From positions 32,001 to 96,000 of the IMG/VR virus record IMGVR_UViG_3300031133_000383: a stretch of DNA of 64,000 nucleotides; one strand, 5' to 3'. The first letter of the stretch is position 1. The number at the start of each line of letters is the position of its first letter. Origin of the DNA: a virus (taxonomy: Duplodnaviria > Heunggongvirae > Uroviricota > Caudoviricetes). A program made the translations under genes and the position numbers. A model generated the notes under the pieces. That model did no database searches and had not been told where the DNA came from. It saw nothing but the letters and a program-made list of their open reading frames with translations. This document shows positions 1 through 64,000 of the stretch, piece after piece.

Positions 1-20
1 ATGTACCGGTCAGATTTGAT

Positions 21-692
21 TTGTCAGAAAAATTTTCCGGCCAACATGCGACCAATGATAGTTATAGTAATGATTATGACAAGTGTGTAAGCGTTTGTGT
101 TAGTGCGATAGATTCTTATTTGGGATCTCTCTATTACGAACTCTCCAATTCAATTGAAACGATAAACAATAATTTGATGTATCGAATATTTCCCTTTTTA
201 TTTGATAAAGAACAATTAAATGAACTTATTATTAAAAGAAATAAAATATTAAGTTTAAAAGATAATAAAGACATATTGAAATCGCTAGTTGAATTTAATT
301 TTAAATATATTGCTGATACGGAAAGTGACATTAAAGTTCCTTTTTATAGGTTCTCTATGAATCAGGTTGTATACTCGGTAGTACAAGATCCAGTAAGTTA
401 CCTAAAAATAGAAAAATTAATTGTTAGCGATATATCCATAGTTGATACAAAAACTGATAATGTTACCAATTGTGATTATGAATTTGATTACGAATTACTA
501 CAAGACAATAAGTTATCAAAATTGACATACGGTCAGTTTAGAAAATTTGATGGCAAAAAATGTATTGTAAATTATAATTATGCAATCTTTACTGATTTGG
601 ATGATGCTAAAGAACACTGTATTAAAGTATTAAATGCAATTAAAAATACAGTTGATGAAAAAATAAGAGATGTAGAAAATTTTCTTCCATGA
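21..692 (+). CDS. hypothetical protein, probably 5'-truncated by the window edge
   Basis: 223-aa ORF; the frame is open back to position 3. Confidence 0.7.
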   Translation: MSEKFSGQHATNDSYSNDYDKCVSVCVSAIDSYLGSLYYELSNSIETINNNLMYRIFPFLFDKEQLNELIIKRNKILSLKDNKDILKSLVEFNFKYIADTESDIKVPFYRFSMNQVVYSVVQDPVSYLKIEKLIVSDISIVDTKTDNVTNCDYEFDYELLQDNKLSKLTYGQFRKFDGKKCIVNYNYAIFTDLDDAKEHCIKVLNAIKNTVDEKIRDVENFLP

Positions 693-905
693 TAGCCCAT
701 ATTGCTATTAACAAAAATAATATAAGCTTGTTGTATACATTGAAAAATGAATATAATTATGATGAGCAGTGCATGAACAAGACTTTGATAACAGGAAAAA
801 ATATAAACCTACAGAAATGATTAACATTTAATCAACTTTATTACTTGAATATTTAACATCCTTTGGCATAATAATATATAATAATGATAAAACCAAGGAG
901 AAATC

Positions 906-1973
906 ATGTTAAAGTATACTGTTATGGCATTATCAATTGCTGTATTAGTTGGATGCAGCACAGGTCGTAGCTACGATTCAATTGCTGATAGTGTTAGTTA
1001 TACCTATGACCACGACTTAAAACAATCAGTTGTCAAAGGACCTACAGAAGAGCCTGTCTACAAATCTTCTGCCAAAATTAAAAAATTCGATATGGATTTA
1101 AATATAAAAAATTCTGATACATTTGCTAATCTGGATTTAGCTTATTCTGATACAGAACCCCGTTTATTCTCGCATATTATTGACACTACAGGTCAAAGTT
1201 ACAACTTTTACAGTCACGAGAAACGTATTGTAGATTGTGGCGTATCTGGTAGTTCAAAAGAAGGTATCTGCGATTATACAGACAAAATAAGTTTCCAGTT
1301 GCCAGAGAGCAGTCGCAATCAGTATATATTGGTAGGAAGAGATGGTCGTAATGTATCTTTCAACATAAATAAAGAGTACCTTGCAGTTATGTCAGATGTC
1401 ACTTACAGATTGAAAACACCGCGTGCTGATGTCGATGAGCTTCGCTTGAAGAAAGATACCTTATTGACTGCCGGACCAACACCAGTAGCAAAACCATCGG
1501 TCCAGCAACCAGTTAAAACGGCTCCTGTGGTAGTTCCTGCACCTATTTATACACCAGTAGTGTCAACTGTACCTGTATCTAAACCAATTGTTGCAACGAC
1601 TACAAGTATTAAACAAGCACCAGCAGGAACTTCTTATATCAAGAAGTTTGAAGAAGATACTACTTGTAAGTGTTCGTCTTCACCACAATCCACTTCAACC
1701 ATCACTACTACAAAAGCGGTAGTGTACAAAGCTCCTGTTGAAACACCAAAAGTGGTTCCTGCTAAAGTGAAATCTTTGCCAGCCGCTAAAAAAGTTGACA
1801 ATGCTGTTCTTTCTCCAATGAATAAAACACCATTCTGTGCCACAATCCAGTACAAAACTTGTGCAACAGTTTCAAGTTGTCGTGAAGCGTATGACCAATT
1901 AGCTTGTGGTAACAAAAAATTAGATGCTTCTGGAAAAGGTATGCCTTGCCCTAATATATGTAACGTGAAGTAA
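906..1973 (+). CDS. lipoprotein with Pro/Thr/Val-rich linker and C-terminal Excalibur-like domain
   Basis: AAGGAG RBS; lipobox LVGC; C-terminus KTCATVSSCREAYDQLACGNKKLDASGKGMPCPNIC has the Excalibur Cys pattern. Confidence 0.75.
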   Translation: MLKYTVMALSIAVLVGCSTGRSYDSIADSVSYTYDHDLKQSVVKGPTEEPVYKSSAKIKKFDMDLNIKNSDTFANLDLAYSDTEPRLFSHIIDTTGQSYNFYSHEKRIVDCGVSGSSKEGICDYTDKISFQLPESSRNQYILVGRDGRNVSFNINKEYLAVMSDVTYRLKTPRADVDELRLKKDTLLTAGPTPVAKPSVQQPVKTAPVVVPAPIYTPVVSTVPVSKPIVATTTSIKQAPAGTSYIKKFEEDTTCKCSSSPQSTSTITTTKAVVYKAPVETPKVVPAKVKSLPAAKKVDNAVLSPMNKTPFCATIQYKTCATVSSCREAYDQLACGNKKLDASGKGMPCPNICNVK

Positions 1974-1999
1974 ATGATATAGCTACAAAAAATAAACCG

Positions 2000-3139
2000 C
2001 TAATTAGCGGTTTTTTCTTTATCTGCTGCCTTGATTTCAAGAGGACTTGTAGTTACTTTATCTTTTTCAAGATCAGGATCATTTTTTTCATTAGATGTTT
2101 CAGCAGTATTATCAATAATGACAGTCTGTTTGTTTTCCTTTTCTATTTTAGGTTCCGTTTCCATTTTAATAATTTTTATTTTGTTATATAAATCTTTATC
2201 TGGGTCTAGATTTTGTAAGATATACGGAATTTCTTTGCTAATATTATCGTTTTTAAATGCAGTATAAACAGCAGTCTTTTTAACATTTTTTTCAATATAG
2301 TCTTGTTTTAAGTCTCTAATAATCATCAATTCTGTTTCAAGATTTAGAACTGTTTTCATTTTTTTATCTTTAACAATAATGTTATGTGGTGGATAGATGC
2401 CATTGATATTCAACTTGTCTAATTGTGTTAAGTATTTTGATTCTATCTGTGTAGAAGCTTCTTTATATGTTTTCAATTTGTTTTCTAGTGGGGTCTTGCT
2501 GAATGTCATGAAGTGATTGACAATGCCATCCCATTCTTTGTAATAATTGATTTTGATTTCAAAATTTCTTTTAACAGTATTCACTGTCAAATTTAAATGA
2601 GTGGCCGTATCACATAACATTGGATTAACTTTTAAATAAAGTGAACTATTGGTATCACATATATTAACAGTATAAGGATAATACTGTGTGTAAATATCTT
2701 TAAGATAAGTAGATGTAGTCAGTTCAATATCATCAATATTGTTGATGATAACTTTTATTTCACTGAACTCATCTTTGAGTGGTGAACCAAATAATAAATT
2801 ATTGATTTTATTTTTATAATAGTTTTCATTATAAGCAATCACTAAATACTGTGTATTTGATTGTTTTGATTTATTATATTCTATATGATCAATCCATTTA
2901 AAATCTTTGATTTGATTTAGCTCGACATTATTTTTCTTTATCAGCAATTTATCATCTTTTTGATCCCAGTACAACGTTACTTGATTAGCCTTTAGATAGT
3001 TTGAAAAACTTTCAACGTTTTCTTTGTTGGCTTCCTTTCCCAAAAATATTAAGAAACCTATTGACAGTACAAAAGCCATAACAGTGATGATGGCGATAGA
3101 AGCAGTCGATATTTTTTGGTATACAGTGTTTGCTTTCAT
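2000..3139 (-). CDS. membrane-anchored hypothetical protein
   Basis: GGAG RBS before MKANT; single N-terminal hydrophobic helix. Confidence 0.75.
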   Translation of the reverse strand: MKANTVYQKISTASIAIITVMAFVLSIGFLIFLGKEANKENVESFSNYLKANQVTLYWDQKDDKLLIKKNNVELNQIKDFKWIDHIEYNKSKQSNTQYLVIAYNENYYKNKINNLLFGSPLKDEFSEIKVIINNIDDIELTTSTYLKDIYTQYYPYTVNICDTNSSLYLKVNPMLCDTATHLNLTVNTVKRNFEIKINYYKEWDGIVNHFMTFSKTPLENKLKTYKEASTQIESKYLTQLDKLNINGIYPPHNIIVKDKKMKTVLNLETELMIIRDLKQDYIEKNVKKTAVYTAFKNDNISKEIPYILQNLDPDKDLYNKIKIIKMETEPKIEKENKQTVIIDNTAETSNEKNDPDLEKDKVTTSPLEIKAADKEKTAN

Positions 3140-3281
3140 TTTTAATTCTCCAATAAAATACACAAAATAATAACACAGTACCATTAAATATCAATATCAT
3201 TTTCATTATATATTTTATAAAATATTTATTGCGAAAAACAATTATTTTGTGTATAATCATGTTTCATTATGGATATATAAG

Positions 3282-3998
3282 ATGAAAGATACAATACTTA
3301 AAAATAAGCTCGATGCTTTTTTCAGAAATATTTCTATTGATATCAAGCAGTATGTGCCTGATAGTATTTATATGGGGTCGCATATTTCCAGATTCATTCT
3401 AAACAATGTCAGACAAGGATTACCATTAAAATTAATTACAGATCCATCTTCGGGTATAAATTCGTTATTCATTGGCGATAAACTAATGATGAATTTTATC
3501 ACTGAGCTTGCTGACTATCAGATTGAAACTGTTTTTTATCGTAACAAACAAGTCATTGATATACCACATTTTCAAAATGACATGTATTATATAAAAGAAC
3601 TCTTGAAAAATATAACATTTATGGAGTATCTATTGACAGGAAATGATTTATATTCTCCACTGTTGGATATTTTCGATTCAAATGAAGCAATATTTACTAA
3701 ATTTGTTTCATCTAATGATTTTTTTGATGAGATTTTTGATATAGTTTTTAATGATAAAAATATTTTTATTCATTTTTATAAGCGAGATATCGAAATCACT
3801 ATTGATAGAAGCAATAATAGTATTAGTTTCAGCTTGGATATCAACAAACAAAGAATGAGTAAACTATCTAATTTTCAGGCATTTATTAGTGCTATGAACA
3901 GCAAAATTTATAATCAGGTGGTAAGAAAAAATTTAAATATATCACCATCAGAATTTTTAGTCCAACATAGAGAATTAGTGAATATTTTTGAGTATTAG
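3282..3998 (+). CDS. hypothetical protein, C-terminal-motif family A
   Basis: ends ELVNIFEY. Confidence 0.75.
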   Translation: MKDTILKNKLDAFFRNISIDIKQYVPDSIYMGSHISRFILNNVRQGLPLKLITDPSSGINSLFIGDKLMMNFITELADYQIETVFYRNKQVIDIPHFQNDMYYIKELLKNITFMEYLLTGNDLYSPLLDIFDSNEAIFTKFVSSNDFFDEIFDIVFNDKNIFIHFYKRDIEITIDRSNNSISFSLDINKQRMSKLSNFQAFISAMNSKIYNQVVRKNLNISPSEFLVQHRELVNIFEY

Positions 3999-4034
3999 TT
4001 CTTGAAATGATACAAAAGTATGATAAATTGATTA

Positions 4035-4157
4035 AACAAATTTAAACAGCATAATTATAAACAAATAAGTCTTATTTTTAAATTTTGTTAGTCTAGTTAT
4101 CTCCTTTCTAAGTTAAAAAGACTTAAATTATTATTCCCTCTTATTGAGGGTTTTTTT
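4035..4157 (+). ncRNA. candidate small RNA with anti-Shine-Dalgarno loop
   Basis: TTGAAA (4002) and TG-n-TAAATT (4024) promoter, no ORF, stem TAAGTCTT/AAGACTTA enclosing TCTCCTTT, terminator CCCTC-TTATT-GAGGG-T7. Confidence 0.45.
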
Positions 4158-4220
4158 ATTTTTATTGTTTTTATCAATGATTCGTGATAGAATACTGCGA
4201 ATTGATGTGAGGATCTATTG

Positions 4221-4997
4221 ATGAATGTAAAATTTGGTCAAAAATGTAATGATACACCTTTGTCAGAAGGCAATCTAACTTTTTTCGACTGCAGCTATGA
4301 AGCTATTTATAATTTAACAAAAGATGAACCTGTCGTTGTTTATCCTGTTTACACGCCTAAAAATAGTGCGGCTGGAAAAGCACTTATTCTTTCAGATGAT
4401 GAAACTGTATTAATTGCAAAATTAAGTGTGAATGGTCTTGTCAGTATAGTGGATAAAGCATTATTTGATCGTTATTTTAAAATAAAAACTATGAATCATC
4501 AAGAAGCAGAAAAATGCTGGCTGAAAGTGGTTGAATTGTTCAAGTTAATGGGTATATTCAAATCTATACAACGCTTTCCTTTTAACGATTTTCTATCTAA
4601 TGAGATTTCTAATTTTTGCATTACAGTCTCACGCGATCAAGATTATTTTTTAAATGAGATGTTTGGTAATTTTTCTTCCAATAGAAATATTCATATAGAT
4701 AAAGTCATTGGACTAGATAAAAACGGTTTATTTGAACAAGTTAGTTTCAATGTCTTTCACTCTTTCAAAATAAGCATGCGACCTGTTGATGAAAAAATCA
4801 AAGTAAGTTTCATTTTGAAAGTTTTTAAAGCCTATGCGGTATGCGGTGTTGATCAACAAGAGTCTATTGAAAAAATAATAAAAAAATTGATTAAAGCTTA
4901 CCTTGAAAAAAAATTTATTCATATGGATATTGACTATATTTTAACACCTGATTTTTTTGAACAGTGGAAAATGATTAATGCGATGATTGACTATTGA
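4221..4997 (+). CDS. hypothetical protein, family A
   Basis: GAGG RBS; ends MINAMIDY. Confidence 0.8.
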   Translation: MNVKFGQKCNDTPLSEGNLTFFDCSYEAIYNLTKDEPVVVYPVYTPKNSAAGKALILSDDETVLIAKLSVNGLVSIVDKALFDRYFKIKTMNHQEAEKCWLKVVELFKLMGIFKSIQRFPFNDFLSNEISNFCITVSRDQDYFLNEMFGNFSSNRNIHIDKVIGLDKNGLFEQVSFNVFHSFKISMRPVDEKIKVSFILKVFKAYAVCGVDQQESIEKIIKKLIKAYLEKKFIHMDIDYILTPDFFEQWKMINAMIDY

Positions 4998-5005
4998 GGT
5001 ATAAA

Positions 5006-5752
5006 ATGAATCATTATAAAAATTTAATAAAATTAGTAAAACCAGAGTATCAACCCCATTATTACCTTCAAAAAAAGGTAAATGGTGAAAATAAGTTTGG
5101 TCTGTTTTTCAAAAGACCTGACTACAAGAAAGGTAACTCCAATGGAGTGCTTATTCTAGATGTCAGAAATTCACAAAACCTTATCGAAGTACACAAGAAA
5201 GGAGAAAATCCTTATATTTCAGATTGTTCATATATCTGGAATGAAGAACTATATAAACAACTTGATATTCCTGATGCGGTTTCTGACTTTATTTATTACC
5301 TAGTTGATAGTAATAATAGAAAAAATTATTTTTATTTGTTTTTTTATAATATTTTTAATAAGGCTACGATAAGTGTAAAAAAATCTAATTATTTGACAAA
5401 AATAAAATGTTTAATTTCTAAAGACTTGGCGACTATCGAATATTTTTTGGTCACTATTATCAGTAATATTGATTTCAATACAGAAATGTCTTTATTGATA
5501 GATGACAAATCTACTCAGGATATGCAACATTTTGAAAGGTGTGTTCCTTATGTAAAAAATGATAATTTGATTATCAATGTTAAAACGGGTGAAGTATTTT
5601 GTGAAGATAAAAATGGGTTGCCTATCAATATTATGAGTATAGATACATTTAAACAACAAAACATTTTAAATACCGAAACTATTAAACAAACAGCAAAAGA
5701 CGCTTTAATGAAAAAGATTTCTCATATTGATGGTTTTGAATGGAGTAACTGA
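5006..5752 (+). CDS. hypothetical protein
   Basis: GAGG RBS; operon-like spacing with both neighbours. Confidence 0.75.
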   Translation: MNHYKNLIKLVKPEYQPHYYLQKKVNGENKFGLFFKRPDYKKGNSNGVLILDVRNSQNLIEVHKKGENPYISDCSYIWNEELYKQLDIPDAVSDFIYYLVDSNNRKNYFYLFFYNIFNKATISVKKSNYLTKIKCLISKDLATIEYFLVTIISNIDFNTEMSLLIDDKSTQDMQHFERCVPYVKNDNLIINVKTGEVFCEDKNGLPINIMSIDTFKQQNILNTETIKQTAKDALMKKISHIDGFEWSN

Positions 5753-5753
5753 T

Positions 5754-6443
5754 ATGAATATAGAATTAGAAAAATCTATTGCAGCAAAATTAGTCACTTC
5801 CATGGCATTTGATTATATGGATAAAGAATCCATGTTTGATGGTGTTCCTATTGGTATTGGGGCGTGGGAATTTGAATATGTTGAACCTTCCATTTTTCAA
5901 TCGAAAAGTTATGATATTTTGGCAAAGTTCAAATATAACAAACAAAACACTTCAAACACTGTAAAAGATTTGGGAACCATCGTGCTAAGCATGGACAAAG
6001 TATTCAAAATTTTTCAATTTGAAGATTTAAATAAATTTGATTTTATGAAACTTTATTTTGAGTATTTTTCCATTGTCTCAAGAAAAAACAAATTAGGAAG
6101 TGTTCCCAATTTAATAGTAAAAGCTAAATTTGAAGGAGATCAGATTGATGAATTCTTTTTTAATATACCCAGTTTTGAATTTGACAATGATAATGTACTT
6201 GTTATTAATACGCATGAATTTGCTTATAAGAATGGAGTGTATTATGCAGAAAGTGCAGAAGGATTACATAAAATTTCTAAAAATCTATTTTGCAAACATA
6301 TTCTTATATGTTACCTAAATTCAATAGTTTCAAATATTAATCGTATCTTGAATATTTCAATTGATATTGTAGATACCAATGAAAGAGATGTTGTTAAAAT
6401 GATCGAAAAATATAAAGATGTCGTTGATATGATGTATAATTAA
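5754..6443 (+). CDS. hypothetical protein, family A
   Basis: GGAG RBS; ends DVVDMMYN. Confidence 0.8.
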   Translation: MNIELEKSIAAKLVTSMAFDYMDKESMFDGVPIGIGAWEFEYVEPSIFQSKSYDILAKFKYNKQNTSNTVKDLGTIVLSMDKVFKIFQFEDLNKFDFMKLYFEYFSIVSRKNKLGSVPNLIVKAKFEGDQIDEFFFNIPSFEFDNDNVLVINTHEFAYKNGVYYAESAEGLHKISKNLFCKHILICYLNSIVSNINRILNISIDIVDTNERDVVKMIEKYKDVVDMMYN

Positions 6444-6454
6444 ATTTAAGATTT

Positions 6455-7015
6455 CTATTTAATATAATGTAACTCAATCAATCTGTTGGATACTAAATAA
6501 ATATTTATAACTTCAAGGTATTTGGCAATGTTTCCAATCGTTGAATCAATATCTTGTTGTTTGAATACTTCAATAAGGCGTATAACACTTTCTAAAGGAA
6601 TAAGAAGTTCTTGTGCAAAATCTAATGCAATTTTTTCATGTATTCTTTCAGGATCTTGCTCCATAACCATTCTAGAGTCAATATACACTATCTTATCCAT
6701 TGATTTGTCAACCAATCCTTGGATAATATAGCTTAACGCATAAGCAGTAATCAATCGTAATTTATCAGAGCTAATTCCTGATTTATAGGTCAAAATATAG
6801 TTGTTTTTTCTGTTGGATATGGAAGCAAAAAACTTATTATCGAAATCAGAATTGATACATTCTAAAATAAATGAAAATTCTTTGATATTTTGAGCAATTT
6901 GGATAATATCAACAGGCACAGTTCGTTTGTCCCAATACTTATCCAATATTTGTCTAGGTGTTAACTTAAGAACTCTTTCTTGACGCTTCTTGAATAATTC
7001 AATAATTTCGCCCAT
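6455..7015 (-). CDS. ImmA/IrrE (DUF955)-like metallopeptidase homologue with degenerate HExxH
   Basis: PVDIIQIA...RLITAYALSY...EKIALDFAQELLIP resembles the family pattern PVD...RFTIAHELGH...ExxANxFAAELLMP. Confidence 0.7.
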   Translation of the reverse strand: MGEIIELFKKRQERVLKLTPRQILDKYWDKRTVPVDIIQIAQNIKEFSFILECINSDFDNKFFASISNRKNNYILTYKSGISSDKLRLITAYALSYIIQGLVDKSMDKIVYIDSRMVMEQDPERIHEKIALDFAQELLIPLESVIRLIEVFKQQDIDSTIGNIAKYLEVINIYLVSNRLIELHYIK

Positions 7016-7142
7016 CTCAAAATCCTATAAACTATTATTATGATCAATTTAACATTTTTACAGAGAAAATAAAGGATTGTTTATCAAAACATTTGAATAT
7101 TTTTAAAATAGGATTAAGATTATTATATGGGTTAAATATAAA

Positions 7143-7697
7143 ATGAAGATACAAATATCAAATATGATTAAGGACGATATTTATTTTAATACAGTGGTAG
7201 ACTGTATTGATTCTTTTTTAACTTATGAAAATAGATTTGGTTTATTTAATGAAAACTATAAAGATCATATATTTCAGATAATTGATGATTTTAAGAGATT
7301 CAATAAATCTTGTAAAATTTCCAAAGTAGCTGTTGAGATATTTATTCATGATTATACATTTCTATCGAAATATAAATGTAATCCATCTTTGTACATACCA
7401 ATAGACCATTACAAAAAAAGCCCATTTTTTCAGATCGATTTAACGGAAAATCTTCATCTTTCTATTGAAAATCATCGCGAAGATATAAAATTCATTACAA
7501 ACACTTATTTTAAAGATTTAGGCAAAAACATTATTACTTTTCATCCTAAAGACAATTACGGAAAGGATTTTAAAGATTGCTTATTTAACCATTTAATCAA
7601 ACCCAAAATAAATAGCCTTGCTGAATTTTCAGAGTGTACTCAGATTGAACACCTAACTGATGACGATATTTCGATTATCAATATGTTTAATATTTAA
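7143..7697 (+). CDS. hypothetical protein, family A
   Basis: ends SIINMFNI. Confidence 0.75.
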   Translation: MKIQISNMIKDDIYFNTVVDCIDSFLTYENRFGLFNENYKDHIFQIIDDFKRFNKSCKISKVAVEIFIHDYTFLSKYKCNPSLYIPIDHYKKSPFFQIDLTENLHLSIENHREDIKFITNTYFKDLGKNIITFHPKDNYGKDFKDCLFNHLIKPKINSLAEFSECTQIEHLTDDDISIINMFNI

Positions 7698-7766
7698 AAC
7701 AAATAATCTTGATTTTTTAATAGTACATTGATATACTTTATTTTCTTCATTAGGGGCATTATAAAA

Positions 7767-8075
7767 ATGAGTAGAACGTTTAGAAATCGAACGCCTTATG
7801 GCAAAATTAATGCCTATGCACGACATGAGTTTACTAATTTTTCAAATCGCCCCTATTATAGAAAACAAACACAACTAACCTGTATAGATTTATTTTTAAA
7901 AGACGTTATACGATTTGGAAACGTTTGGAAAGTTCCTAAAAAATATAGAAAATTCAAGATTAGAAGTAAAAAAAGAAAGGATATTCAAATTTTGTATGTA
8001 AATTTAAAATACGATACATTAGATAATATGACTTCATTTAAATGGTCAAATGATGCTGGTTATCACTATTGGTAA
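7767..8075 (+). CDS. small basic hypothetical protein
   Basis: AGGGG RBS; MSRTFR start; K/R-rich. Confidence 0.7.
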   Translation: MSRTFRNRTPYGKINAYARHEFTNFSNRPYYRKQTQLTCIDLFLKDVIRFGNVWKVPKKYRKFKIRSKKRKDIQILYVNLKYDTLDNMTSFKWSNDAGYHYW

Positions 8076-8281
8076 ATTTATTAATTATTGAACAGTAACA
8101 AAATCAGTATATTTTAAATATACTTTTTTTTATTATTTTCATTTGTATACAATATTAAAATAGAATATAGATTGCTGTTTAGTCATTTAATATTAATAAA
8201 TTATAATATTTTATGTTATAATATTTGACATTTTTGCTTTTTTGGCCTATCATTTCTCTAATAAACCAAAGGAGTTGTCAA

Positions 8282-8791
8282 ATGTCACGTTCCCTTACAT
8301 TAAGTCTTGTAGGAGCAGTTGGTGCGATAATTGCAGTATGTTGTTATGCAGCAACAGACGAGCAAAGCTCTAAAAAAACTACATCACAAGCTCCTATTTC
8401 TATTACAATTGAAGAAGATGGTGCTGCAACAGGTATTGCAACTAAAAATCAAGTTGAAAAAATTTATGATGTTCGTAAAGGTGAATTGGATAAAAACTTT
8501 AAAGAGGCACGTAATAAAAAAAGAGATGCAAAGGAATTGAAATTGATCAACCTTGCTTATGATAGTGTTGATTGTATGCAAAAAAGTGTTGAGCACTTTC
8601 CCGAGTTGATTGACGTAATTGATGGTAAACATATGGAAGCCAATAATGTTGCCGAAGTCATGGAAAATAATTGTGTAACGGATGTACTAGCTCATGTTAA
8701 AAGAGATATTCCAGAAGACTTAGATGCTTCTGAAAAAATATTCAAGGAGTTAGGTTTTACCATCCCTAGTGATTTAGACGATTTTCAATAA
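8282..8791 (+). CDS. exported or membrane-anchored hypothetical protein
   Basis: AAGGAG RBS; N-terminal hydrophobic segment; terminator downstream. Confidence 0.8.
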   Translation: MSRSLTLSLVGAVGAIIAVCCYAATDEQSSKKTTSQAPISITIEEDGAATGIATKNQVEKIYDVRKGELDKNFKEARNKKRDAKELKLINLAYDSVDCMQKSVEHFPELIDVIDGKHMEANNVAEVMENNCVTDVLAHVKRDIPEDLDASEKIFKELGFTIPSDLDDFQ

Positions 8792-8805
8792 TAGTATTTA
8801 TATTT

Positions 8806-8830
8806 AAAAGCCGCCATCTAGGCGGTTTTC
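8806..8830 (+). terminator. intrinsic terminator
   Basis: AAAAGCCGCC-ATCTA-GGCGGTTTT hairpin. Confidence 0.7.
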
Positions 8831-8912
8831 TATTTTAATTATTTTTATTTTGATTGCTTTTTTTTCATAAGTGGTTATGATTAATTCTAACAAATGAATA
8901 CAAGGAGTTTAC

Positions 8913-10163
8913 ATGTTTTTCCATGAGCACATCGTTGCTTTATTCGGGGTTACACCTGATAGTTTTTTTACATCCATTATAGAGTCCTGCATCGCTACAC
9001 TTATTGTTGTAGGTGGCTACCTACTACTTAAAAATACTGTTATAAAGGTAATTAGAAAACATATTGAAAAATCAGATAATGATTTTATTGTCAATTTATC
9101 AAGACATAGAATTCTTAGAAATATGACATTGATCATCCCCTTTGCTATTTTGTATTCTTTCAAAAATGTTTACCTGAATCAGGTTGTAGCCAATATTTAC
9201 GAAAAAGTTATTTTTACAACATTGGTATTTGTAAGCACTATGTTGATTTTCTCCATATTCAATGTAATGTCAGATTATTATGAAAAAAGTGAAAGAGTCA
9301 GTGACAAAATACCTGTAAAGCCTTTTTTTCAAATATTAAAAGTTATTTTATTCTTGATTTCAATTATGGTTGTAATTGCTCATTTTGTAGATCGCTCTCC
9401 TGTTTATATATTAAGTGCAGTCGGTGCTGCATCTGCTATCATCATGTTTATATTCAAAGATACCTTACAAAGCTTTGTAGCCTCTTTTCAAGTAACCATA
9501 CACAAAAGTGTAAAAGTGGGGGATTGGATTGAAGTTCCCAAGTATGCTGTTGATGGTGAAGTACGTGAAATTAATTTAAACCTGATTAGTGTTAAAAACT
9601 GGGATAATACAACAACGGTTATTCCTACTTACTGTTTGCTGACAGAAAGTTTTAAAAATTGGACAACTATGTTTAAAAATGGTCGTAGAATTAAAAGGGC
9701 TATCAACATTGATGTTAATAGTATCAAACAGCTAACTGAATCTGATATAAAGCGTCTTAAACAGGTAAAATTGATTAAACAGTACCTAGAAGATAAAGAA
9801 CAGGATTTAAATGTACAAAACAAAGACCTAGACAATAATGAATTGGTAGCCGTCAATGGTAAGAAATTGACAAATATTGGAACATTCAGAAAATATGTTG
9901 AGTATTATCTGCGACAACACAGTGAAATAATTCAAGACCAAATGCTGGTGGTCAGACAATTGGAAAATCGTTCAGAAGGATTACCTATTGAGATCTATTG
10001 TTTTACTCACAAAACATTCTTAATGGATTTTGAACCTGTTCAATCTGATATTTTTGATCATCTATATTCTGTGGTTACTTTATTTGGATTAAGAGTCTAT
10101 CAACAACCTTCTGGAGATTTTTCGGCCATCGGGAAAGATTTCAATAAGTTAATTCATAATTAA
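8913..10163 (+). CDS. small-conductance mechanosensitive channel, MscS family (YbdG-like)
   Basis: several TM helices; VGDWIEVPKYAVDGEVREINL, KNWDNTTTVIPTY, GRRIKR, TNIGTFR, GLPIEIYCF motifs. Confidence 0.92.
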   Translation: MFFHEHIVALFGVTPDSFFTSIIESCIATLIVVGGYLLLKNTVIKVIRKHIEKSDNDFIVNLSRHRILRNMTLIIPFAILYSFKNVYLNQVVANIYEKVIFTTLVFVSTMLIFSIFNVMSDYYEKSERVSDKIPVKPFFQILKVILFLISIMVVIAHFVDRSPVYILSAVGAASAIIMFIFKDTLQSFVASFQVTIHKSVKVGDWIEVPKYAVDGEVREINLNLISVKNWDNTTTVIPTYCLLTESFKNWTTMFKNGRRIKRAINIDVNSIKQLTESDIKRLKQVKLIKQYLEDKEQDLNVQNKDLDNNELVAVNGKKLTNIGTFRKYVEYYLRQHSEIIQDQMLVVRQLENRSEGLPIEIYCFTHKTFLMDFEPVQSDIFDHLYSVVTLFGLRVYQQPSGDFSAIGKDFNKLIHN

Positions 10164-10230
10164 TAAATGTTGTAGTCACAGGCTTATTGCAATAAATTAT
10201 CGGGGAGTCCCGCAAAATTTCCTAAAAAAT

Positions 10231-10252
10231 AACCCGCTATCAGCGGGTTTAT
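10231..10252. terminator. bidirectional intrinsic terminator
   Basis: AACCCGCT-ATC-AGCGGGTT between convergent genes. Confidence 0.7.
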
Positions 10253-10716
10253 TTTATTTCACTTAATTTTTTATACAATGATGGTATTAGAATAGCTAGC
10301 ATAAAAGTAAATACTATCAAGCTGGCATAGGGATCAACTATAAATGCATGTGGACAGGCTGTGGTATCATTGATAGCGTCATAACGTTGACAACCTGTTT
10401 CAATTTGAAGTAAACTTTCGATACCAATTAAGACAAAAGTAAGAGATGCATAAATGATTTGTTTTACCGTATTTGATGTAGATATCATAGCAATAATTGA
10501 TAATAATTTAAATACAAAAAAGCCATATACAATTAAATGAAATTGAGTCATCTTGTCATTTGCATTAATGCCAAGAATATGAACAATATTATTTTTAAAG
10601 AAATCTGCTATAAAAAAACCCGATAAATCTAATGCACTATATAGCGTTGTCATTAAAATAAATAATCCTACAAATAATCTAATATCACGAGTTGCTTTAT
10701 TTTGGGCTAAATGCAT
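10249..10716 (-). CDS. hypothetical membrane protein
   Basis: about 4 hydrophobic helices. Confidence 0.7.
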   Translation of the reverse strand: MHLAQNKATRDIRLFVGLFILMTTLYSALDLSGFFIADFFKNNIVHILGINANDKMTQFHLIVYGFFVFKLLSIIAMISTSNTVKQIIYASLTFVLIGIESLLQIETGCQRYDAINDTTACPHAFIVDPYASLIVFTFMLAILIPSLYKKLSEIK

Positions 10717-10817
10717 ACTAAATACCTTTGTTATCTCTATAACTTAATTTAATAATGTCACCCTGTCAAAAATTTATAAAAAAAAAGAATAACAGGTGTT
10801 ATTCTTTGTTGATATTG

Positions 10818-11396
10818 TCACATTATTTTAGAGGTTTCATCAAAAGGGAGCCTTGGTAATCGATTGTAAATTTTATCAGTTATTCCATAGCCCATGTTTA
10901 TTAAAAAATTTGATTGAACGGAAGTACCTTCAAAAAAAGCAGCATCAAGGCCAATATTATCAAATCCAGACATAGGTCCAACATCCAGCCCTAAAGCTCT
11001 TGCAGCTATCATTAAATATCCACCTGATAGCGTTCCATTTCTGAAAGCTGTTGTGTCTACCATTGTTGGATTCCCGTCAAATAAACCTCCTATATCAGCG
11101 ATAGGAAAGGTTTTGTTCAACAAGTGATGAAACTTATAATCTGTGGCAACAATTACTGTCACAGGAGCATTCATTGTTTTTTCAATATTTCCTTCCATTA
11201 GAAATGGTCTCAATTTTTCTTTAGAATTTTTTGATTTTAAAAATAAAAATCTAGCAGGTTGAGCATTAAAAGCAGTAGGAGCCATTTTTGTTAAATCATA
11301 AAGTTGATGAATTATGTCATCTGATACTTCTTTTTCTTGAAATTTACTCACTGTCCTGCTTTCCGTAAATAATTTGTTTAGTATATCTTTATTCAT
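10818..11396 (-). CDS. nitroreductase, RutE-like (malonic semialdehyde reductase family)
   Basis: LFTESRT, APTAFNAQPARF, GNIEKTMNAPVT, AARALGLDVGPMSGFD, RLPRLPF motifs. Confidence 0.88.
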   Translation of the reverse strand: MNKDILNKLFTESRTVSKFQEKEVSDDIIHQLYDLTKMAPTAFNAQPARFLFLKSKNSKEKLRPFLMEGNIEKTMNAPVTVIVATDYKFHHLLNKTFPIADIGGLFDGNPTMVDTTAFRNGTLSGGYLMIAARALGLDVGPMSGFDNIGLDAAFFEGTSVQSNFLINMGYGITDKIYNRLPRLPFDETSKIM

Positions 11397-11406
11397 AAAG
11401 TTCTCC

Positions 11407-11853
11407 TTATTTATTTAAATGATTATTAATGATGTTGTCTACACTATATTTGCCACTACCAGCAATGAAAATAGCCAAAGAAACTACAAGCAAAATCAAT
11501 ATATATTCAAAGCCGTTATTTGACATAAAGAATCCATTAGCTAAATGAACGGTCAATAATGCCACGACAGACACAATACTGGTCAATATAGCTGCAGGAC
11601 GTGTCAGTAAACCCATCATTAATAATAGACCACCAAAAAATTCGCCTGAACCTGCCAACAATGCCAAAAGTCCACTAGGTTCTAATCCAATAGATGCAAA
11701 ATACCCTGCTGTACCTGTAAGGCCGCCTCCACCAAATAAACCGAATAATTTTTGTGAGCCATGCATTAAAAAAATGAGGCCGACAATTAAACGTAAAAAA
11801 GTTAATTCTATTCCAGATTTTGAACTTGTTGTTTTTATTAATAATTGTTTCAT
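11407..11853 (-). CDS. DoxX family membrane protein
   Basis: LRLIVGLIFLMHGSQKLFG, EFFGGLLL, NGFEY, GSGKYSVD. Confidence 0.92.
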   Translation of the reverse strand: MKQLLIKTTSSKSGIELTFLRLIVGLIFLMHGSQKLFGLFGGGGLTGTAGYFASIGLEPSGLLALLAGSGEFFGGLLLMMGLLTRPAAILTSIVSVVALLTVHLANGFFMSNNGFEYILILLVVSLAIFIAGSGKYSVDNIINNHLNK

Positions 11854-11952
11854 CTAACACTCCCTAATTTGTTAATTACACTATAACACTCTTGCAATCA
11901 AGAACAATTATGGTAAAGTGAAATTCATTTTTCCAAATATGAGGTCAATCAA

Positions 11953-12774
11953 ATGGATATTAATTCATTGGTTATTTTTTTTAAGGTAGCCGAAACAAGC
12001 AGTTTGACAAAAGCATCAAAAGTTTTAGAGATACCTGTTTCAACAGTAAGTCGTAAATTACAAAAACTAGAAGAAGATCTGGGCAATAAATTATTTCATA
12101 GAACTACACGCAAGATTTCATTAACACAAGAAGGTAATATTCTCTACAACAAAGCAAAGCCACATTTTGTCGAATTAGAGATGGTGGGTAACGAATTGGC
12201 TGGAAATGATATAATGTTGAAAGGAGAAATTAGAGTTACAGCCCCTATCGAAAAAAGAGAATTCTTAGCAGAACGCATTTCTTCTTTCAGACAGCTTTTT
12301 CCAAACATTAGTATACATCTAAATTTTTCGAATGATTTTCATGATTTAGTAGAAAACAGTTTCGACTTTGCTTTTAGAGCGGGTAACTTGCCTGATAGTG
12401 GCATGTTTTATCACAAGATAGGCAATGAGCATTTATGTGCTTACATTCATAAAAGATTCATGCCTCACAGTATCACATTGGAATCACTAAATGAGTTTGA
12501 CTATTTTGTCATGGAGAAAAATACTTTTTTAGAAACCAGTGATGGTGTTGTTTTCAGACCTGAAAACAAGGTTACTTCTAATTCTATAGAGTTTATTTTA
12601 GATCTTGCAAAAAAAATTCCAAGTATCATATATGTTCCTGCTGGTATGGTGACAGATGATTACATTAAAATTAATGTATTCAAAGAAAAGACAGCAAGTT
12701 TTCAAATTGTATATTTGAGTAAACAACAAAATAAAATATGTCAATCATTTCTTGATTTTTTCAAAAATAATTAA
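11953..12774 (+). CDS. LysR-type transcriptional regulator, divergent from doxX-nitroreductase
   Basis: N-terminal HTH SLTKASKVLEIPVSTVSRKLQKLEEDLGNKLFHRTTRKISLTQEG; DLVENSFDFAFR. Confidence 0.92.
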   Translation: MDINSLVIFFKVAETSSLTKASKVLEIPVSTVSRKLQKLEEDLGNKLFHRTTRKISLTQEGNILYNKAKPHFVELEMVGNELAGNDIMLKGEIRVTAPIEKREFLAERISSFRQLFPNISIHLNFSNDFHDLVENSFDFAFRAGNLPDSGMFYHKIGNEHLCAYIHKRFMPHSITLESLNEFDYFVMEKNTFLETSDGVVFRPENKVTSNSIEFILDLAKKIPSIIYVPAGMVTDDYIKINVFKEKTASFQIVYLSKQQNKICQSFLDFFKNN

Positions 12775-12905
12775 TTTTTGACTTATATTTTTAAATTTGG
12801 AGACACGGCTCTTTCATTATGGTGTATAATAACAAAAAAACCAAGATCCTGTCAAGCTATACACACTGTTTTAATTTATATTATAATACTTTAATTTTTA
12901 GGAGA

Positions 12906-12932
12906 ATAAAAAAACCCTCATTGCGAGGGTTG
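12906..12932 (-). terminator. intrinsic terminator of the minus-strand small-ORF transcript
   Basis: AACCCTC-GCAAT-GAGGGTT followed by a T run on the minus strand. Confidence 0.7.
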
Positions 12933-13004
12933 TTGTATTTCGGGATTTGGGATTTAATAGTGTGTTGCGAGGAAATTGGTTTAGGATGGGGATTTCCTAA
13001 TCAA

Positions 13005-13151
13005 TCAGTCAAACATATTCAAATCGTCTTCTGTAATAAGTTGTGCAATTCTATCTTCAATATCTGCAAGAAAATCACCTTCCATATTACTATTTTTTAA
13101 AGCGACTTCTATTTCATTTTGCTTGTAGTTTGATGCTGTTAGTAGTGCCAT
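13005..13151 (-). CDS. 48-aa acidic small protein, absent from the ORF track
   Basis: AAGGAG RBS; MALLTASNYKQNEIEVALKNSNMEGDFLADIEDRIAQLITEDDLNMFD; lies between a promoter and a terminator. Confidence 0.65.
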   Translation of the reverse strand: MALLTASNYKQNEIEVALKNSNMEGDFLADIEDRIAQLITEDDLNMFD

Positions 13152-13242
13152 GTTGAATGTACTCCTTTTTACTTAGGTTTGTATTACAGTTTTCAAAATA
13201 GGAGAAAATGTGATCAATTCATTGGGGAAATGAAACACCTGA

Positions 13243-13317
13243 TCAAGCTTGACGAGATTGCAAAAAGTAGGGATTTGGGGAAATTTCTACTCTCATCTTT
13301 TTCGTCATTTTTTGCAT
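13243..13317 (-). CDS. possible 24-aa upstream ORF
   Basis: MQKMTKKMRVEISPNPYFLQSRQA, directly after the promoter; weak GAGA RBS. Confidence 0.3.
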   Translation of the reverse strand: MQKMTKKMRVEISPNPYFLQSRQA

Positions 13318-13341
13318 TTATTCTCTTAATTTGGTAGACAA

Positions 13342-13370
13342 ATTTTACCACTGAAACCCTCATAAATCAA
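13342..13370 (-). promoter_or_regulatory. sigma70-type promoter
   Basis: TTGATT-17-TAAAAT with extended -10 TG. Confidence 0.6.
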
Positions 13371-13667
13371 GCCTTTTAGGGCTTTTTGGTGCTTTTTTTT
13401 CAATGTTTATTTAGTGTTATAATGCTATAATTAACGCCTTGTTTTTAATCATTTTTTGCTTATTTTTAGGTGTCATTTTTTTGTTTAATATTAAAATATT
13501 AGGGTTTTTTTAGACATGTAGTGTTTTTAGATTTTGATAATATTAATCGTTTTTTTTAGAAAAATTTACGATATTTTGTGGATGTGGTGAGCGTAATTAT
13601 GTCATGTCAACAGTGTGAATAATGTCAAAACAATCAAGCCTTGACATTTTCAGCAATGTTTTTTATG

Positions 13668-14183
13668 TCAAAAGACCAAATGATTATCGCGAATGTAATC
13701 AATTACTTCTGGTCTGGTCAATCCATCAATGGTTTCACCTATTTTAAGTTGTTGACGAATGAAAGTGCTTCTAACTGTTCCCAAATCTGGAATGATGTAT
13801 TTTCCGAATTCTTCGTCAATCAATTTATAATTGTAGAATCGTTTCCAATTTTCTATACTTGCATTGTCTTCACCACAAACAAACACATAATCATGGTTGG
13901 GGTTATTTTCTTTTAATGTTTTAAGCAGTAAATAAGTCCTGCTAACTTCATTTTTGAAAATCTCTTGCTCAATATCAGAAACCTCAATATTTTTGTCCAA
14001 ATGACTGACCAGCAGTTTGGCCATGTTCAATCTATCTTTGAAATTAATCATCTTTTTTCCAAAGTTGTGAGAAAAGCATGGGACTACTAAAACTTTGTCG
14101 AAATTTTCCACCAAATGTTCTATTATTTTTAGATGGCTATTGGTGGGTGGGTTGAAGGCAGATCCAAAAACGGCTATTTTCAT
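13668..14183 (-). CDS. nadD: nicotinate/nicotinamide mononucleotide adenylyltransferase, NadD-like
   Basis: MKIAVFGSAFNPPTNSH (T/HxGH-type), VLVVPCFSHNFGK, RLNM, FVCGEDN, VRSTFIR; GAGG RBS. Confidence 0.85.
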   Translation of the reverse strand: MKIAVFGSAFNPPTNSHLKIIEHLVENFDKVLVVPCFSHNFGKKMINFKDRLNMAKLLVSHLDKNIEVSDIEQEIFKNEVSRTYLLLKTLKENNPNHDYVFVCGEDNASIENWKRFYNYKLIDEEFGKYIIPDLGTVRSTFIRQQLKIGETIDGLTRPEVIDYIRDNHLVF

Positions 14184-14211
14184 TTTTACACCTCTCTTTT
14201 TATCTAATTTT

Positions 14212-14240
14212 ATCTTAGTTGATTTATGCAACTATGTCAA
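14212..14240 (-). promoter_or_regulatory. sigma70 promoter of the nadD-like gene
   Basis: TTGACA-17-TAAGAT. Confidence 0.6.
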
Positions 14241-14349
14241 TAGCCCGTTATTTATGTCTCTGATATTATCAATTAAATTATCCTATTGGTAAATTTGACA
14301 TAATCCACTCAAATGCTAACATGTCTTGAATATAAATTGGGAGAGATAC

Positions 14350-15078
14350 ATGTTAAAAAAATTAAAAGTAATACCTTTGTTATTGTGTATAGTGAGTGGG
14401 CATTCTATGGCCCAAACCAATATAGACTACGATTATGTGAATAAGACTTTGGATAAAGATAAAATATCCAATGAATCACGGGAAAATATTAAAAATATAA
14501 TTGATCAAAAAAACATTAAAGATAGAGAGGTGATATTTAATCCTGCAATCGCTTCTGTTAAAAATGTTGATTTGGAAATTCAAGAATATATTATTCAAAA
14601 CCCATCTAAGAACCTTAAAGAATTTGATGAATCAATAACTAAAGCAAAGGATTCAAAAGAAATTGAAACTTTGTTGAGCACTATAGGCAATTTAAGTGAA
14701 CATACTATCTATAACTTTGATAATGTGAGTTTAGAAAGACCTATTCATTTTAGAAATGAACAAAATCATAAAAGCATTAATAAAGAATCAAATAATAATA
14801 AATATGGCAAAGTATTCAGTGCTTATAACTTTAATATCAGGATATATGATCAAGTTACTGATTATTTTGTCATGGTGAACGGCAATACTAATAATAGTTA
14901 TGTATCAGATGATTTTAAAGGATCTGTAAAAAATGATGATAAAAACGGCAGTGGATTCAACAATTTTGAACATTCATTAAGTGTAATAGGTGGTCAATAT
15001 ATAGTGATGTCCGCTGTACAATCAAAAGTTCAATCAAATATAAATGAAATGCGATTAATTCTGATTAAGATTGATTGA
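14350..15078 (+). CDS. exported hypothetical protein
   Basis: signal peptide MLKKLKVIPLLLCIVSGHSMA. Confidence 0.75.
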   Translation: MLKKLKVIPLLLCIVSGHSMAQTNIDYDYVNKTLDKDKISNESRENIKNIIDQKNIKDREVIFNPAIASVKNVDLEIQEYIIQNPSKNLKEFDESITKAKDSKEIETLLSTIGNLSEHTIYNFDNVSLERPIHFRNEQNHKSINKESNNNKYGKVFSAYNFNIRIYDQVTDYFVMVNGNTNNSYVSDDFKGSVKNDDKNGSGFNNFEHSLSVIGGQYIVMSAVQSKVQSNINEMRLILIKID

Positions 15079-15159
15079 TTTAAATTAACACCCTATCAAG
15101 GGTTTTTTTATTAAATTTAAAAGTATTATAATACTTTATTCAGTTTATAAAAATAATCG

Positions 15160-15188
15160 TTGACAAGTTAGTTCGTTTTTGCTACTAT
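15160..15188 (+). promoter_or_regulatory. sigma70 promoter of pncB
   Basis: TTGACA-17-TACTAT with extended TG. Confidence 0.65.
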
Positions 15189-15233
15189 GTACACAAGAAA
15201 TCAAAATAAATCTCAAAAATTGGAGAAACTATC

Positions 15234-16463
15234 ATGAACGAACAAATTATTACCTCATTGCTTGATACCGATCTTTATAAATTAACCATGATGCAGGTGG
15301 CTTTTCATAAATTTCCCAGTGCTGTTGTTGAACATGAATTTCATTGTCGAAATAAGAATGTGGATTTAAGTGTCATTGCACAAGAAGTTCGGGAACAAGT
15401 TGATGCATTGTGCGAACTTTCTTTTACTAAAACCGAATTGGATTACCTTCGTCGTCGCATGCACTTTTTGAAAAGAGACTTTATTGACTTCCTTGGTATC
15501 TTTCGCTTTGATCCCAATCAAATTACTGTACGGGCTAAAGAAGGTGGTTTGGAAATTAAAACCTTTGGTCCTTGGTGGCAAACAATTCTGTATGAGATTT
15601 ATGTATTGGCTATTGTGAATGAAGTGTATTTCCGTCATCAGACCAAAGATATGACTGAGCGTCAACGCTATGATATGTTTGAAGAAGGTCATCGTCGTCT
15701 TGAAGAAAAAATCGCATTGGTCAAAAATGTTGATGGGTTTATTTTTACAGATTTTGGTACTCGTCGCCGGTTTAGTAAGGAATGGCAGTTGGAAGTATTA
15801 AATCATTGCAAACACACTATTCCAGAAAAATTGTTTGGTACTAGTAATCTATATTTGGCTCGCGAATTGGATATCACTCCCATTGGCACGATGGCTCATG
15901 AGTATCTGCAAGCATTTCAAGCTTTTGAAAACCGTTTGGTTGATAGTCAGAAAGCTGCATTGGAAGCTTGGGTTCAAGAATACCGTGGCGATTTGGGTGT
16001 GGCATTGACTGATGTAATTGGTGTGGATTATTTTCTAAAAGATTTCGATCTTTACTTTGCTAAATTATTTGATGGTGTACGACATGACTCTGGTGATCCC
16101 ATCGAATGGGGTGAAAAATTTATTGCACACTATGAGAAGTTGAAAATTGATCCACGTAACAAACTATTGGTTTTCAGTGATGGTCTCAATTTTCCTAAAG
16201 CCGTTAATATTTTCAATCACTTCAAAGGGCGTATTAATACCAGTTTTGGTATCGGAACTAACTTGACTAACGACCTTGGACTTGAGCCTTTGAATATCGT
16301 AATGAAAATGATTAATTGCAATGGTAAACCCGTCGCTAAAATTTCTGACAGTCCGGGTAAAGGCATGTGTCATGATGATGATTATGTGACTTACTTGAAA
16401 AAAGTGTTTGATGAGAAACCTGCACTGTTTAATAATCCGAGAAATGATTATTTTATGTCATAA
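15234..16463 (+). CDS. pncB: nicotinate phosphoribosyltransferase
   Basis: SLLDTDLYKLTMMQ, DFGTRRRFS, GTSN, GTMAHE, RHDSGDP, FSDGL, FGIGT, AKISDSPGK. Confidence 0.96.
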   Translation: MNEQIITSLLDTDLYKLTMMQVAFHKFPSAVVEHEFHCRNKNVDLSVIAQEVREQVDALCELSFTKTELDYLRRRMHFLKRDFIDFLGIFRFDPNQITVRAKEGGLEIKTFGPWWQTILYEIYVLAIVNEVYFRHQTKDMTERQRYDMFEEGHRRLEEKIALVKNVDGFIFTDFGTRRRFSKEWQLEVLNHCKHTIPEKLFGTSNLYLARELDITPIGTMAHEYLQAFQAFENRLVDSQKAALEAWVQEYRGDLGVALTDVIGVDYFLKDFDLYFAKLFDGVRHDSGDPIEWGEKFIAHYEKLKIDPRNKLLVFSDGLNFPKAVNIFNHFKGRINTSFGIGTNLTNDLGLEPLNIVMKMINCNGKPVAKISDSPGKGMCHDDDYVTYLKKVFDEKPALFNNPRNDYFMS

Positions 16464-16547
16464 AAATAAAAAGAGGCTTGATTTTCAAGCCTTTTTCTTT
16501 TATTTTATTTAATTATATGATACAATTACCACTCTATCGGAGTATAT

Positions 16548-17231
16548 ATGAACGATTATAATGACGATCTTATTGAAAAAATTTATGAGTTGACAATGTG
16601 TAATTCTCTTGTCACATTTCATCAAGATTTCAGTTATGATAAGCAAAATAATTTTAAAAATGCACAAGAGTTTACTTTTGATAAAAGTCTTCTTCAGTTT
16701 TCTTATAAAGATATGATTGATTGCTATGCTTTAAAGGACACTGTGCATAAAATGGATCAAGGCGAGAATGATTTGAGTTTTGATCAATTTGAAACAAGTT
16801 GGCAGCCAGAAGGCGATTTGAAAACTCGTTTTGATCTTGCTTATGTTGAAATCAATAAACTTCGAACTGGTCTTCACAATGTCATTACTGCACTAGGAGA
16901 AAAACCATCTGAGTTTATTTCCATTCGCCATTCCGTGTATTTTGATATGAATAATAAGCTATATCAAAATGAGATCAAAGTAGATTTATGTTATCGTAAT
17001 AAGTGTATCAACAGCAGTTTTATGATTTACGTCAGTGATTTTAATAATTATTTACGTATAACAATAAACTGTGGTCAGCATTGCAAGTCTATCAATGTTC
17101 AGAAAATAAATCCATTTTCCTTATCTTTTATGATATTTGATGAAAAAGAAGATTTATTTAATCTAGAAGATATTTATGATATTGATCAAGTTGTGGATCT
17201 TTTCAAAGTAAATCACATGTCAATCTATTAG
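16548..17231 (+). CDS. hypothetical protein, family A
   Basis: GGAG RBS; ends KVNHMSIY. Confidence 0.8.
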   Translation: MNDYNDDLIEKIYELTMCNSLVTFHQDFSYDKQNNFKNAQEFTFDKSLLQFSYKDMIDCYALKDTVHKMDQGENDLSFDQFETSWQPEGDLKTRFDLAYVEINKLRTGLHNVITALGEKPSEFISIRHSVYFDMNNKLYQNEIKVDLCYRNKCINSSFMIYVSDFNNYLRITINCGQHCKSINVQKINPFSLSFMIFDEKEDLFNLEDIYDIDQVVDLFKVNHMSIY

Positions 17232-17239
17232 GTGACTCT

Positions 17240-17884
17240 ATGAAAATTAATGAAATATTAATAAATAACCCTCATATTAAATTTAAACATCTCGATGAAA
17301 CCAATATGGAGGATGGGGTGATGTTCTTTCAAGAGCATGCTATCTGTAGTAGGGCAAACGATGATAGCTATGTTTTGATCCTGAGTAATGGTTTTAATTC
17401 AGAGACATCTCCACACGATTATAACGATTTTATTAATCAGTATATACCTAACTGTCAATTTATTGAAGAAAGGATCTCTAATAGCCTCAGATACTTCTAC
17501 AATAACATTATTGTAGCCACTGGTGAATTATTCAAAGTCCATTCTTTAAAATTTTCCAATATGTGCAAAGCGAGTATCAGGTTATTTTTTGATATACACA
17601 CACAGGAATTAAAAGAAATCAAAATATTTATGTTTCTGCATATTGAGCACAATGAAAAACATATCTATTTAAATATTTCAACAAACATAGATAAAGATTA
17701 CAATGTTTCATTTTCTGTCATGAAAAATGGAATATCCTATAATAATATGGAAAGGGTCAACCAACAATTCTTGAATATTATTTGTATGGAAAAATTTGAA
17801 AATGTGATCAATGATCTTTATTTTGATTATAGTTTTGAAGATGTTTTAAGATTGAGGCAATTATTGATTATCAATAAATATTGA
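17240..17884 (+). CDS. hypothetical protein, family A
   Basis: ends QLLIINKY. Confidence 0.8.
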   Translation: MKINEILINNPHIKFKHLDETNMEDGVMFFQEHAICSRANDDSYVLILSNGFNSETSPHDYNDFINQYIPNCQFIEERISNSLRYFYNNIIVATGELFKVHSLKFSNMCKASIRLFFDIHTQELKEIKIFMFLHIEHNEKHIYLNISTNIDKDYNVSFSVMKNGISYNNMERVNQQFLNIICMEKFENVINDLYFDYSFEDVLRLRQLLIINKY

Positions 17885-17899
17885 AAGAAGCAATAAAAT

Positions 17900-18592
17900 A
17901 TGAACCTATTAATGGAACATATGATCGAACCATTCATAGGGGGAGTTCATAAAATGAACTTGAGTGCCATAGAAAAAAAGTACACAAATGTAATTAAGCA
18001 TTCCATTTTTCTGAAAATGAGTGCAAAGCCAAGCTTTATCTTGTCCGATAGTTTTAGGTTTCATCTATGTCCATTTCAGGATAAAATAACATTGATATTT
18101 GTGGTATCAGTCAATGAGGGATCATTTTCTAGGATACTCCAAAAACATGGTTATTTTCTAAAAAAAGAACTAAACGATTTAGTAGACAATCATTTAAATA
18201 AATGTCATCAGGTGATCCACTTATTAAAATCTGTCGTGAAAAAGATATTTGTTTTTCAAATAGAGTTGTTGTTGACTTTCAATACCAAGAACGAATTAGA
18301 ATCTTGTACTTTAAATATTATTATCGATATGGATGATATTGTTCAAATGTATGAAATTAAAGTCAACATTGATGATTTGAATCAATGCCAGTATTTTTAT
18401 CGTTCTATTGATTCAAATAAAAACTTCTGCCAGAATACAATAAATCCAACTGATCTTGGGAATCATTTTATTATTGAGTTCATAAGACAAAAACTCAGGG
18501 TGCTTAAATTAGATAACGATATAGATCTTGAATCCATTTCAATCAAACAGATTAATGAATATTTGAATTTGATTTCAATGCACAGTGTGTAA
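17900..18592 (+). CDS. hypothetical protein, family A
   Basis: ends NLISMHSV. Confidence 0.8.
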   Translation: MNLLMEHMIEPFIGGVHKMNLSAIEKKYTNVIKHSIFLKMSAKPSFILSDSFRFHLCPFQDKITLIFVVSVNEGSFSRILQKHGYFLKKELNDLVDNHLNKCHQVIHLLKSVVKKIFVFQIELLLTFNTKNELESCTLNIIIDMDDIVQMYEIKVNIDDLNQCQYFYRSIDSNKNFCQNTINPTDLGNHFIIEFIRQKLRVLKLDNDIDLESISIKQINEYLNLISMHSV

Positions 18593-18639
18593 CTTCATAG
18601 TGTTGAAAAAGTTTTTCAGCAGTTTATTTCGATCATGCA

Positions 18640-18945
18640 TTATCTTAAAGTTTCCAATATCTGTTTCATTGTGTTAACTTCACTGCTTATAGTAATTAAT
18701 TCTGTTTCGCTTACTGTTTTTATATCATCTCTGACTTCATTTATATTAGGGTTGATAACTTTTAGTGCTTTTAACGTACTCATTTTTAATTGATAGTATT
18801 TGCTAAGTTTCGAAATTGTAAATTCAAAAATAATTTTAACATTATCAAAGTCATTGTCTGTTAGTTGACAAACTTCTTTTAATTCCTTGATAAATTGTTC
18901 ACCATACCGAACCTCTATTAACATTAATAATCTTTGATATTCCAT
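18640..18945 (-). CDS. hypothetical protein
   Basis: AAGGAG RBS; 101 aa. Confidence 0.7.
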   Translation of the reverse strand: MEYQRLLMLIEVRYGEQFIKELKEVCQLTDNDFDNVKIIFEFTISKLSKYYQLKMSTLKALKVINPNINEVRDDIKTVSETELITISSEVNTMKQILETLR

Positions 18946-19300
18946 TTCTTACTCCTTTTTTTAATAATAACATTATATTTTATTTATATCTATGATTTTA
19001 TAATATTACTTCTATTTTTCAACTATTTGATGTTATCACTTTTTTTTGGATTTATTTCGAATGTGTATGTATGATGTAAAAAACATCCTTTATTCTTATG
19101 TCAAAAAAATCAATATTCATCCATTCTAAAAAATCTGATGATCTTTAATTTCTTGTTAAAACAATAATAAGCCAGATTATAACTTTAAGATTACATCGAA
19201 CCCTTAAGATAATAATTATATAGTTATTATCTATAATTATTTGAAAAAAATTTTCCTTTTATGCAAAAAAATGATATGATAACTCAACTTTGGAGACTAT

Positions 19301-19864
19301 ATGTTAACATTACTTGCTCATACCCATTTTACATCAGACATCCTTTTCAGATGCAGAGAAAAAGTTCAACTTCGTGGCTATTCATCTGTCGAAGAAATGG
19401 AAAGTTCAATTGTGAAACATTGGAATTCTAAGATTTTACCCACTGACCACATTTATTATCTTGGTAACTTTTCGTCTATTGTAAAAGGTTCTGCTCAGTC
19501 CTATTGCAATTTAATTTATGAATTGAATGGTTTCAAGCATTTTATCATGGGACCACACGACAATGTGGATGTTTTCGAAAATCTAAAAAAGGATGACAAT
19601 TTAAACATTGTTGAAGTAACTGCCTATAAAGAATTAATGATTTTAAAACAACGTGTTGTTCTTATGCATTATCCTATTCAAGAGTGGAATGGAAAGAAGG
19701 GGCTTCGGCCAGCAATCCATTTACATGGAGGTCCCAGCATTGATCAACCAGATTCAAACAGAATGAATATATCATTTGACTCACAACAGACAATCTATTC
19801 AGCAAAAAATATTCTTGATAGATTTAAAGCTCAACAATGTTCTCTTGGAAAGGAAACACTATGA
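19301..19864 (+). CDS. calcineurin-like metallophosphoesterase homologue with degenerate metal ligands
   Basis: AHTHF, WNS, YYLGNF, LNG, GPHD, HYP, HLHGG align with family motifs SDxHF, LGDF, GNHD, HGHxH. Confidence 0.75.
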   Translation: MLTLLAHTHFTSDILFRCREKVQLRGYSSVEEMESSIVKHWNSKILPTDHIYYLGNFSSIVKGSAQSYCNLIYELNGFKHFIMGPHDNVDVFENLKKDDNLNIVEVTAYKELMILKQRVVLMHYPIQEWNGKKGLRPAIHLHGGPSIDQPDSNRMNISFDSQQTIYSAKNILDRFKAQQCSLGKETL

Positions 19865-20337
19865 ATTTTATTCAATCTTTATTTGAATATGATAATTTTT
19901 TTAATGTAGACGAAGGTTTTATCGTTGATATTGAAAACAATCATTCAGTTGGCCTCTACCTTCATGGTAGGTGTCATTTATTTGCATTGAAATTGCATGA
20001 GATGACCCAGTATCCTCTCAGTGCTTATATTGAACTTGAACCTTGGGATGACAATTACAATATTATGGACAAACCTGCTCTCATTCATGCTTTTTGTATT
20101 CTGAATGATAGTTTATCAATTGATGCTTTTGGAGTTCGTTTTCAAAAAACAGTTGAAGCAGAGTATTGCTTTGAAAGTAATGAACTATTAGTTATTCATG
20201 GAGAAGAAGCTAGAAAACTGCTTGTAGATTGGATAGAAGCTGATTTGTTGTATGATTATGAAGAACATGAAGAACAGGCTTTGGAACGATATATACAACT
20301 TATGATTGATAATAAACTGTTTGTATTGAAATCATGA
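19861..20337 (+). CDS. hypothetical protein with conserved-looking C/H/D residues
   Basis: AAGGA RBS; ATGA overlap; YLHGRCHLFALKLH...HAF...DAFG. Confidence 0.75.
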   Translation: MNFIQSLFEYDNFFNVDEGFIVDIENNHSVGLYLHGRCHLFALKLHEMTQYPLSAYIELEPWDDNYNIMDKPALIHAFCILNDSLSIDAFGVRFQKTVEAEYCFESNELLVIHGEEARKLLVDWIEADLLYDYEEHEEQALERYIQLMIDNKLFVLKS

Positions 20338-20470
20338 ATTGATAAAAAAAAGATATTTGATTGTGTTTTTATCCAGAATAACATCTATATACCATTTCAT
20401 CGTTTTCTTTTGCATTTGAATATTAATCATGATATCATTAAGTAATTAAAAATTCACTGTTGAGGTAGAT

Positions 20471-21133
20471 ATGAATAGTAGTAGAAAATCAAATATCATT
20501 GAAAGTCTTGAAAAAAATATCAGTGCTTCTGGTAAAATTTTGAAATTGACAGAAGCAGCAGACTATAAGCCTTTAGAGCGAGATGATGAGTTCAGGTTTT
20601 TTATTGATGATAATTATTATACTGTTTATTCAAATGATGATATACAACCATCTCACATCTATGATTTATTATTTATTGATGAAGATAGCAGCCTTAGTAT
20701 TTTTGAAACTTTTTCAACATTGAGCAAAGCAGCATTTTTTAAGTGTTTAAATACCTTTTATCAGGATCTTGCATTTCTATATTTTTTTGCTTTTGGGCAG
20801 TCAGCAGACGTAAAGAAACCAGAATCATTGAATGATATTCTTGAAAGTATTTATTATGATGGTGATAACTATTTTTTTCGTCTAACAGTGGGTAACATAG
20901 AAACAGATGCCGTTTTTCTTATCTATTTTGATTTTTTTATTAATACTGAAACACATGATGTTTATTGGGAAAATCGATACAGATCACATATCAATGGTAA
21001 TTTGGTTTCTTTTGATACTTATGATGATTTAAAACAGAGTTTTATTAAACGCTATATATTGAGTCCCCTGAATAAAAGTCAACCCGAACTGGCGTGGAAT
21101 GATTACAAAATTTTGCAGATAATAAATCATTAA
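20471..21133 (+). CDS. hypothetical protein, family A; paralogue of the next gene
   Basis: GAGG RBS; ends PLNKSQPELAWNDYKILQIINH. Confidence 0.8.
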   Translation: MNSSRKSNIIESLEKNISASGKILKLTEAADYKPLERDDEFRFFIDDNYYTVYSNDDIQPSHIYDLLFIDEDSSLSIFETFSTLSKAAFFKCLNTFYQDLAFLYFFAFGQSADVKKPESLNDILESIYYDGDNYFFRLTVGNIETDAVFLIYFDFFINTETHDVYWENRYRSHINGNLVSFDTYDDLKQSFIKRYILSPLNKSQPELAWNDYKILQIINH

Positions 21134-21141
21134 GGTGTATT

Positions 21142-21825
21142 ATGCATTCCACAGCACTTATAAAATCTTTACGTTCAATCATTAAATATCCTTATCAGAT
21201 AGATGGAATGCGATCACTCAATGATTCATCCGCCATGGTTCAAATATCCAATCTTGATAGGCCAGTAGATAAGTCTATGATAATGTATGTGTCTAAAATT
21301 TATACTCAAAAAAATAAATCAAAATTCTATCTTGAATTTGATGATCCTTTGCTGTTACTTAAATTTAACGATATCTTTGAAAATGAAATTGATTTTTTAA
21401 AAATATCACAAGAGATGTATTACAAGTTTAATTTTATCTATACTTATATACTGGGCAAGTCCGTCAATTATAATGGGTTTCCACACAGTCTCAAAGATAT
21501 GATTGAATATTATGACGCTACACATAGTCAATCAATGGGTAGTTATATATTTAAAACAGTGGTAACCGAAGATAATGATCATGAACCTTTAAAATATATG
21601 TTTATTTTAAGTTATGATATTTGTGAAAACATTTTTAAAATTGATTTTGATTTTTCAATGAATATTTTAACGCCACAAATTAAAACTTACTTTATTGAAT
21701 CTGCTCAAATAGAAAAAGTTATTGATATCCTTGTTTCTCAATATGCTTGTAAACCTTTAGATAAATCTCAACATGATTTATGTTTGTCCGATCATGCTAT
21801 TCTAAAAATACTTAATTATAATTAA
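21142..21825 (+). CDS. hypothetical protein, family A; paralogue of the previous gene
   Basis: ends PLDKSQHDLCLSDHAILKILNYN. Confidence 0.8.
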   Translation: MHSTALIKSLRSIIKYPYQIDGMRSLNDSSAMVQISNLDRPVDKSMIMYVSKIYTQKNKSKFYLEFDDPLLLLKFNDIFENEIDFLKISQEMYYKFNFIYTYILGKSVNYNGFPHSLKDMIEYYDATHSQSMGSYIFKTVVTEDNDHEPLKYMFILSYDICENIFKIDFDFSMNILTPQIKTYFIESAQIEKVIDILVSQYACKPLDKSQHDLCLSDHAILKILNYN

Positions 21826-21902
21826 AACAACAATAATAATTGCTTAATATTTATTAATTGACTTTTTATGATATACTATAATTATCCACAAAAAAATAAA
21901 TT

Positions 21903-23735
21903 ATGAATTTTATTGAGCAAGCAAAATTGTTTGAACGAGCCGAAAATCTTAAACACAACTATCCTGAGAATTATAGTTTAACTTCAATGTTGAAGCTACC
22001 TATTAAAGAACCTTCCTATGTTATTAATGATATTCTTTATGAATTTAAGAAAATGGCGGATAAAAATATTGTTTCTCTTTTAAATATCATCCCAAAAATA
22101 GACAAAAATGAATTCAACGAAGTAACTGATCTTTACAATACTTCTGATTATCATAATCATACCAAAGCGACTACTTCTAACGTTTTAAACTATATAGAAA
22201 ATATTTACAACCAATTTAAAAATATAGCCAATGAATATGGTATTGTTTTCCCAAAAAGTATTGAATTAGAAAAAAATAATATACTACAAGAAGTTGAAGA
22301 TTTTACAAATAAATTTGAACAGTTTTCAGATTTTTTTGAAAAATATAAAGTGATAGAAAAATTTTATGTACAAAACAAAATGAGTCCAGAAGCTGATTTT
22401 TACAGGGAAGAACTGCAAAACACTATAGAAGAATATAGTCATATAGTCAATATTAATATGGCTAAATTTTTTATAAATAATACAGTAAGTCATGGTCAAA
22501 ATTCAAAGGATATTGTATTGTTTCAATTATTTGATAGGCTTTCTATTTTAATTTCAACGATGCAAGATGAAATGAAATCACAAAATCTACAATCGCTGGC
22601 TACAATGGCCAGTCAGTTTATTATTGCTCAATCTATCGATAGCAGTGATGTAAAAAGTTTTCTAACAACAAAAAATTTTAGTGATGATATAGACTGTCGT
22701 ATACAATTGACCAGTTCTCAAAAAATAAGTGAAATGATTAACTTTAAAGATGGATCAACTATTGTCAAACAACGTAATAACCCTTATGAAGAAGTATCAG
22801 TAGATAAAGTTCGAAATGTAACTTATGACTTATTTGACTCTATTATTGATTATAAATTTAGAAAAAAACCAAGAATTGGAACATTGTTCAAAGAGAAGTA
22901 TAAAGAAGAAAGGGGGCTATTATTTGAATATGTTGATGTAGCTATGAATACTTATTTAGACAATGAAGCTATTTTAAAAAATGTTAAATTTGATTTATCT
23001 ATTTTTAAGTCTAAGGATTTTGAAGAAATAGACGATGCAATGAATGCCAGTATCAATACGTATAAAATAGATCGTTATGCCAATACAATATTGAGTACAA
23101 AATATAAACATTTGTTGACAGCAAACGCATTGGAAAGTTTCAAGGAACTTTATGAGGCCAAAATTTCTACAACTGATTTACAGAATTTAATCGGAAAAAA
23201 ACTTGCAGCGATTCAAAGTCCAGAAGAATTTGAGCAGTATCTTGACAAAGTTGTCAAGCAATTTAATGGTTTCAATACAGAAACTCTTTTAACCAAGTTG
23301 TCTTCTTTCAACATTGAACCATTATTATCTGACAATGATGTTTATGTGTTTGAAATCAAAAATTTTGAAGAATCAAAAAATTTGGGTAGTGCCAGTTGGT
23401 GTATTGCTCGTTCTGAACATTATTTTGAAAATTATACAGATTATGGCAATCGTCAGTTTTTCATCTATGATTTCAATAAAAAAGAAACCAGTAATGAGTC
23501 AATGATTGGCATCACAATAAAACAAAATGGTGATTTTCATACTCAGCATTTGAAAAATGATGATTTTATTCGAGCAAATGACTTTTTGAAAGATATTCGG
23601 AAGAGATTGATTTTAAAAGAACCTGAAAAGTATGAATTAAATAACCAATTAAAGCAAGAGCTAGGCATTGAGAACAATAATGATTTCAATGATGAAAAAA
23701 TTGAAAATAAGAAAAAGTTAAAGGTGGTTATTTAA
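21903..23735 (+). CDS. large hypothetical protein with GS-x-SWCI domain; paralogue of 39916..41787
   Basis: shared blocks ILSxKYK, IGKKLAA, GSxSWCI, IYDFNK, TQHLKNDD. Confidence 0.85.
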   Translation: MNFIEQAKLFERAENLKHNYPENYSLTSMLKLPIKEPSYVINDILYEFKKMADKNIVSLLNIIPKIDKNEFNEVTDLYNTSDYHNHTKATTSNVLNYIENIYNQFKNIANEYGIVFPKSIELEKNNILQEVEDFTNKFEQFSDFFEKYKVIEKFYVQNKMSPEADFYREELQNTIEEYSHIVNINMAKFFINNTVSHGQNSKDIVLFQLFDRLSILISTMQDEMKSQNLQSLATMASQFIIAQSIDSSDVKSFLTTKNFSDDIDCRIQLTSSQKISEMINFKDGSTIVKQRNNPYEEVSVDKVRNVTYDLFDSIIDYKFRKKPRIGTLFKEKYKEERGLLFEYVDVAMNTYLDNEAILKNVKFDLSIFKSKDFEEIDDAMNASINTYKIDRYANTILSTKYKHLLTANALESFKELYEAKISTTDLQNLIGKKLAAIQSPEEFEQYLDKVVKQFNGFNTETLLTKLSSFNIEPLLSDNDVYVFEIKNFEESKNLGSASWCIARSEHYFENYTDYGNRQFFIYDFNKKETSNESMIGITIKQNGDFHTQHLKNDDFIRANDFLKDIRKRLILKEPEKYELNNQLKQELGIENNNDFNDEKIENKKKLKVVI

Positions 23736-25360
23736 TGGAACTAAATTTTAAAAAATTAGCTGAGTTTATCTCAGCCTATGTAAAAGAAAATGACTTGATT
23801 AGCAATACAGAATTTCCTACATTGGCCTTGTATAAATTTATTAAAGAATCAAGCCTAGATGATACAGTCAAAACAAATTTGATGTTGACAGATAAAGGCG
23901 TTTTGGTTATTGGGCAATATGATGGCGTTCTGCTAAAGAGTTGTATACGTTTAGATTTTGTAATAAATGCAGATTCAATAGGGTTTGATAGCCAGTATCC
24001 CATAACAGATGATATGATATTAATGGTACATGAAAACACTTCTAAAATGGGAAAAAAAAAGATTATTAACGAAATTAATAAAAAAAACATACTCTCGATT
24101 TATAATGCTTTGGCAACATGTAATAATTTGTCAGATATTTATTCTAATATTCCTGAAAAAGCTATTAATAATGATATTGTTGATCGTGGAATTTATAAAA
24201 TTACAGACATTGTAATAAATTACAATAAATATAAGGAAAATAATAACAATGATTTTGGTCGTAAAGATAATAATTATTTGGAAAGAACATTGAAAGCATT
24301 ATTTAATGCCTGTGAAGTAAATGATGAAATGCAAGGTGAGAAAATAAACAAGTTGGTTAGTCACATTTGCAATGCTGTAAAATCAGGAGATTCTTTAGGA
24401 ACAGATGCTTTATTGAAAAGAGCTAATGCCCAAAAAATAATTGGCGTAAGAGAGGATGTTTTTATATCCAATAAAATTTTTCAATCACTGTCTTTGAAAG
24501 ACTCACTAGCCAAGACATTGTTTGATAGCTTTAATGAAGGCGGTGTCAATCAATTAATCAATGATGTTTATAAACAACATATCATGCCTAATGTACAATC
24601 AAAATATTCTTTATTATCAAAAATGATGTCTAAACAGACTACGTTGGAATCACGATTGGATCAAACAGACGTTAACGACTTAATAAACAGGATAAGAGTT
24701 AAACATCCTTATGCATTTAAAGATAATGAACTGTATTCCTTTAAATATCTACAAAAAGAAAAAGATGATTTATATTCAAACACTCAAGAGTTATCTGGTT
24801 TATTGAACAATTTTGGATTAATCCCTGCTCAACATATAAATGTTTTATTAGAGACTTATACTGATACCTATTATCTTAAACAAGGAAAATTTATTGAAAA
24901 ATTTGATCTCGAAAATTGTATTCAATTTGTAGGAAAAACTGAGATTGCTGTAAAGTATCTTATTACAGGCCATTTAACTGATAATATTTATGATGATCTT
25001 GTAGATAATTCAAAAATAAAAGTATTTAGAGTCTCTTCTATGGTAATGCAAAATGAAGCAGATAACCACTATAATAAAATAGGTTTAGAACAATTATTTA
25101 ATTATTGTAAGAATAATAATTTTGCTTTATTAATTAATCATGATCATCTCGATGAAGAGTTACTTAAAGTCTATCCAGTATTTAAAGAAGTGGCTGCTAA
25201 TTATAAGTCAACTGTTTATTTAATGGATGAAGGTCCCAATTCAGAAGCTATCTTTAAATTATTAGAATGGAGAGATGATTTAAAATCCTTAATTAATAGC
25301 TATAATGAAGTAAAATTATTAAATAAAAAAAATAAAAATTTAGATATTTTCGATTATTAA
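23735..25360 (+). CDS. large hypothetical protein; partner of the previous gene and weak paralogue of 38264..39913
   Basis: TAATG stop/start overlap. Confidence 0.8.
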   Translation: MELNFKKLAEFISAYVKENDLISNTEFPTLALYKFIKESSLDDTVKTNLMLTDKGVLVIGQYDGVLLKSCIRLDFVINADSIGFDSQYPITDDMILMVHENTSKMGKKKIINEINKKNILSIYNALATCNNLSDIYSNIPEKAINNDIVDRGIYKITDIVINYNKYKENNNNDFGRKDNNYLERTLKALFNACEVNDEMQGEKINKLVSHICNAVKSGDSLGTDALLKRANAQKIIGVREDVFISNKIFQSLSLKDSLAKTLFDSFNEGGVNQLINDVYKQHIMPNVQSKYSLLSKMMSKQTTLESRLDQTDVNDLINRIRVKHPYAFKDNELYSFKYLQKEKDDLYSNTQELSGLLNNFGLIPAQHINVLLETYTDTYYLKQGKFIEKFDLENCIQFVGKTEIAVKYLITGHLTDNIYDDLVDNSKIKVFRVSSMVMQNEADNHYNKIGLEQLFNYCKNNNFALLINHDHLDEELLKVYPVFKEVAANYKSTVYLMDEGPNSEAIFKLLEWRDDLKSLINSYNEVKLLNKKNKNLDIFDY

Positions 25361-25454
25361 TTTAATTAATAAAATAAATAAAGTCTTTTTATTATGAAAT
25401 ATGGCTTTTTTAAAAGATTGTGCTAATGTATATTTAATTATACGGGTGATCATT

Positions 25455-26003
25455 ATGTTTCTAGATATAGACTTCTTAAAAAACAATCACGAATTGATTC
25501 ATTTTTTTGGACTGGGTTTTGTCCAAATTAAAATAGATAAAAATCTCAGACTGCATTTTTACCATCCTGAACTACAGCCCATTATTCATGAAGAAGAGAT
25601 TCACAATCATCGATATGATTTTATTTCTACTGTATTGGCTGGAAAACTTACACAGGAAATTTTTGAGATACACGCAGGTGAAAGTGACTTTTACATGGTA
25701 GAAGAAAATTGTAAAGCTGAAAAAATTATCATGCCTGATAAAATTCCAGTAATCGTTAAACCCATTTCTATCCAGCATTTTAAAAAGGGCGAAAGTTATA
25801 CTTCATTAACCAACCAATTTCACAGAGTAGTTACTGATTTTGCTATTACTCGTTCATATCGCGGAGAATCCAACAGTGTAAATGCTCTATTTATCAAAAA
25901 CAAGAATGTTATTGAAGGTGCGTCCATTAGTAAAAAACTTACTTTGGATGAATGCTGGGCGATTGTAGAAAGTTGTATTCATCTTAGTAAGTCTACATTC
26001 TAG
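25455..26003 (+). CDS. cupin-like (HxH) hypothetical protein
   Basis: GLGFVQ, RLHFYHP, IHNHRYDFISTVLAG, FHRV. Confidence 0.65.
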   Translation: MFLDIDFLKNNHELIHFFGLGFVQIKIDKNLRLHFYHPELQPIIHEEEIHNHRYDFISTVLAGKLTQEIFEIHAGESDFYMVEENCKAEKIIMPDKIPVIVKPISIQHFKKGESYTSLTNQFHRVVTDFAITRSYRGESNSVNALFIKNKNVIEGASISKKLTLDECWAIVESCIHLSKSTF

Positions 26004-26058
26004 TAGACTTGTTCTCAATAACAATGTATTATTGTTGTCCAGATATAAAGGATTAAAT

Positions 26059-26873
26059 ATGAAAGATTTTATAAGAATAATAGACATCGGTCAGCTAGAA
26101 CTAATTAATTTTAAAAACTCAATTTCACGTCACATAAATATAAAAAATTTTGATGTGGTGTTTGAAATTATTCCTTTTGATATGACAAGAGCCATGGTAT
26201 ATATTCGAGATCTTGAAAATAACACAATGAATAGAGTTGGACAAATTATTTCTTATTTTTCAAACTGTTCATTGCCTGATGATGTCGTTTTTTATTTTTA
26301 TCCTGATTATGTTTTTTTTGAATATTATTCTGGTGATATTAAAGCCATACTGGATATTAGCACATCATTTCATGAGGCTTTTGTACATTATTTTGAAAAA
26401 AGTCATTCAACCTCTATTACTAAAAGAATGCAGTTAAAAGATTTTGAATTCAACATAGCAAATAAACCCAATATTATTTTAGTTGAAAACAGTCATTTTT
26501 CTAATTTGTCGCTTAAATATTTTAACCAATTCATTTTCGATTTCAAAAGAAATGGCGAATTTATAGAAAATATTAAAATGAATTTCAATAATAGTTCTGT
26601 AGATTTATTTAGTAAATCAATGGCTATTGATGGACAACTAGACTTTACATTCACTAAAAAAGAACACTATTGTTTGATTGATAGTTCAGGTAACAATAAA
26701 TTAAAGTTGAATTTGATAATCCTCAAATAGCTACCAGCATTATTGATGATCTATATTATACTGTTTATTATGGATTGATGTTCAAAATGTGCAACATAGA
26801 ATTTATACCAAAACAAGAATTTCTAAAACATAAAGAACACTACAATACTATTTTAGACATCTTTAAACAATAG
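26059..26873 (+). pseudogene. family A gene split by an apparent 1-nt deletion near 26700 (or a sequencing error)
   Basis: main frame stops at 26730; the -1 frame is open 26700..26873 and ends EHYNTILDIFKQ, which fits the family A motif. Confidence 0.6.
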
Positions 26874-26877
26874 ATAG

Positions 26878-26906
26878 TTGACTTTTGCGATTAAGTGGTA
26901 TATCAT
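26878..26906 (+). promoter_or_regulatory. sigma70 promoter of nadE
   Basis: TTGACT-17-TATCAT. Confidence 0.6.
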
Positions 26907-26958
26907 GCTTATAAATAGAAAATATTGCAGTTAATAATATTAATTAAGGAGATATAAC

Positions 26959-27825
26959 ATGAGTAAACTAATTTATGGTTCCGCAGAATATGAAGCACTG
27001 AAGAAAGAAAGTCTAGCAGAGTTTGGTGTAGTACCCACTGAAAAATTTGATGTTGAAGCAGCGATTCGAGACCGTATTGATTATCTTAAATCTTTTCTGA
27101 AAAGTACAGGTTTGAAAGGGTTTGTGTTGGGTATTAGTGGTGGTGTTGATAGTTCAACTGTTGGCCGTCTGTGTCAGATTGCGTGTGAAGAACTAAGAAC
27201 AGAAGGTTATCAGGCACAATTTATAGCCATGAGGCTTCCAGCAGGTATTCAAGCAGACGAAGATGATGCTCAGGAAGCTATTAAATTTATCAAAGCCGAC
27301 AAAATGATGACTATTAATGTGGGTGAAGCAGCCGCCAATCTCAGTATTCAAGGCGTAGAGCAATTTAAATCAGTAGAAGGTGTTTCGCCCACTGATTTTC
27401 AAATTGACTTTAATAAAGGCAATATTAAAGCACGTCTTCGTATGGTTGCACAGTATCAGGTGGGTGCCATGTATTCTGCTGCCGTTATTGGTACTGATCA
27501 TAATACAGAAGGTGTTTGCGGTTTTTGGACCAAATGGGGAGATGGTGCTTGCGATCTCATTGTACTCAATGGTTTGAATAAAACACAAGTACGCCTCGTC
27601 GCCAAAGCTTTAGGTGCTCCTGAATTTTTATGGAGTAAAGTTGCCACGGCTGACCTTGAAGAACTTGCACCACAAAAAACTGATGAATCTGCATTGGGTG
27701 TTGATTATAATGTTTTAGATAAATATCTTGAAGGTTATGATATTGATAAAGAAGTTGAATTTAAAATTGTTCGTCAATATCAAATCACACAGCATAAAAG
27801 AAAGCCTATTGTAAGTTTTCAATAA
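26959..27825 (+). CDS. nadE: NH3-dependent NAD+ synthetase
   Basis: VLGISGGVDS, GNIKARLRM, VIGTDH, GFWTKWGDG, LNKTQVR, TADLE, TQHKR; AAGGAG RBS. Confidence 0.96.
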   Translation: MSKLIYGSAEYEALKKESLAEFGVVPTEKFDVEAAIRDRIDYLKSFLKSTGLKGFVLGISGGVDSSTVGRLCQIACEELRTEGYQAQFIAMRLPAGIQADEDDAQEAIKFIKADKMMTINVGEAAANLSIQGVEQFKSVEGVSPTDFQIDFNKGNIKARLRMVAQYQVGAMYSAAVIGTDHNTEGVCGFWTKWGDGACDLIVLNGLNKTQVRLVAKALGAPEFLWSKVATADLEELAPQKTDESALGVDYNVLDKYLEGYDIDKEVEFKIVRQYQITQHKRKPIVSFQ

Positions 27826-27826
27826 T

Positions 27827-27850
27827 AAAGCTCCGAAAGGAGTTTTTATT
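27827..27850 (+). terminator. intrinsic terminator after nadE
   Basis: AAAGCTCC-GAAA-GGAGTTTTT. Confidence 0.75.
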
Positions 27851-27966
27851 TTTTTAAAGAAAAATCTCATTTAATTATTTTAAAAACGAAAAACATCGAT
27901 TTTATTGGTTTTTTTTGATTTCTTATATTTTTATGCTAGAATGTAACAAAACCATGATAATATAAA

Positions 27967-28218
27967 ATGTCAAAATTCGCAAAAATATTAGAAACAAAGG
28001 ATATTTTCGCATTAAATCTTGATGACTTTTCAGGTTTGGATGACTTTGAAATATCAAAAGGTCTTATATGGAACTTTAAGTATTATTTAGTTCACAATAC
28101 CATTAATATCAATGAGTTGTTCAAAATTTCAGAAAATCAAGTCAATGTATTGATTGATGTTGACAATAATACAGAATTTACTCGAATTATTGATATAATT
28201 TCAAAATCAATAAAATAG
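27967..28218 (+). CDS. hypothetical protein
   Basis: 83-aa ORF downstream of TG-C-TAGAAT. Confidence 0.55.
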   Translation: MSKFAKILETKDIFALNLDDFSGLDDFEISKGLIWNFKYYLVHNTININELFKISENQVNVLIDVDNNTEFTRIIDIISKSIK

Positions 28219-28323
28219 TATTAAACCTTATTTATATTGTTTATCGTCAAAAAAACCTTTTGTAGTATATCGCTTGATTAAAAAAAAATATAAGTATATG
28301 ATAACTATAACCACAGGTGACCT

Positions 28324-28926
28324 ATGAATAAAGAAGATTATGAATATTTAATGTCTGAACGTTATTCCATATTGCTTCACGCTGATATAGAGCGTTTTGG
28401 AATGGTTTCATTTATAACTACTCATTTCCACATTCACTACATATATGAAAGCTTGACATTTATCATTACAGATGATGGCACCAATAAAATTATTAAAAAA
28501 TTTAACAAAAATAATCTTGACTATAAATCCAGTCTTTATGGTTTGCCTGCTCAAATCACCTATAATAACGCTGGATTACCCATGTTAATACTGTACAGGC
28601 ATACTGATACTAAAGGAATTCCCAATAAAACAGTTAAAAATTATGCCGTTAACAATGTGTTACTGGATACCAAATATTATTGGTATGATGAAAATGAAGT
28701 TTTATTAAATGAACGATTAACCACTTTCTTTAATCATTTTTTTATGGAAAAAATGTTTGATATTACCATAGATTATGATAATAGCCGTATCATGACTATC
28801 ATCATTCAGGCCATTTTGGAGGGTAAATCAGCAGAGATTGTTGAAGCTTTTAAAGTACTTAATATTAAAAGCCTCGATCATCTTGACCAAGCAGATTCTG
28901 TATTGGTTGAAATGCTTCAGTTATAA
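28324..28926 (+). CDS. hypothetical protein, family A
   Basis: ends VLVEMLQL. Confidence 0.8.
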   Translation: MNKEDYEYLMSERYSILLHADIERFGMVSFITTHFHIHYIYESLTFIITDDGTNKIIKKFNKNNLDYKSSLYGLPAQITYNNAGLPMLILYRHTDTKGIPNKTVKNYAVNNVLLDTKYYWYDENEVLLNERLTTFFNHFFMEKMFDITIDYDNSRIMTIIIQAILEGKSAEIVEAFKVLNIKSLDHLDQADSVLVEMLQL

Positions 28927-28930
28927 AACA

Positions 28931-29344
28931 TTAATTTTTTAAACATTTAGCAATATAGTCTTGTTGCTCTTGACTCATCTGGCTAGTGTTTAATGTTTTT
29001 ATGAATGTTTTCAATTCATCAGCTTCTTTTTTATATTTTCTAATGACTTGTTCAGTATGTACAGATTGAGATTGTTTGATACTTTCTTTAATGGCATTAA
29101 CATCCTCTCGTGTTAGTACTGTTAAGTCATTTTCAGGATAAATAATAAATTTTTTACTATCCCAATCAAATCCAAAATGTGCTGATTGTACTTCTTCTAA
29201 TTCCTTCAAATCTACTGATTTTACATTTGTTACGGGGGTTCCCCCAAGACTGCCGGGTCTAAATATCGCAATACCTACACGAATTTTTTTATCTATAGGT
29301 AACTTATAATTATTAATGATCTCAATCAATTCGCCAATTTCCAT
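28931..29344 (-). CDS. hypothetical protein
   Basis: GGGGG RBS; GSLGGTP and GFDWD motifs. Confidence 0.75.
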   Translation of the reverse strand: MEIGELIEIINNYKLPIDKKIRVGIAIFRPGSLGGTPVTNVKSVDLKELEEVQSAHFGFDWDSKKFIIYPENDLTVLTREDVNAIKESIKQSQSVHTEQVIRKYKKEADELKTFIKTLNTSQMSQEQQDYIAKCLKN

Positions 29345-29505
29345 TCTGTCCCCCTTATTTTGGACATTATTATATCAAAAAATTACATTATTGGCAAGCA
29401 TCAATATCTCTTAAAAATCAATATTAACTTTTTTTATTGAATTGACTTATACTATTTAATTGATATATTATAATAACTTAACGGATAGTAATATGGGGAA
29501 ACAAT

Positions 29506-29688
29506 ATGCCAAAAATTATACTAAAACCACAGGAAAAAATTGAGTTTGCTCTTCGTCGTTTTAAAAAAGCTTGTGATAAAGCTAAGATTATTCAAGATTA
29601 TAGAAAACATGAATTTTATATTCCAGAAACTGAACTCAAAGTGCTTAGAAAAAAAGAAGCCATAAAAAGAGAAAAGAAAAAACGATAA
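29506..29688 (+). CDS. rpsU: ribosomal protein bS21
   Basis: MPKI...EFALRRFKKACDKAKIIQDYRKHEFY.P...RKKEAIKR matches the gammaproteobacterial S21 pattern. Confidence 0.9.
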   Translation: MPKIILKPQEKIEFALRRFKKACDKAKIIQDYRKHEFYIPETELKVLRKKEAIKREKKKR

Positions 29689-29762
29689 TAACATGTCTTT
29701 TCAATAATATTCAGTTATCATAACAGTGTCTTCTTAATACTCTATATAACTGGTTATAATAG

Positions 29763-29794
29763 TTGACATCCTCCCCCACCTGAAGGGAGATGTC
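29763..29794 (+). mobile_element. possible IS200/IS605-family end remnant (hairpin only)
   Basis: TTGACATCCTCCCCCACCTGAAGGGAGATGTC; GC-rich hairpin resembling IS605/IS1341-group ends; no tnpA or tnpB nearby. Confidence 0.35.
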
Positions 29795-29994
29795 TTCTTT
29801 CACCAAAAGCATTATAAAATTTATAACCCAAATGACAATAACTATAAATACTTAATATAGTGTATTTATTTATAGTTAGCATAGGCCAAAATGATTTAAA
29901 TTTACTTTTTGATAATTGATTTTTGGATGTTTTTCTGCTATAGTACAAAAACGATAGGCAATCTATCTAGTTCACTTAATATTTGGAGGAATTT

Positions 29995-30315
29995 ATGAAT
30001 AAAGCTATCCATTCTACTACTTTTGATGTCACAGATGCACTACATGAACATATCAATACCAATATCTCGAAAATTGAACAGCACAACGATAAAACAACAC
30101 ACATTGATGTTTTTCTGAAAAAAGACAATCTTAAATTTATTGCAGAATTTAAACTTTTGGTTCCTCACACCAATGGGGTTCTGGTTAGCTCTTCGAGTGA
30201 GGATATGTATCATGCCATTACAGAAGCAACCAACAAAGTACTCATTAAGTTAAAGAAACTTAAAGAAAAATCAAAAAGTAAGCTACATCAAAAAATTTTG
30301 GTAGCAGAAGAGTAA
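29995..30315 (+). CDS. hpf: ribosome hibernation promoting factor (HPF/RaiA family)
   Basis: DVTDALHEHI...KIEQH...HIDVFL...FIAE...EDMYHAI...LKKLKEK; GGAGGA RBS. Confidence 0.85.
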   Translation: MNKAIHSTTFDVTDALHEHINTNISKIEQHNDKTTHIDVFLKKDNLKFIAEFKLLVPHTNGVLVSSSSEDMYHAITEATNKVLIKLKKLKEKSKSKLHQKILVAEE

Positions 30316-30370
30316 AAGAAGAGTAAACAAAGACCAGCAAAGCTGGTCTTTAACAATAGGATGGAAATGA

Positions 30371-31027
30371 TTGAAACAAAGTAAACGAGATAGAATCAAT
30401 TTCAGTTTGAATGAAATTCATAACGATGTAATGGAATTGTTCAAAATAGATCAAGATGTTCGAGAATGTTATATTGATATTCTGGATACTTTTGAATCTG
30501 ATTATTCCTATTATGAAGATTATGCTTATCCTTATTTCATGAAAGAAAATATAGCCATGGTTAATGATTTTAATCAGCAATATAAAATTACCAATCAAGT
30601 ATTGGATAAGAATTATATTGAAGACCATAATAATGCTTACTTTATGATAAATTTTGAGGATATACGTTCTGATTGTACACATCCTTTGGTTATTTTGTTA
30701 CTAGAACATTACTCGGGTCTAGCTGATTGTCATTCCTTTAATATATTCTTGGCTTATCATCAGCCTAAATGGAATTATAGGACAGAAATAATATTAAAAG
30801 TTTTTATTAATGATCTCGACTGTAAGTGGCCTAGTCGCAATGTCAATGAATTGAATTATATCAATAATCAAGTCTATCCATCTTTTGTAGAAACGGGTTT
30901 CCATAAAGTTATCTATAATGACTTAAAATTGAGACCTTATTTTTACAAGAGATTGGACATGAATGAAGACTATATTGTGACTCATTTTGATGACGTTAAA
31001 TGGTTATTGGAAGCTATTGATTATTGA
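30371..31027 (+). CDS. hypothetical protein, family A
   Basis: ends WLLEAIDY; start codon uncertain. Confidence 0.75.
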   Translation: MKQSKRDRINFSLNEIHNDVMELFKIDQDVRECYIDILDTFESDYSYYEDYAYPYFMKENIAMVNDFNQQYKITNQVLDKNYIEDHNNAYFMINFEDIRSDCTHPLVILLLEHYSGLADCHSFNIFLAYHQPKWNYRTEIILKVFINDLDCKWPSRNVNELNYINNQVYPSFVETGFHKVIYNDLKLRPYFYKRLDMNEDYIVTHFDDVKWLLEAIDY

Positions 31028-31079
31028 GTTATTGATTAAAATAGGGTATAATAGTGCTCTCTTAACAAGGAATACTAAC

Positions 31080-32252
31080 ATGATTGAATCAATGGTCAAA
31101 AATTTTATTCAACAACATCCTCGTAAAAAATACATTATTGCATACAGTGGCGGTGTTGATAGTCAAGTACTGCTGCATGCCTTTGCAAAGGTTGTTCCTA
31201 ATCAAGTAGTTGCCTTTCATATTAATCATGGTATTTCTGAGCAAGCCGATGCTTGGACAGACTTTTGTTTTCTGAACGCTTGCCTTTTGGGCGTAAAATT
31301 TGAAGTCAAAAAGTTTTCACTTAAAGGAATCAGTAACCTTGAAGATGTTGCTCGACAAGCTCGTTATGGAGAATTTCTTAAAGTAATGAATAATGATACA
31401 GCATTGGTGACAGGCCATCATATGGATGATCAGGTAGAAACTTTTATGCTCAACTTGATGCGTGGAGCAGGTCTTGACGGGCTTGCTGCAATGCCAGAAA
31501 GTAAATCATTTGGTGAGGGGGTTCATCTACGTCCATTTCTTGCTATCGGCAAACAGGATCTAACCGATTATGCGGTCAAAAACAATTTGAAATGGGTAGA
31601 AGATGAAAGTAATAAAGACAGCGTTTATGACCGAAACTTTATTCGTAATGAGATCATGCCATTGATCAAGACTCGATGGGAGAATGCAAGTTCTGCTGTA
31701 TGTCAAAGTATTAATCACATTCAAAATGCAAAAAACTATATCGATGAAAAAAATGATGTAATGGATATCAATAAAGACACCCTTTCTATTACTGAACTGT
31801 TGTCCTTCAATGCTTATGAACAGACACATATTGTCCGAAAATGGGTATCAAAAAAGTTGGGTAAATCAGCATCACAAAACATGTTGAACACTATTTTTAA
31901 TGAGATTATTCCTGCACGAGAAGACGCGAAAATGAAATGGGAGCAAAAAAACTATTTTATCACTCGTTATGAAGATTCATTGTACTTTGTTAAAAAAGAA
32001 AAAAAATCATATGATATTGCAGCATTACTTAAATCAGCTAATATTGATCTATCTGTTGATGATGTAACTGTCAATGAAAGAGTGAACGGGGCAGTCATTA
32101 AAATGGGCGAGCATCATAAAAAAGTTAAAAAACTATTTAATGAAATGCATATTCCTACATGGGAACGTGAGAACATTCCTTTTATTTATCATGGTGATGT
32201 TTTGGTTTCAGTAGGTGGTATCATCAATAACACAGATTATATCAAGAAATAA
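31080..32252 (+). CDS. tilS: tRNA(Ile)-lysidine synthetase
   Basis: AYSGGVDS PP-loop, HINHG, LEDVARQARY, TGHHMDDQVETF, RGAG, EDESN, YDRNFIR, IPTWERENIP. Confidence 0.93.
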   Translation: MIESMVKNFIQQHPRKKYIIAYSGGVDSQVLLHAFAKVVPNQVVAFHINHGISEQADAWTDFCFLNACLLGVKFEVKKFSLKGISNLEDVARQARYGEFLKVMNNDTALVTGHHMDDQVETFMLNLMRGAGLDGLAAMPESKSFGEGVHLRPFLAIGKQDLTDYAVKNNLKWVEDESNKDSVYDRNFIRNEIMPLIKTRWENASSAVCQSINHIQNAKNYIDEKNDVMDINKDTLSITELLSFNAYEQTHIVRKWVSKKLGKSASQNMLNTIFNEIIPAREDAKMKWEQKNYFITRYEDSLYFVKKEKKSYDIAALLKSANIDLSVDDVTVNERVNGAVIKMGEHHKKVKKLFNEMHIPTWERENIPFIYHGDVLVSVGGIINNTDYIKK

Positions 32253-32277
32253 AAAAAGACCTTAAAGGTCTTTTTTA
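32251..32277. terminator. bidirectional terminator
   Basis: AAAAAAGACC-TTAAA-GGTCTTTTTT between convergent genes. Confidence 0.75.
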
Positions 32278-32801
32278 TCTTTTCGCGATAACTTATAATT
32301 GATTTCAACTTTCATTAGTTCTCTAATAACTTTTTTGTTGATGCCATCAGTAAATATAACATACAACCCATTTTCTTTGTATTTATATTTTCTTACCACT
32401 CTGGAAATGTCTTCTAAAAATTCAGGGTCAGAAGTTTCTTTTTTCATTTTTGTAATGACATTGTTGATATCTTCCTCTTTTACTGCAACATACTGTTTAA
32501 AGTTTTCGCCATATATCTTACCATAACACATGATGGTTATTTCTCGAATAATTATTGCCATTGAAATAATAAAGAAGGAAAAGCCAAATACAATTTTACA
32601 AAAGTCTATGAAACCTATATCTGATTTATAATCAGTCATTGATAACATATAACAACCAAGAATTACAAATACGGCGGTTCCTACTAGTGTATAGCGGCAG
32701 ACGATTTCTATTGCATTATAGAACTTATTAAAAAATTTATACTCAAATAAATGACGTAGATGATTATCAAGTTCTGCAAGTACTACACTTTTTGTATTCA
32801 T
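32262..32801 (-). CDS. hypothetical membrane protein (2 TM)
   Basis: GAGG RBS; two hydrophobic helices. Confidence 0.7.
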   Translation of the reverse strand: MNTKSVVLAELDNHLRHLFEYKFFNKFYNAIEIVCRYTLVGTAVFVILGCYMLSMTDYKSDIGFIDFCKIVFGFSFFIISMAIIIREITIMCYGKIYGENFKQYVAVKEEDINNVITKMKKETSDPEFLEDISRVVRKYKYKENGLYVIFTDGINKKVIRELMKVEINYKLSRKDKKDL

Positions 32802-32886
32802 AGTTGCCTCTTTTTTATTTTTTTTTCTAATGTCCACAATTATATTATGTTTTTTAGAAAATACAAGTATTTATTTTTACACTTTA

Positions 32887-33360
32887 TTATAAGCCGATTC
32901 TTGGAAAAAGACTTTTCTCTTTTATTCTCTGGTTTACAGCCTCAATTTCAGCATCAATAATAATTTTATTTTGTTCACGAACTTCTTGTGTTTTAACATT
33001 TATATTGTCAAAAGCCAATTTCATTTTTTCATTTAGGGCGATTTCCAATTGATTAATCTTTTCTACGCTTTCTGGCTTATTGGCAAATTTTGTTCTCAAT
33101 TCTTGGAATCTTTTTGCATTGTTAATGTTTTGACTTTTCATATAAATTCTATTATGAGTCAGTGTGTAATAATAAACATAATCAATTTTTTCTTTTGAAT
33201 TTTTCAATTCTTCTTTATAATTTCTTAAATCTTCCAGTGTTTGAGGTTTGATTGCAACAGCTTCGATACTTATTGTTTCAATTTTTTGACAACAGTTTTC
33301 GTCAGCAAATGAATTGACTGAAATTAGCATAATTGATGCGGCGATTATATGTTTAAGCAT
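32887..33360 (-). CDS. exported coiled-coil hypothetical protein
   Basis: signal peptide MLKHIIAASIMLISVNSFA. Confidence 0.75.
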   Translation of the reverse strand: MLKHIIAASIMLISVNSFADENCCQKIETISIEAVAIKPQTLEDLRNYKEELKNSKEKIDYVYYYTLTHNRIYMKSQNINNAKRFQELRTKFANKPESVEKINQLEIALNEKMKLAFDNINVKTQEVREQNKIIIDAEIEAVNQRIKEKSLFPRIGL

Positions 33361-33472
33361 ACCTTACCTAAAATTATTGGTTAATGATACATTATCATAG
33401 AATATGAATTTTTCAATACTTTGACTTGTTAATCGTCGCATGATACGATAAGAAAAAACAATAGGTAAACAG

Positions 33473-33715
33473 ATGTGGGATATTTTGGATGGGTACAAAT
33501 ATAGGCACCTAGCTGTAGCAGGCGTTTTTAAGCCTTCCAGTGAATATTCCACAGTCAATAAATCTGTTGCTCTTTATAAAAGAATTTCGGGCACTGTTGA
33601 TCATGTTGAACAATCAAGGCTTGATCCTGATTATTATAAATTAGTAACACCAGTTGCAAATACATTCAATGTTAATAATGAAAGAGTAGGAACTTTAATC
33701 AATACTTTCATTTAA
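33473..33715 (+). CDS. hypothetical protein
   Basis: 80 aa; AGGT RBS; TTGACT-17-TACGAT upstream. Confidence 0.6.
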   Translation: MWDILDGYKYRHLAVAGVFKPSSEYSTVNKSVALYKRISGTVDHVEQSRLDPDYYKLVTPVANTFNVNNERVGTLINTFI

Positions 33716-33865
33716 ATTGACACATTATTATAGGATGCCTAGAACATAGGTAAGTCCTTATTTTTGCTATTATTTTATATCTTTTTATATTATATTTTTT
33801 TATTTTTTTTATTGACTAATCATAAAGAAAGATTAGAATAATTATAGAGATAAGGAGATATAAGT

Positions 33866-34420
33866 GTGAGTGCCATAATTACATACAGTCATATAGACAA
33901 TAAAAAAAATATAAAAATTTCAACCTATGCAATTGGTAGTATAGATGAATTCTTAAAATTCGTATTAGCCAATAAAGAGTATATTATTTGGGCCAATCTA
34001 ACTGACATGGTTAATGGCACCGTTGTTGAACAATATGTCAATATAAAAAACTATCAGAACAGCGGAATCGATAATGCTCAGTTGTCTTTGAAAGGCAAGA
34101 ATGCCTATATTTATAAACGTGTTTATTTGATTCATAAACTTGAGTTTCAAAATATAATAGATTTTATCAAATATACAAATGAAGCTTTTTATAAAAAATT
34201 GATTGAAAAGCAGGCGTTTAAACTGATGCCATTGAATAAATTCTTTCAAAGTAAAGTTTCAGATCAGTTTTATTTGTTTCCAGCAGACATTTATGACATT
34301 ACAATGGGTGAATTTACACTTAATCTGGATATTTCTCAGTTAGCTGATTTCCAAGAAATTATTCCTGTAGCTAAAGAGATCTTTATGGATGTAGAAGATA
34401 CAACAGAAATAACAGCTTGA
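33866..34420 (+). CDS. hypothetical protein
   Basis: AAGGAG RBS; GTG start. Confidence 0.75.
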   Translation: MSAIITYSHIDNKKNIKISTYAIGSIDEFLKFVLANKEYIIWANLTDMVNGTVVEQYVNIKNYQNSGIDNAQLSLKGKNAYIYKRVYLIHKLEFQNIIDFIKYTNEAFYKKLIEKQAFKLMPLNKFFQSKVSDQFYLFPADIYDITMGEFTLNLDISQLADFQEIIPVAKEIFMDVEDTTEITA

Positions 34421-34468
34421 AGTAACTACCTTTATTTGTTATAATAGCCTCTTTTTAAAGGAGGTTTT

Positions 34469-34723
34469 ATGTCAAGTTTCTGGATAGATTATATTTCAAA
34501 TGATTCACACATACAAATGAAAGCGAAAATACACGAAATGATTAAAATTGGAATGGAAGCTGTGATGGAATATGTATTGGATAATGGCAAGATACATGTT
34601 ACTAGAAAAGTTAGGGTTGTTGGTGAGGATGAACTTTTTTATTATGTGGACACAGGGTATCTTAAAAATAATCCATTGTCCAAGGAATCAATTGTAAGTT
34701 TTGAACCATTGAATAGAAGTTGA
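34469..34723 (+). CDS. hypothetical protein
   Basis: AAGGAGG RBS. Confidence 0.75.
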   Translation: MSSFWIDYISNDSHIQMKAKIHEMIKIGMEAVMEYVLDNGKIHVTRKVRVVGEDELFYYVDTGYLKNNPLSKESIVSFEPLNRS

Positions 34724-34778
34724 ATTGATGGTTTGATATTTTTGTGCTATACTCTAAGAAAGTAAAAGAGTATATTAT

Positions 34779-35204
34779 ATGACAAAAAAAATTACAGTAT
34801 TAATTGGTTTGCCGGGGTCGGGTAAATCACATTATATCAAACAACATTTCAATTCAGAAGATTATACAATCTTGGATGACCCACGTTCTCCTAAAGATTT
34901 CCCTGATTCATTTGATAATCATTTAATTATTGCTGATTGTCATTTATGCAGGCCCGGTGTACTTGATTCTTTTTATGTATTTGCTAAAAAACGTTACCCT
35001 GATTCGCAAGTTAATCTTGTCTATTTTGAAAACAATCCAACACAATGCCTCAAAAATGTGGATTACCGAAATGATGGTCGCTTGGTAGAGCCTACCATTA
35101 AACATATGACAAAATCTTATACCATTCCAGAAGGAATAGAATCTGTTCCAGTATTTGACACGTCTACTATAAAAAACAAGAAAAAATCAAAACCTAAATT
35201 TTGA
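34779..35204 (+). CDS. P-loop kinase (AAA_33 / polynucleotide kinase-like) with basic tail
   Basis: N-terminal Walker A LIGLPGSGKS; ends KNKKKSKPKF. Confidence 0.75.
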   Translation: MTKKITVLIGLPGSGKSHYIKQHFNSEDYTILDDPRSPKDFPDSFDNHLIIADCHLCRPGVLDSFYVFAKKRYPDSQVNLVYFENNPTQCLKNVDYRNDGRLVEPTIKHMTKSYTIPEGIESVPVFDTSTIKNKKKSKPKF

Positions 35205-35255
35205 CATTGATTATAATAGCTGCTATTATTTTTAAATGTCTTTTTAGGAGCTATT

Positions 35256-35768
35256 GTGAAAAAAATTATTCGTAAAATGTCTGTATTGGTTCTATTTATA
35301 GCAATGGGATTTATTTTGTATTTCTCTCCTTATATTGCACTTCACAACTTATTTTCAGCACTTGAAAACAATAACACTGCAACCGTCAATAAATTCATCA
35401 ATTATAAAACTGTTGAAGAAAATATCTTTATTCGATATCAAAAAAATATGTTTGGAGATTTAAAAACATCAGATTTGCCAGAAGATAAGGCCGTCAAGAA
35501 AAAAATTATGGAAGATGCTATACGTTACGGTATTGATGTTTTAATTGAACCTGATAATGTTATTGTCTTGCTGAATGCACTTCGCCTTGAAAAAACACCT
35601 TCTGGTTTAAACATCGTACCCATTTATGAATACAAAGATTTCAATACGTTTTCAGTAAAATTATCATTTGATGGAAAAGAGCAAGAACTGATATTTAAAA
35701 GAACTAGCTTTATTATTTGGCAAATAAATGACATTATTTTCCCAACGGACTTTAATGCCATTGAATGA
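35256..35768 (+). CDS. DUF2939-like membrane-anchored protein
   Basis: TM helix followed by SPYIALHNLFSALENNNTATVNKFINY. Confidence 0.65.
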   Translation: MKKIIRKMSVLVLFIAMGFILYFSPYIALHNLFSALENNNTATVNKFINYKTVEENIFIRYQKNMFGDLKTSDLPEDKAVKKKIMEDAIRYGIDVLIEPDNVIVLLNALRLEKTPSGLNIVPIYEYKDFNTFSVKLSFDGKEQELIFKRTSFIIWQINDIIFPTDFNAIE

Positions 35769-35786
35769 TTAATAAAAAATGGATGG

Positions 35787-36329
35787 TCAAGCATCCATTC
35801 TGTTAATAGCAGACAATAAAGAATCAACTGCAGAACGTAAAGCATTTGAACTCTCACCAACTCCCCAATAAATGATATTACTGTTATTATCACGAATACC
35901 AATTAAAGTCAGTACTTTTGCTTCTGATGTAGCAGCATTATCGAATCCAGAATCAATGCCTGTAATGGCAGATGAACCATAGTGATAGATTTCAATCTCT
36001 TTATTCAATTCTGTCTTGATGGCTTTAAATAAAGAATCAATTGCCCCTAATCCCATATAATCGTCAAATTTTCGTTCAATTCCGTTAGAATAAAGAGACT
36101 GTTCAGGATTAACAATTAATAGGCTACCTTTAAATTTAACGCCGCCATAATTATCAATTAATTGATAGTCATTCAGAATGTATCTGGAAACACGTTTAAG
36201 GTAATTGGCCTTAATTACTTTTACTGTGCTTTTAATATCCGTTGCACCTAGTTTCTCAAGTTCTGATACAAATCCTTGTGGCAGATAAATTTGATAATGA
36301 TCTTGTAAGGCTTCTTTCAATTTAGACAT
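35787..36329 (-). CDS. stand-alone 2-isopropylmalate synthase (LeuA) C-terminal regulatory domain homologue
   Basis: GxGAIDSLFKAI, YWGVGESSNALRSAVDSLLSAINR and LQDHYQIYLP match the LeuA C-terminus; no catalytic barrel. Confidence 0.7.
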   Translation of the reverse strand: MSKLKEALQDHYQIYLPQGFVSELEKLGATDIKSTVKVIKANYLKRVSRYILNDYQLIDNYGGVKFKGSLLIVNPEQSLYSNGIERKFDDYMGLGAIDSLFKAIKTELNKEIEIYHYGSSAITGIDSGFDNAATSEAKVLTLIGIRDNNSNIIYWGVGESSNALRSAVDSLLSAINRMDA

Positions 36330-36504
36330 AATAGGCTCCTGTGTTTGATTTGATTATGATCTAGTGCGTTTATAAATGCAAGTATAATTAATAACTTTTC
36401 ATTTTATTATCACTATTATTTTTTTAATGTTACTGCTTGATAGATGTTGCGATAGTTGGAGGTTTATGCTATGATGCTCATTCATACAAACAAGAGGAAG
36501 TACT

Positions 36505-37236
36505 ATGATTAAATACCTGATGGCCCTTTGCGTTGCTTGCATTCTACCTTTGAATTCTTATGCTCGTGATGACGGATCAATTGATAGTTTTAATGAAGCA
36601 AAAAGGGTTCTCTACACTAAGGTTTATAAAGCAAACGAATCTCATAAAACTTTTTATTGTGGTTGTGAGATTAAGCGTCAAGGTAAGAAGATGGTCCCCG
36701 ATTTAGAAAGTTGTGGTTATCAAAATCGTAAGGAAAGTAACCTTTATCGTGCAGAACGTATTGAAGCTGAACATATTGTACCAGCAGCCCATATTGGATA
36801 TCAGAATAAATGCATGATTGAAAACAAATCACGCAAGGATAAAAGAGCTTACTGTGAAAAAAGTGATCCTACTTTCCGTCAAGCCTATATCGACCTTCAC
36901 AATCTTGTTCCAGCCGTTGGTGAAGTCAACCTTGATCGTAGTAATTTCAGATTTGCAGCACTCACCAAAACAGATTTTGTCTATGGTCAATGTGATATGA
37001 AAATTGATTTCAAAGCAAAAGCTGTGGAGCCACCTGCCAATGTTCGTGGTGATGTAGCACGTACTTATATGTATATGTCAGATCGGTATGATATACGCAT
37101 CAGTGATGCACAGCGTAAATTGTTTGAAGTGTGGAACAAACAAGACCCAGTAGATGAATGGGAACGTGTCAAAAACAAGCGTATTAAAGATCTGCAAGGC
37201 AACAGTAACAAATATATCGAAGACCTAGATAAATGA
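36505..37236 (+). CDS. endA: periplasmic endonuclease I (EndA/Vvn/Dns family)
   Basis: signal peptide; TFYCGC, RIEAEHIVPA, DLHNLVPAVGEVNLDRSN, YGQC, RGDVARTYMYM, DPVDEWE. Confidence 0.92.
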   Translation: MIKYLMALCVACILPLNSYARDDGSIDSFNEAKRVLYTKVYKANESHKTFYCGCEIKRQGKKMVPDLESCGYQNRKESNLYRAERIEAEHIVPAAHIGYQNKCMIENKSRKDKRAYCEKSDPTFRQAYIDLHNLVPAVGEVNLDRSNFRFAALTKTDFVYGQCDMKIDFKAKAVEPPANVRGDVARTYMYMSDRYDIRISDAQRKLFEVWNKQDPVDEWERVKNKRIKDLQGNSNKYIEDLDK

Positions 37237-37247
37237 TAGGCTATGAC

Positions 37248-37272
37248 AAAAAGCTCTTTCGAGAGCTTTTTT
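37248..37272 (+). terminator. intrinsic terminator
   Basis: AAAAGCTCT-TTCG-AGAGCTTTT. Confidence 0.75.
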
Positions 37273-37350
37273 CTTTTATGGGCAGTAATTATTGACAACG
37301 GTCATAAGTAAATGATACAATCAAATTAAATTATAGAGCAGATTTTAACT

Positions 37351-38271
37351 ATGGACTTTTCAGCATTCTCATTTGCCAGTATTCGAATGTCAATCCTTTC
37401 TGGTGCTCATTCTGTTGATGATCATCACAAATTGAAATTGGAATTAAACCCACCTAACATTATTGATTCTCTAGGAGTAAATACTTTTTGCTTTTATATC
37501 AATAAGTCTTTTGGCATCTTGAAAAATGATTACATGAAAATTGTAAAAGCACTCAAAAAGAAAAAATTAAATTTTGATGTCAATATGGATGCATTAAAAG
37601 AGCTACCCGAATTCCATATTATGAAATTTATTGGTGGTATAGAATTGATTGAATACTTCCAGAACATAAGTATGAACAATACAACAGGACGACCCCGAAT
37701 CTCAGATAATCAATTATTACGAGAATGCACTATTTCTAAACTCTCTGCTTGTAAATCCTATTATGCACAGCATCAACCCAAAATTTTCTGTTTGGATATT
37801 GAAATTCAGACCAATAATGAAAAAGCATTTGAACCTACTGAATTTGGATTTGTGTATCATGCAGACGGGCAGGATTTTTATGAGCATTATTTGATTGAAG
37901 AATTTTATCAGCTAAAGGTTGATAGTTCTTTACAGAAAAAATTTAAATTTGGTAAAACAAAACTTATTTCTTATGATGGATTTGTGAATATGATGTCTGA
38001 TTATCTTGATAAATCTGATATGTTTCTAGCTCATTCCGTTAATTCTGAAAATTACTATTTGAGTCGTACTGGTATTTCATTGCCTTATTGTGTTGATGCC
38101 GTAGTTGATACTCAGTTTTTATACAAAGACTATGACAAAACGCATATAAAACCTGTTTCATTAATTGATATGTTAACTTATTTAAAGATTCCTTTTAAAG
38201 ACCTTCATAATAGCGGTAACGATGCTGCCTATACTTGGGCCGCTTTCAAAAAAATAATGGACCTTAACTAG
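37351..38271 (+). CDS. DEDDh 3'-5' exonuclease domain protein
   Basis: C-terminal CLDIE, LAH, VDTQ, LHNSGNDAAYT. Confidence 0.75.
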   Translation: MDFSAFSFASIRMSILSGAHSVDDHHKLKLELNPPNIIDSLGVNTFCFYINKSFGILKNDYMKIVKALKKKKLNFDVNMDALKELPEFHIMKFIGGIELIEYFQNISMNNTTGRPRISDNQLLRECTISKLSACKSYYAQHQPKIFCLDIEIQTNNEKAFEPTEFGFVYHADGQDFYEHYLIEEFYQLKVDSSLQKKFKFGKTKLISYDGFVNMMSDYLDKSDMFLAHSVNSENYYLSRTGISLPYCVDAVVDTQFLYKDYDKTHIKPVSLIDMLTYLKIPFKDLHNSGNDAAYTWAAFKKIMDLN

Positions 38272-39913
38272 GCCCATTTTTTTTAGTGTGTTTTTTACTT
38301 GCTTTTTCAAATTTCTTTCTATATTTTTCGACATTTTCATAAATATTATAAGTTTCTTCTTTTGAAAACTTTCTCAGGTCATCCATTTTAACAGCTTGAC
38401 CATATTCTTTTTTAAAACTTAAGCAATAATTCAATATTTGATGTTGACTATCATTATCCTTATCAAAAAATAAAATATTCTGACCTTCATCCTCTATAAA
38501 ATTTTGAAAATTATCGAATGCTTTTGTATTAATAACAAGATCGTTATAAAGAATAATGCACTGGTTATCAATTACATATTCGGCTAGCTTTCTAAAACCT
38601 TCATTAATGATTTCGTCATTAAAGAATTCATGATTGTAAGCATTTTTTAATTCTAGTGTTTTCAAGCCATAGTATTCATGCTCTTCAAAGACATAATGAT
38701 AATTTACATCCAGTAAGTTTTCTCCTTTTAAAATAATAGCTTTATTATGACTTAAATAACTTTCTTGATAAAATAACTCATTATTAATACTAAATTGATT
38801 CAGATTCATATTCACATAGTTGCTGACTAAACCAAATTTATGCAGTCCATTCACATAATCATTGTAACGATTATGAGCGGTATCGTAATTTGTTGAGAAT
38901 ACATCTGTCTCAAACGACATTGTATGTGTTTCTATAGGTTTTAATAATACTTCTGGAAATTGTTCTTTTACCTCATCGATAAATTCTTTCATGGGGTATT
39001 TTGAAATCAATTCTTCTTTTGATTTCAACATTATCAAATTTTCCAAGGTATCTAAAAATACTTCTCTAATATCATCGTAATAGAAATCAACAATTTTCAT
39101 CATTTTTTCATAAGGTAAATGATTGGATATCACAATACCCGTGACGGTATTGTTTTGAACATAATCTGTGTTTAAAATCCTCTTCATCTTTTTTTCTTCT
39201 ATTTCAAAGAAACCTTCTAATCTTGTTAATAAAGTTGATCGATAATCAGCCATTACATCATCAAAATTTAATGGTAATAAACCCACTATTTGTTCATATC
39301 GATTAGTTTTATCAATAGAATGATAAGGCAGTGTACGTTGCAGACATGAAATAAAATCACTGTACATTGATAAATCTGTAGGAGAGAGATCCTTTATTTG
39401 TTTATCACTATTTTCTAAATCATAAAGGTTAGCTAAAAATTCAAATTTTTCAGTATCAGGATGCAAATGTATAAGGCTATTTAATAAAGGTCCATTATTG
39501 TCATAATTGTATTTTTCGAAAAAGGTTTCTGTGTAGTTTTTATAAAATGATTGAAAATCAGGTGATGTATCAAATAATGTGTACACATCTTTCATAACAT
39601 TTTTTTCATTTTCTGAATACACTTTATGTGACTTATTCAAATTGTTACTTTCGATGATTGTTTCAAATTCTTCATTGTTATTATCATAGCGATAGTTGAC
39701 TTTATTTCTTCTAGCAATAACAAATCCAAAATTATTATCCTTTGTTCTTTTTAAATTGTTTTTACGATTAAAAGTGTCATTGTCATAATCATGAAATAAT
39801 GGAAGCGAAAATAGTTCATTAAGAGCTAATATTTCAAAATTTTTATCTTGTATATTATGCTTTACTTTCAAATCTTTTATTATTTTTTCAATATCTGTTA
39901 TATGTACTTTCAT
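38264..39913 (-). CDS. large hypothetical protein; partner of 39916..41787
   Basis: starts 2 nt after the upstream stop; ends KKHTKKNGPS. Confidence 0.8.
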   Translation of the reverse strand: MKVHITDIEKIIKDLKVKHNIQDKNFEILALNELFSLPLFHDYDNDTFNRKNNLKRTKDNNFGFVIARRNKVNYRYDNNNEEFETIIESNNLNKSHKVYSENEKNVMKDVYTLFDTSPDFQSFYKNYTETFFEKYNYDNNGPLLNSLIHLHPDTEKFEFLANLYDLENSDKQIKDLSPTDLSMYSDFISCLQRTLPYHSIDKTNRYEQIVGLLPLNFDDVMADYRSTLLTRLEGFFEIEEKKMKRILNTDYVQNNTVTGIVISNHLPYEKMMKIVDFYYDDIREVFLDTLENLIMLKSKEELISKYPMKEFIDEVKEQFPEVLLKPIETHTMSFETDVFSTNYDTAHNRYNDYVNGLHKFGLVSNYVNMNLNQFSINNELFYQESYLSHNKAIILKGENLLDVNYHYVFEEHEYYGLKTLELKNAYNHEFFNDEIINEGFRKLAEYVIDNQCIILYNDLVINTKAFDNFQNFIEDEGQNILFFDKDNDSQHQILNYCLSFKKEYGQAVKMDDLRKFSKEETYNIYENVEKYRKKFEKASKKHTKKNGPS

Positions 39914-39915
39914 TA

Positions 39916-41787
39916 TTAACCCATTTTTATTTTATTTGGTTTTGCATCGAATTTATCTATTTCAGGATAAAGTTTTTCTTTTAAATTTATATCTAAATTT
40001 TCTTTTTGTATTATTGCCTTGGTTGTTGAAAGATAAATTTCATACATCAGTGTATTTTCTGAAAATGTAACATAATCATCATTTTTTAAATGTTGTGTTT
40101 TTAATACACCTTGCTCATTGATGGTAAAACCAATGACAGATTCATTATGCATGCTATCTTTGTTGAAATCATAAATAATAAGTTGTTTGCTGTGATCACT
40201 TGTGTAATAATCAAAATAAGATTCCTGTCGATGTATACACCAAGAAGGACTTCCAAAGTCTTTACATTGAGTATAGTTTTCTATTTCAAAAGCAATTACA
40301 TTCTCTTTATTATATAATGGTTCAATAGTGTGCTTATTTAATTTAATGTTGACTGCATCAAAAGTAAAACCATCTAGTTTATTAAAGACTTCTTTTAATA
40401 ATTGAGTGAAATCATCAGGAGATTTTAAAGCTGCAAGTTTTTTACCAATGTAGTTTTGTAAATCTTTTTCAGTTAAATTCTTTTCATATAGATCTTTTAA
40501 ATAAGGGTCTGATTCTTCTGTATGTAAAAATTTATATTTTGAACTCAAAATACTATTAGTAAATTGATTTATTTTATAAATTTTGATTTGTTCATTTAAA
40601 TAGTCGTCTATTTGTTCAAATCCTTTATTGGTAATGTCTAGTAAATTTATTTTCATATTTTTGAGAATGTGTTCATTTTCAGCATAGGTATTGATTGTAT
40701 TCATACCTGCATTGAATATAGACAGTGTGAAACCATCTTCTAAAAATTTATTATGAAAGTGATTAACCAACTTAGGCTTGTTTTTTAAAGGAATACTCAT
40801 TAATTCTTTGGTAATAGTTTCCATTAACTTCACATATTCTTTTGAATGAATAATTGTTTTAAAATCGTTATTTTTATTTCTTATTATGATACTTCCATCA
40901 TTTAATCTGTGTACATATTGAATATGCTGATTATTTAATTGAACGGATGCATCAGTATCGTCAGCTAGCAGTTTATCAAACAAAAAGTTAGAAACTTCGG
41001 TACTCATTGTTTTTTTGTGAATTAAATCATCTGCTAAACTAACATATTGAGATTTTATGTTTTCGGATTTGCCTATCTTGATTAATTCGTAGGTTACTTC
41101 TTTTATTTCATCTCTGCTTTTAATGAAATCACTTTTTTTATTTTGTATATCTTTATGTAGAGATTCTTTCAATATACTACTGTTTTCTAATAACAATCTA
41201 TTCAATTTTTTGTTTAGAAGCATACATTCATCAATATCAAGTGATCCTTCATGCAACTTATAAAATTTATCAAAATCTCTTAATTTTCCCAATGTTTTTA
41301 ATACATTTTGAAAATACTTTTTTTGATTATCGATATTGTCTAATTCTACTTGTACTCTAGCAACAAGATGGCTGGCAATATCTTTATCTTTAATGTCTTC
41401 TTTTAAAACATTAACAATATTATGTCCAGTAACTTGAACTTGTTTTATTTCATTTTTGATTGTTAGTAAAACATCCATATTGCCATAAATTGAAGACTCC
41501 ATGATAGTGTTCATATATTCTTTGACATCATGATTTCTTAGTCCATCTGGTGTTGTATTAATGAAATCAATTATTTCTGAGTTAATATTTAGTGTTCCAA
41601 TATCAGAACTTTTTATAATAGCTATTTTTGAATCAAAATTATCTAAAGTATTAAAGTCTAAATTTAAATATTTATTAGGGTTAAAATTTAAATTAGATCC
41701 TTCCAATCTATTCTCGGCCTTAATCGGAATACTCGATTGTTCATTTAAGGCATAAAAAAAAGATTCAATATCATCTTGTGTGTTCAT
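39916..41787 (-). CDS. large hypothetical protein with GS-x-SWCI domain; paralogue of 21903..23735
   Basis: IGKKLAA, GSPSWCIHR, IYDFNK, TQHLKNDD. Confidence 0.85.
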   Translation of the reverse strand: MNTQDDIESFFYALNEQSSIPIKAENRLEGSNLNFNPNKYLNLDFNTLDNFDSKIAIIKSSDIGTLNINSEIIDFINTTPDGLRNHDVKEYMNTIMESSIYGNMDVLLTIKNEIKQVQVTGHNIVNVLKEDIKDKDIASHLVARVQVELDNIDNQKKYFQNVLKTLGKLRDFDKFYKLHEGSLDIDECMLLNKKLNRLLLENSSILKESLHKDIQNKKSDFIKSRDEIKEVTYELIKIGKSENIKSQYVSLADDLIHKKTMSTEVSNFLFDKLLADDTDASVQLNNQHIQYVHRLNDGSIIIRNKNNDFKTIIHSKEYVKLMETITKELMSIPLKNKPKLVNHFHNKFLEDGFTLSIFNAGMNTINTYAENEHILKNMKINLLDITNKGFEQIDDYLNEQIKIYKINQFTNSILSSKYKFLHTEESDPYLKDLYEKNLTEKDLQNYIGKKLAALKSPDDFTQLLKEVFNKLDGFTFDAVNIKLNKHTIEPLYNKENVIAFEIENYTQCKDFGSPSWCIHRQESYFDYYTSDHSKQLIIYDFNKDSMHNESVIGFTINEQGVLKTQHLKNDDYVTFSENTLMYEIYLSTTKAIIQKENLDINLKEKLYPEIDKFDAKPNKIKMG

Positions 41788-41919
41788 TTATTTAATTTTG
41801 TTGGTTTCTTTTATTATATCATATATTTTATACTTTTCATTATTGTACAAAAAAAAACTATTATTGCTTCATTTTTATTGTTTTTATGCTATAATGATAA
41901 AAAACTAGGAGACACTTTC

Positions 41920-42762
41920 ATGAAACCGATTAAAGATGAAGAATTAAAGGCCCTGATGACTGAAACTCAAGAAGCTTTTGGCGAGTATGAGAAAGTAAAG
42001 TTTGTGGCCCGTGTAAATGGTAAACCTACTGAACTAAGTGGCATTCGCGTCATGGATGCTAAAGATACAGAGCATTTTATTGTAAAAACCAAAAATCAAG
42101 GTCACTTTTCTTTTGGTACAGACGAAGTAGCCACCTTTCAACGTATATCAGTAGAAACATATACACCTGAAGTAGAAAATCCTATTTCGAAATTACAACA
42201 AACAATCGCAGATAAAATTCAGCGTGAAAAAGACAAAACAACAGAAGACAGTGAGCGTATTGCAGATGAACTTATTGCTCAGGTTGGTTATTTTCCGTTG
42301 TTGAATTCTGCAACTGCTGCTGGTCTCACAGTCGATTTTCTTGATAAAAACAAAGAACTATTAGATACCATTCATTTTCCTTTTATCAAAGGAGAAGCCT
42401 ACGAGGTTTTTTCTCATGAAGATGATAGAGAAATTGAAATTAATTCACTGGTTATTGATGTCAGTTTAGCCACTGATTTGGAGGGAGATGAATTAGCTCC
42501 TGAAACTTATGCTAAGTATTATGAAACGTATAAAACACTTCAAGATTTTGAGTTTATTCAAGATAATGATTTCACCAAAGAAATTTTCACTCTCTATAAA
42601 CTAGACGAAAAATATGCAAAAGTAACAGGAGATCTTCATAAACATGATCTTTTAGCTTTGGTACAAGAAAATTCAAAAGATGAAGCCATTCAAGAAGCTG
42701 CAAGAGATTTACGTCTCAAAAGTACAGCAAACAAAAAAGAAACAGTTAAATTCAAACCATAA
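41920..42762 (+). CDS. hypothetical acidic protein with basic tail
   Basis: AGGAG RBS; ends KKETVKFKP. Confidence 0.8.
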   Translation: MKPIKDEELKALMTETQEAFGEYEKVKFVARVNGKPTELSGIRVMDAKDTEHFIVKTKNQGHFSFGTDEVATFQRISVETYTPEVENPISKLQQTIADKIQREKDKTTEDSERIADELIAQVGYFPLLNSATAAGLTVDFLDKNKELLDTIHFPFIKGEAYEVFSHEDDREIEINSLVIDVSLATDLEGDELAPETYAKYYETYKTLQDFEFIQDNDFTKEIFTLYKLDEKYAKVTGDLHKHDLLALVQENSKDEAIQEAARDLRLKSTANKKETVKFKP

Positions 42763-42792
42763 CAGTTTATACTTGATGAAAAAGACCTTTTG

Positions 42793-43443
42793 CTAGGTCT
42801 TTTTTATTTCTATAAGTTTTGCTTCCAATGTTTTTGAATACTTCAAAATTTCTTTCATCTGCTTACTTTCATCTGTTAAGAGATCATGTAATACAGAGAA
42901 AATAGGAAGCTCATTTTTAGGCAGTTCAAATGAAACACTATCAAAACTAAAATATCTTATATCTATTGTTATGTCATCTTCATAATCCTGTCCATTTTCT
43001 CTGGCTTCATTTGCTTTTTCATCTAGCAATTCATGTAAATCTTCTATGAAGTCGTCATCTACAATTTGATCTTTATAAGTGGCAAAATCTTTATAATAGG
43101 CTTTGTTTGAGATATGCTCATCATGAGGAATGATAAGTGTAAACTCCTTATCATAATTATAAAAAGGATATTGTTTGTTGTTGTTTGGGTTTAATATTTT
43201 TTCACCATATACACTAGCCACAATTTTAAAAAAATTATGCAAAAAGTAGCTTTCTGGCTGATTTAAACTTCTGAAACTTACATAGATTCCATTATCATAG
43301 GCTACCGAATACCCATGCTCGTTGTTGTTGTTGGAAATATGTACAGACTTATTATTTTTCAAAAAAACAGTATCTTTTAAAATAGTTAAAATTTCATCTA
43401 TTGGAGCATCTTTTGTTAGACTTAGTGACATTGAATATCCCAT
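42793..43443 (-). CDS. hypothetical protein
   Basis: GAGG RBS; 216 aa. Confidence 0.75.
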   Translation of the reverse strand: MGYSMSLSLTKDAPIDEILTILKDTVFLKNNKSVHISNNNNEHGYSVAYDNGIYVSFRSLNQPESYFLHNFFKIVASVYGEKILNPNNNKQYPFYNYDKEFTLIIPHDEHISNKAYYKDFATYKDQIVDDDFIEDLHELLDEKANEARENGQDYEDDITIDIRYFSFDSVSFELPKNELPIFSVLHDLLTDESKQMKEILKYSKTLEAKLIEIKKT

Positions 43444-43661
43444 AATACACCTCTTGTTTCAACCGATTTTATCATTAAAATAAGAAAAATGCAATAAAAT
43501 ATAGACAAATATAGTTTTTATTATGTGTCATATTATAATAATAAACATTCATGACCAAAATTCATCTATTTTCTAGACGTTGGCATTCCATCGAAGTTTT
43601 TAATAAATGATTGATATTTGAATACGTTTAGTGTATATTTTTATCAATAATGGAGATATAT

Positions 43662-44285
43662 ATGACTAAAAATACAGCTACTCTATCTTCCATCCTCAAT
43701 GATGATGAACATACATTATCTATAACAGTCACAGAACTTGAAAGACTTGGATTTAAAGATAATGGTATGTTTTTTGATTTGTATGAATTTTTTTATGAAA
43801 ACAAAAAAATACTGATAAAACTCACTTCAAACATTATAACCAGTAAAATTTTTTATATCAAAAACGATGCTGGTAAATATGTCATACATAGAGATGATGA
43901 TTTGCCTGCATCGTTTAGCTATCGATACGATATTGAATCAAATGATTATATATGTTTTGAAAAAGATTGGAGACTTTACGATAAACTAGTAAGAATTGAT
44001 AAAGATCTTCCTATTAGTCATTTCATTTATCCTGATAAGAGCCATGTGTTCTATTTTTATATTGATAAGACAGATGATTATAAACACAGATTACAATTAT
44101 ATGAATATTTTAATCAAAATGGTCATATAAAATATGAATTCTTTTTTTTGAATCAAAGAATCATGATGAAAAACATACAGGGATTTTTCACAGATATAGA
44201 TGATACATCATATGAATCACTGATAAATTTTGCTAATGGTCTGTCTAGTGAAACGTTAAAACTATTTGAAATGTACATTCAGTAA
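43662..44285 (+). CDS. hypothetical protein, family A
   Basis: GGAG RBS; HRDDDLPA segment; ends KLFEMYIQ. Confidence 0.8.
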   Translation: MTKNTATLSSILNDDEHTLSITVTELERLGFKDNGMFFDLYEFFYENKKILIKLTSNIITSKIFYIKNDAGKYVIHRDDDLPASFSYRYDIESNDYICFEKDWRLYDKLVRIDKDLPISHFIYPDKSHVFYFYIDKTDDYKHRLQLYEYFNQNGHIKYEFFFLNQRIMMKNIQGFFTDIDDTSYESLINFANGLSSETLKLFEMYIQ

Positions 44286-44303
44286 AACCAGATGAATCTG
44301 GTT

Positions 44304-44852
44304 TTAATCTTTGTCGAATGGTGAAGGAGGTTTTAATAAATCAAAAGGATCAGGATTGATAAAAAATGGATTGTTAGTGTTTTTTCGCTTTTCATGCAAT
44401 GATGAACTAGATTTAATCTCTGATATTTCATTTAGTTGATCCAAAGAGTCCTGATCTATATCTAGATCATTTCCAAAAACTTTTCTACCAATATTACTGT
44501 TCATTGATTGATTAATGTTGGTCAATTTATCAGTATAATCATAATCATCTATCATGGTCATTGCTCTTTGAATAAAAGCTTCAACTTTGGGACCTCTAAA
44601 TCCCATTTGCTGTATCATGGATCTAAATGATTCTTCTAACTCAGCACCAGATGGTGGGCTGTCATTACCATCATCCTGAGCATAGTGTATAGCTACAAAT
44701 TTATAGATGAGTTCAGGAGATATTAAACTTTCAAGTGCAGCTTCACATTGTGCAGAAGATAAGTTATTATCCTTAGTATTGTAAATGCCAACCTCTGGTT
44801 TATTTTCTAATTTGTTTTTCATGAAATGCTCAGGTTGTTTTAATATTATCAT
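44304..44852 (-). CDS. hypothetical protein with Pro/Phe-rich tail
   Basis: ends NPFFINPDPFDLLKPPSPFDKD. Confidence 0.7.
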   Translation of the reverse strand: MIILKQPEHFMKNKLENKPEVGIYNTKDNNLSSAQCEAALESLISPELIYKFVAIHYAQDDGNDSPPSGAELEESFRSMIQQMGFRGPKVEAFIQRAMTMIDDYDYTDKLTNINQSMNSNIGRKVFGNDLDIDQDSLDQLNEISEIKSSSSLHEKRKNTNNPFFINPDPFDLLKPPSPFDKD

Positions 44853-44894
44853 ATCATAATTATTTATTTTTTAAAGGCATAAAAAAACCATCTA

Positions 44895-45881
44895 TCAAGA
44901 TGGTTTAATGGTTCTCGTTGATTTCTTATCATCTGTTTTCATTAATTCACTATATGAACGTCTGCTTTCTTCCAATAGTTGCTGTCCTTTGCTAATGGTC
45001 GCTGGCGTTAAATCACCTTTTAGACCAGCCGCCTGAAGGTTCTCAGTATTTAATTTATGTTCAATAAATTTTCTAGGCGTATCGTTGTCACCTGTTTTTG
45101 CTTTTGGTTTATAGTCACCTTTGGATTTATAACCATTATTTTTATAATTATTATTGTTTTTTGGTTTTTCAAATAATTCTTTTAAATCCATTAACTGAAG
45201 ATCAGGATATTTTTCAGATAACAGTGTTAATTGTTGAACATTAAAAGAAAGAGCCATTGCATATTTCTTAACTCTATTTTCTTCTCTTGTATATAACATA
45301 ACACCTTGCTGTTTGCCCATCATTGTAATTAGCTTGTCAACGCCTGCTGGCGAAATTTTTATCGATTTTGCAATGTCTTCCACGGTCATCATTGGTTTAC
45401 TTTCTTTCAAGACTTTCATCATTTCTTTAAATTTAGGGTTATTGTAAGCATATTGATTAACTAATGGTGGCGGTGTACCTGATTCATTCGTATTGCTGAC
45501 ATTAGTAGTACTATTGTTAATAGACTGGGAACGTGTGTTAGTGTTAGTATTTTTAAGTTCATTTTTACTCCACAGTCTTTCTCTTAGGTCATCAATAGCT
45601 TGTTCAACAACTCTTACAGCTTTGTCTAATTCAATTCTGAAAAACTCTCTACTTTCACTGATACGATGTCTTGTTAATCTATTATGTACCAGTTCTTCAC
45701 ATAAAGGTGCATCTTCAACAAAAAAGAATTTCTCAACAACAAATTCAGTAGGAACACCTGTTGTGTATAAATCAGCCGAACGATCATATGGACAATTTTG
45801 TGTATATCCTATTTTCAAGCCTTTCAACGATTCGTTGCTCAAAATATATACATAGCCGGGATTTTCAAATTTAAGAGTCAT
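44895..45881 (-). CDS. T5orf172/MUG113-type GIY-YIG domain protein with possible HTH and basic tail
   Basis: GYVYILSN, KIGYT, R...L.TTGVP, E..VH, REFF; MTVEDIAKSIKIS; ends TRTIKPS. Confidence 0.8.
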   Translation of the reverse strand: MTLKFENPGYVYILSNESLKGLKIGYTQNCPYDRSADLYTTGVPTEFVVEKFFFVEDAPLCEELVHNRLTRHRISESREFFRIELDKAVRVVEQAIDDLRERLWSKNELKNTNTNTRSQSINNSTTNVSNTNESGTPPPLVNQYAYNNPKFKEMMKVLKESKPMMTVEDIAKSIKISPAGVDKLITMMGKQQGVMLYTREENRVKKYAMALSFNVQQLTLLSEKYPDLQLMDLKELFEKPKNNNNYKNNGYKSKGDYKPKAKTGDNDTPRKFIEHKLNTENLQAAGLKGDLTPATISKGQQLLEESRRSYSELMKTDDKKSTRTIKPS

Positions 45882-46003
45882 GAATTACAATTTATATTTT
45901 CTTATTATCATTATAGCACAATAAAATATAAATAAAAATCATCCTTATTTTTTTTATTTCTTTTTTATGTTATAATGGGATATATCAACAAAAGAATAAA
46001 ATA

Positions 46004-46771
46004 ATGGATCAATCAATCAAAAACACCATAGATTCTTATCTGAACGAACTCAATACGCTGCATTTACCTTACAGTAGTGAAGTCTTGGAAAGAAAATCAC
46101 TTATTGGGTTTGGTTATGAGGGACTATCATCTTATGATCAGATGCCTAATGTTAAAGAATTAATCCTATTACGCAGTCAGGAACATCCAGAAACACTTTC
46201 CGAGTTTAAATTTTTAGTAATAGAAGTTTATGATAAACCAACACCGGAAGGCCATCAATATGGCGTGCCGTCATTTTCTTTTATAAGAGACGTTTCGAAT
46301 GATTGTGATGTGGCATGCTATATGTTGGATGATGAGACGGTACAAACATTTAAAAGTCCTGTTGATGCTATTCTAAATGCTGTTCAAAAATTTGAATTAG
46401 ATAATTACCAAAGAAGTATGTCGATTGATTTGATAGAATATAATCTTTCTGATTTTGATGCAGATGCTGATAAAGAGATTGCATCTTTAGTGATGGCAAA
46501 TTCATTAATCAATTCATTTAACAAATTTGGTCGTGATTTGTTTAAATGCGATATTGATATTGATACACCTAAATTATTTGTTGCTTGCCCTAAATATGAT
46601 AACTGGACTGATATTATTGATACTGGTGAAAAAGGAAACATTCATCAACAAGTTATTGCCATTACTAATGAGAATTATGCTCGTTATATTGAAGAAACTA
46701 TTGATTTGGCTAAAGTCTATTGTGAAGAAGATTTGAAAAGTGCAAAAAAACATAAAATAAAGCCTTCTTAA
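46004..46771 (+). CDS. hypothetical acidic protein with basic tail
   Basis: ends AKKHKIKPS. Confidence 0.8.
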   Translation: MDQSIKNTIDSYLNELNTLHLPYSSEVLERKSLIGFGYEGLSSYDQMPNVKELILLRSQEHPETLSEFKFLVIEVYDKPTPEGHQYGVPSFSFIRDVSNDCDVACYMLDDETVQTFKSPVDAILNAVQKFELDNYQRSMSIDLIEYNLSDFDADADKEIASLVMANSLINSFNKFGRDLFKCDIDIDTPKLFVACPKYDNWTDIIDTGEKGNIHQQVIAITNENYARYIEETIDLAKVYCEEDLKSAKKHKIKPS

Positions 46772-46841
46772 AGGCTTTTTATTTGTCCAAAATTGCAAAA
46801 ATATTTTATTTATGATACAATCTCCAAACGGAGAAACCATC

Positions 46842-47540
46842 ATGTCTTTAGAATTAATAGATTCCAAACATAGTTTACATTATCATAACAGTTTTTGTTA
46901 TTATTTAAATTTGTTAGAAGAAAAATTATGTTCTGATACAACATCTCTTTCTTTGCGATTTGATGAAAATACTGAATATCCTATATCCATCGATATGAAT
47001 GAAAAAGTAAGATATCATTTATTCAGTTATGATGACAAAGAAAAGTGCTATCACTTTATTTCAGCAGAATCCATTTTTTTTCATTGTGCCAAAAAGAAAA
47101 AAGACTCACAGAAACACTACTCAAAAGCTGCCGATTTAGCTTATATTGAATCTATATATGATTTTCTTAAAAAAACCTTTATTTGTTCCATGATTTTTGA
47201 TAACAGTATGAAGGTTAACTATCGTGTACAACTAGTAGATAATTTAGGAGAGTTATCAGTTTTGCATGTCTTTACTGGATTGCTGGGCTATTCGATTGTA
47301 TTCAATGACTCTCTCGAATTATTAGATGTTTCATTTAAATCAACAACATTATCAGAGGGGATTCTCAATAACCGTACAGATTTAACGTTGAATGAAAAAA
47401 TCTGTGGGTTTGATTTCTATGTTTCTTATTATTACAATCATGATTTTAAACAGTTTATTGATGCTCAGGTTGATATACAAGAAGTTACACTGGACTCTGC
47501 CGCACGTTTTTTAAATCTTTATCAAATGCTCAATATCTGA
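46842..47540 (+). CDS. hypothetical protein, family A
   Basis: GGAG RBS; ends NLYQMLNI. Confidence 0.8.
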   Translation: MSLELIDSKHSLHYHNSFCYYLNLLEEKLCSDTTSLSLRFDENTEYPISIDMNEKVRYHLFSYDDKEKCYHFISAESIFFHCAKKKKDSQKHYSKAADLAYIESIYDFLKKTFICSMIFDNSMKVNYRVQLVDNLGELSVLHVFTGLLGYSIVFNDSLELLDVSFKSTTLSEGILNNRTDLTLNEKICGFDFYVSYYYNHDFKQFIDAQVDIQEVTLDSAARFLNLYQMLNI

Positions 47541-47596
47541 TTATTGTTCTTATGATGGTTTTGTGATATAATCAACCATGACTAAATGAGGTTATT

Positions 47597-48283
47597 ATGG
47601 ATAAATTAGCTGCATCACACCTTTTCAAAGAATACCTGATGTCTTTTGAAAAAGAAACCGACACAGATCTCAATTTCTATCTTTATGCTTATATTAATGA
47701 GAAAGATCATTGTATACATTTTGATCCAGAAGCAAGAAAATTCATGAATTCATCACTGTTTTCATCAGTTGATTATGATAATTTCAATTCTTTCAATTTT
47801 ATTTCACAAGGCAGTAATTATTTGCTGTCAGCTTTTGAAAATCCAGACAAAAATTTCCAAGGTTTCATGTGGATGACCTTTTTTCAAAAATTGTGTAATA
47901 ATGTAAAGGTATCTTTTCAAGAATTGTTTCCAATTTTATCTACAAGTCGAATGGACCTATACAATGTTAAGTTTAATGAAAATGTTGATTTGATCACACA
48001 TGAATTTAGTATCTCTGTTTATTGTTATGAATATTCAGCTATCTATGTTCATTTTATATTGGATAGTCAATTAAACCTTATTGACGTATCTATTGGGGAT
48101 CGGTATGTATGCTCGGTTCTTGATAAAGCTAAGAACATTCAGGAAAGAGTTAACTATTTGAAAGTGTTTATGGCCTATTTTTTAGACGAATCATTTAGAA
48201 AACATCTATTATGTGATTATAAGGAAATTGATCAACATAATATTGAAAGCTATCTTACTGTCTATCATCTTCACAAGGTATAA
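47597..48283 (+). CDS. hypothetical protein, family A; paralogue of the previous gene
   Basis: GAGG RBS; LNLIDVS versus LELLDVS; ends TVYHLHKV. Confidence 0.8.
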   Translation: MDKLAASHLFKEYLMSFEKETDTDLNFYLYAYINEKDHCIHFDPEARKFMNSSLFSSVDYDNFNSFNFISQGSNYLLSAFENPDKNFQGFMWMTFFQKLCNNVKVSFQELFPILSTSRMDLYNVKFNENVDLITHEFSISVYCYEYSAIYVHFILDSQLNLIDVSIGDRYVCSVLDKAKNIQERVNYLKVFMAYFLDESFRKHLLCDYKEIDQHNIESYLTVYHLHKV

Positions 48284-48309
48284 AAATTAGATATTAATTA
48301 AATTGATCA

Positions 48310-48338
48310 TTGACATAGTGAAAGTCTAGTTATATAAT
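48310..48338 (+). promoter_or_regulatory. consensus sigma70 promoter of tRNA-fMet
   Basis: TTGACA-17-TATAAT. Confidence 0.8.
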
Positions 48339-48378
48339 GGTAAATAAATGAGAAATAATCATTCTCAGCATACTTAGT

Positions 48379-48453
48379 CGCAGGGTGGAGAAGTGGTATC
48401 TCGTTAGGCTCATAACCTGAAGATCGTGGGTTCGATTCCCACCCCTGCAACCA
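48379..48453 (+). tRNA. tRNA-Met(CAT), initiator type
   Basis: cloverleaf; C1:A72 mismatch; anticodon loop CTCATAA; TTCGATT T-loop; encoded CCA. Confidence 0.92.
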
Positions 48454-48661
48454 GATTCTACTAGCCGTTTAGGCAAGATTTAGACTACTTGCTTAGTTTT
48501 TGCAAATGGGAGATTCGCTACATGAAATGTAAAATTTAAAAAAGAGTTAGCCGAAAGGCACTTCTAAGAAACTTTCGAAAGAAGGTTTTTTTTTCGTCTT
48601 TATTTTTTTGTTGCTTTATTATTGTTTAGTGATATAATCTCTTCTTTTTAGGAGATTTAAT

Positions 48662-49567
48662 ATGAGAACACATTTGATTGATAATGATATTATCTTATTC
48701 TTGAATAATAGTCCTGAGCACTTTTCTAATTTAATCAAAAAAAGAAATAAAACATGGAGAACTGCTTTAAGTGATCGAGGGCCTTTTGAGCAAGGGTTTA
48801 ATTTTCTCGATATGATTTTATTCCAAGTGTCACATTCAACAACACAAGAATATTCATGGTCAGAGATATTTGAAAAATTAGAATCATTGGACTTTAAGTT
48901 TGAACCATTTCATTATTTCCCAAATATAGATTTATTGACAAACTACAATCCCACCATAGCGTTAAACTATAAAGAATTAGTAACTCAATTAAAGAAAAGA
49001 GACGTTTCCTTTAACCAAGACTCTTTTGAACAATTTATAAAAAAACAAACGGCACCGATGGAAGATTCTGTGGCTGATCTTTTAAGAACTATGTCTCCTA
49101 TTATAGATGACATATTATTATCATTAAAAGTAGATAATGCTATTAAAAGTTTAATTGATGACGCTTATGAAATTCATTTAATCAATAATCCTTCAAAAGG
49201 AACAAAGATAGAAGCTACAATGATGGCTTCAATAATAAATACTAGTGTGAATTTTGGTGGTGAATCAATGGATGACAATATTAAAAAATATCAATTAGAA
49301 CAATCGAAAAAAGTTAAATTTATTTTAAACTATTTAGATAATCAAAATATTAGTGTTGAAAGATCTATAGAGATGTTATATCTTTTTAAACCGTGTGGAG
49401 CTATCATGATTGATTTTAATAGATACTCTCTTAATCATAGTGTTCATAACTATTTTGAAGCAGTTAGAAATGGTCAACTTTTACCTAGAAAGTATTTTAC
49501 AAGGCTTCAACTTGAATTAATAGATATTATTGAAAGTAGGTTTGATGTCAAGGTCTTTGATAATTAA
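48662..49567 (+). CDS. hypothetical protein
   Basis: AGGAG RBS; 301 aa. Confidence 0.8.
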   Translation: MRTHLIDNDIILFLNNSPEHFSNLIKKRNKTWRTALSDRGPFEQGFNFLDMILFQVSHSTTQEYSWSEIFEKLESLDFKFEPFHYFPNIDLLTNYNPTIALNYKELVTQLKKRDVSFNQDSFEQFIKKQTAPMEDSVADLLRTMSPIIDDILLSLKVDNAIKSLIDDAYEIHLINNPSKGTKIEATMMASIINTSVNFGGESMDDNIKKYQLEQSKKVKFILNYLDNQNISVERSIEMLYLFKPCGAIMIDFNRYSLNHSVHNYFEAVRNGQLLPRKYFTRLQLELIDIIESRFDVKVFDN

Positions 49568-49659
49568 GGAAATTATTTAATATTTGGTGAAACCTACTCT
49601 TTACTTTTTAGTTATATTGGATATTATATGGATACTATTTAACAATATAGGAGATTAAA

Positions 49660-50241
49660 ATGGAATATGTATTAATTATTATTGCTGTCTTAGCTGTCAT
49701 CTGGTTTATTATGGGTTACAACAAATTTATCAGACTTATTGAGGCTGTTAAAAATTCTCAGAAAGAAATTGGTGTACAACTGGACCGTAGAGGAAAGGTT
49801 TTTGATAGCTTGATTGCGGCTGTTACTAAATTCATGAGTCATGAAGACAGTGTGCTTACAAAAGTTACTCAGTTAAGAGAACAAACAATTGATCCTACGC
49901 TTTCACCAGAGCAAGTAAAAGGTGCTCAAGATGAATTATCTAAAATGGTCAATGATGGCAGCCTGAATCGTTCTATACAATTGAAAGTAGAAGCTTATCC
50001 AGAACTCACCTCTGGTAATAATATGCTTCAACTTCAAGAAGAAATTGTATCAACAGAAAACAAATTGACGTTTGCAAAAAAAGGCTACAATAATAATGTT
50101 GAAGCATATTATGTTGCAAAGAAAAGTTTTCCTAATCTTGTTTTGCCATCAATTTTTTCAGGTCTTAACCAAGAATTTGAATATTGGACTATCTCCGATG
50201 AACAGATTAAAGTTGAGGAAGCCAGAAGAGTTAATTTCTAA
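49660..50241 (+). CDS. lemA: LemA family protein
   Basis: N-terminal TM, YN, IGVQLDRR, HE, EAYPEL, LQEEIVSTENKL, YN, FP. Confidence 0.92.
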   Translation: MEYVLIIIAVLAVIWFIMGYNKFIRLIEAVKNSQKEIGVQLDRRGKVFDSLIAAVTKFMSHEDSVLTKVTQLREQTIDPTLSPEQVKGAQDELSKMVNDGSLNRSIQLKVEAYPELTSGNNMLQLQEEIVSTENKLTFAKKGYNNNVEAYYVAKKSFPNLVLPSIFSGLNQEFEYWTISDEQIKVEEARRVNF

Positions 50242-50255
50242 TAGAGGACAGCCTT

Positions 50256-51218
50256 ATGGATTTTAGAGAAACAATTCGTAAAAATAATATAAGAACCAAG
50301 TTGGTTATTGGTACTTATATTGCTATTATGCTATTAGTAGGCTTATTGGCTGACGTTGCAATACGACCTATTTACGCAGGTAGTTTATCAGCCAGCTTGA
50401 TAGGGTATATTCAATTTGTAAAATTTCCTTATATCACCATTATTATTTTAGCCATGACTGTTATTGGCATTTATGTCATATCAAAATTTGGACATAAAAT
50501 GATGTTGTCTGGCACTGAATACAAATTACTCAGTCCTGATTCTACACAACAACTCAGTCTGCAAGAAAAACAAGTGTTTAATATGATTGAAGAAATGTCT
50601 ATTAGTGCAGGATTGAACTATGTACCCAAAGCTTATATCATGGAAACTAATGATCTGAATGCTTTTGCTGCAGGCTGGAATAGTGATAATGCTCTTATAG
50701 CGGTTACTCGTGGATTAATGAATTCTTTAAATCGCAGTGAAGTGCAGGCTGTTATTGCTCATGAAGTTGGTCATATTATTCATGGTGACTCAAAACTAAC
50801 ATTATATGTGGGTATATTGGCAAATGTTATTTTAACGTTTACTAATATATTTGCTAATATTGCCATTTTTTTTACAGGTGGTCGTAATAGTGAAGCATCT
50901 AACAAAGCAAGATTGTTATTGGTTGTTTTGAATTTGATTTTACCCTTCATCACACAGGTCCTTTATTTCTACCTGTCAAGAACCCGTGAGTACATGGCCG
51001 ATGCAGCGGCTGTAAAATTAACAGGTGACAATCAGGCAATGATTTCTGCTTTGCGTAAAATATCAGGTCATCATGAGATTTATGATGACGAAGAGAATAG
51101 TGTTAAAAAAATAGGAGAACATTATAGAAGTGCTGCTTATATTTTCAATAAAGGTGATTCATTTTTTTCTACACATCCTTCTATTGAGAATCGAATAAAA
51201 CAATTAGGTGGAGAATAA
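50256..51218 (+). CDS. htpX: HtpX family (M48) membrane zinc protease
   Basis: NAFAAG, AVTRGL, AHEVGH, SRTREYMAD, STHPSIENRI; directly follows lemA. Confidence 0.92.
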   Translation: MDFRETIRKNNIRTKLVIGTYIAIMLLVGLLADVAIRPIYAGSLSASLIGYIQFVKFPYITIIILAMTVIGIYVISKFGHKMMLSGTEYKLLSPDSTQQLSLQEKQVFNMIEEMSISAGLNYVPKAYIMETNDLNAFAAGWNSDNALIAVTRGLMNSLNRSEVQAVIAHEVGHIIHGDSKLTLYVGILANVILTFTNIFANIAIFFTGGRNSEASNKARLLLVVLNLILPFITQVLYFYLSRTREYMADAAAVKLTGDNQAMISALRKISGHHEIYDDEENSVKKIGEHYRSAAYIFNKGDSFFSTHPSIENRIKQLGGE

Positions 51219-51247
51219 AAAAAGACTCTTAGGAGTCTTTTTTTTTG
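51217..51247. terminator. bidirectional terminator
   Basis: AAAAAAAGACTC-TTAG-GAGTCTTTTTTT. Confidence 0.75.
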
Positions 51248-51257
51248 ATACAACTAT

Positions 51258-52649
51258 TTATTGATAATTAACGATTACATCAGTGTATTTTCCTGTTGAT
51301 ACATTGTCTTTTAGTAAAGGTGTCACATAACTTGAGATGGAGGCTGGTGGATTTGTGTATGTGTAGAAAACTGGATGTTTTACATCTTTACCTATATCAA
51401 CCATATTGATAGTATATTTTACATTTTCATTTTTCCCTACTTTTAATGGTGTAGTAAAGGAGAAAAGATGCATTAAATTATCTTTCATGGTTAATGTATT
51501 GTAAGTTGGAGATGTCACACAGTTAGAGCCTGCACAGGCAGTCATGGTCATATCATAATTTAGTGTATTTTTATAGTTGGCAACAGCAAAACCTATTGCA
51601 CTGACACTACCCTCACCCGGATTAATAACTGTAGATGAAAAAGTAAATGGACCATTGCTTGTGTATTGATCCGTTGAACCTGTATTTATCACTTTTGACA
51701 ATTGAAAATCTTTAGGAACAACTTCTATTTGAACTGTTTTTTCAGCTTTTCTTGTGACTCCGTTAAGTGTTTTACTACCTGTCAATGTTACTGTTTTCAC
51801 TCCAATTTCTGGTGGGGTATAATTATAAGGACTACTTGAAATAGGGTTTGATCCGTTATTGATAAAATATGTTATTCCTTCCGATCCTTCAAACGTTAAT
51901 TGTGTTGAAGTTCCAATTCTAAAACGTACTGGATTTGCGATTAGATTTTCAATTACTGGATCTTTTTCTACAACTATGGCCAAGGTTTTTTCAGCTTCTT
52001 CTTTATCAAGGTTTGTTGCTTTCAAACTATAATTGTAAGTGCCTTCTTTAGTTGGAACAACTGTTTGAGATGTTGTGTTTGTTGGGTTATAACTAGTAGA
52101 AACTCCTGAATTGGCTATATCACTTTTTATTTCTATCTTTTCAAAATTAGTTACATCCCAACTCAATATCAATGGATTATTCATAAAAACTGTTGTAGCT
52201 TGTGCATCAAAAGAAGCAATAATGGGTGCCGGATAGTTATAAGGTGTAACAGTTATATTTAGCGTTTTTTCAATACTTATATTATCGGAACTGATCACCT
52301 TTAGGGTGTATTGATAGTTGCCATCAATAGAGGGAGTTATAGTTAATGTATCTCCTGCAACTTCCCTATATTCATCACTAAGACCAGATCTATCATTACT
52401 ACCCTTTATATAAACATGTAAGGCATTTGTTACTGCCCATGATAATAAAAACGAGTCATTGAGTTCCAATGTGTTTTCACTGCTGTCAAAGGAATCAATT
52501 TTGGGTGTCGTTTTTTCAATAGGCACAGTTTCACTATCATTTTGTACAAGATTTATATCATGAAGTCTATAACGTATTTGATAGTCAGCATGACTTATCA
52601 AACAAGAACCAGCCAAAAAACCAGCCAATAATATTTTATTTTTATTCAT
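51258..52649 (-). CDS. secreted protein with tandem Ig/PKD-like beta repeats
   Basis: signal peptide; repeats P.I.SF...LSW.VTN...GxYxYxLK (twice) plus a third degenerate copy. Confidence 0.75.
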   Translation of the reverse strand: MNKNKILLAGFLAGSCLISHADYQIRYRLHDINLVQNDSETVPIEKTTPKIDSFDSSENTLELNDSFLLSWAVTNALHVYIKGSNDRSGLSDEYREVAGDTLTITPSIDGNYQYTLKVISSDNISIEKTLNITVTPYNYPAPIIASFDAQATTVFMNNPLILSWDVTNFEKIEIKSDIANSGVSTSYNPTNTTSQTVVPTKEGTYNYSLKATNLDKEEAEKTLAIVVEKDPVIENLIANPVRFRIGTSTQLTFEGSEGITYFINNGSNPISSSPYNYTPPEIGVKTVTLTGSKTLNGVTRKAEKTVQIEVVPKDFQLSKVINTGSTDQYTSNGPFTFSSTVINPGEGSVSAIGFAVANYKNTLNYDMTMTACAGSNCVTSPTYNTLTMKDNLMHLFSFTTPLKVGKNENVKYTINMVDIGKDVKHPVFYTYTNPPASISSYVTPLLKDNVSTGKYTDVIVNYQ

Positions 52650-52764
52650 TGTCCTTATTAAAGTTATTTTAACTATTATAATGTTTACATCAATTTATTC
52701 AAGCTGTATCTTTTAAAAAATATTGTTATAATGTTATAATATCAATAATAACTTTTATAATTTA

Positions 52765-53322
52765 ATGACACCTATTGCACTTTCTTATCAAGATCTACTT
52801 TTACTTGCTGACTTATCAAGTGTTTATATCAAAACCAAGCCACTCTTAATATCTAAAGAACACTTTAACAATTTAGCTTATACCAAACATGATAACATAC
52901 GTATTTTTGATGAAAAAAATCAAAAATTTCATGAAATAATTATTTGTTCTGATAATTCTATATATTATCTTATTCAGTTGACAGAACCTTTAATTTTTAT
53001 TGAAGGATCAATAACTCATCAATTCCATCCTTATGACATAATTTTACTTTCGGCAGGAAACAATACCAACTTCAAGCACTGGCATTTTGAAAAAGTATCT
53101 GACATTCTTGAACTTGATACTGATTTTATACAAATGACTGAACTTAGCTATGAAAATGAACAGAAAGAAATAGATAATATAAAATATTTAAAGACTAAAA
53201 GGTTGAAAGAAATTATGGAAAATTCTTATGCTATTGATCATGAGATCGCTAAAAAAGACACCTTTAAGAAAAAATTATCAATACTATTTAAAGTATTTTT
53301 CTTTAAAAAAATTGGCAAATAA
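52765..53322 (+). CDS. hypothetical protein
   Basis: 185-aa ORF after TG-T-TATAAT. Confidence 0.7.
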   Translation: MTPIALSYQDLLLLADLSSVYIKTKPLLISKEHFNNLAYTKHDNIRIFDEKNQKFHEIIICSDNSIYYLIQLTEPLIFIEGSITHQFHPYDIILLSAGNNTNFKHWHFEKVSDILELDTDFIQMTELSYENEQKEIDNIKYLKTKRLKEIMENSYAIDHEIAKKDTFKKKLSILFKVFFFKKIGK

Positions 53323-53425
53323 TATCAACAATGTCAACTATATATAATTTAATTTAACTTAAGCATTTTTTTGTTGACTTTAGCTATAATTCTGGCAATA
53401 TAATATCACTTTTTGAGGTGATAAA

Positions 53426-55084
53426 ATGACATGGTATAACAATTTAAGCATTAAACTAAAAATCAGACTGGCCGTTATGCTGGTCTGTGTTATGATTATT
53501 AGTATATTTGGGTATTTTTCGTATACAAAAATTATGTCACAAGAAATTGCTGTGGTTGATGCCAAACTGCAAGCAGGAGAAAATTACTATCCTACATTGG
53601 TCACTGATGCTTTTACCGATGATGTCATTAATAATGTATCTAAACCAGATGATTTGGCAAGATCTAGAGAAATAGCAACCAAGTTGACAGAATTTAGCAA
53701 TGTAATTGAATTAGCCTATGTTTATTCAATGTTTGTAGACAAAGACGGTAAAGTACTTTATATTGTTTCCAGCTTGAATCCAAAAGAGTTGTCAGACGGG
53801 ACAACAACTTATCGTCGAGAGCCTAACAAAGAGGCAAATACTTATGGAATCATCAAAAAAGTATTAGAAACTAATCAGCCTGATCATTTAGAATATACTT
53901 CTTCTTATGGTAAATTCAGAACGCTATATTTTCCTGAAACTACTGCTAGTGGTAATAGGTATGTAGTAGCAGTGGATGTTGAACTTGACGAAGTTTCTGC
54001 TGTAAAACAAAAGGTACTGATTGAAATTTCAATTATTGTTGGCATTTCTTTGTTGGTGGCATTTATCATTTCTCTTATTGTTGGTAATATTATTTCAAAA
54101 CCTATGCTGCAATTGGTTAAAACATTTGAACAATTAGGTTCAGGCCATGCTGACTTGACTTATAAAATGGATGAAAAATATAAAGACGAATCTGGACAAA
54201 TGGCTCGGCACTTTAATGTTTTCGTCAATAATTTAAGGACGATGGTCGAATCTATCAAGAAACAATCTTCTGACATGCAAAAAGGCTTGGTTGACATTAA
54301 TCATTTAATGAGCCAATTGATGGCGGATTCTCAACGTCAGGCAGATAGAGCTTCTTCATCTGCTGCCACTATCGAAGAAATTACTGCAACAATGAATAAT
54401 ATTTCTGATAGCACTGACACCACTTCAAAATCAGTAGAAAATGTAAACCATTTAACAAAAACCAGTACTGATTCAGTCAAGATGCTGAGTCGCGAAGTCA
54501 GTCAAATTACAACATCAGCAAAGGACTTATCTAATGTTATTAATCTTCTCGAAACAAAATCAGCTAACATTTCTAAAATTGTTAATGTTATTAAAAGTAT
54601 TGCTGATCAAACAAACTTGCTGGCATTGAATGCTGCAATTGAAGCCGCAAGAGCAGGTGAGCATGGACGTGGTTTTGCAGTAGTGGCAGAAGAAGTACGC
54701 AATCTTGCAAACAAGACATCTGACGAAACCCTCAATATTTCAAAAACCATTACCGATATAAGTGTAGAAATCGGAAAAGCTACTGCAAAAATGAATGAAA
54801 CAAATGAAAATGTATTAAATGGTACAAAACTGGCAAGTAATGTATTAAATGAAATAAATGATATTCAGCAAAATATGGATGAAGTATTCAATAATGTTCA
54901 GGTAATTACATTGGCTACAAAAGAACAATCCGTTGCGGCTCAGGATATGGCACGATCAGCCGAGGAAATCAGTCATAGTTCAATTTTGAGTCGGGATATT
55001 GTTGAGAAGACTGAAAATACAGTTGCTCATTTGGAACAGCTATCACATAAATTGAATGAAATGGTTGCTCAATTCAAGACTTAA
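53426..55084 (+). CDS. methyl-accepting chemotaxis protein
   Basis: 2 TM helices, HAMP ([11 protein letters not shown]), signalling tip [37 protein letters not shown]. Confidence 0.95.
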
Positions 55085-55157
55085 AGCGTTATTGATACAT
55101 GAATCTGTAATTTTAAAGGATAGATGCATTATCCTTTTTATTTTATTTTATTTTATT

Positions 55158-55571
55158 TTATTTTGATTTTATTTCTTTTATCATGTTTTGAATATCGTCA
55201 ACTCTGTCTTGATTGAAATCAAATAAACAGTTTTTTTGTCGGATGTAGAGTTCTTCGTTAGTATCGTGACCTCCAACAGCTTTAAATAATTCACAAGATG
55301 CTTTGACATAAAGACCATAAGCCAATTTCTCTTGTTGATAGTGATTCTTTACATTGTTTTTGACCGTTGTACTCTCATTCCATAAAGATAATATAGAATA
55401 CAGTTCAGATTCGGCTGTTTTGATATTTATTTCGCTTCTTTCAATGTTTATATCAAGGCAAGTCGTATAAATCATCAAGCTATTATTATCACAATCCTGA
55501 TAATCTGCAGCCATTGACTGATTTATTGAAAAAAATGTTAACGTTGCTGCAATAATTATTTTAATATCCAT
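55158..55571 (-). CDS. exported LprI/DUF1311-like (lysozyme inhibitor-like) protein
   Basis: signal peptide; helical with 4 Cys in the family spacing. Confidence 0.55.
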   Translation of the reverse strand: MDIKIIIAATLTFFSINQSMAADYQDCDNNSLMIYTTCLDINIERSEINIKTAESELYSILSLWNESTTVKNNVKNHYQQEKLAYGLYVKASCELFKAVGGHDTNEELYIRQKNCLFDFNQDRVDDIQNMIKEIKSK

Positions 55572-55653
55572 TTTATCCCTATATATTTATATTGTTTTTA
55601 GCTTTATCTTATGCTACTCTACTACATTATTTTAAAATTAAAAGAGGTCATTT

Positions 55654-56544
55654 ATGAGTGATAACATACCACATTTTGAATACGATAGACCTTACGTTCA
55701 TGTTTCGTATGCATGCCAAGAGTATTTAAGAGAATTTTTCAATCATTATGGAAGCTCTTATAAAGTATCTGAAAATGAATATTATATTTATTATAAGATG
55801 CCTTTATCCAGTAATAATAATTACATACAATATTATGAACACTTAAAGCCTTTTGAAAATTTTGGAAAATTTAAAAAAGATCCTTTAGCTGATGAGTTGA
55901 TGACTCTGTATTCGTTTGTTAGAGATTATGAAATTAGTGCTGTCAATTTGCGTTACGGGCATTACACAGAAGACTATTTTCAAGCGTTTAAATCATTGGG
56001 ATTCATTCATGAATCACACATCATGCAACAGCTAACAAAGCAATGTATTTTAAATTACGAAGGTAATTCTACCTGTGCTAATTGTTGTGACTCTTATTTG
56101 AAATTTGCATTGGAAAATGCCAAAAAAAATCAACAATCGAAACAGTTGTTAGATGGTCAGTATATTGCAAAACAAGCATTGAAATATTATGGTGATTGCG
56201 ATATTTATGCTTATTATGTAGCCGACAATATTTTAAATATCTGTGATTATGCTAGTGCTACTTTGTATAGTTGTGTTTTAGATGGCAAAGGCGGCTACAA
56301 GTTATATGGGCAACACAATACTTATGGTTTTGAAAAAGAATTATTTGTTGATCCTCATTTTGATAGTGACGAAGAAGAAAGTCATGATCGTTTATTTTTG
56401 AAACATGCGTTAGTTGATAATTGCTTGATTATGGAAAAAACAGTATCAGATGAGGTATATGTATATAGTTCAATGGCTCTTGTACTAAAAACAATTCTGG
56501 AATGTATCTATATGACTGAACAAGAAAATGTTTTGAAGTCATAA
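55654..56544 (+). CDS. hypothetical protein
   Basis: GAGG RBS; 296 aa; CANCC cluster. Confidence 0.8.
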   Translation: MSDNIPHFEYDRPYVHVSYACQEYLREFFNHYGSSYKVSENEYYIYYKMPLSSNNNYIQYYEHLKPFENFGKFKKDPLADELMTLYSFVRDYEISAVNLRYGHYTEDYFQAFKSLGFIHESHIMQQLTKQCILNYEGNSTCANCCDSYLKFALENAKKNQQSKQLLDGQYIAKQALKYYGDCDIYAYYVADNILNICDYASATLYSCVLDGKGGYKLYGQHNTYGFEKELFVDPHFDSDEEESHDRLFLKHALVDNCLIMEKTVSDEVYVYSSMALVLKTILECIYMTEQENVLKS

Positions 56545-56599
56545 AACAGATAGGTTTAATACTAAGTTCAAGAGATGATATAAAAAACAAAAATATAGC

Positions 56600-56628
56600 T
56601 TGACTTAGTGAAAATAAAAACATAAAAT
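56600..56628 (+). promoter_or_regulatory. sigma70 promoter of the tRNA operon
   Basis: TTGACT-17-TAAAAT. Confidence 0.7.
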
Positions 56629-56652
56629 AAAGACTATTAAGCAACACATTAA

Positions 56653-56727
56653 GCCGAAATAGCACAGTGGCAGTGCAACCGCCTTGTAAGCGGTAGGTCG
56701 TCAGTTCAAATCTGACTTTCGGCACCA
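56653..56727 (+). tRNA. tRNA-Thr(TGT)
   Basis: GCCGAAA/TTTCGGC acceptor stem; ACCGC-CTTGTAA-GCGGT anticodon arm; CCA. Confidence 0.95.
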
Positions 56728-56788
56728 GTTTTATGTTCTTGGAAAACACATGGTGCAATTAGAGCAGAAGTGTCTTTTTCAAGTCAAT

Positions 56789-56910
56789 GTCTGTATCAGG
56801 CGAATAAGCAGTGATCAAGGTTTCTGACAATACTAGTTAAGTCAGATAAGGTAACCGGAACTGATGACCGAAATCATTAATTATCTGTGGTTCAAGTCCA
56901 CTTGCAGGCA
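56789..56910 (+). ncRNA. tRNA-like RNA (acceptor stem and T-arm with an oversized core)
   Basis: GTCTGTA/TGCAGGC stem; GTGG-TTCAAGT-CCAC T-arm; internal TCTGAC/GTCAGA hairpin; no CCA. Confidence 0.5.
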
Positions 56911-56929
56911 GACCGAATTTTATAGTCAA

Positions 56930-57003
56930 GCGGAATTGGTCTAGTGGTTGGGCCGTAGCCTTCCAAGCTACAGAGACGAGTTCGATCCTCGTATTCCGCT
57001 CCA
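56930..57003 (+). tRNA. tRNA-Gly(TCC)
   Basis: GCGGAAT/ATTCCGC acceptor stem; GTAGC-CTTCCAA-GCTAC anticodon arm; CCA. Confidence 0.95.
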
Positions 57004-57260
57004 ATTTTGAAAGCTGTTGAAAAGCAGTTTCAAATTAGGTGATACGCTACCTTGAGTGCGAACTTGAAAATATGTCATTCAAATGATATAAAAGGTGTTC
57101 AGACCTCAGAGTCGGTAATTATGTCCGCTGGCTCTTTAAATCAATTCTGAGATTCAAATTAGGACCCGCGATAGCACTGAAACTGGTCAGTTTATAATGA
57201 ACATATAAGTTAATGTTAGGCAGCGGCTAACAAACAACCGATACTATTATCGGTTTTTTA
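57004..57260 (+). ncRNA. candidate structured RNA at the end of the tRNA operon
   Basis: GC-richer than its surroundings; nested helices; ends in terminator AACCGATA-CTAT-TATCGGTT followed by a T run. Confidence 0.5.
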
Positions 57261-57289
57261 TTTTTGGTAGTCTTTAATTGGAGATTGAT

Positions 57290-57679
57290 ATGAAGCATAT
57301 AATTATTTCAGTACTGCAAATGGTGATTGGAAAAAATGGTTCTATTAAACTTGGGAAGAAAGCCATTAAGACAGAGCGGGATCTTTTATCTTTGTCTGAT
57401 AAGCAATTAATATCTCTTTATAATAAACAAATGATGTATGAAAATCGTAGTCAGTTCGAGGATTTAATCAATTCTTTGGGTTGTAGCGTTACAAAAGATT
57501 ATTTTAGAGAATACATGATTGATAAGTTGTTGCTTCAAGCTGATAATGATGTTGTTTATTGTCCTGAAATTGAAGATGAACTTTATCTGGATGATGGATT
57601 TTTTGAAGAAAATGATGCTTGTATCTTGACAATTTATAATCATAATATGTTTGATCACGAATATATAAAAATAATCTAA
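57290..57679 (+). CDS. hypothetical protein
   Basis: GGAG RBS; acidic C-terminal half. Confidence 0.7.
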   Translation: MKHIIISVLQMVIGKNGSIKLGKKAIKTERDLLSLSDKQLISLYNKQMMYENRSQFEDLINSLGCSVTKDYFREYMIDKLLLQADNDVVYCPEIEDELYLDDGFFEENDACILTIYNHNMFDHEYIKII

Positions 57680-57815
57680 ATGTTAACTATGTTTAAAAAT
57701 TTATTATTCAATATTATTATACTTTGAGAGATATAAATTTTCTCAATTTAAATAAAAATGTTGCCTTATGTCAAAAAATTTGATATACTCTTTGAAAATT
57801 CAGGAGAGCCAAATA

Positions 57816-59318
57816 ATGACAACTATTAAACGTGTACAATATCCAGCGTCATGTGTTGAATCGGCAAAAGTCATTGCCAATAACTATTTTGTGAATCACA
57901 AAAACAACTTGGACTTTCTCAGTAAAGGATTTAAAGCTATTCCCAATCTTTTTTCTTTTTCATTTCCTAAAGAAATTGTTGATAAAGCTATGAAACATTT
58001 CAACAAAGTGAATGAAAACATTAGTGAAATTTTGACAACCTATAACACTCATTTCAATGCTGGAACACTTCACACTGACTCTTCTATTATTGAAAAATTT
58101 GGTTCTGTTGAAAATTTTCTTGAAGTTGTAGAAGCTGCAAAACTTGATGAAAAAACTTATCTTGATGCTGTAAATCCTTCTTTATCTAGCACCTTTATGA
58201 TTCCATTTTTGTTGTCATTTGGTGGCGAAGAAATCTATAAAAAAGACAATAAAGTGTTACTGAACCCATTTACTTTGAACACTGGTATTGTATCCGATGA
58301 TGGTCTTGTTTACTACTTCACTGGAACTTATCAAGATTTCTTTGAAAAAGCTTCAGAAATCGGTTTCGTTTATGATCATGAAAATTGTGCATTGTCTGAA
58401 TTTTTCACTGATTTGGATATTAAATTAGTAGATCCTGATGAATCTGTATTGTCTGATATGTTGGTTCGCGATGAACTGGCTGAGTTTATTCGTGTTGATG
58501 ATGATTTCGCTATGCAGGAATTTATTGATCGTAATAACATTGATACTCAGCAACTATTCGTGGATGAAAGTTTACTGAGCTATTGTGTAGAAATGGATAA
58601 ACCCAATTGCTTTGTTCATCTGTTGTTTTCGTCTCCGAGTGTGATAGTGAATGTTAACGGTCAACTAGACAGTGCCATTAAACGTTGCATGTTCTCAGTT
58701 TTGTATCGTGAGCAAGCTTTCAAAAAATACCTTGGCAAATTCTTGCAAGTAGCTAAATTTGATGGTCTTAGTCAAGAAGTGGTGGACAAATTTGTGAAAG
58801 AAAGTTTTCATGATTTTCGCCGTGAAGAGTCATTAGATGTATTTAACCTCTATAAAGACAAGATTGATCATAAAATGTTATCTTTGGCATTGGTTAAGCA
58901 TAACAATGTTTATCGTATGGAGCTTCCAGAAATGGCAGAATTTATTCAGCAAGCTTTCAAAACATATCCAGATGATATTTTGAAAACGGAAAACATTGTG
59001 TCACACCTTGAATACTACAAAGAAACCAATAATATGATTACATTGTTACGCAATGTTCCCACTATTAAAATAGCTGGCAAGAATATCTTGTTTTTCTTGG
59101 ATGCTATTAAAAATGAATTGGAAGAAAAATTGGAATCAGTAAAATCAGAACCAGAATCAATCGACTTGATTAATGGTAAGTTGGCAACAAAAGTTGAACA
59201 TGTTCAAGATGCTTTGGATGTTACAAACGCTGATATTGAGTTCTTTTCTCAATATGTCGAAAGACCTGTTGAAGAAGAGTATTCAGATGAAACACAAGAT
59301 GATGTATTGACTGCTTGA
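57816..59318 (+). CDS. large acidic hypothetical protein
   Basis: AGGAG RBS; one ankyrin-like segment SLLSYCVEMDKPNCFVHLL. Confidence 0.8.
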   Translation: MTTIKRVQYPASCVESAKVIANNYFVNHKNNLDFLSKGFKAIPNLFSFSFPKEIVDKAMKHFNKVNENISEILTTYNTHFNAGTLHTDSSIIEKFGSVENFLEVVEAAKLDEKTYLDAVNPSLSSTFMIPFLLSFGGEEIYKKDNKVLLNPFTLNTGIVSDDGLVYYFTGTYQDFFEKASEIGFVYDHENCALSEFFTDLDIKLVDPDESVLSDMLVRDELAEFIRVDDDFAMQEFIDRNNIDTQQLFVDESLLSYCVEMDKPNCFVHLLFSSPSVIVNVNGQLDSAIKRCMFSVLYREQAFKKYLGKFLQVAKFDGLSQEVVDKFVKESFHDFRREESLDVFNLYKDKIDHKMLSLALVKHNNVYRMELPEMAEFIQQAFKTYPDDILKTENIVSHLEYYKETNNMITLLRNVPTIKIAGKNILFFLDAIKNELEEKLESVKSEPESIDLINGKLATKVEHVQDALDVTNADIEFFSQYVERPVEEEYSDETQDDVLTA

Positions 59319-59390
59319 TAAATTGAGACGAGTGACGTATTGATTTCTATCAATGATTAACTTATAATAAATTCAATAAAGGACGCTATC

Positions 59391-59429
59391 ATGAACAGAA
59401 AAATTATCTCCAAAACACGAAACGTCTAG
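59391..59429 (+). promoter_or_regulatory. candidate leader peptide MNRKIISKTRNV with overlapping hairpin
   Basis: TTGATT-17-TATAAT promoter; AAGGA RBS; stop codon lies inside the ACGTC...GACGT hairpin. Confidence 0.45.
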
Positions 59430-59477
59430 GCTGTTACTTTCGAGGTACATCCTTGACGTAAAAATTAGGAGAATAGT

Positions 59478-59735
59478 ATGATTAAAAATAAAAACAGGGC
59501 ATTAAGACGTTTTATTGATGCTAAAGTAATCAAAAAACAAATCAATATTTTGAAACAGTATAATTCTTACAGTGACAAGTTAATTGTGGGTAAGTTAATC
59601 AAGCATCATGCTTTGAACTGTGGTATATCTGGTTGCTTTTGTTGCAGCAACCCACGTAGGATTTATGGATATAAGACACTTAAAGAAAAAGTTTCCGTGC
59701 AAGATTTTAAACAACAGATGAAAGATTTAGAATGA
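59478..59735 (+). CDS. small basic Cys-cluster (probable Zn-binding) protein
   Basis: AGGAG RBS; RALRR...CGISGCFCCSNPRR. Confidence 0.75.
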   Translation: MIKNKNRALRRFIDAKVIKKQINILKQYNSYSDKLIVGKLIKHHALNCGISGCFCCSNPRRIYGYKTLKEKVSVQDFKQQMKDLE

Positions 59736-59806
59736 GCCTAAGCTCATTTTTTTTATATACTTTTTAATGCAAATCTGTTATAATTATATCTTTATAGGAA
59801 TTTTAT

Positions 59807-60520
59807 ATGGTTCATTCAATGTCAAACACTTTTACAGAAGAACAATTGTCCGATGAAGCAGAATCTTTTGCAAGAGAGTTTTATACGAGGTATTCAGGTG
59901 CCTTTATAGGAAAATCTTTCAATAAATCCATGGGAACTTTTCAGCATACCCAAGCATCTGATGGCTTGGGAAATTTTCGTTACGATACCTATATTGTCAA
60001 TCCAATGAATCTAAATAAAACTCTTTTGTCTGTATTCATGATTTATAAAAATAAAAAAATATCCAAACAAATTGTATTGTCTGCTGATTTTGAGCAGCTA
60101 ACTAAATTTACACTTTCTACAATCAACTGGCACGAATGTTATTCAAAAGCGTTTGAGTTTACAGGTCGTTTTTTTCAAACACAATACGATTACGAGAAGT
60201 ATCCTCTGATCAAAATTGAAGTGGATCATGATTTTAATATTAACAAAGTTTTGGCTTCTTTTGATTTATGTACCCAACATACATATACCGTATCAAGTGG
60301 TGATTTCTTTCTTTATTCTAAGCCTACAATTGACTACTGTGTGAATCACGATCTACCCTTTGTGAATCAACAAGAATTTTATGAATTTATATTTCTTAAG
60401 TCTTATTTGAATATGGATAGTTTATTTAATATCGAAAATTTGACAGAAATAGAGAAGTTTTTATATTATATTGACAACAAGGAAGAATTTCATAACTTGT
60501 TGAAAATGACCATTATATAA
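59807..60520 (+). CDS. hypothetical protein, family A
   Basis: ends NLLKMTII. Confidence 0.8.
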   Translation: MVHSMSNTFTEEQLSDEAESFAREFYTRYSGAFIGKSFNKSMGTFQHTQASDGLGNFRYDTYIVNPMNLNKTLLSVFMIYKNKKISKQIVLSADFEQLTKFTLSTINWHECYSKAFEFTGRFFQTQYDYEKYPLIKIEVDHDFNINKVLASFDLCTQHTYTVSSGDFFLYSKPTIDYCVNHDLPFVNQQEFYEFIFLKSYLNMDSLFNIENLTEIEKFLYYIDNKEEFHNLLKMTII

Positions 60521-60602
60521 ATTTAATTTTTCATAGAATAAAAAACATTGATTTTTTTACTATATGGGTATATAATTTTAAAAATTCTATTAAAGGTGAA
60601 AT

Positions 60603-61358
60603 ATGATTATAATTGATAAACAGGGTTTATTACATATTTTTGATGAAGTTTCTTTTGAAACTTATCAGATTGAAGATAAAGAAGTTTTAAGTTTTCTGCG
60701 TAACAGCATTACCGATATTAACGAGAATTTTGGTGTACGTGATTTTATAAAAATGTTCAATCACTATCCTTCTTTATTGATGATAGTACCAGAGTTTGAA
60801 GAAGTCACTCTTTTGACCGACCAATATGACAACTATAATACCGTAGAAGTTGATTGTCTTTGGATGAGCATTGGTGCAGAAATAATTTCAAAACCTGAAC
60901 ATGAATACTCCACAATGTTTTTCAATCTCAATGGTATCACAAAACTCCAAGAAAATTTCTCTTTGAATATTCCCGCTTACTCACTTTCATTAAAAAATGT
61001 CATCAATTCAAAAATTAAAATCATGGACAGACTAAATTTATCTTTCGAAATCAGTGAAGAACAGTCTTTTAAAGGTCAAATACCGTTTGCTATTCAAAAC
61101 TTCACTTTGTTTGATTTTATTGCTATCGTTTCAAGTACGCTTCTAAAAACCTCTGAAAACGATGGTTCCGAAGATAGCTTTGATGACATTAAAAAGAAAA
61201 TGCATAGTCTAAAAGGCAAAATAGCTGAGGAACTGGGTATTGATCCTTCTCAATTGGATGAAAAAGAGCCTGTGGATGAAGAAACGATTGAAGAAAACAC
61301 CAACTCAGTATTGAAACAGCTTGATGAACTGATGAACCCTAATAAAGATAAGGAATAA
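60603..61358 (+). CDS. hypothetical protein, first of a tandem paralogue trio
   Basis: MIIIDKQG...F.M..HYP...FTLFDF. Confidence 0.8.
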   Translation: MIIIDKQGLLHIFDEVSFETYQIEDKEVLSFLRNSITDINENFGVRDFIKMFNHYPSLLMIVPEFEEVTLLTDQYDNYNTVEVDCLWMSIGAEIISKPEHEYSTMFFNLNGITKLQENFSLNIPAYSLSLKNVINSKIKIMDRLNLSFEISEEQSFKGQIPFAIQNFTLFDFIAIVSSTLLKTSENDGSEDSFDDIKKKMHSLKGKIAEELGIDPSQLDEKEPVDEETIEENTNSVLKQLDELMNPNKDKE

Positions 61359-61360
61359 AT

Positions 61361-62074
61361 ATGTTAAAAATTACAACAAATGGCGATATTGTGACATTCT
61401 CAAAAGTAGATAATAATTTGGTATTGCTGGACAATGCTGATTTACAAAATACTCTATTTCAAGCATTTGACCTTGATCATGAGTTTACCTTTTCGTCATT
61501 TTTTTCTATGTTAAAAAAATACCCTGTCTTTTCGAATTTTTTTCAAACTGCAATTTCTTATATTAAAGAATATGAAACATTGAATATTGAAATGAATAGC
61601 TCAACATCAGGAAAAGTGGCAGTTATTACACCAAATACCATCCTGAATAATGGTGTCATTTCTAATAGGCATACGCTTGAAGTGTATAAATACAAAGAAC
61701 TTTCAGATAATAATATAGATGAAATTAATATTAATGAATCTAGTACAACGGATGATGTGAGTTCAATGTATCTTAAAGATTACGCAAATTATAGAATTGC
61801 GTTGAATTCATTAGCTCGTCTTGATCAAATTGATGAAGAGGGCATTATCACAACTCTTTATTTGGAATGTTATTCAGAAAATGAATTCAACCTATTAAGC
61901 TTTGTCCATTTTGTATTGTCTAATATTTCGCTACATGGTTTTGTGGAAGAAAGAAATCATGTTATTAAAGAAATCGAAGTCGAACAAAAAGAACATCAAG
62001 AAGCCTTGGAGGCTGAGTCCATTGAAATTACCAATAGTATTTTGGAGCGGATTAAATATGGTGAAAAAAGATGA
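61361..62074 (+). CDS. hypothetical protein, second of the trio
   Basis: MLKITTNG...F.M..KYP...FNLLSF. Confidence 0.8.
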   Translation: MLKITTNGDIVTFSKVDNNLVLLDNADLQNTLFQAFDLDHEFTFSSFFSMLKKYPVFSNFFQTAISYIKEYETLNIEMNSSTSGKVAVITPNTILNNGVISNRHTLEVYKYKELSDNNIDEININESSTTDDVSSMYLKDYANYRIALNSLARLDQIDEEGIITTLYLECYSENEFNLLSFVHFVLSNISLHGFVEERNHVIKEIEVEQKEHQEALEAESIEITNSILERIKYGEKR

Positions 62075-62736
62075 TTACAATTACAAAAAATGGCTACATC
62101 CATTTTAAAGATAAATGTATTGGTAATAATGTTATATTGACTATGTTGGGGGAAAAGGTCGAGCTAGAAGAAGGATTTACTTTGCAATCTTTATTCAAAA
62201 TGTTCAACCTTTATCCTAATCTTGTAAAATTAGAAGCCTATTTGCCTATGTATTTGAATCTCTATAATACAACAGTTGATGAATATCATTCAGAAGAACC
62301 CGACAACTACAAGACGATTTTGTTTAATACTTATCTTTTAGAAAAAAAAGAAGTTGCTCTTGATAAAAAGCATAATTTAGCTATCAAATTCAAATCAGGA
62401 CATGTTTCAAATATCAATAATTATCAAATATTTGATATGATCAATTTTCCAATAAAAATCAGTGACAAGATTATTACATTGACATTGGAACCCAACCCCG
62501 ATTATAGTGATAAATCAAATGAGCCTAAAAATATTTATGTTCGACAGCCTGTTTTGAACATTGCAAAATATACATGCGATCTCTTTTATTTTATTATGTT
62601 TATGTGTGGATCTCTTTTTAAGGGGATGGACCCAAGCAGACGTAGGCAACAAGTTGAAATGAACGAACTTTCCTACAGTATTATGGCTGATGATATTGTG
62701 AAAGAAATCGACAAGATACTGATGTTTACTCCCTAA
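62071..62736 (+). CDS. hypothetical protein, third of the trio
   Basis: MITITKNG...F.M..LYP...DLFYF; ATGA overlap. Confidence 0.8.
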   Translation: MITITKNGYIHFKDKCIGNNVILTMLGEKVELEEGFTLQSLFKMFNLYPNLVKLEAYLPMYLNLYNTTVDEYHSEEPDNYKTILFNTYLLEKKEVALDKKHNLAIKFKSGHVSNINNYQIFDMINFPIKISDKIITLTLEPNPDYSDKSNEPKNIYVRQPVLNIAKYTCDLFYFIMFMCGSLFKGMDPSRRRQQVEMNELSYSIMADDIVKEIDKILMFTP

Positions 62737-62821
62737 ATTAGCTCTTGCTTATTAATGTAAGGTTTGTTATAATGCTCTAATGTTCTATTAGGGCAATAAC
62801 CTATCATTAAAGGAGAGTAAC

Positions 62822-63361
62822 ATGAAAGATACGCAGAAGTCTTTAACACCACAAGAAAAAGCTACTTTTATTGCAAATGCTGATATTAGCTATAGCGATT
62901 CTGTCAAAGCATTGCGTAAAAAAATGATCCAAGAAAACTATTTGACCTCTGCCACTCAAATACAGATGTTGGATAAACTTTTGTGGGGTGTAAAAGAAGC
63001 TGAAAACAGTACAATCAGCAAAGCTTTATTTGACAACCTTGTTAAAAGTAAGCAAATCACTTTCATTTATAATTTAATAGAATTGTTTAAAGAAGGCTGG
63101 CTAATGTCCAAAGCATTTCGTTTTTACACAGGTAATGGACCTGTAAAAGAATTGAACACTTGGAAATTAAGAAAAATCATTGAAGTGATTGAAAAGAAAG
63201 ATCGTACAGATTTTGCTAAATTTGAAGCAGATTTAGATAAGAAAAAAATTCCGGCACCTAAAAAGCCGTTTAAGAAAAAAACACCAGCAGTCAATGAAAA
63301 ATCTGTTCCTGTGGTCACCACAAAGCCCGCTTATAAAGAGATTCCAGTAAGCAAGAAGTAA
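62822..63361 (+). CDS. basic hypothetical protein with Lys/Pro-rich tail
   Basis: AAGGAG RBS. Confidence 0.8.
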   Translation: MKDTQKSLTPQEKATFIANADISYSDSVKALRKKMIQENYLTSATQIQMLDKLLWGVKEAENSTISKALFDNLVKSKQITFIYNLIELFKEGWLMSKAFRFYTGNGPVKELNTWKLRKIIEVIEKKDRTDFAKFEADLDKKKIPAPKKPFKKKTPAVNEKSVPVVTTKPAYKEIPVSKK

Positions 63362-63376
63362 GTAGCCCAGTAATAT

Positions 63377-63400
63377 AAAAAGCCCTCGAAAGGGCTTTTT
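63377..63400. terminator. bidirectional terminator
   Basis: AAAAAGCCCT-CGAA-AGGGCTTTTT. Confidence 0.8.
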
Positions 63401-63420
63401 TATTGGATTTTATTTCGTTA

Positions 63421-63789
63421 TTAAAGGTTATGACATCCTAGTTTCACATCAAATAGACTTTCAATCATGGGATCTTTATACCATTCATAGCATTTTCCCA
63501 ATTCTAACACTTGATTCGCTTTTTTTACAATTACATGTTTGAAACAAGTAAAATAAAATGGGCCAGAACACCATGGATCAAATTGTAGGACTTCTTCATA
63601 GTATTCTTCGGCATTGACTTCTGGCATACTAGGTTCAACCCAAAATTTCAAACCCTGTAAATAATCATCGGAAAATGCTAGTTGTTGAATATTTATAATT
63701 TCTTGACGTATAATCTTGTGTTCTTTTAATAGTTTTTCTTGGAATAACTGTGCTCTGTATGTTAAGCCAATGATTTTATCTTCTCTCAT
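63421..63789 (-). CDS. hypothetical protein
   Basis: GGAG RBS; 122 aa. Confidence 0.75.
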   Translation of the reverse strand: MREDKIIGLTYRAQLFQEKLLKEHKIIRQEIINIQQLAFSDDYLQGLKFWVEPSMPEVNAEEYYEEVLQFDPWCSGPFYFTCFKHVIVKKANQVLELGKCYEWYKDPMIESLFDVKLGCHNL

Positions 63790-63837
63790 AAGTAATCTCC
63801 AAAGTTATTGTAGTATAATTTTTTTTCAATAGCTTAG

Positions 63838-64000
63838 TCATAGCAAGCCATACAAAATATCAGAAGGTTCAAAATTATTTTTTAATGAAGCTTCTTTTGC
63901 AACACTTAAAGCTTCATCCCATCCTTTTATTTTACTAGACCAAATATAGGTCAATCTCAAAATAACACATAAATGTTGTGGATTAACTTCATTAACTTTA
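63838..64000 (-). CDS. 3' end of a gene starting beyond the window
   Basis: open frame KVNEVNPQHLCVILRLTYIWSSKIKGWDEALSVAKEASLKNNFEPSDILYGLL*. Confidence 0.55.
   Translation of the reverse strand, partial: KVNEVNPQHLCVILRLTYIWSSKIKGWDEALSVAKEASLKNNFEPSDILYGLL

Follow-up and report, generated by a model that had tools for sequence, protein, structure and literature searches.

Approximately one in six proteins encoded on the 437 kb contig, i.e., ~90-100 proteins per 437 kb, terminates in an amphipathic alpha-helix of ~15 residues, which forms the very C-terminus and has a nearly invariant Met at position -4. The proteins that carry this tail are fast-evolving orphan alpha/beta proteins of ~250 aa, often encoded in tandem; across the clade, which consists of giant phage-like elements with AT-rich DNA found in bacteria, they make up ~16-18% of the proteins. 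The best reading of these data, in which our confidence is about evenly balanced, is that the tail represents a shared docking or address helix that would be bound end-on by one putative receptor.

In the window (i.e., the whole 64,000-nt stretch of DNA that was analyzed), the earlier note had listed 16 + strand ORFs with related endings, a figure that is too low for the scale of the system. All 16 endings are present in the sequence as quoted, and the residue counts given for them hold (at position -4, 9 M, 4 I, 1 L and 1 A; at position -7, L, I or V in 15/15). A PSSM spanning 20 residues, derived from the whole genome, was used to score the ORFs; its threshold of 5.1 is reached by only 0.1% of internal windows. 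Strong scores (12.6-18.7), found as high in at most 1 of ~111,000 internal windows, were obtained for the ORFs at 3282..3998 (ending in ELVNIFEY, with I at -4; PSSM score 14.6, no internal window as high), 4221..4997 (MINAMIDY; 18.7, without a Pfam match), 16548..17231 (KVNHMSIY, first of a tandem trio; 15.3), 17240..17884 (QLLIINKY, I at -4; 12.6), 17900..18592 (NLISMHSV; 12.8), 30371..31027 (WLLEAIDY, A at -4; 16.8), 43662..44285 (KLFEMYIQ; 15.2) and 59807..60520 (NLLKMTII; 15.2), all on the + strand. The only database match of the last of these proteins (P0001) is its own sequence, on contigs of up to 604 kb.

The + strand ORFs at 7143..7697 (SIINMFNI; 4.4, slightly below the threshold), 20471..21133 (KILQIINH, I at -4; 4.7) and 46842..47540 (NLYQMLNI; 4.4) are borderline. 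The ORF at 21142..21825 (+; AILKILNYN) had been described as one residue out of register, and its score is indeed -8.9 in register and 6.6 only when shifted by one; it represents one of 7 such offset-1 cases in the genome. Three of the proposed members were weak, i.e., the + strand ORFs at 5754..6443 (DVVDMMYN, scoring only 0.5 despite M at -4 and V at -7), 28324..28926 (VLVEMLQL, where the last 8 residues fit, including M at -4, but the 20-residue score is 0.5) and 47597..48283 (TVYHLHKV; -1.0), the last being unsupported as a member. The ORF at 28324 also shows a weak UBA_3 match (E 0.0015, below the curated cut-off). The remaining ending, TILDIFKQ followed by a stop codon (26850..26873, +), is in another frame than the ORF at 26032-26730 and may be a tail remnant separated from it by a putative frameshift.

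The tail genes look real, because Shine-Dalgarno motifs precede 46/87 of them (the same rate as for other genes), the two AF2 models have high pLDDT values, and RNA-library contigs from four studies fall inside three window members. Among these contigs, one (46841-47105) overlaps the ORF at 46842 and another (60069-60297) lies within the ORF at 59807; they give a weak hint that window members are transcribed.

As members had been picked by eye, the pattern could have arisen by chance in an AT-rich, Ile/Leu-rich proteome, in which L, I and K each represent ~9% of residues; moreover, 3/16 of the earlier picks lacked a supporting PSSM score. This explanation has a negligible probability and is refuted by three observations. 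First, Met represents 2.7% of proteome residues but 19% of the residues at position -4 across the whole 437 kb contig (102/530 ORFs, 7.1-fold over background). Second, the enrichment at termini over internal windows that the earlier note had proposed to check was found, with 87 ORFs on this contig matching a leave-one-out PSSM at the exact C-terminus as compared to ~0.5 expected; the threshold was reached by 16% of termini versus 0.1% of internal windows of the same proteins. Third, the result was replicated in independent records from relatives (see below). Matches by offset from the C-terminus numbered 87 at offset 0, then 7, 3, 0 and 2 at offsets 1 to 4, and stayed at the background level of ≤2 at each offset beyond 4, out to 40. 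The ORF caller used was crude, but the tail counts are not affected by this, because stop codons fix the C-termini.

In an alignment anchored at the stop codon, conservation is above background from position -1 to about -15. Hydrophobic residues occupy positions -13, -9, -7, -6, -4, -3 and -1, which shows helical spacing, and acidic residues occupy positions -15, -11 and -5; the final residue is mostly Ile or Tyr. Position -7 is encoded by at least 8 different L/I/V codons, each of the three stop codons occurs, and no conserved nucleotide sequence was found downstream of the tail stop codons. As the tail codons vary synonymously, the constraint acts on the protein.

Using a PSSM trained only on G000, the tail was found at offset 0 in 89/527 ORFs of the relatives G001 and G003, with ≤3 matches at any other offset. 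Further related contigs carried it in 2/21, 7/22 and 2/8 ORFs, and a 1.86 Mb contig in 8 or 9/25, while the same PSSM identified it in 0/482 ORFs of a distant relative, phage XacN1. Met at -4 is kept in 42/43 full-length database homologs of members and in 17/17 homologs from G001 and G003. Conversely, only 3/115 homologs of non-members scored as tails. The related elements occur in many plant-surface and dairy metagenomes, and the family was not found in GTDB species genomes. Tail-carrying elements may reach 1.86 Mb, which to our knowledge is far above any known phage genome. The nature of the replicon is puzzling, because relatives sit on contigs of this size.

One could suppose that the replicon belongs to an unusually small bacterial genome of ~1.86 Mb and that the tail is a secretion signal by which a cell exports effectors via a coupling ATPase. 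In three assemblies, homologs with 50-76% identity are located on single contigs 1.84-1.86 Mb long, four relatives are treated by IMG/VR as proviruses excised from larger contigs, and no terminase, capsid or sheath gene was found on the 437 kb contig. The acidic positions upstream of hydrophobic -4/-3 may also recall the Dot/Icm E-block, and the L(-7)/Met/aromatic end may recall the ESX signal. On the other hand, the recognizable genes have a strong phage character (34 PHROG families at E 1e-25 or better, a T4-type RNA ligase, HNH endonucleases and tRNA arrays that include an amber suppressor), SSU rRNA is missing from the 437 kb contig, and the family is absent from the GTDB species genomes searched. 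Among G000 to G004 (~1.12 Mb, representing fragments of larger contigs), there was no match to the VirD4/TraG-type ATPase family (PF02534) and one sub-threshold match (14.8 bits) to the FtsK/EccC-type family (PF01580). The tail is, moreover, conserved to a far higher degree than known secretion signals. Overall, we consider a cellular secretion signal improbable.

The bodies preceding the tail, described in the earlier note as mostly unalignable by eye apart from local tandem pairs, were unrelated by BLAST (78/102 singletons), iterated HMMs (72 clusters) and hhalign (best probability between bodies of 27% among the 472 pairs run). Its remark that recognizable enzymes lack the tail also held, as none of the 87 tail proteins matched Pfam at E 0.001 or better, while 87 size-matched non-tail proteins matched 33 families. 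Within families, identity is 42-44% over the last 15 residues as compared to 25-27% over the body; across all members, the corresponding values are 19.5% and 6.6%. The combination of unrelated bodies with a better conserved, position-exact and inherited tail suggests that the constraint originates beyond the individual protein. The general picture of a variable body joined to a constant, position-locked tail was thus upheld by the lock to the stop codon, the higher conservation of the tail and its inheritance, while the analogies drawn from it were not (see below).

A single hyper-diverged paralog family, descended from one ~250 aa alpha/beta protein, would offer a different account, in which the tail is an intramolecular structural helix, packed for instance across the beta-sheet, and the slowest-evolving part of the protein, without a shared partner. 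Protein lengths are indeed narrowly distributed (median 246 aa; 10th to 90th percentile 188-313 aa), tandem arrays of recognizable paralogs are common among the tail carriers, and ~8/15 tail positions are hydrophobic. Two AF2 models, covering 2 of the 72 body clusters (mean pLDDT of 89 and 86.5), both show N-terminal helices, an antiparallel sheet and C-terminal helices. In both, the tail lies within the terminal helix by DSSP (residues 289-303 and the end of 227-258), which directly continues from other helices; the tail pLDDT is ~71-95 in these monomers, and there is neither a disordered linker before the tail nor a segment with pLDDT <50. Both lists of structural neighbors include generic helix-on-sheet folds (e.g., cystatin-like, PRELID1 and lipovitellin).

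However, body homology was not detectable by any of the methods above, and the two predicted structures differ in topology (two alpha/beta units versus a single eight-strand sheet) and in their top neighbors; neither matched a known fold, with Z <7 to anything known. If the helix packed on its own body, the body residues in contact with it should be conserved along with it, yet conservation is confined to the helix. Moreover, a purely internal role would leave unexplained why at most 1-2 extra residues follow the helix. Taken together, we consider a single family with an internal helix rather unlikely, though it deserves serious consideration.

The tail could also be a C-terminal degron, by which perhaps early or host-takeover proteins would be destroyed in a timed manner by an AAA+ protease of the host or the element that recognizes free hydrophobic C-termini. 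ClpXP, FtsH, Lon and Tsp read non-polar C-terminal tails in a position-dependent manner, and the strict position lock would suit such a role, as would an FtsH-like AAA+/M41 protein (946 aa) encoded on one relative contig. Known degrons are short and unstructured, however, whereas the tail forms a conserved helix of 15 residues that runs on from the fold without a break. The 437 kb contig encodes no ClpX-like unfoldase, its only M41 match (17 bits) is below the curated cut-off, and both of its AAA+ proteins belong to the MoxR type (AAA_3/AAA_5) and form pairs with DUF2201 metallopeptidase-VWA proteins. A degron thus appears doubtful at best.

Under the preferred reading of a shared docking or address helix, the helix would be held constant by something external to each carrier protein. 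If a common receptor bound it end-on, the free C-terminus, or the length past the Met, would have to fit. The tag might then direct numerous and changeable bodies, acting as cargo or effectors, to a single destination or machine, which could be either a structure that the element itself builds (e.g., the virion interior or a compartment) or one hub of the host. Several observations speak against this reading. The search for receptor candidates on the 437 kb contig came up empty, with no PDZ domain, ClpX-like, BMC shell, encapsulin, HK97, FtsK-like or VirD4-like protein emerging as one; a hydrophobic helix with good pLDDT and no linker would also suit packing on its own body; and narrow sizes and tandem arrays would also suit one expanded family.

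A bolder version of the docking or address reading, which is possible but which we hold only tentatively, is a proteome-scale C-terminal address code, in which a Met-centred helix read end-on by a dedicated receptor would send ~100 fast-evolving orphan proteins per 0.4 Mb to a single destination, e.g., the virion (for co-injection) or an element-built compartment, in elements of leaf and dairy bacteria. If true, this would represent a protein-sorting system without a described phage counterpart.

Most genes of huge phages are orphans without a handle for study; here, a short and easily mutated feature places about one sixth of a proteome in a single functional class. Were the tail to act in docking or addressing, its receptor could be sought directly by pull-down with a peptide of 20 residues; the tail would also define the cargo set of a sorting, packaging or turnover pathway and could find use in biotechnology as a portable tag. 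Were it instead the conserved core of a single hyper-diverged family, that family would be among the largest lineage-specific expansions in a phage-like genome. Under either reading, a large block of viral dark matter becomes experimentally tractable.

Among known systems, two analogies had been proposed in the earlier note. SspB carries an extreme C-terminal ClpX-docking peptide on a single adaptor protein, whereas the Met-helix tail defines a proteome-wide class; this analogy has no support on the contig, as the AAA+ proteins of the element are MoxR-type rather than ClpX-like. Poxviral ankyrin/PRANC proteins form large paralog sets and carry, behind variable bodies, a short C-terminal helical docking module for one hub; their bodies are homologous ankyrin repeats, however, and the hub is eukaryotic Skp1, whereas the Met-helix bodies are not detectably related, have no Pfam match (0/87; no F-box, PRANC or ankyrin match) and belong to elements of a bacterial host. 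The EsxB tail of ESX/T7SS and the signals of the Dot/Icm T4SS are position-dependent C-terminal signals found on many unrelated effectors, with hydrophobic or Met residues at a fixed distance from the end and sometimes acidic residues upstream; their spacing differs from that of the Met-helix tail, and no coupling ATPase of the FtsK/EccC or VirD4 type was found in G000 to G004.

Encapsulin cargo-loading peptides are C-terminal tags that send diverse cargo inside an HK97-fold shell (PMC7355545). The Met-helix tail resembles them as a C-terminal tag on diverse proteins, but no encapsulin (PF04454) or HK97-type capsid (PF05065) gene was matched on the 437 kb contig, which may be a fragment. Cargo-loading peptides, moreover, are extended and Gly/Ser-rich rather than helical. 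The capsid targeting sequence of phage T4 internal proteins sits at the N-terminus, from which the prohead protease removes it, whereas the Met-helix tail is C-terminal and, as Glu occurs at -5 in only ~40% of members, does not fit an L-x-E cleavage consensus; the likeness is that of a short common tag that could load unrelated proteins into a phage head.

Encapsulation peptides of BMCs are ~15-20-residue terminal amphipathic alpha-helices on unrelated cargo, the hydrophobic face of which binds the shell (PMC4594438). They lack sequence conservation, occur at either terminus behind a poorly conserved linker, often with extra residues after them, and are found on a handful of enzymes, whereas the Met-helix tail has a near-invariant Met, is locked to the C-terminus, shows no disordered linker in the two models and occurs on ~90 proteins per element; there was also no match to the BMC shell family (PF00936) on the 437 kb contig, which may be a fragment, while controls matched. 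The tail resembles encapsulation peptides as a short terminal helix, which shows in the helical hydrophobic spacing of its conserved positions (-1 to -15) and in its placement in a terminal helix in both AF2 models.

The C-terminal motif that the earlier note had described from 16 ORFs picked by eye was assessed across the whole 437,043 bp contig, of which the window represents bases 32001-96000, using 530 ORFs of at least 80 aa predicted with a simple longest-ORF caller; as C-termini are fixed by stop codons, start-codon errors have no effect on this analysis. Met was found at position -4 in 102 of the 530 ORFs, a 7.1-fold enrichment (Met represents 2.7% of residues genome-wide), and termini throughout the genome also showed an excess of L/I/V at -7 and -6, of Glu at -5 and of Ile/Tyr at -1. 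A PSSM of 20 residues, used with leave-one-out scoring and a threshold set at the 99.9th percentile of approx. 111,000 internal windows, converged on 84 to 87 members at the exact C-terminus as compared to approx. 0.5 expected; the terminal enrichment over internal windows that the earlier note had proposed to check was thus clearly observed. While 87 ORFs matched at offset 0, only 7 matched with one extra residue, 3 with two, and at most 2 at each remaining offset out to 40. The position lock of the tail (i.e., the C-terminal helix of approx. 15 residues with Met at -4) is sharp, and a chance origin is excluded. All C-terminal endings quoted previously were found in the sequence, with TILDIFKQ at 26850-26870, in a different frame from ORF 26032-26730. 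The 16 ORFs scored as 9 strong, 4 borderline and 3 weak members; one of them, ORF 21142, described as offset by one residue, is among the 7 cases with one extra residue in the genome.

Position -7 was encoded by a variety of codons (TTA, GTA, ATT, GTT, TTG, ATA, CTT and CTA), tail ORFs ended with all three stop codons, and the downstream 40 nt showed no conservation, indicating that the constraint acts on the protein. A DNA-level signal (e.g., promoter, RBS, terminator, recombination site) was rejected on these same grounds. When sequences were aligned on the stop codon, information content exceeded background from -1 to approx. -15, with hydrophobic residues at -1, -3, -4, -6, -7, -9 and -13 and acidic residues at -5, -11 and -15, a spacing that would be expected of one amphipathic helix.

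Tail carriers are mostly soluble proteins (median length 246 aa) that show no common N-terminal feature and are distributed evenly along the contig and on both strands. No Pfam family was matched by any of the 87 PSSM members (E 0.001 or better), and PHROG matches were weak and limited to two of them, whereas 87 size-matched non-tail proteins matched 33 Pfam families and the 122 longest non-tail proteins matched 83. Large ORFs of 541-623 aa in the window, at 21903-25360 and 38264-41787, showed no Pfam match. Of 102 proteins, 78 were BLAST singletons, iterated HMM searches with the tail removed from the bodies yielded 72 clusters, and the highest probability in 472 hhalign profile-profile comparisons (i.e., each of the seven largest clusters compared to the rest, out of 2556 cluster pairs) was 27%. 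At the level of sequence, the bodies thus have no detectable relatedness.

The tail is inherited among relatives. With a profile built from a single family (seven members, approx. 300 aa), 32 representatives were retrieved among 1.84 billion proteins, and all full-length homologs carried the tail at the exact terminus (e.g., ...VLVEMIKI, ...VIVSMIRL, ...KVMEMTKY); homologs of a second tail family showed 50-76% identity. Met at -4 was kept in 42 of 43 full-length database homologs and, in related records, in 17 of 17 detectable member homologs with a mean identity of 37%; only 3 of 115 non-member homologs in these records scored as a tail. Within families, identity was 42-44% over the last 15 residues as compared to 25-27% over the body. 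Tail ORFs were present on related contigs (2/21, 7/22, 2/8, and 8 or 9/25), and the PSSM trained on the 437 kb contig identified 41 of the 259 ORFs in one whole related IMG/VR record and 48 of the 268 in another, with 89 matches at offset 0 and no more than 3 at any other offset (internal-window match rate 0.105%). By the same PSSM, Xanthomonas phage XacN1 (50% GC), which is only distantly related, had no tail on any of its 482 ORFs, and none of the 22 ORFs common to XacN1 and the contig is tail-bearing. IMG/VR single-protein scans with two proteins of the contig found no relatives, the diversity within alignments A4 and A5 was too high to seed a pattern, P0050 had no relative in GTDB species genomes, and deposited phage records contained neither a DNA match to the window nor a tail-family homolog. 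As far as searched, the tail families are absent from deposited phages, Pfam and PHROG, and a literature search found no description of the motif.

The contig is a single sequence with 31% GC, filed in IMG/VR as a linear virus record with a CheckV completeness estimate of 98%. SD-like motifs, for which the Shine-Dalgarno signal peaks at -12 to -8, precede 53% of ORFs as compared to 6.5% of random positions, and tail carriers show the same rate as other ORFs; the translation signals are bacterial. The recognizable genes are phage-like and match 34 PHROG families (E 1e-25 or better), among them T4-type RNA ligase, Thg1, HNH endonucleases, DNA polymerase and TyrRS; the contig also encodes further aminoacyl-tRNA synthetases, GatA/GatB, NAD salvage genes and a DnaK with 73% identity to Pseudomonas-type DnaK. 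Likely hosts are Pseudomonas-like Gammaproteobacteria. Separate from the tail class, two other protein groups are expanded genome-wide, i.e., DEDDh_C (DNA polymerase III epsilon-like exonuclease) domains, with eight paralogs, and IS605 OrfB/TnpB (Cas12f-like TNB) proteins, with three. The 26 tRNAs include one with a CTA (amber suppressor) anticodon (genome 375,947-376,020); both this tRNA and a tRNA-like gene at 389,162-389,237, whose anticodon has four bases (agaa), are located within tRNA arrays. Despite the amber suppressor, TAG is the stop codon of 59 of the 530 ORFs; no recoding signal was seen, and there was no evidence for stop-codon recoding. Searches of the contig for terminase, gp23, HK97 capsid, sheath and SSU rRNA found none. 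The exact protein encoded by the tail-bearing ORF 59807..60520 (+), which ends in ...NLLKMTII, is present on contigs of up to 604 kb, and in three assemblies relatives with 50% identity are found on a single contig each, 1.84-1.86 Mb in length (e.g., JGI 3300031134 Ga0308158_10000001, 1,859,102 bp); IMG/VR "proviruses" of 150-190 kb were excised from such larger contigs. The replicon is either a phage-like element far beyond any described size or an unrecognized small-genome bacterium. The sequence occurs in metagenomes of 18 studies, which cover phyllosphere, leaf, seed, plant and dairy samples.

Four metatranscriptome libraries contained short contigs that map to the window, three of them within tail-bearing ORFs, which is compatible with, but does not prove, transcription; window parts that lack such contigs are uninformative on expression. 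In a separate observation, one metatranscriptome contig (run X15, depth approx. 98) joined 56915 back to 56789, and the bin with this 127-nt back-joint, which adjoins tRNA-Thr (56653-56727) and tRNA-Gly (56930-57003), had by far the highest RNA-library depth of the window. The back-joint may stem from a small RNA that is repeated, circular or permuted, or it may have arisen during assembly.

Confident AF2 models were obtained from the alignments of two tail families. Model 1 (pLDDT 89.2, pTM 0.88) is predicted to comprise two alpha/beta units and, after these, the helices 254-277, 281-284 and 289-303. In model 2 (pLDDT 86.5, pTM 0.81), an eight-strand antiparallel sheet lies between N-terminal and C-terminal helices, the last of which is 227-258. 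In both, the tail forms the end of a helix (pLDDT approx. 71-95) with no preceding disordered linker. Foldseek searches against PDB and BFVD yielded no match at E 0.001 or better for either model, ESM Atlas searches, whether by shape or by features, and Foldseek returned nothing significant for either model or for the protein encoded by 59807..60520, and the tail profile had no match below E = 2 among PDB sequences. VIA-align scores were middling and in the tool's own range for common arrangements, both for model 1 (Med17, Z 6.4-6.7; T4 MotA C-terminal domain, 6.2; frataxin, approx. 5) and for model 2 (best Z 5.3), and the two neighbor lists overlapped only in generic helix-on-sheet folds. Neither model matches a known fold. 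The N-terminal alpha/beta unit of one tail family (residues approx. 8-200 of model m00e23477ca04; family at genome 260.8-268.3 kb) weakly resembles the "double-wing" DNA-binding domain at the C-terminus of phage T4 MotA, with Z 6.2 and 5.9 over approx. 85-90 aligned residues; this unit may offer a lead for function, with a score too low to call. A complex prediction for A4 and A7, two members with unrelated bodies, scored 0.00, which argues neither for nor against binding.

The good tail pLDDT in these monomer models, along with the highly hydrophobic helix, the narrow size range of carriers and their tandem arrays, would fit the main rival explanation, i.e., a single hyper-diverged family in which the last helix is structural. 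If the helix packed solely against its own body, the two should evolve together, though; as the helix alone is conserved, an external shared constraint is indicated, and we consider the single-family explanation rather unlikely. The decisive observation is that bodies have diverged past recognition, while approx. 90 paralog lineages, as well as related elements, have kept the 15-residue helix, its one Met and the spacing to the stop codon.

Candidate readers were sought in the analyzed records, all of them fragments, and no ClpX-like, M41, PDZ, FtsK-like or VirD4-like protein was found. It is improbable that the tail is a degron, for which the searches of these fragments found no ClpX-like or M41 reader, and equally improbable that it is a cellular secretion signal, for which they found no FtsK-like or VirD4-like reader. 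R2K ATP-grasp enzymes were rejected as C-terminus readers, since they occur in XacN1, which has no tail, while searches of three relatives with the tail did not find them. MoxR-VWA pairs were also rejected as a hub; they are not clade-specific, and the annotation of XacN1 lists an ATPase and a vWA-domain protein. Group 2.2 jumbo phages are reported to carry a MoxR and metallopeptidase-VWA pair (PMC7824862). On the contig, a unit of a MoxR-type AAA+ ATPase and, after it, a DUF2201 metallopeptidase-VWA protein occurs twice in tandem at approx. 154.4-162.6 kb (L006:1405-2664 with 2778-4085, and L006:6692-7954 with 8171-9634), and the first ATPase has an additional C-terminal BRCT domain. On a related contig (L026:2352-7371, Logan SRR23945768), a 729-aa AAA protein adjoins a 946-aa FtsH-like AAA+/Peptidase_M41 protein; the 437 kb contig has no counterpart of either.

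We hold with medium confidence that the tail represents a common docking or address tag, where one receptor would take the helix end-on and would thereby impose a common external constraint on all carriers. As proposed, the tail would act like the encapsulation peptide of a microcompartment or the cargo tag of an encapsulin; compared to these systems, however, the tail has no linker in the two modeled families, no shell gene was found on the contig and the tail sequence is strongly conserved.

Follow-up and report, generated by a model that had tools for sequence, protein, structure and literature searches.

Preiss-Handler genes pncB, nadD and nadE on a 437-kb virus-classified element

The three genes and their assignment

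The locus lies in a window of 64,000 nucleotides (positions 32,001 to 96,000 of IMG/VR virus record IMGVR_UViG_3300031133_000383). The record itself is an AT-rich, orphan-rich element of 437 kb from leaf and dairy microbiomes. The window carries three genes of NAD+ synthesis, with the following features:

13668-14183, minus strand: nadD (short NadD, VPA0413 / PRK08887 type), 171 aa; PF01467, NF006479, 3H05
14212-14240, minus strand: promoter-like site of nadD, TTGACA-17-TAAGAT; consensus match only
14326-15078, plus strand: orphan ORF between nadD and pncB, with a predicted N-terminal signal-peptide-like segment; outside the pathway
15160-15188, plus strand: promoter-like site of pncB, TTGACA-17-TACTAT with extended TG, ending 46 nt before the ATG; consensus match only
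15234-16463, plus strand: pncB, nicotinate phosphoribosyltransferase, 409 aa; NF003704, TIGR01514, PF04095, PF17767
16470-16496, plus strand: intrinsic-terminator-like hairpin after pncB, a 12-pair stem followed by a T run
26878-26906, plus strand: promoter-like site of nadE, TTGACT-17-TATCAT, ending 53 nt before the ATG; consensus match only
26959-27825, plus strand: nadE, ammonia-dependent NAD+ synthetase, 288 aa, single domain; PF02540, NF001979
27827-27846, plus strand: intrinsic-terminator-like hairpin after nadE

We note that a sequence-only reading of the window had described the three genes as intact and as lying outside a single operon, and both statements hold. Profile matches and catalytic motifs agree for each gene; nadD and pncB are divergently transcribed, the 1 kb between them holds the orphan ORF, and nadE follows 10.5 kb downstream of pncB, beyond 12 other ORFs (11 on the plus strand and one on the minus strand). 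The orphan ORF has no match in Pfam or NCBIfam searches and is missing from relatives of the element, in which the nadD-pncB gap is 35-230 bp. Shine-Dalgarno (SD) sites, promoter-like sites and terminator-like hairpins are arranged as for three separate transcription units. The same reading had given each gene its own TTGAC-17 promoter: the three sites are there as described, but promoter-like matches (139 found, as compared to 106 +/- 10 in shuffles of AT-rich DNA) are barely above chance, so the sites fit this claim and do not prove it. Contigs assembled from RNA libraries (at least 99% identity; three leaf or seed metatranscriptome runs), which may contain DNA and give no expression levels, cover nadD (13667-14085), pncB (15534-16349, three runs) and nadE (26841-27693) as well as the orphan ORF (14453-14742). 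The stretch from 17.6 to 21.2 kb has no RNA-library contig and is covered by a DNA run.

PncB is full-length, with both the N-terminal PF17767 and the catalytic PF04095 domains, and scores 571.7 bits against NF003704 (cut-off 379), 518.2 bits against TIGR01514 (cut-off 269.55) and 422 bits against PDB 1YIR. It is this equivalog-level match that suggests that the enzyme would use nicotinate, and not nicotinamide, with PRPP to form NaMN in an ATP-stimulated reaction. NadE matches PF02540 at 4.1e-57, with no other Pfam domain in its 288 aa, and NF001979 at 328.1 bits (cut-off 250); with an SGGVDS PP-loop of the SGGxDS form at residues 60-65 and no glutaminase domain, it is of the NH3-dependent type. 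Its PDB scores are 261 bits for 5WP0 and 250 bits for 1EE1. A Francisella-type NMN synthetase (NadE*) was also considered and was rejected, as 3FIU reached 87.9 bits against the 250-261 of canonical NadEs. Since NadE is of the canonical ammonia-dependent type, the element's route is the deamidated one.

The assignment of the nadD-like gene required a different line of evidence. Its ORF (13668-14231, minus strand) passes the Pfam superfamily model PF01467 alone (49.4 bits, 6.9e-13; cut-off 21). The top NCBIfam match, NF006479, stays under its cut-off of 164 at 132.7 bits (1.2e-38), and TIGR00482 reaches 82.2 as compared to a cut-off of 112.45, so that we file the protein in the short VPA0413-type subfamily and not under the curated NadD equivalog. 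The top PDB match is 3H05 (Vibrio VPA0413 type, 87.8 bits), an entry titled “uncharacterized protein”, and a literature search on VPA0413, 3H05 and PRK08887 found no paper. Both NadD motifs, the N-terminal (H/T)xxH and the C-terminal SxTxxR, are present as GSAFNPPTNSH (residues 7-17) and RSTFIR (138-143), and H17, S139 and R143 are invariant across 31 homologues. Although the gene is intact, a length of 187 aa is not upheld: the start is most likely ATG 14183, giving 171 aa. GAGAGG, an SD site, lies 6 nt upstream of this ATG, and all homologues on record measure 171-180 aa. The alternative TTG at 14231 has no SD site and falls within the TTGACA of the promoter-like site at 14212-14240; a promoter-like site inside the 187-aa extension favours the shorter protein.

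What this short NadD would do is suggested by its company in other genomes. Among 158 short-NadD loci in cellular genomes and metagenome contigs, 113 have nadE, pncB or both at a distance of up to about 10 kb (nadE 91, pncB 18, both 4), mostly as a divergent neighbour. Furthermore, no second NadD-sized CTP_transf_like gene was found in A. fischeri ES114, A. sifiae, Aestuariibacter and Zooshikella, so the short type must be the housekeeping NadD in these four marine gammaproteobacterial genomes. Taken together, the neighbourhood and the sole NadD-sized gene make the role of the short NadD as a NaMN adenylyltransferase well supported, and its preferred substrate is presumably NaMN.

Conservation and the proposed pathway

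All three genes are retained in relatives of the element. Identities are 69-86% for PncB, 60-68% for NadD and 54-87% for NadE, whereas the surrounding orphans are far less conserved at 25-48%, and nadD, pncB and nadE occur together on contigs of 604,313, 165,204 and 1,859,102 bp. One comparison gave 78-86% for PncB in relatives of the element, and NadE relatives that share their contigs with nadD and pncB are 59-87% identical. This conservation and the gene neighbourhood in cellular genomes support the earlier Preiss-Handler reading. It might be argued that the three genes serve no function, having been acquired from a host only recently and being in decay, as they sit amid fast-evolving orphans, one of which is inserted between nadD and pncB. 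We consider this highly improbable: the genes are intact with their catalytic motifs, they are better kept than their neighbours in diverged relatives, and all three are present in RNA libraries. In a NadD tree, moreover, element-type sequences fall into several deep, separate subclades, which argues for long residence; no donor is resolved by the tree.

We therefore favour, as the probable reading, an element-encoded Preiss-Handler module that would serve as an auxiliary metabolic set for the gammaproteobacterial cell that is infected by, or carries, the element. PncB would convert nicotinate and PRPP (with ATP) to NaMN, the short VPA0413-type NadD would convert NaMN and ATP to NaAD, and the single-domain NadE would complete the route from NaAD, ATP and NH3 to NAD+. 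Most likely the module would sustain the NAD+ pool while the element replicates, and it would also buffer any loss of NAD+. The element itself encodes an NAD+-consuming enzyme, the NAD-dependent DNA ligase LigA (203147-205018 of the record).

The absence of pncA and nrtR, first noted for the window, extends to the whole 437-kb record, in which there is no Isochorismatase match and no NrtR; four NUDIX ORFs of 129-174 aa are generic. Likewise, pncC/CinA, PnuC and PRPP synthetase were not found in the 437 kb, and with pncA also missing the input to the pathway is wholly host-dependent. Entry of nicotinamide or ADP-ribose would thus need the host's PncA, or its PncC to return LigA-derived NMN as NaMN. 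PncB is the sole NAPRTase-family member in the record, with no second (Nampt/Namat-like) gene; there is no Prs/Adps-like gene (no Pribosyltran_N match), and the short NadD is the only CTP_transf_like gene. The 437-kb record may be incomplete.

NAD+ synthesis in other phages

A complete route on a phage had been put forward as the novelty of this locus, and here the earlier reading was overtaken: a 2024 paper (PMC11662467) describes 174 “NAD-jumbo phages” that carry full salvage or Preiss-Handler gene sets; among them, Kuafu_71 has a pncB-nadD-nadE cluster and Kuafu_19 a Preiss-Handler route. The route is also annotated in Bacillus phage G. The same complete route is previously known from other huge phages, and the genes described here are real and conserved. 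The element shares the defining feature of the NAD-jumbo phages, a genome of more than 200 kb with every gene of at least one complete NAD+ route, in that a single 437-kb contig holds PncB, NadD and NadE. The NAD-jumbo phages, however, are from the animal gut and have a recognised capsid and terminase, whereas the element comes from samples of leaves and dairy and no such hallmarks were found in it. A 735-kb phage, LR756501, also has matches to all three genes.

Phage G (NC_023719, 497 kb, cultivated) likewise encodes PncB, NadD and NadE, with tblastn identities of 25%, 32% and 44% to the window proteins. In RefSeq its gp275-gp283 comprise a PncA-like isochorismatase, PncB, a KptA-like RNA 2'-phosphotransferase, NadD and NAD synthetase, so that its NAD genes, the PncA-like gene and the NAD-consuming KptA all lie within 6 kb on the same strand. 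In the element, by comparison, the genes are spread over 14 kb with nadD divergent, no PncA or KptA was found, NadD is of the short VPA0413 type and PncB of the gammaproteobacterial type. Related gene pairs occur on chromosomes. In the divergent nadD(VPA0413-type)-nadE pairs of Vibrionaceae and the nadD-pncB pairs of Cellvibrionaceae/Alteromonadaceae, NadD is of this short subfamily as well (34-45% identical), and the nadD-pncB pairs share their divergent order with the relatives of the element. These pairs, however, are housekeeping genes, while the element copies form separate subclades.

Other phages make NAD+ by amidated routes. Vibrio phage KVP40 has a biochemically proven two-step salvage, NadV-NatV (cited in PMC11662467, PMC7824862), that employs a Nampt and a bifunctional NMNAT-Nudix enzyme and no PncB or NadE. 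NARP1 (Adps + Namat) and NARP2 (Nampt + Nmnat) counter NAD+ depletion defences (10.1101/2024.02.11.579819), and with NARP3 (PnuC + NadR) phage NAD+ synthesis offsets NADase defences (PMC13464706); PncB, NadD and NadE are not mentioned in either paper. These systems resemble the element in that NAD+ synthesis is virus-encoded, and their effect on NADase defences has been demonstrated experimentally. No amidation step is needed in these pathways, which use ADP-ribose with nicotinamide, nicotinamide alone or nicotinamide riboside as starting compounds; the element's route starts from nicotinate and runs through deamidated intermediates. Membership in NARP1, NARP2 or NARP3 was rejected, as none of their genes was found in the element.

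Alternatively, the module might be a dedicated counter-defence system, a deamidated equivalent of the NARPs: NADases of the Thoeris, SIR2-HerA, DSR or Gabija type would free nicotinamide, host PncA would deamidate it, and the three enzymes would rebuild NAD+ fast enough for replication. The precedent of the three NARPs speaks for this proposal, as does the conservation of the three genes in the element's lineage; a counter-defence role and NAD-consuming enzymes were previously proposed for the NAD-jumbo phages (PMC11662467), and the PncA-like gene beside the phage G set indicates that nicotinamide entry is sometimes virus-encoded. In the element, though, no gene for pncA, a second NAPRTase-family protein or Prs/Adps was found. 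The route would consume ATP in three to four steps and would also call for a host enzyme, the genes are scattered and not gathered in a single early operon, and their neighbours are orphans and no known anti-defence genes. We regard a dedicated counter-defence function as conceivable but rather doubtful, and general support of the NAD+ pool as the preferred reading.

The replicon and what it may represent

That the genes sit on a mobile element, as first proposed, agrees with the IMG/VR classification of the record as a virus; no virion or packaging gene, however, was found. Six-frame Pfam searches gave no match to Terminase_6N, Terminase_6C, TerL_ATPase, Gp23, Phage_capsid, Phage_sheath_1 or PolB, and a single 14.5-bit match to Terminase_3 is at chance level. 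No TerL, portal, capsid, sheath or DNA polymerase was found among the 40 ORFs of at least 420 aa either (PHROGs covered 36 of them and Pfam the 7 that lie in the window, with 3 covered twice), and tblastn with the TerL, capsid and portal of the Xanthomonas jumbo phage XacN1 found nothing. As the record may be a fragment, the missing hallmarks weaken the description “complete phage genome” and not the description “viral”. Ten of these 40 ORFs could be named: DnaK, LigA, SerRS, TilS, a chemoreceptor, a peptidase M3, an ATPase and three transposases. Two further “HNH” matches are tentative; a tRNA ligase drew an HNH annotation.

The missing hallmarks could also mean that the contig belongs to an uncultured, AT-rich gammaproteobacterium, as part of its chromosome or of a chromid, in which case the three genes would be ordinary salvage genes. 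The cell-like genes of the record (LysR, MscS, chemoreceptor, TilS, DnaK, SerRS, LigA) speak for this reading, as do the sizes of the contigs that carry syntenic relatives (0.52, 1.54 and 1.86 Mb) or NadE relatives (1.33 and 1.90 Mb). Against this stand, beside the IMG/VR classification, the lack of any family for most large ORFs and the complete absence of translational GTPases from the 437 kb, as compared to 11-13 in each of five cellular genomes searched. The tRNA set is phage-like, with 26 genes in arrays that include five Met, five Ser and a CUA suppressor; accessory proteins are shared with XacN1; and the Atlas clusters nearest to the neighbouring ORF at 25401-26003 are 64-92% viral. Finally, no relative above 45% identity was found in 185,579 GTDB species genomes. 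A cellular origin of the contig is thus unlikely in our view, and an element-encoded module is retained as the preferred reading.

The sizes of the related contigs lead us to a further speculation, which we think quite improbable as matters stand: the NAD genes might belong to a lineage of replicons that are not cellular, are rich in AT and in orphans, and exceed any described phage by far in size. If such megabase replicons were real, the 437-kb record would be an accessory arm without any replication or virion gene. In that case a bacterial virus, or a virus-like element, of megabase scale would carry many cell-like functions, among them DnaK, SerRS, TilS, LigA, tRNAs and the Preiss-Handler set.

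The three genes and their signals

The window corresponds to G000:C1:32001-96000, part of one contig of 437,043 bp whose G+C content is 31%. In the span 13668-27825 there are 16 larger ORFs, distributed over both strands, and a clear family match was obtained for three of these. The remaining 13 have no match in Pfam, and the six of them that were also run against NCBIfam have none there. The matched ORFs are pncB, a nadD-like gene and nadE, the same three that the sequence-only reading had seen in this span, and their family matches confirm them. They are listed here with their associated signals, in window coordinates.

13668-14231, minus strand: ORF of the nadD-like gene, a small cytidylyltransferase-like protein (NF006479, 1.2e-38, 132.7 bits, under the curated cut-off of 164)
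14240-14212, minus strand: promoter-like site, TTGACA-17-TAAGAT
15160-15188, plus strand: promoter-like site of pncB, TTGACA-17-TACTAT, extended TG
15234-16463, plus strand: pncB, nicotinate phosphoribosyltransferase (PF17767 and PF04095; NF003704 571.7 bits, cut-off 379; TIGR01514 518 bits)
16470-16496, plus strand: strong terminator-like hairpin of pncB
26878-26906, plus strand: promoter-like site of nadE, TTGACT-17-TATCAT
26959-27825, plus strand: nadE, single-domain ammonia-dependent NAD+ synthetase (PF02540; NF001979 328 bits, cut-off 250)
27827-27846, plus strand: terminator-like hairpin of nadE

NF006479, the best named match of the nadD-like ORF, is entitled "nicotinate-nicotinamide nucleotide adenylyltransferase". 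The most likely start codon of the gene is ATG 14183, which has GAGAGG 6 nt upstream and gives a product of 171 aa; its homologues are all on record at 171-180 aa. The TTG at 14231 is without a ribosome-binding site and falls inside the promoter-like site at 14240-14212. A GGAG site is present for pncB and an AAGGAG site for nadE. Based on the promoter-like sites, Shine-Dalgarno-like (SD-like) sites and hairpins of the individual genes, the earlier reading was accurate in describing three separate units, each with a TTGAC-17 promoter, with the proviso that in this AT-rich DNA promoter-like matches are barely over chance (139 found as compared to 106 +/- 10 expected), so that these sites stay consensus matches only.

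Over 11-29 kb, the window was compared with three metatranscriptome runs and with a DNA run from dairy. RNA-library contigs with at least 99% identity lie on nadD (13667-14085), pncB (15534-16349) and nadE (26841-27693), and none was found at 17.6-21.2 kb, a stretch covered throughout by the DNA run. These contigs come without expression levels and RNA libraries can hold DNA, so they give a hint that the trio is transcribed.

Enzyme assignments and the short NadD family

The solved structure nearest to PncB is P. aeruginosa PncB2 (PDB 1YIR, 422 bits). NadE carries the SGGVDS PP-loop, and its nearest solved structures are canonical NH3-dependent NAD+ synthetases (5WP0 with 261 bits, B. subtilis 1EE1 with 250 and the V. 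cholerae-type 3Q4G with 245). The Francisella enzyme 3FIU, known to be an NMN synthetase, gives 88 bits only as compared to 245-261 for the canonical enzymes, which rules out a Francisella-type NMN-synthetase route; the closeness of NadE to the canonical enzymes and its distance from 3FIU mean that the route is the standard deamidated one.

Both nucleotidyltransferase motifs are retained in the NadD-like protein, as GSAFNPPTNSH and RSTFIR, and its H17, S139 and R143 are invariant in 31 homologues. Its nearest solved relative is 3H05 (87.8 bits, as compared to at most 52 bits for canonical NadDs), deposited as "uncharacterized protein VPA0413" of Vibrio parahaemolyticus. Literature searches on VPA0413, 3H05 and PRK08887 returned only chance matches, and no paper on the short NadD subfamily was found. 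For its gene context we collected, from metagenomes and GTDB genomes, 158 loci that contain a member of the subfamily. At 91 of them nadE lies no more than about 10 kb from the short NadD gene, mostly as the immediate divergent neighbour and mostly in Vibrionaceae; pncB is likewise near at 18 (Cellvibrionaceae, Alteromonadaceae) and both are near at four, so that nadE and/or pncB accompany it at 113 loci in total. In Aliivibrio fischeri ES114, A. sifiae, an Aestuariibacter and a Zooshikella the other CTP_transf_like genes found are only of CoaD, HldE or RibF size, so that the short protein seems to be the sole NadD of these four genomes. Since these genomes depend on NadE, the short NadD family must adenylylate NaMN, which we regard as a strong inference from gene context. 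With PncB and NadE over their cut-offs, the NadD motifs and this context, assignment of the trio to the Preiss-Handler pathway is well supported.

No pncA or nrtR had been visible to the sequence-only reading within the window, and the same now holds across the record. Six-frame searches over its full 437 kb detected no isochorismatase/PncA, no Prs/Adps-like gene, no second NadE and no PnuC, SIR2, Tpt1/KptA or CinA/PncC. There is one CTP_transf_like gene only, and one gene of the NAPRTase family only, hence neither Nampt nor Namat. Four NUDIX ORFs are present (129-174 aa), all generic and too short for NrtR or NudC, and both identities are ruled out for them. With no PncA, Nampt, Namat, Adps, PnuC or PncC found, the element has no entry of its own from nicotinamide, NMN or ADP-ribose. 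It does encode at least one NAD+ consumer, the following ligase (coordinates of the whole record).

203147-205018: NAD-dependent DNA ligase (phrog_3869 388 bits; PF01653 adenylation domain; under the NCBIfam LigA cut-offs)

The 200-aa ORF at 25401-26003 (plus strand) adjoins nadE also in a related metagenome locus, L095 (1875-2435, 49% identical). As a hidden nicotinamidase it was ruled out: it does not match Isochorismatase, and the ESM Atlas clusters nearest to it consist of hypothetical proteins of viruses (Uroviricota) that have a cupin-like fold.

Relatives and the nature of the replicon

Metagenomes supply all of the closest relatives of the NadD-like protein, at 60-68% identity; in 185,579 species genomes the highest identity is 45%. 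A quick NadD tree, with many open forks, resolved no donor. The divergent nadD-pncB pair also occurs in seven metagenome loci, four of which (L090-L093) are syntenic with the window at 8.9-21.8 kb. Identities to these four are 78-81% for an MscS-type channel, 67-71% for a RutE-like reductase, 68-73% for a LysR regulator, 63-67% for NadD and 78-83% for PncB. The orphans between the shared genes are 25-48% identical or without counterpart, and nine of ten such variable orphans have no Pfam family. Within this synteny, 8913-12774 forms a cell-like backbone at 61-81% identity (the MscS-type channel, ORF 11407-11853, the RutE-like malonic semialdehyde reductase and the LysR regulator), among whose genes orphans of about 200 aa turn over. 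The spacing between nadD and pncB is 35-230 bp in relatives; in the window a signal-peptide-bearing orphan (14326-15078) is inserted between the two.

Relatives of nadE (59-87% identical) lie on the same contigs as relatives of nadD and pncB (604,313, 165,204, 81,402, 110,650 and 1,859,102 bp), and on the 604,313-bp contig all three proteins are identical to those of the window. In L095 the three genes lie within 7 kb. This recurrence on several contigs makes the trio a stable feature of the lineage. L095 also holds two tandem nadE-like ORFs, 230-1084 (full-length, 284 aa, 54% identical) and 1200-1763 (187 aa, 64%), which may represent a duplication or a broken copy.

Scans of IMG/VR gave no match with PncB or NadD as single proteins, with a NadD alignment or with a 778-aa XacN1-like protein, and one distant locus with NadE; phage and plasmid collections yielded no near-identical DNA. 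A near-identical copy of the 10-kb stretch with nadD and pncB recurs in data sets from phyllosphere, dairy, leaf, plant and seed (runs with a small share of the sampled words, other than the three RNA runs, were not used for naming habitats), and the phyllosphere is the likely source.

The record itself is a linear IMG/VR virus entry, 98% complete by CheckV. A number of its traits resemble those of phages, among them the predominance of orphans and the viral Atlas neighbours of the ORF beside nadE. It has 26 tRNA genes in arrays, including five Met, five Ser and a CUA suppressor, and has PHROG families and accessory proteins in common with the Xanthomonas jumbo phage XacN1. It also encodes three proteins of a kind on record in huge phages.

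230740-232023 (whole record): full seryl-tRNA synthetase (SerRS; TIGR00414 505 bits)
182807-184708 (whole record): DnaK, 73% identical to Pseudomonas-type DnaK
30987-32252 (window): TilS-like lysidine synthetase

Of the 40 ORFs with at least 420 aa, Pfam, PHROGs and NCBIfam gave a named function to only 10, so that orphans prevail, and the longest ORF of the record measures 778 aa. The style of translation is bacterial, and the record fits the standard genetic code. An SD-like site precedes 54% of ORFs as compared to a 6.5% background, which rules out a eukaryotic giant virus; the lack of large genes is likewise not explained by stop-codon recoding, since coding density and longest ORF are equal under codes 11, 15 and 4.

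No large terminase was found in the record with the four Pfam families tried, nor an HK97-type or T4-type capsid protein, a sheath or a family-B polymerase. Thirty-six of the 40 ORFs of at least 420 aa, run against PHROGs, gave no terminase, capsid, sheath, family-B polymerase or portal; all seven such ORFs of the window, run against Pfam (three also against PHROGs), gave no virion, packaging or polymerase family. The XacN1 TerL, capsid, portal, protease, primase-helicase, RecA, SSB and baseplate proteins had no tblastn match to the record. A chance-level Terminase_3 match at 56153-56398 of the window (minus strand, 14.5 bits), with two in-frame TAG codons and near a tRNA-Thr, is probably noise.

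Translational GTPases were not found in the record either, and with these and the phage hallmarks both missing, the 437 kb have the core of neither phage nor cell. The syntenic relatives L090, L091 and L093 each sit on one metagenome contig, with sizes of 0.52 Mb for L093 and of 1.54 Mb (Ga0247725_1000001) and 1.86 Mb (Ga0308158_10000001) for the other two, and a literature search on phages over 1 Mb gave nothing relevant. The right end of L093 (Ga0308157_10000049, 520,353 bp) maps by synteny to within some 2 kb of the record's left end, and this suggests either a genuine terminus or a repeat boundary that is conserved. Read most economically, the record is probably an arm of accessory genes belonging to a larger phage-like genome, and an origin from a cell is less likely. 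The record holds three genes for IS-type transposases (phrog_506; 309621-311264, 321855-323288 and 421236-422594 of the whole record), and a TnpB/Cas12f-like ORF lies in L091 (2332-4038), signs that mobile insertions are active in this lineage.

Known NAD+ pathways of huge phages

The phage NAD+ reconstitution pathways NARP1 and NARP2 (10.1101/2024.02.11.579819) and NARP3, which consists of PnuC and NadR (PMC13464706), use other enzymes, and PncB, NadD and NadE are unmentioned in both papers. The earlier reading had placed the interest of the trio in the completeness of its route. As a novelty this does not stand, being preceded by PMC11662467 and by the annotation of Bacillus phage G. The former defined 174 "NAD-jumbo phages", in which a salvage or Preiss-Handler set is complete, for instance Kuafu_71 with a pncB-nadD-nadE cluster, and proposed counter-defence against NAD+ depletion; jumbo-phage NAD+ synthesis systems had been reviewed earlier by Iyer et al. 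(PMC7824862). Phage G is annotated within 6 kb with an isochorismatase hydrolase (gp275), a nicotinate phosphoribosyltransferase (gp277), a KptA-like phosphotransferase (gp280), a nicotinate nucleotide adenylyltransferase (gp281) and an NAD synthetase (gp283), a set more complete than the trio of the window. By tblastn, PncB and NadE lie side by side in Sinorhizobium phage Phosso, and the 735-kb phage LR756501 has matches to all three window proteins. In LR756501/LR756503, credited with nadD only (PMC11662467), the matches to NadD, NadE and PncB are at 31133-31717, 428818-429432 and 430311-431429, the latter two adjacent.

A complete Preiss-Handler trio is thus ordinary for huge phages, and the present one differs from known sets by its short VPA0413-type NadD, its scattered monocistronic layout and its habitat. 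An anti-defence role is possible. We place the trio as one more NAD-pathway case on a huge phage-like element, in a new habitat (leaf and dairy) within a class already described, with two useful by-products. The first is the question of what the replicon is: a record without detectable phage core, and with megabase-scale relatives, is not confirmed by these checks as a complete 437-kb phage genome. The second is a functional lead for the VPA0413 / 3H05 family, as a NadD linked to nadE and pncB that can easily be tested biochemically.
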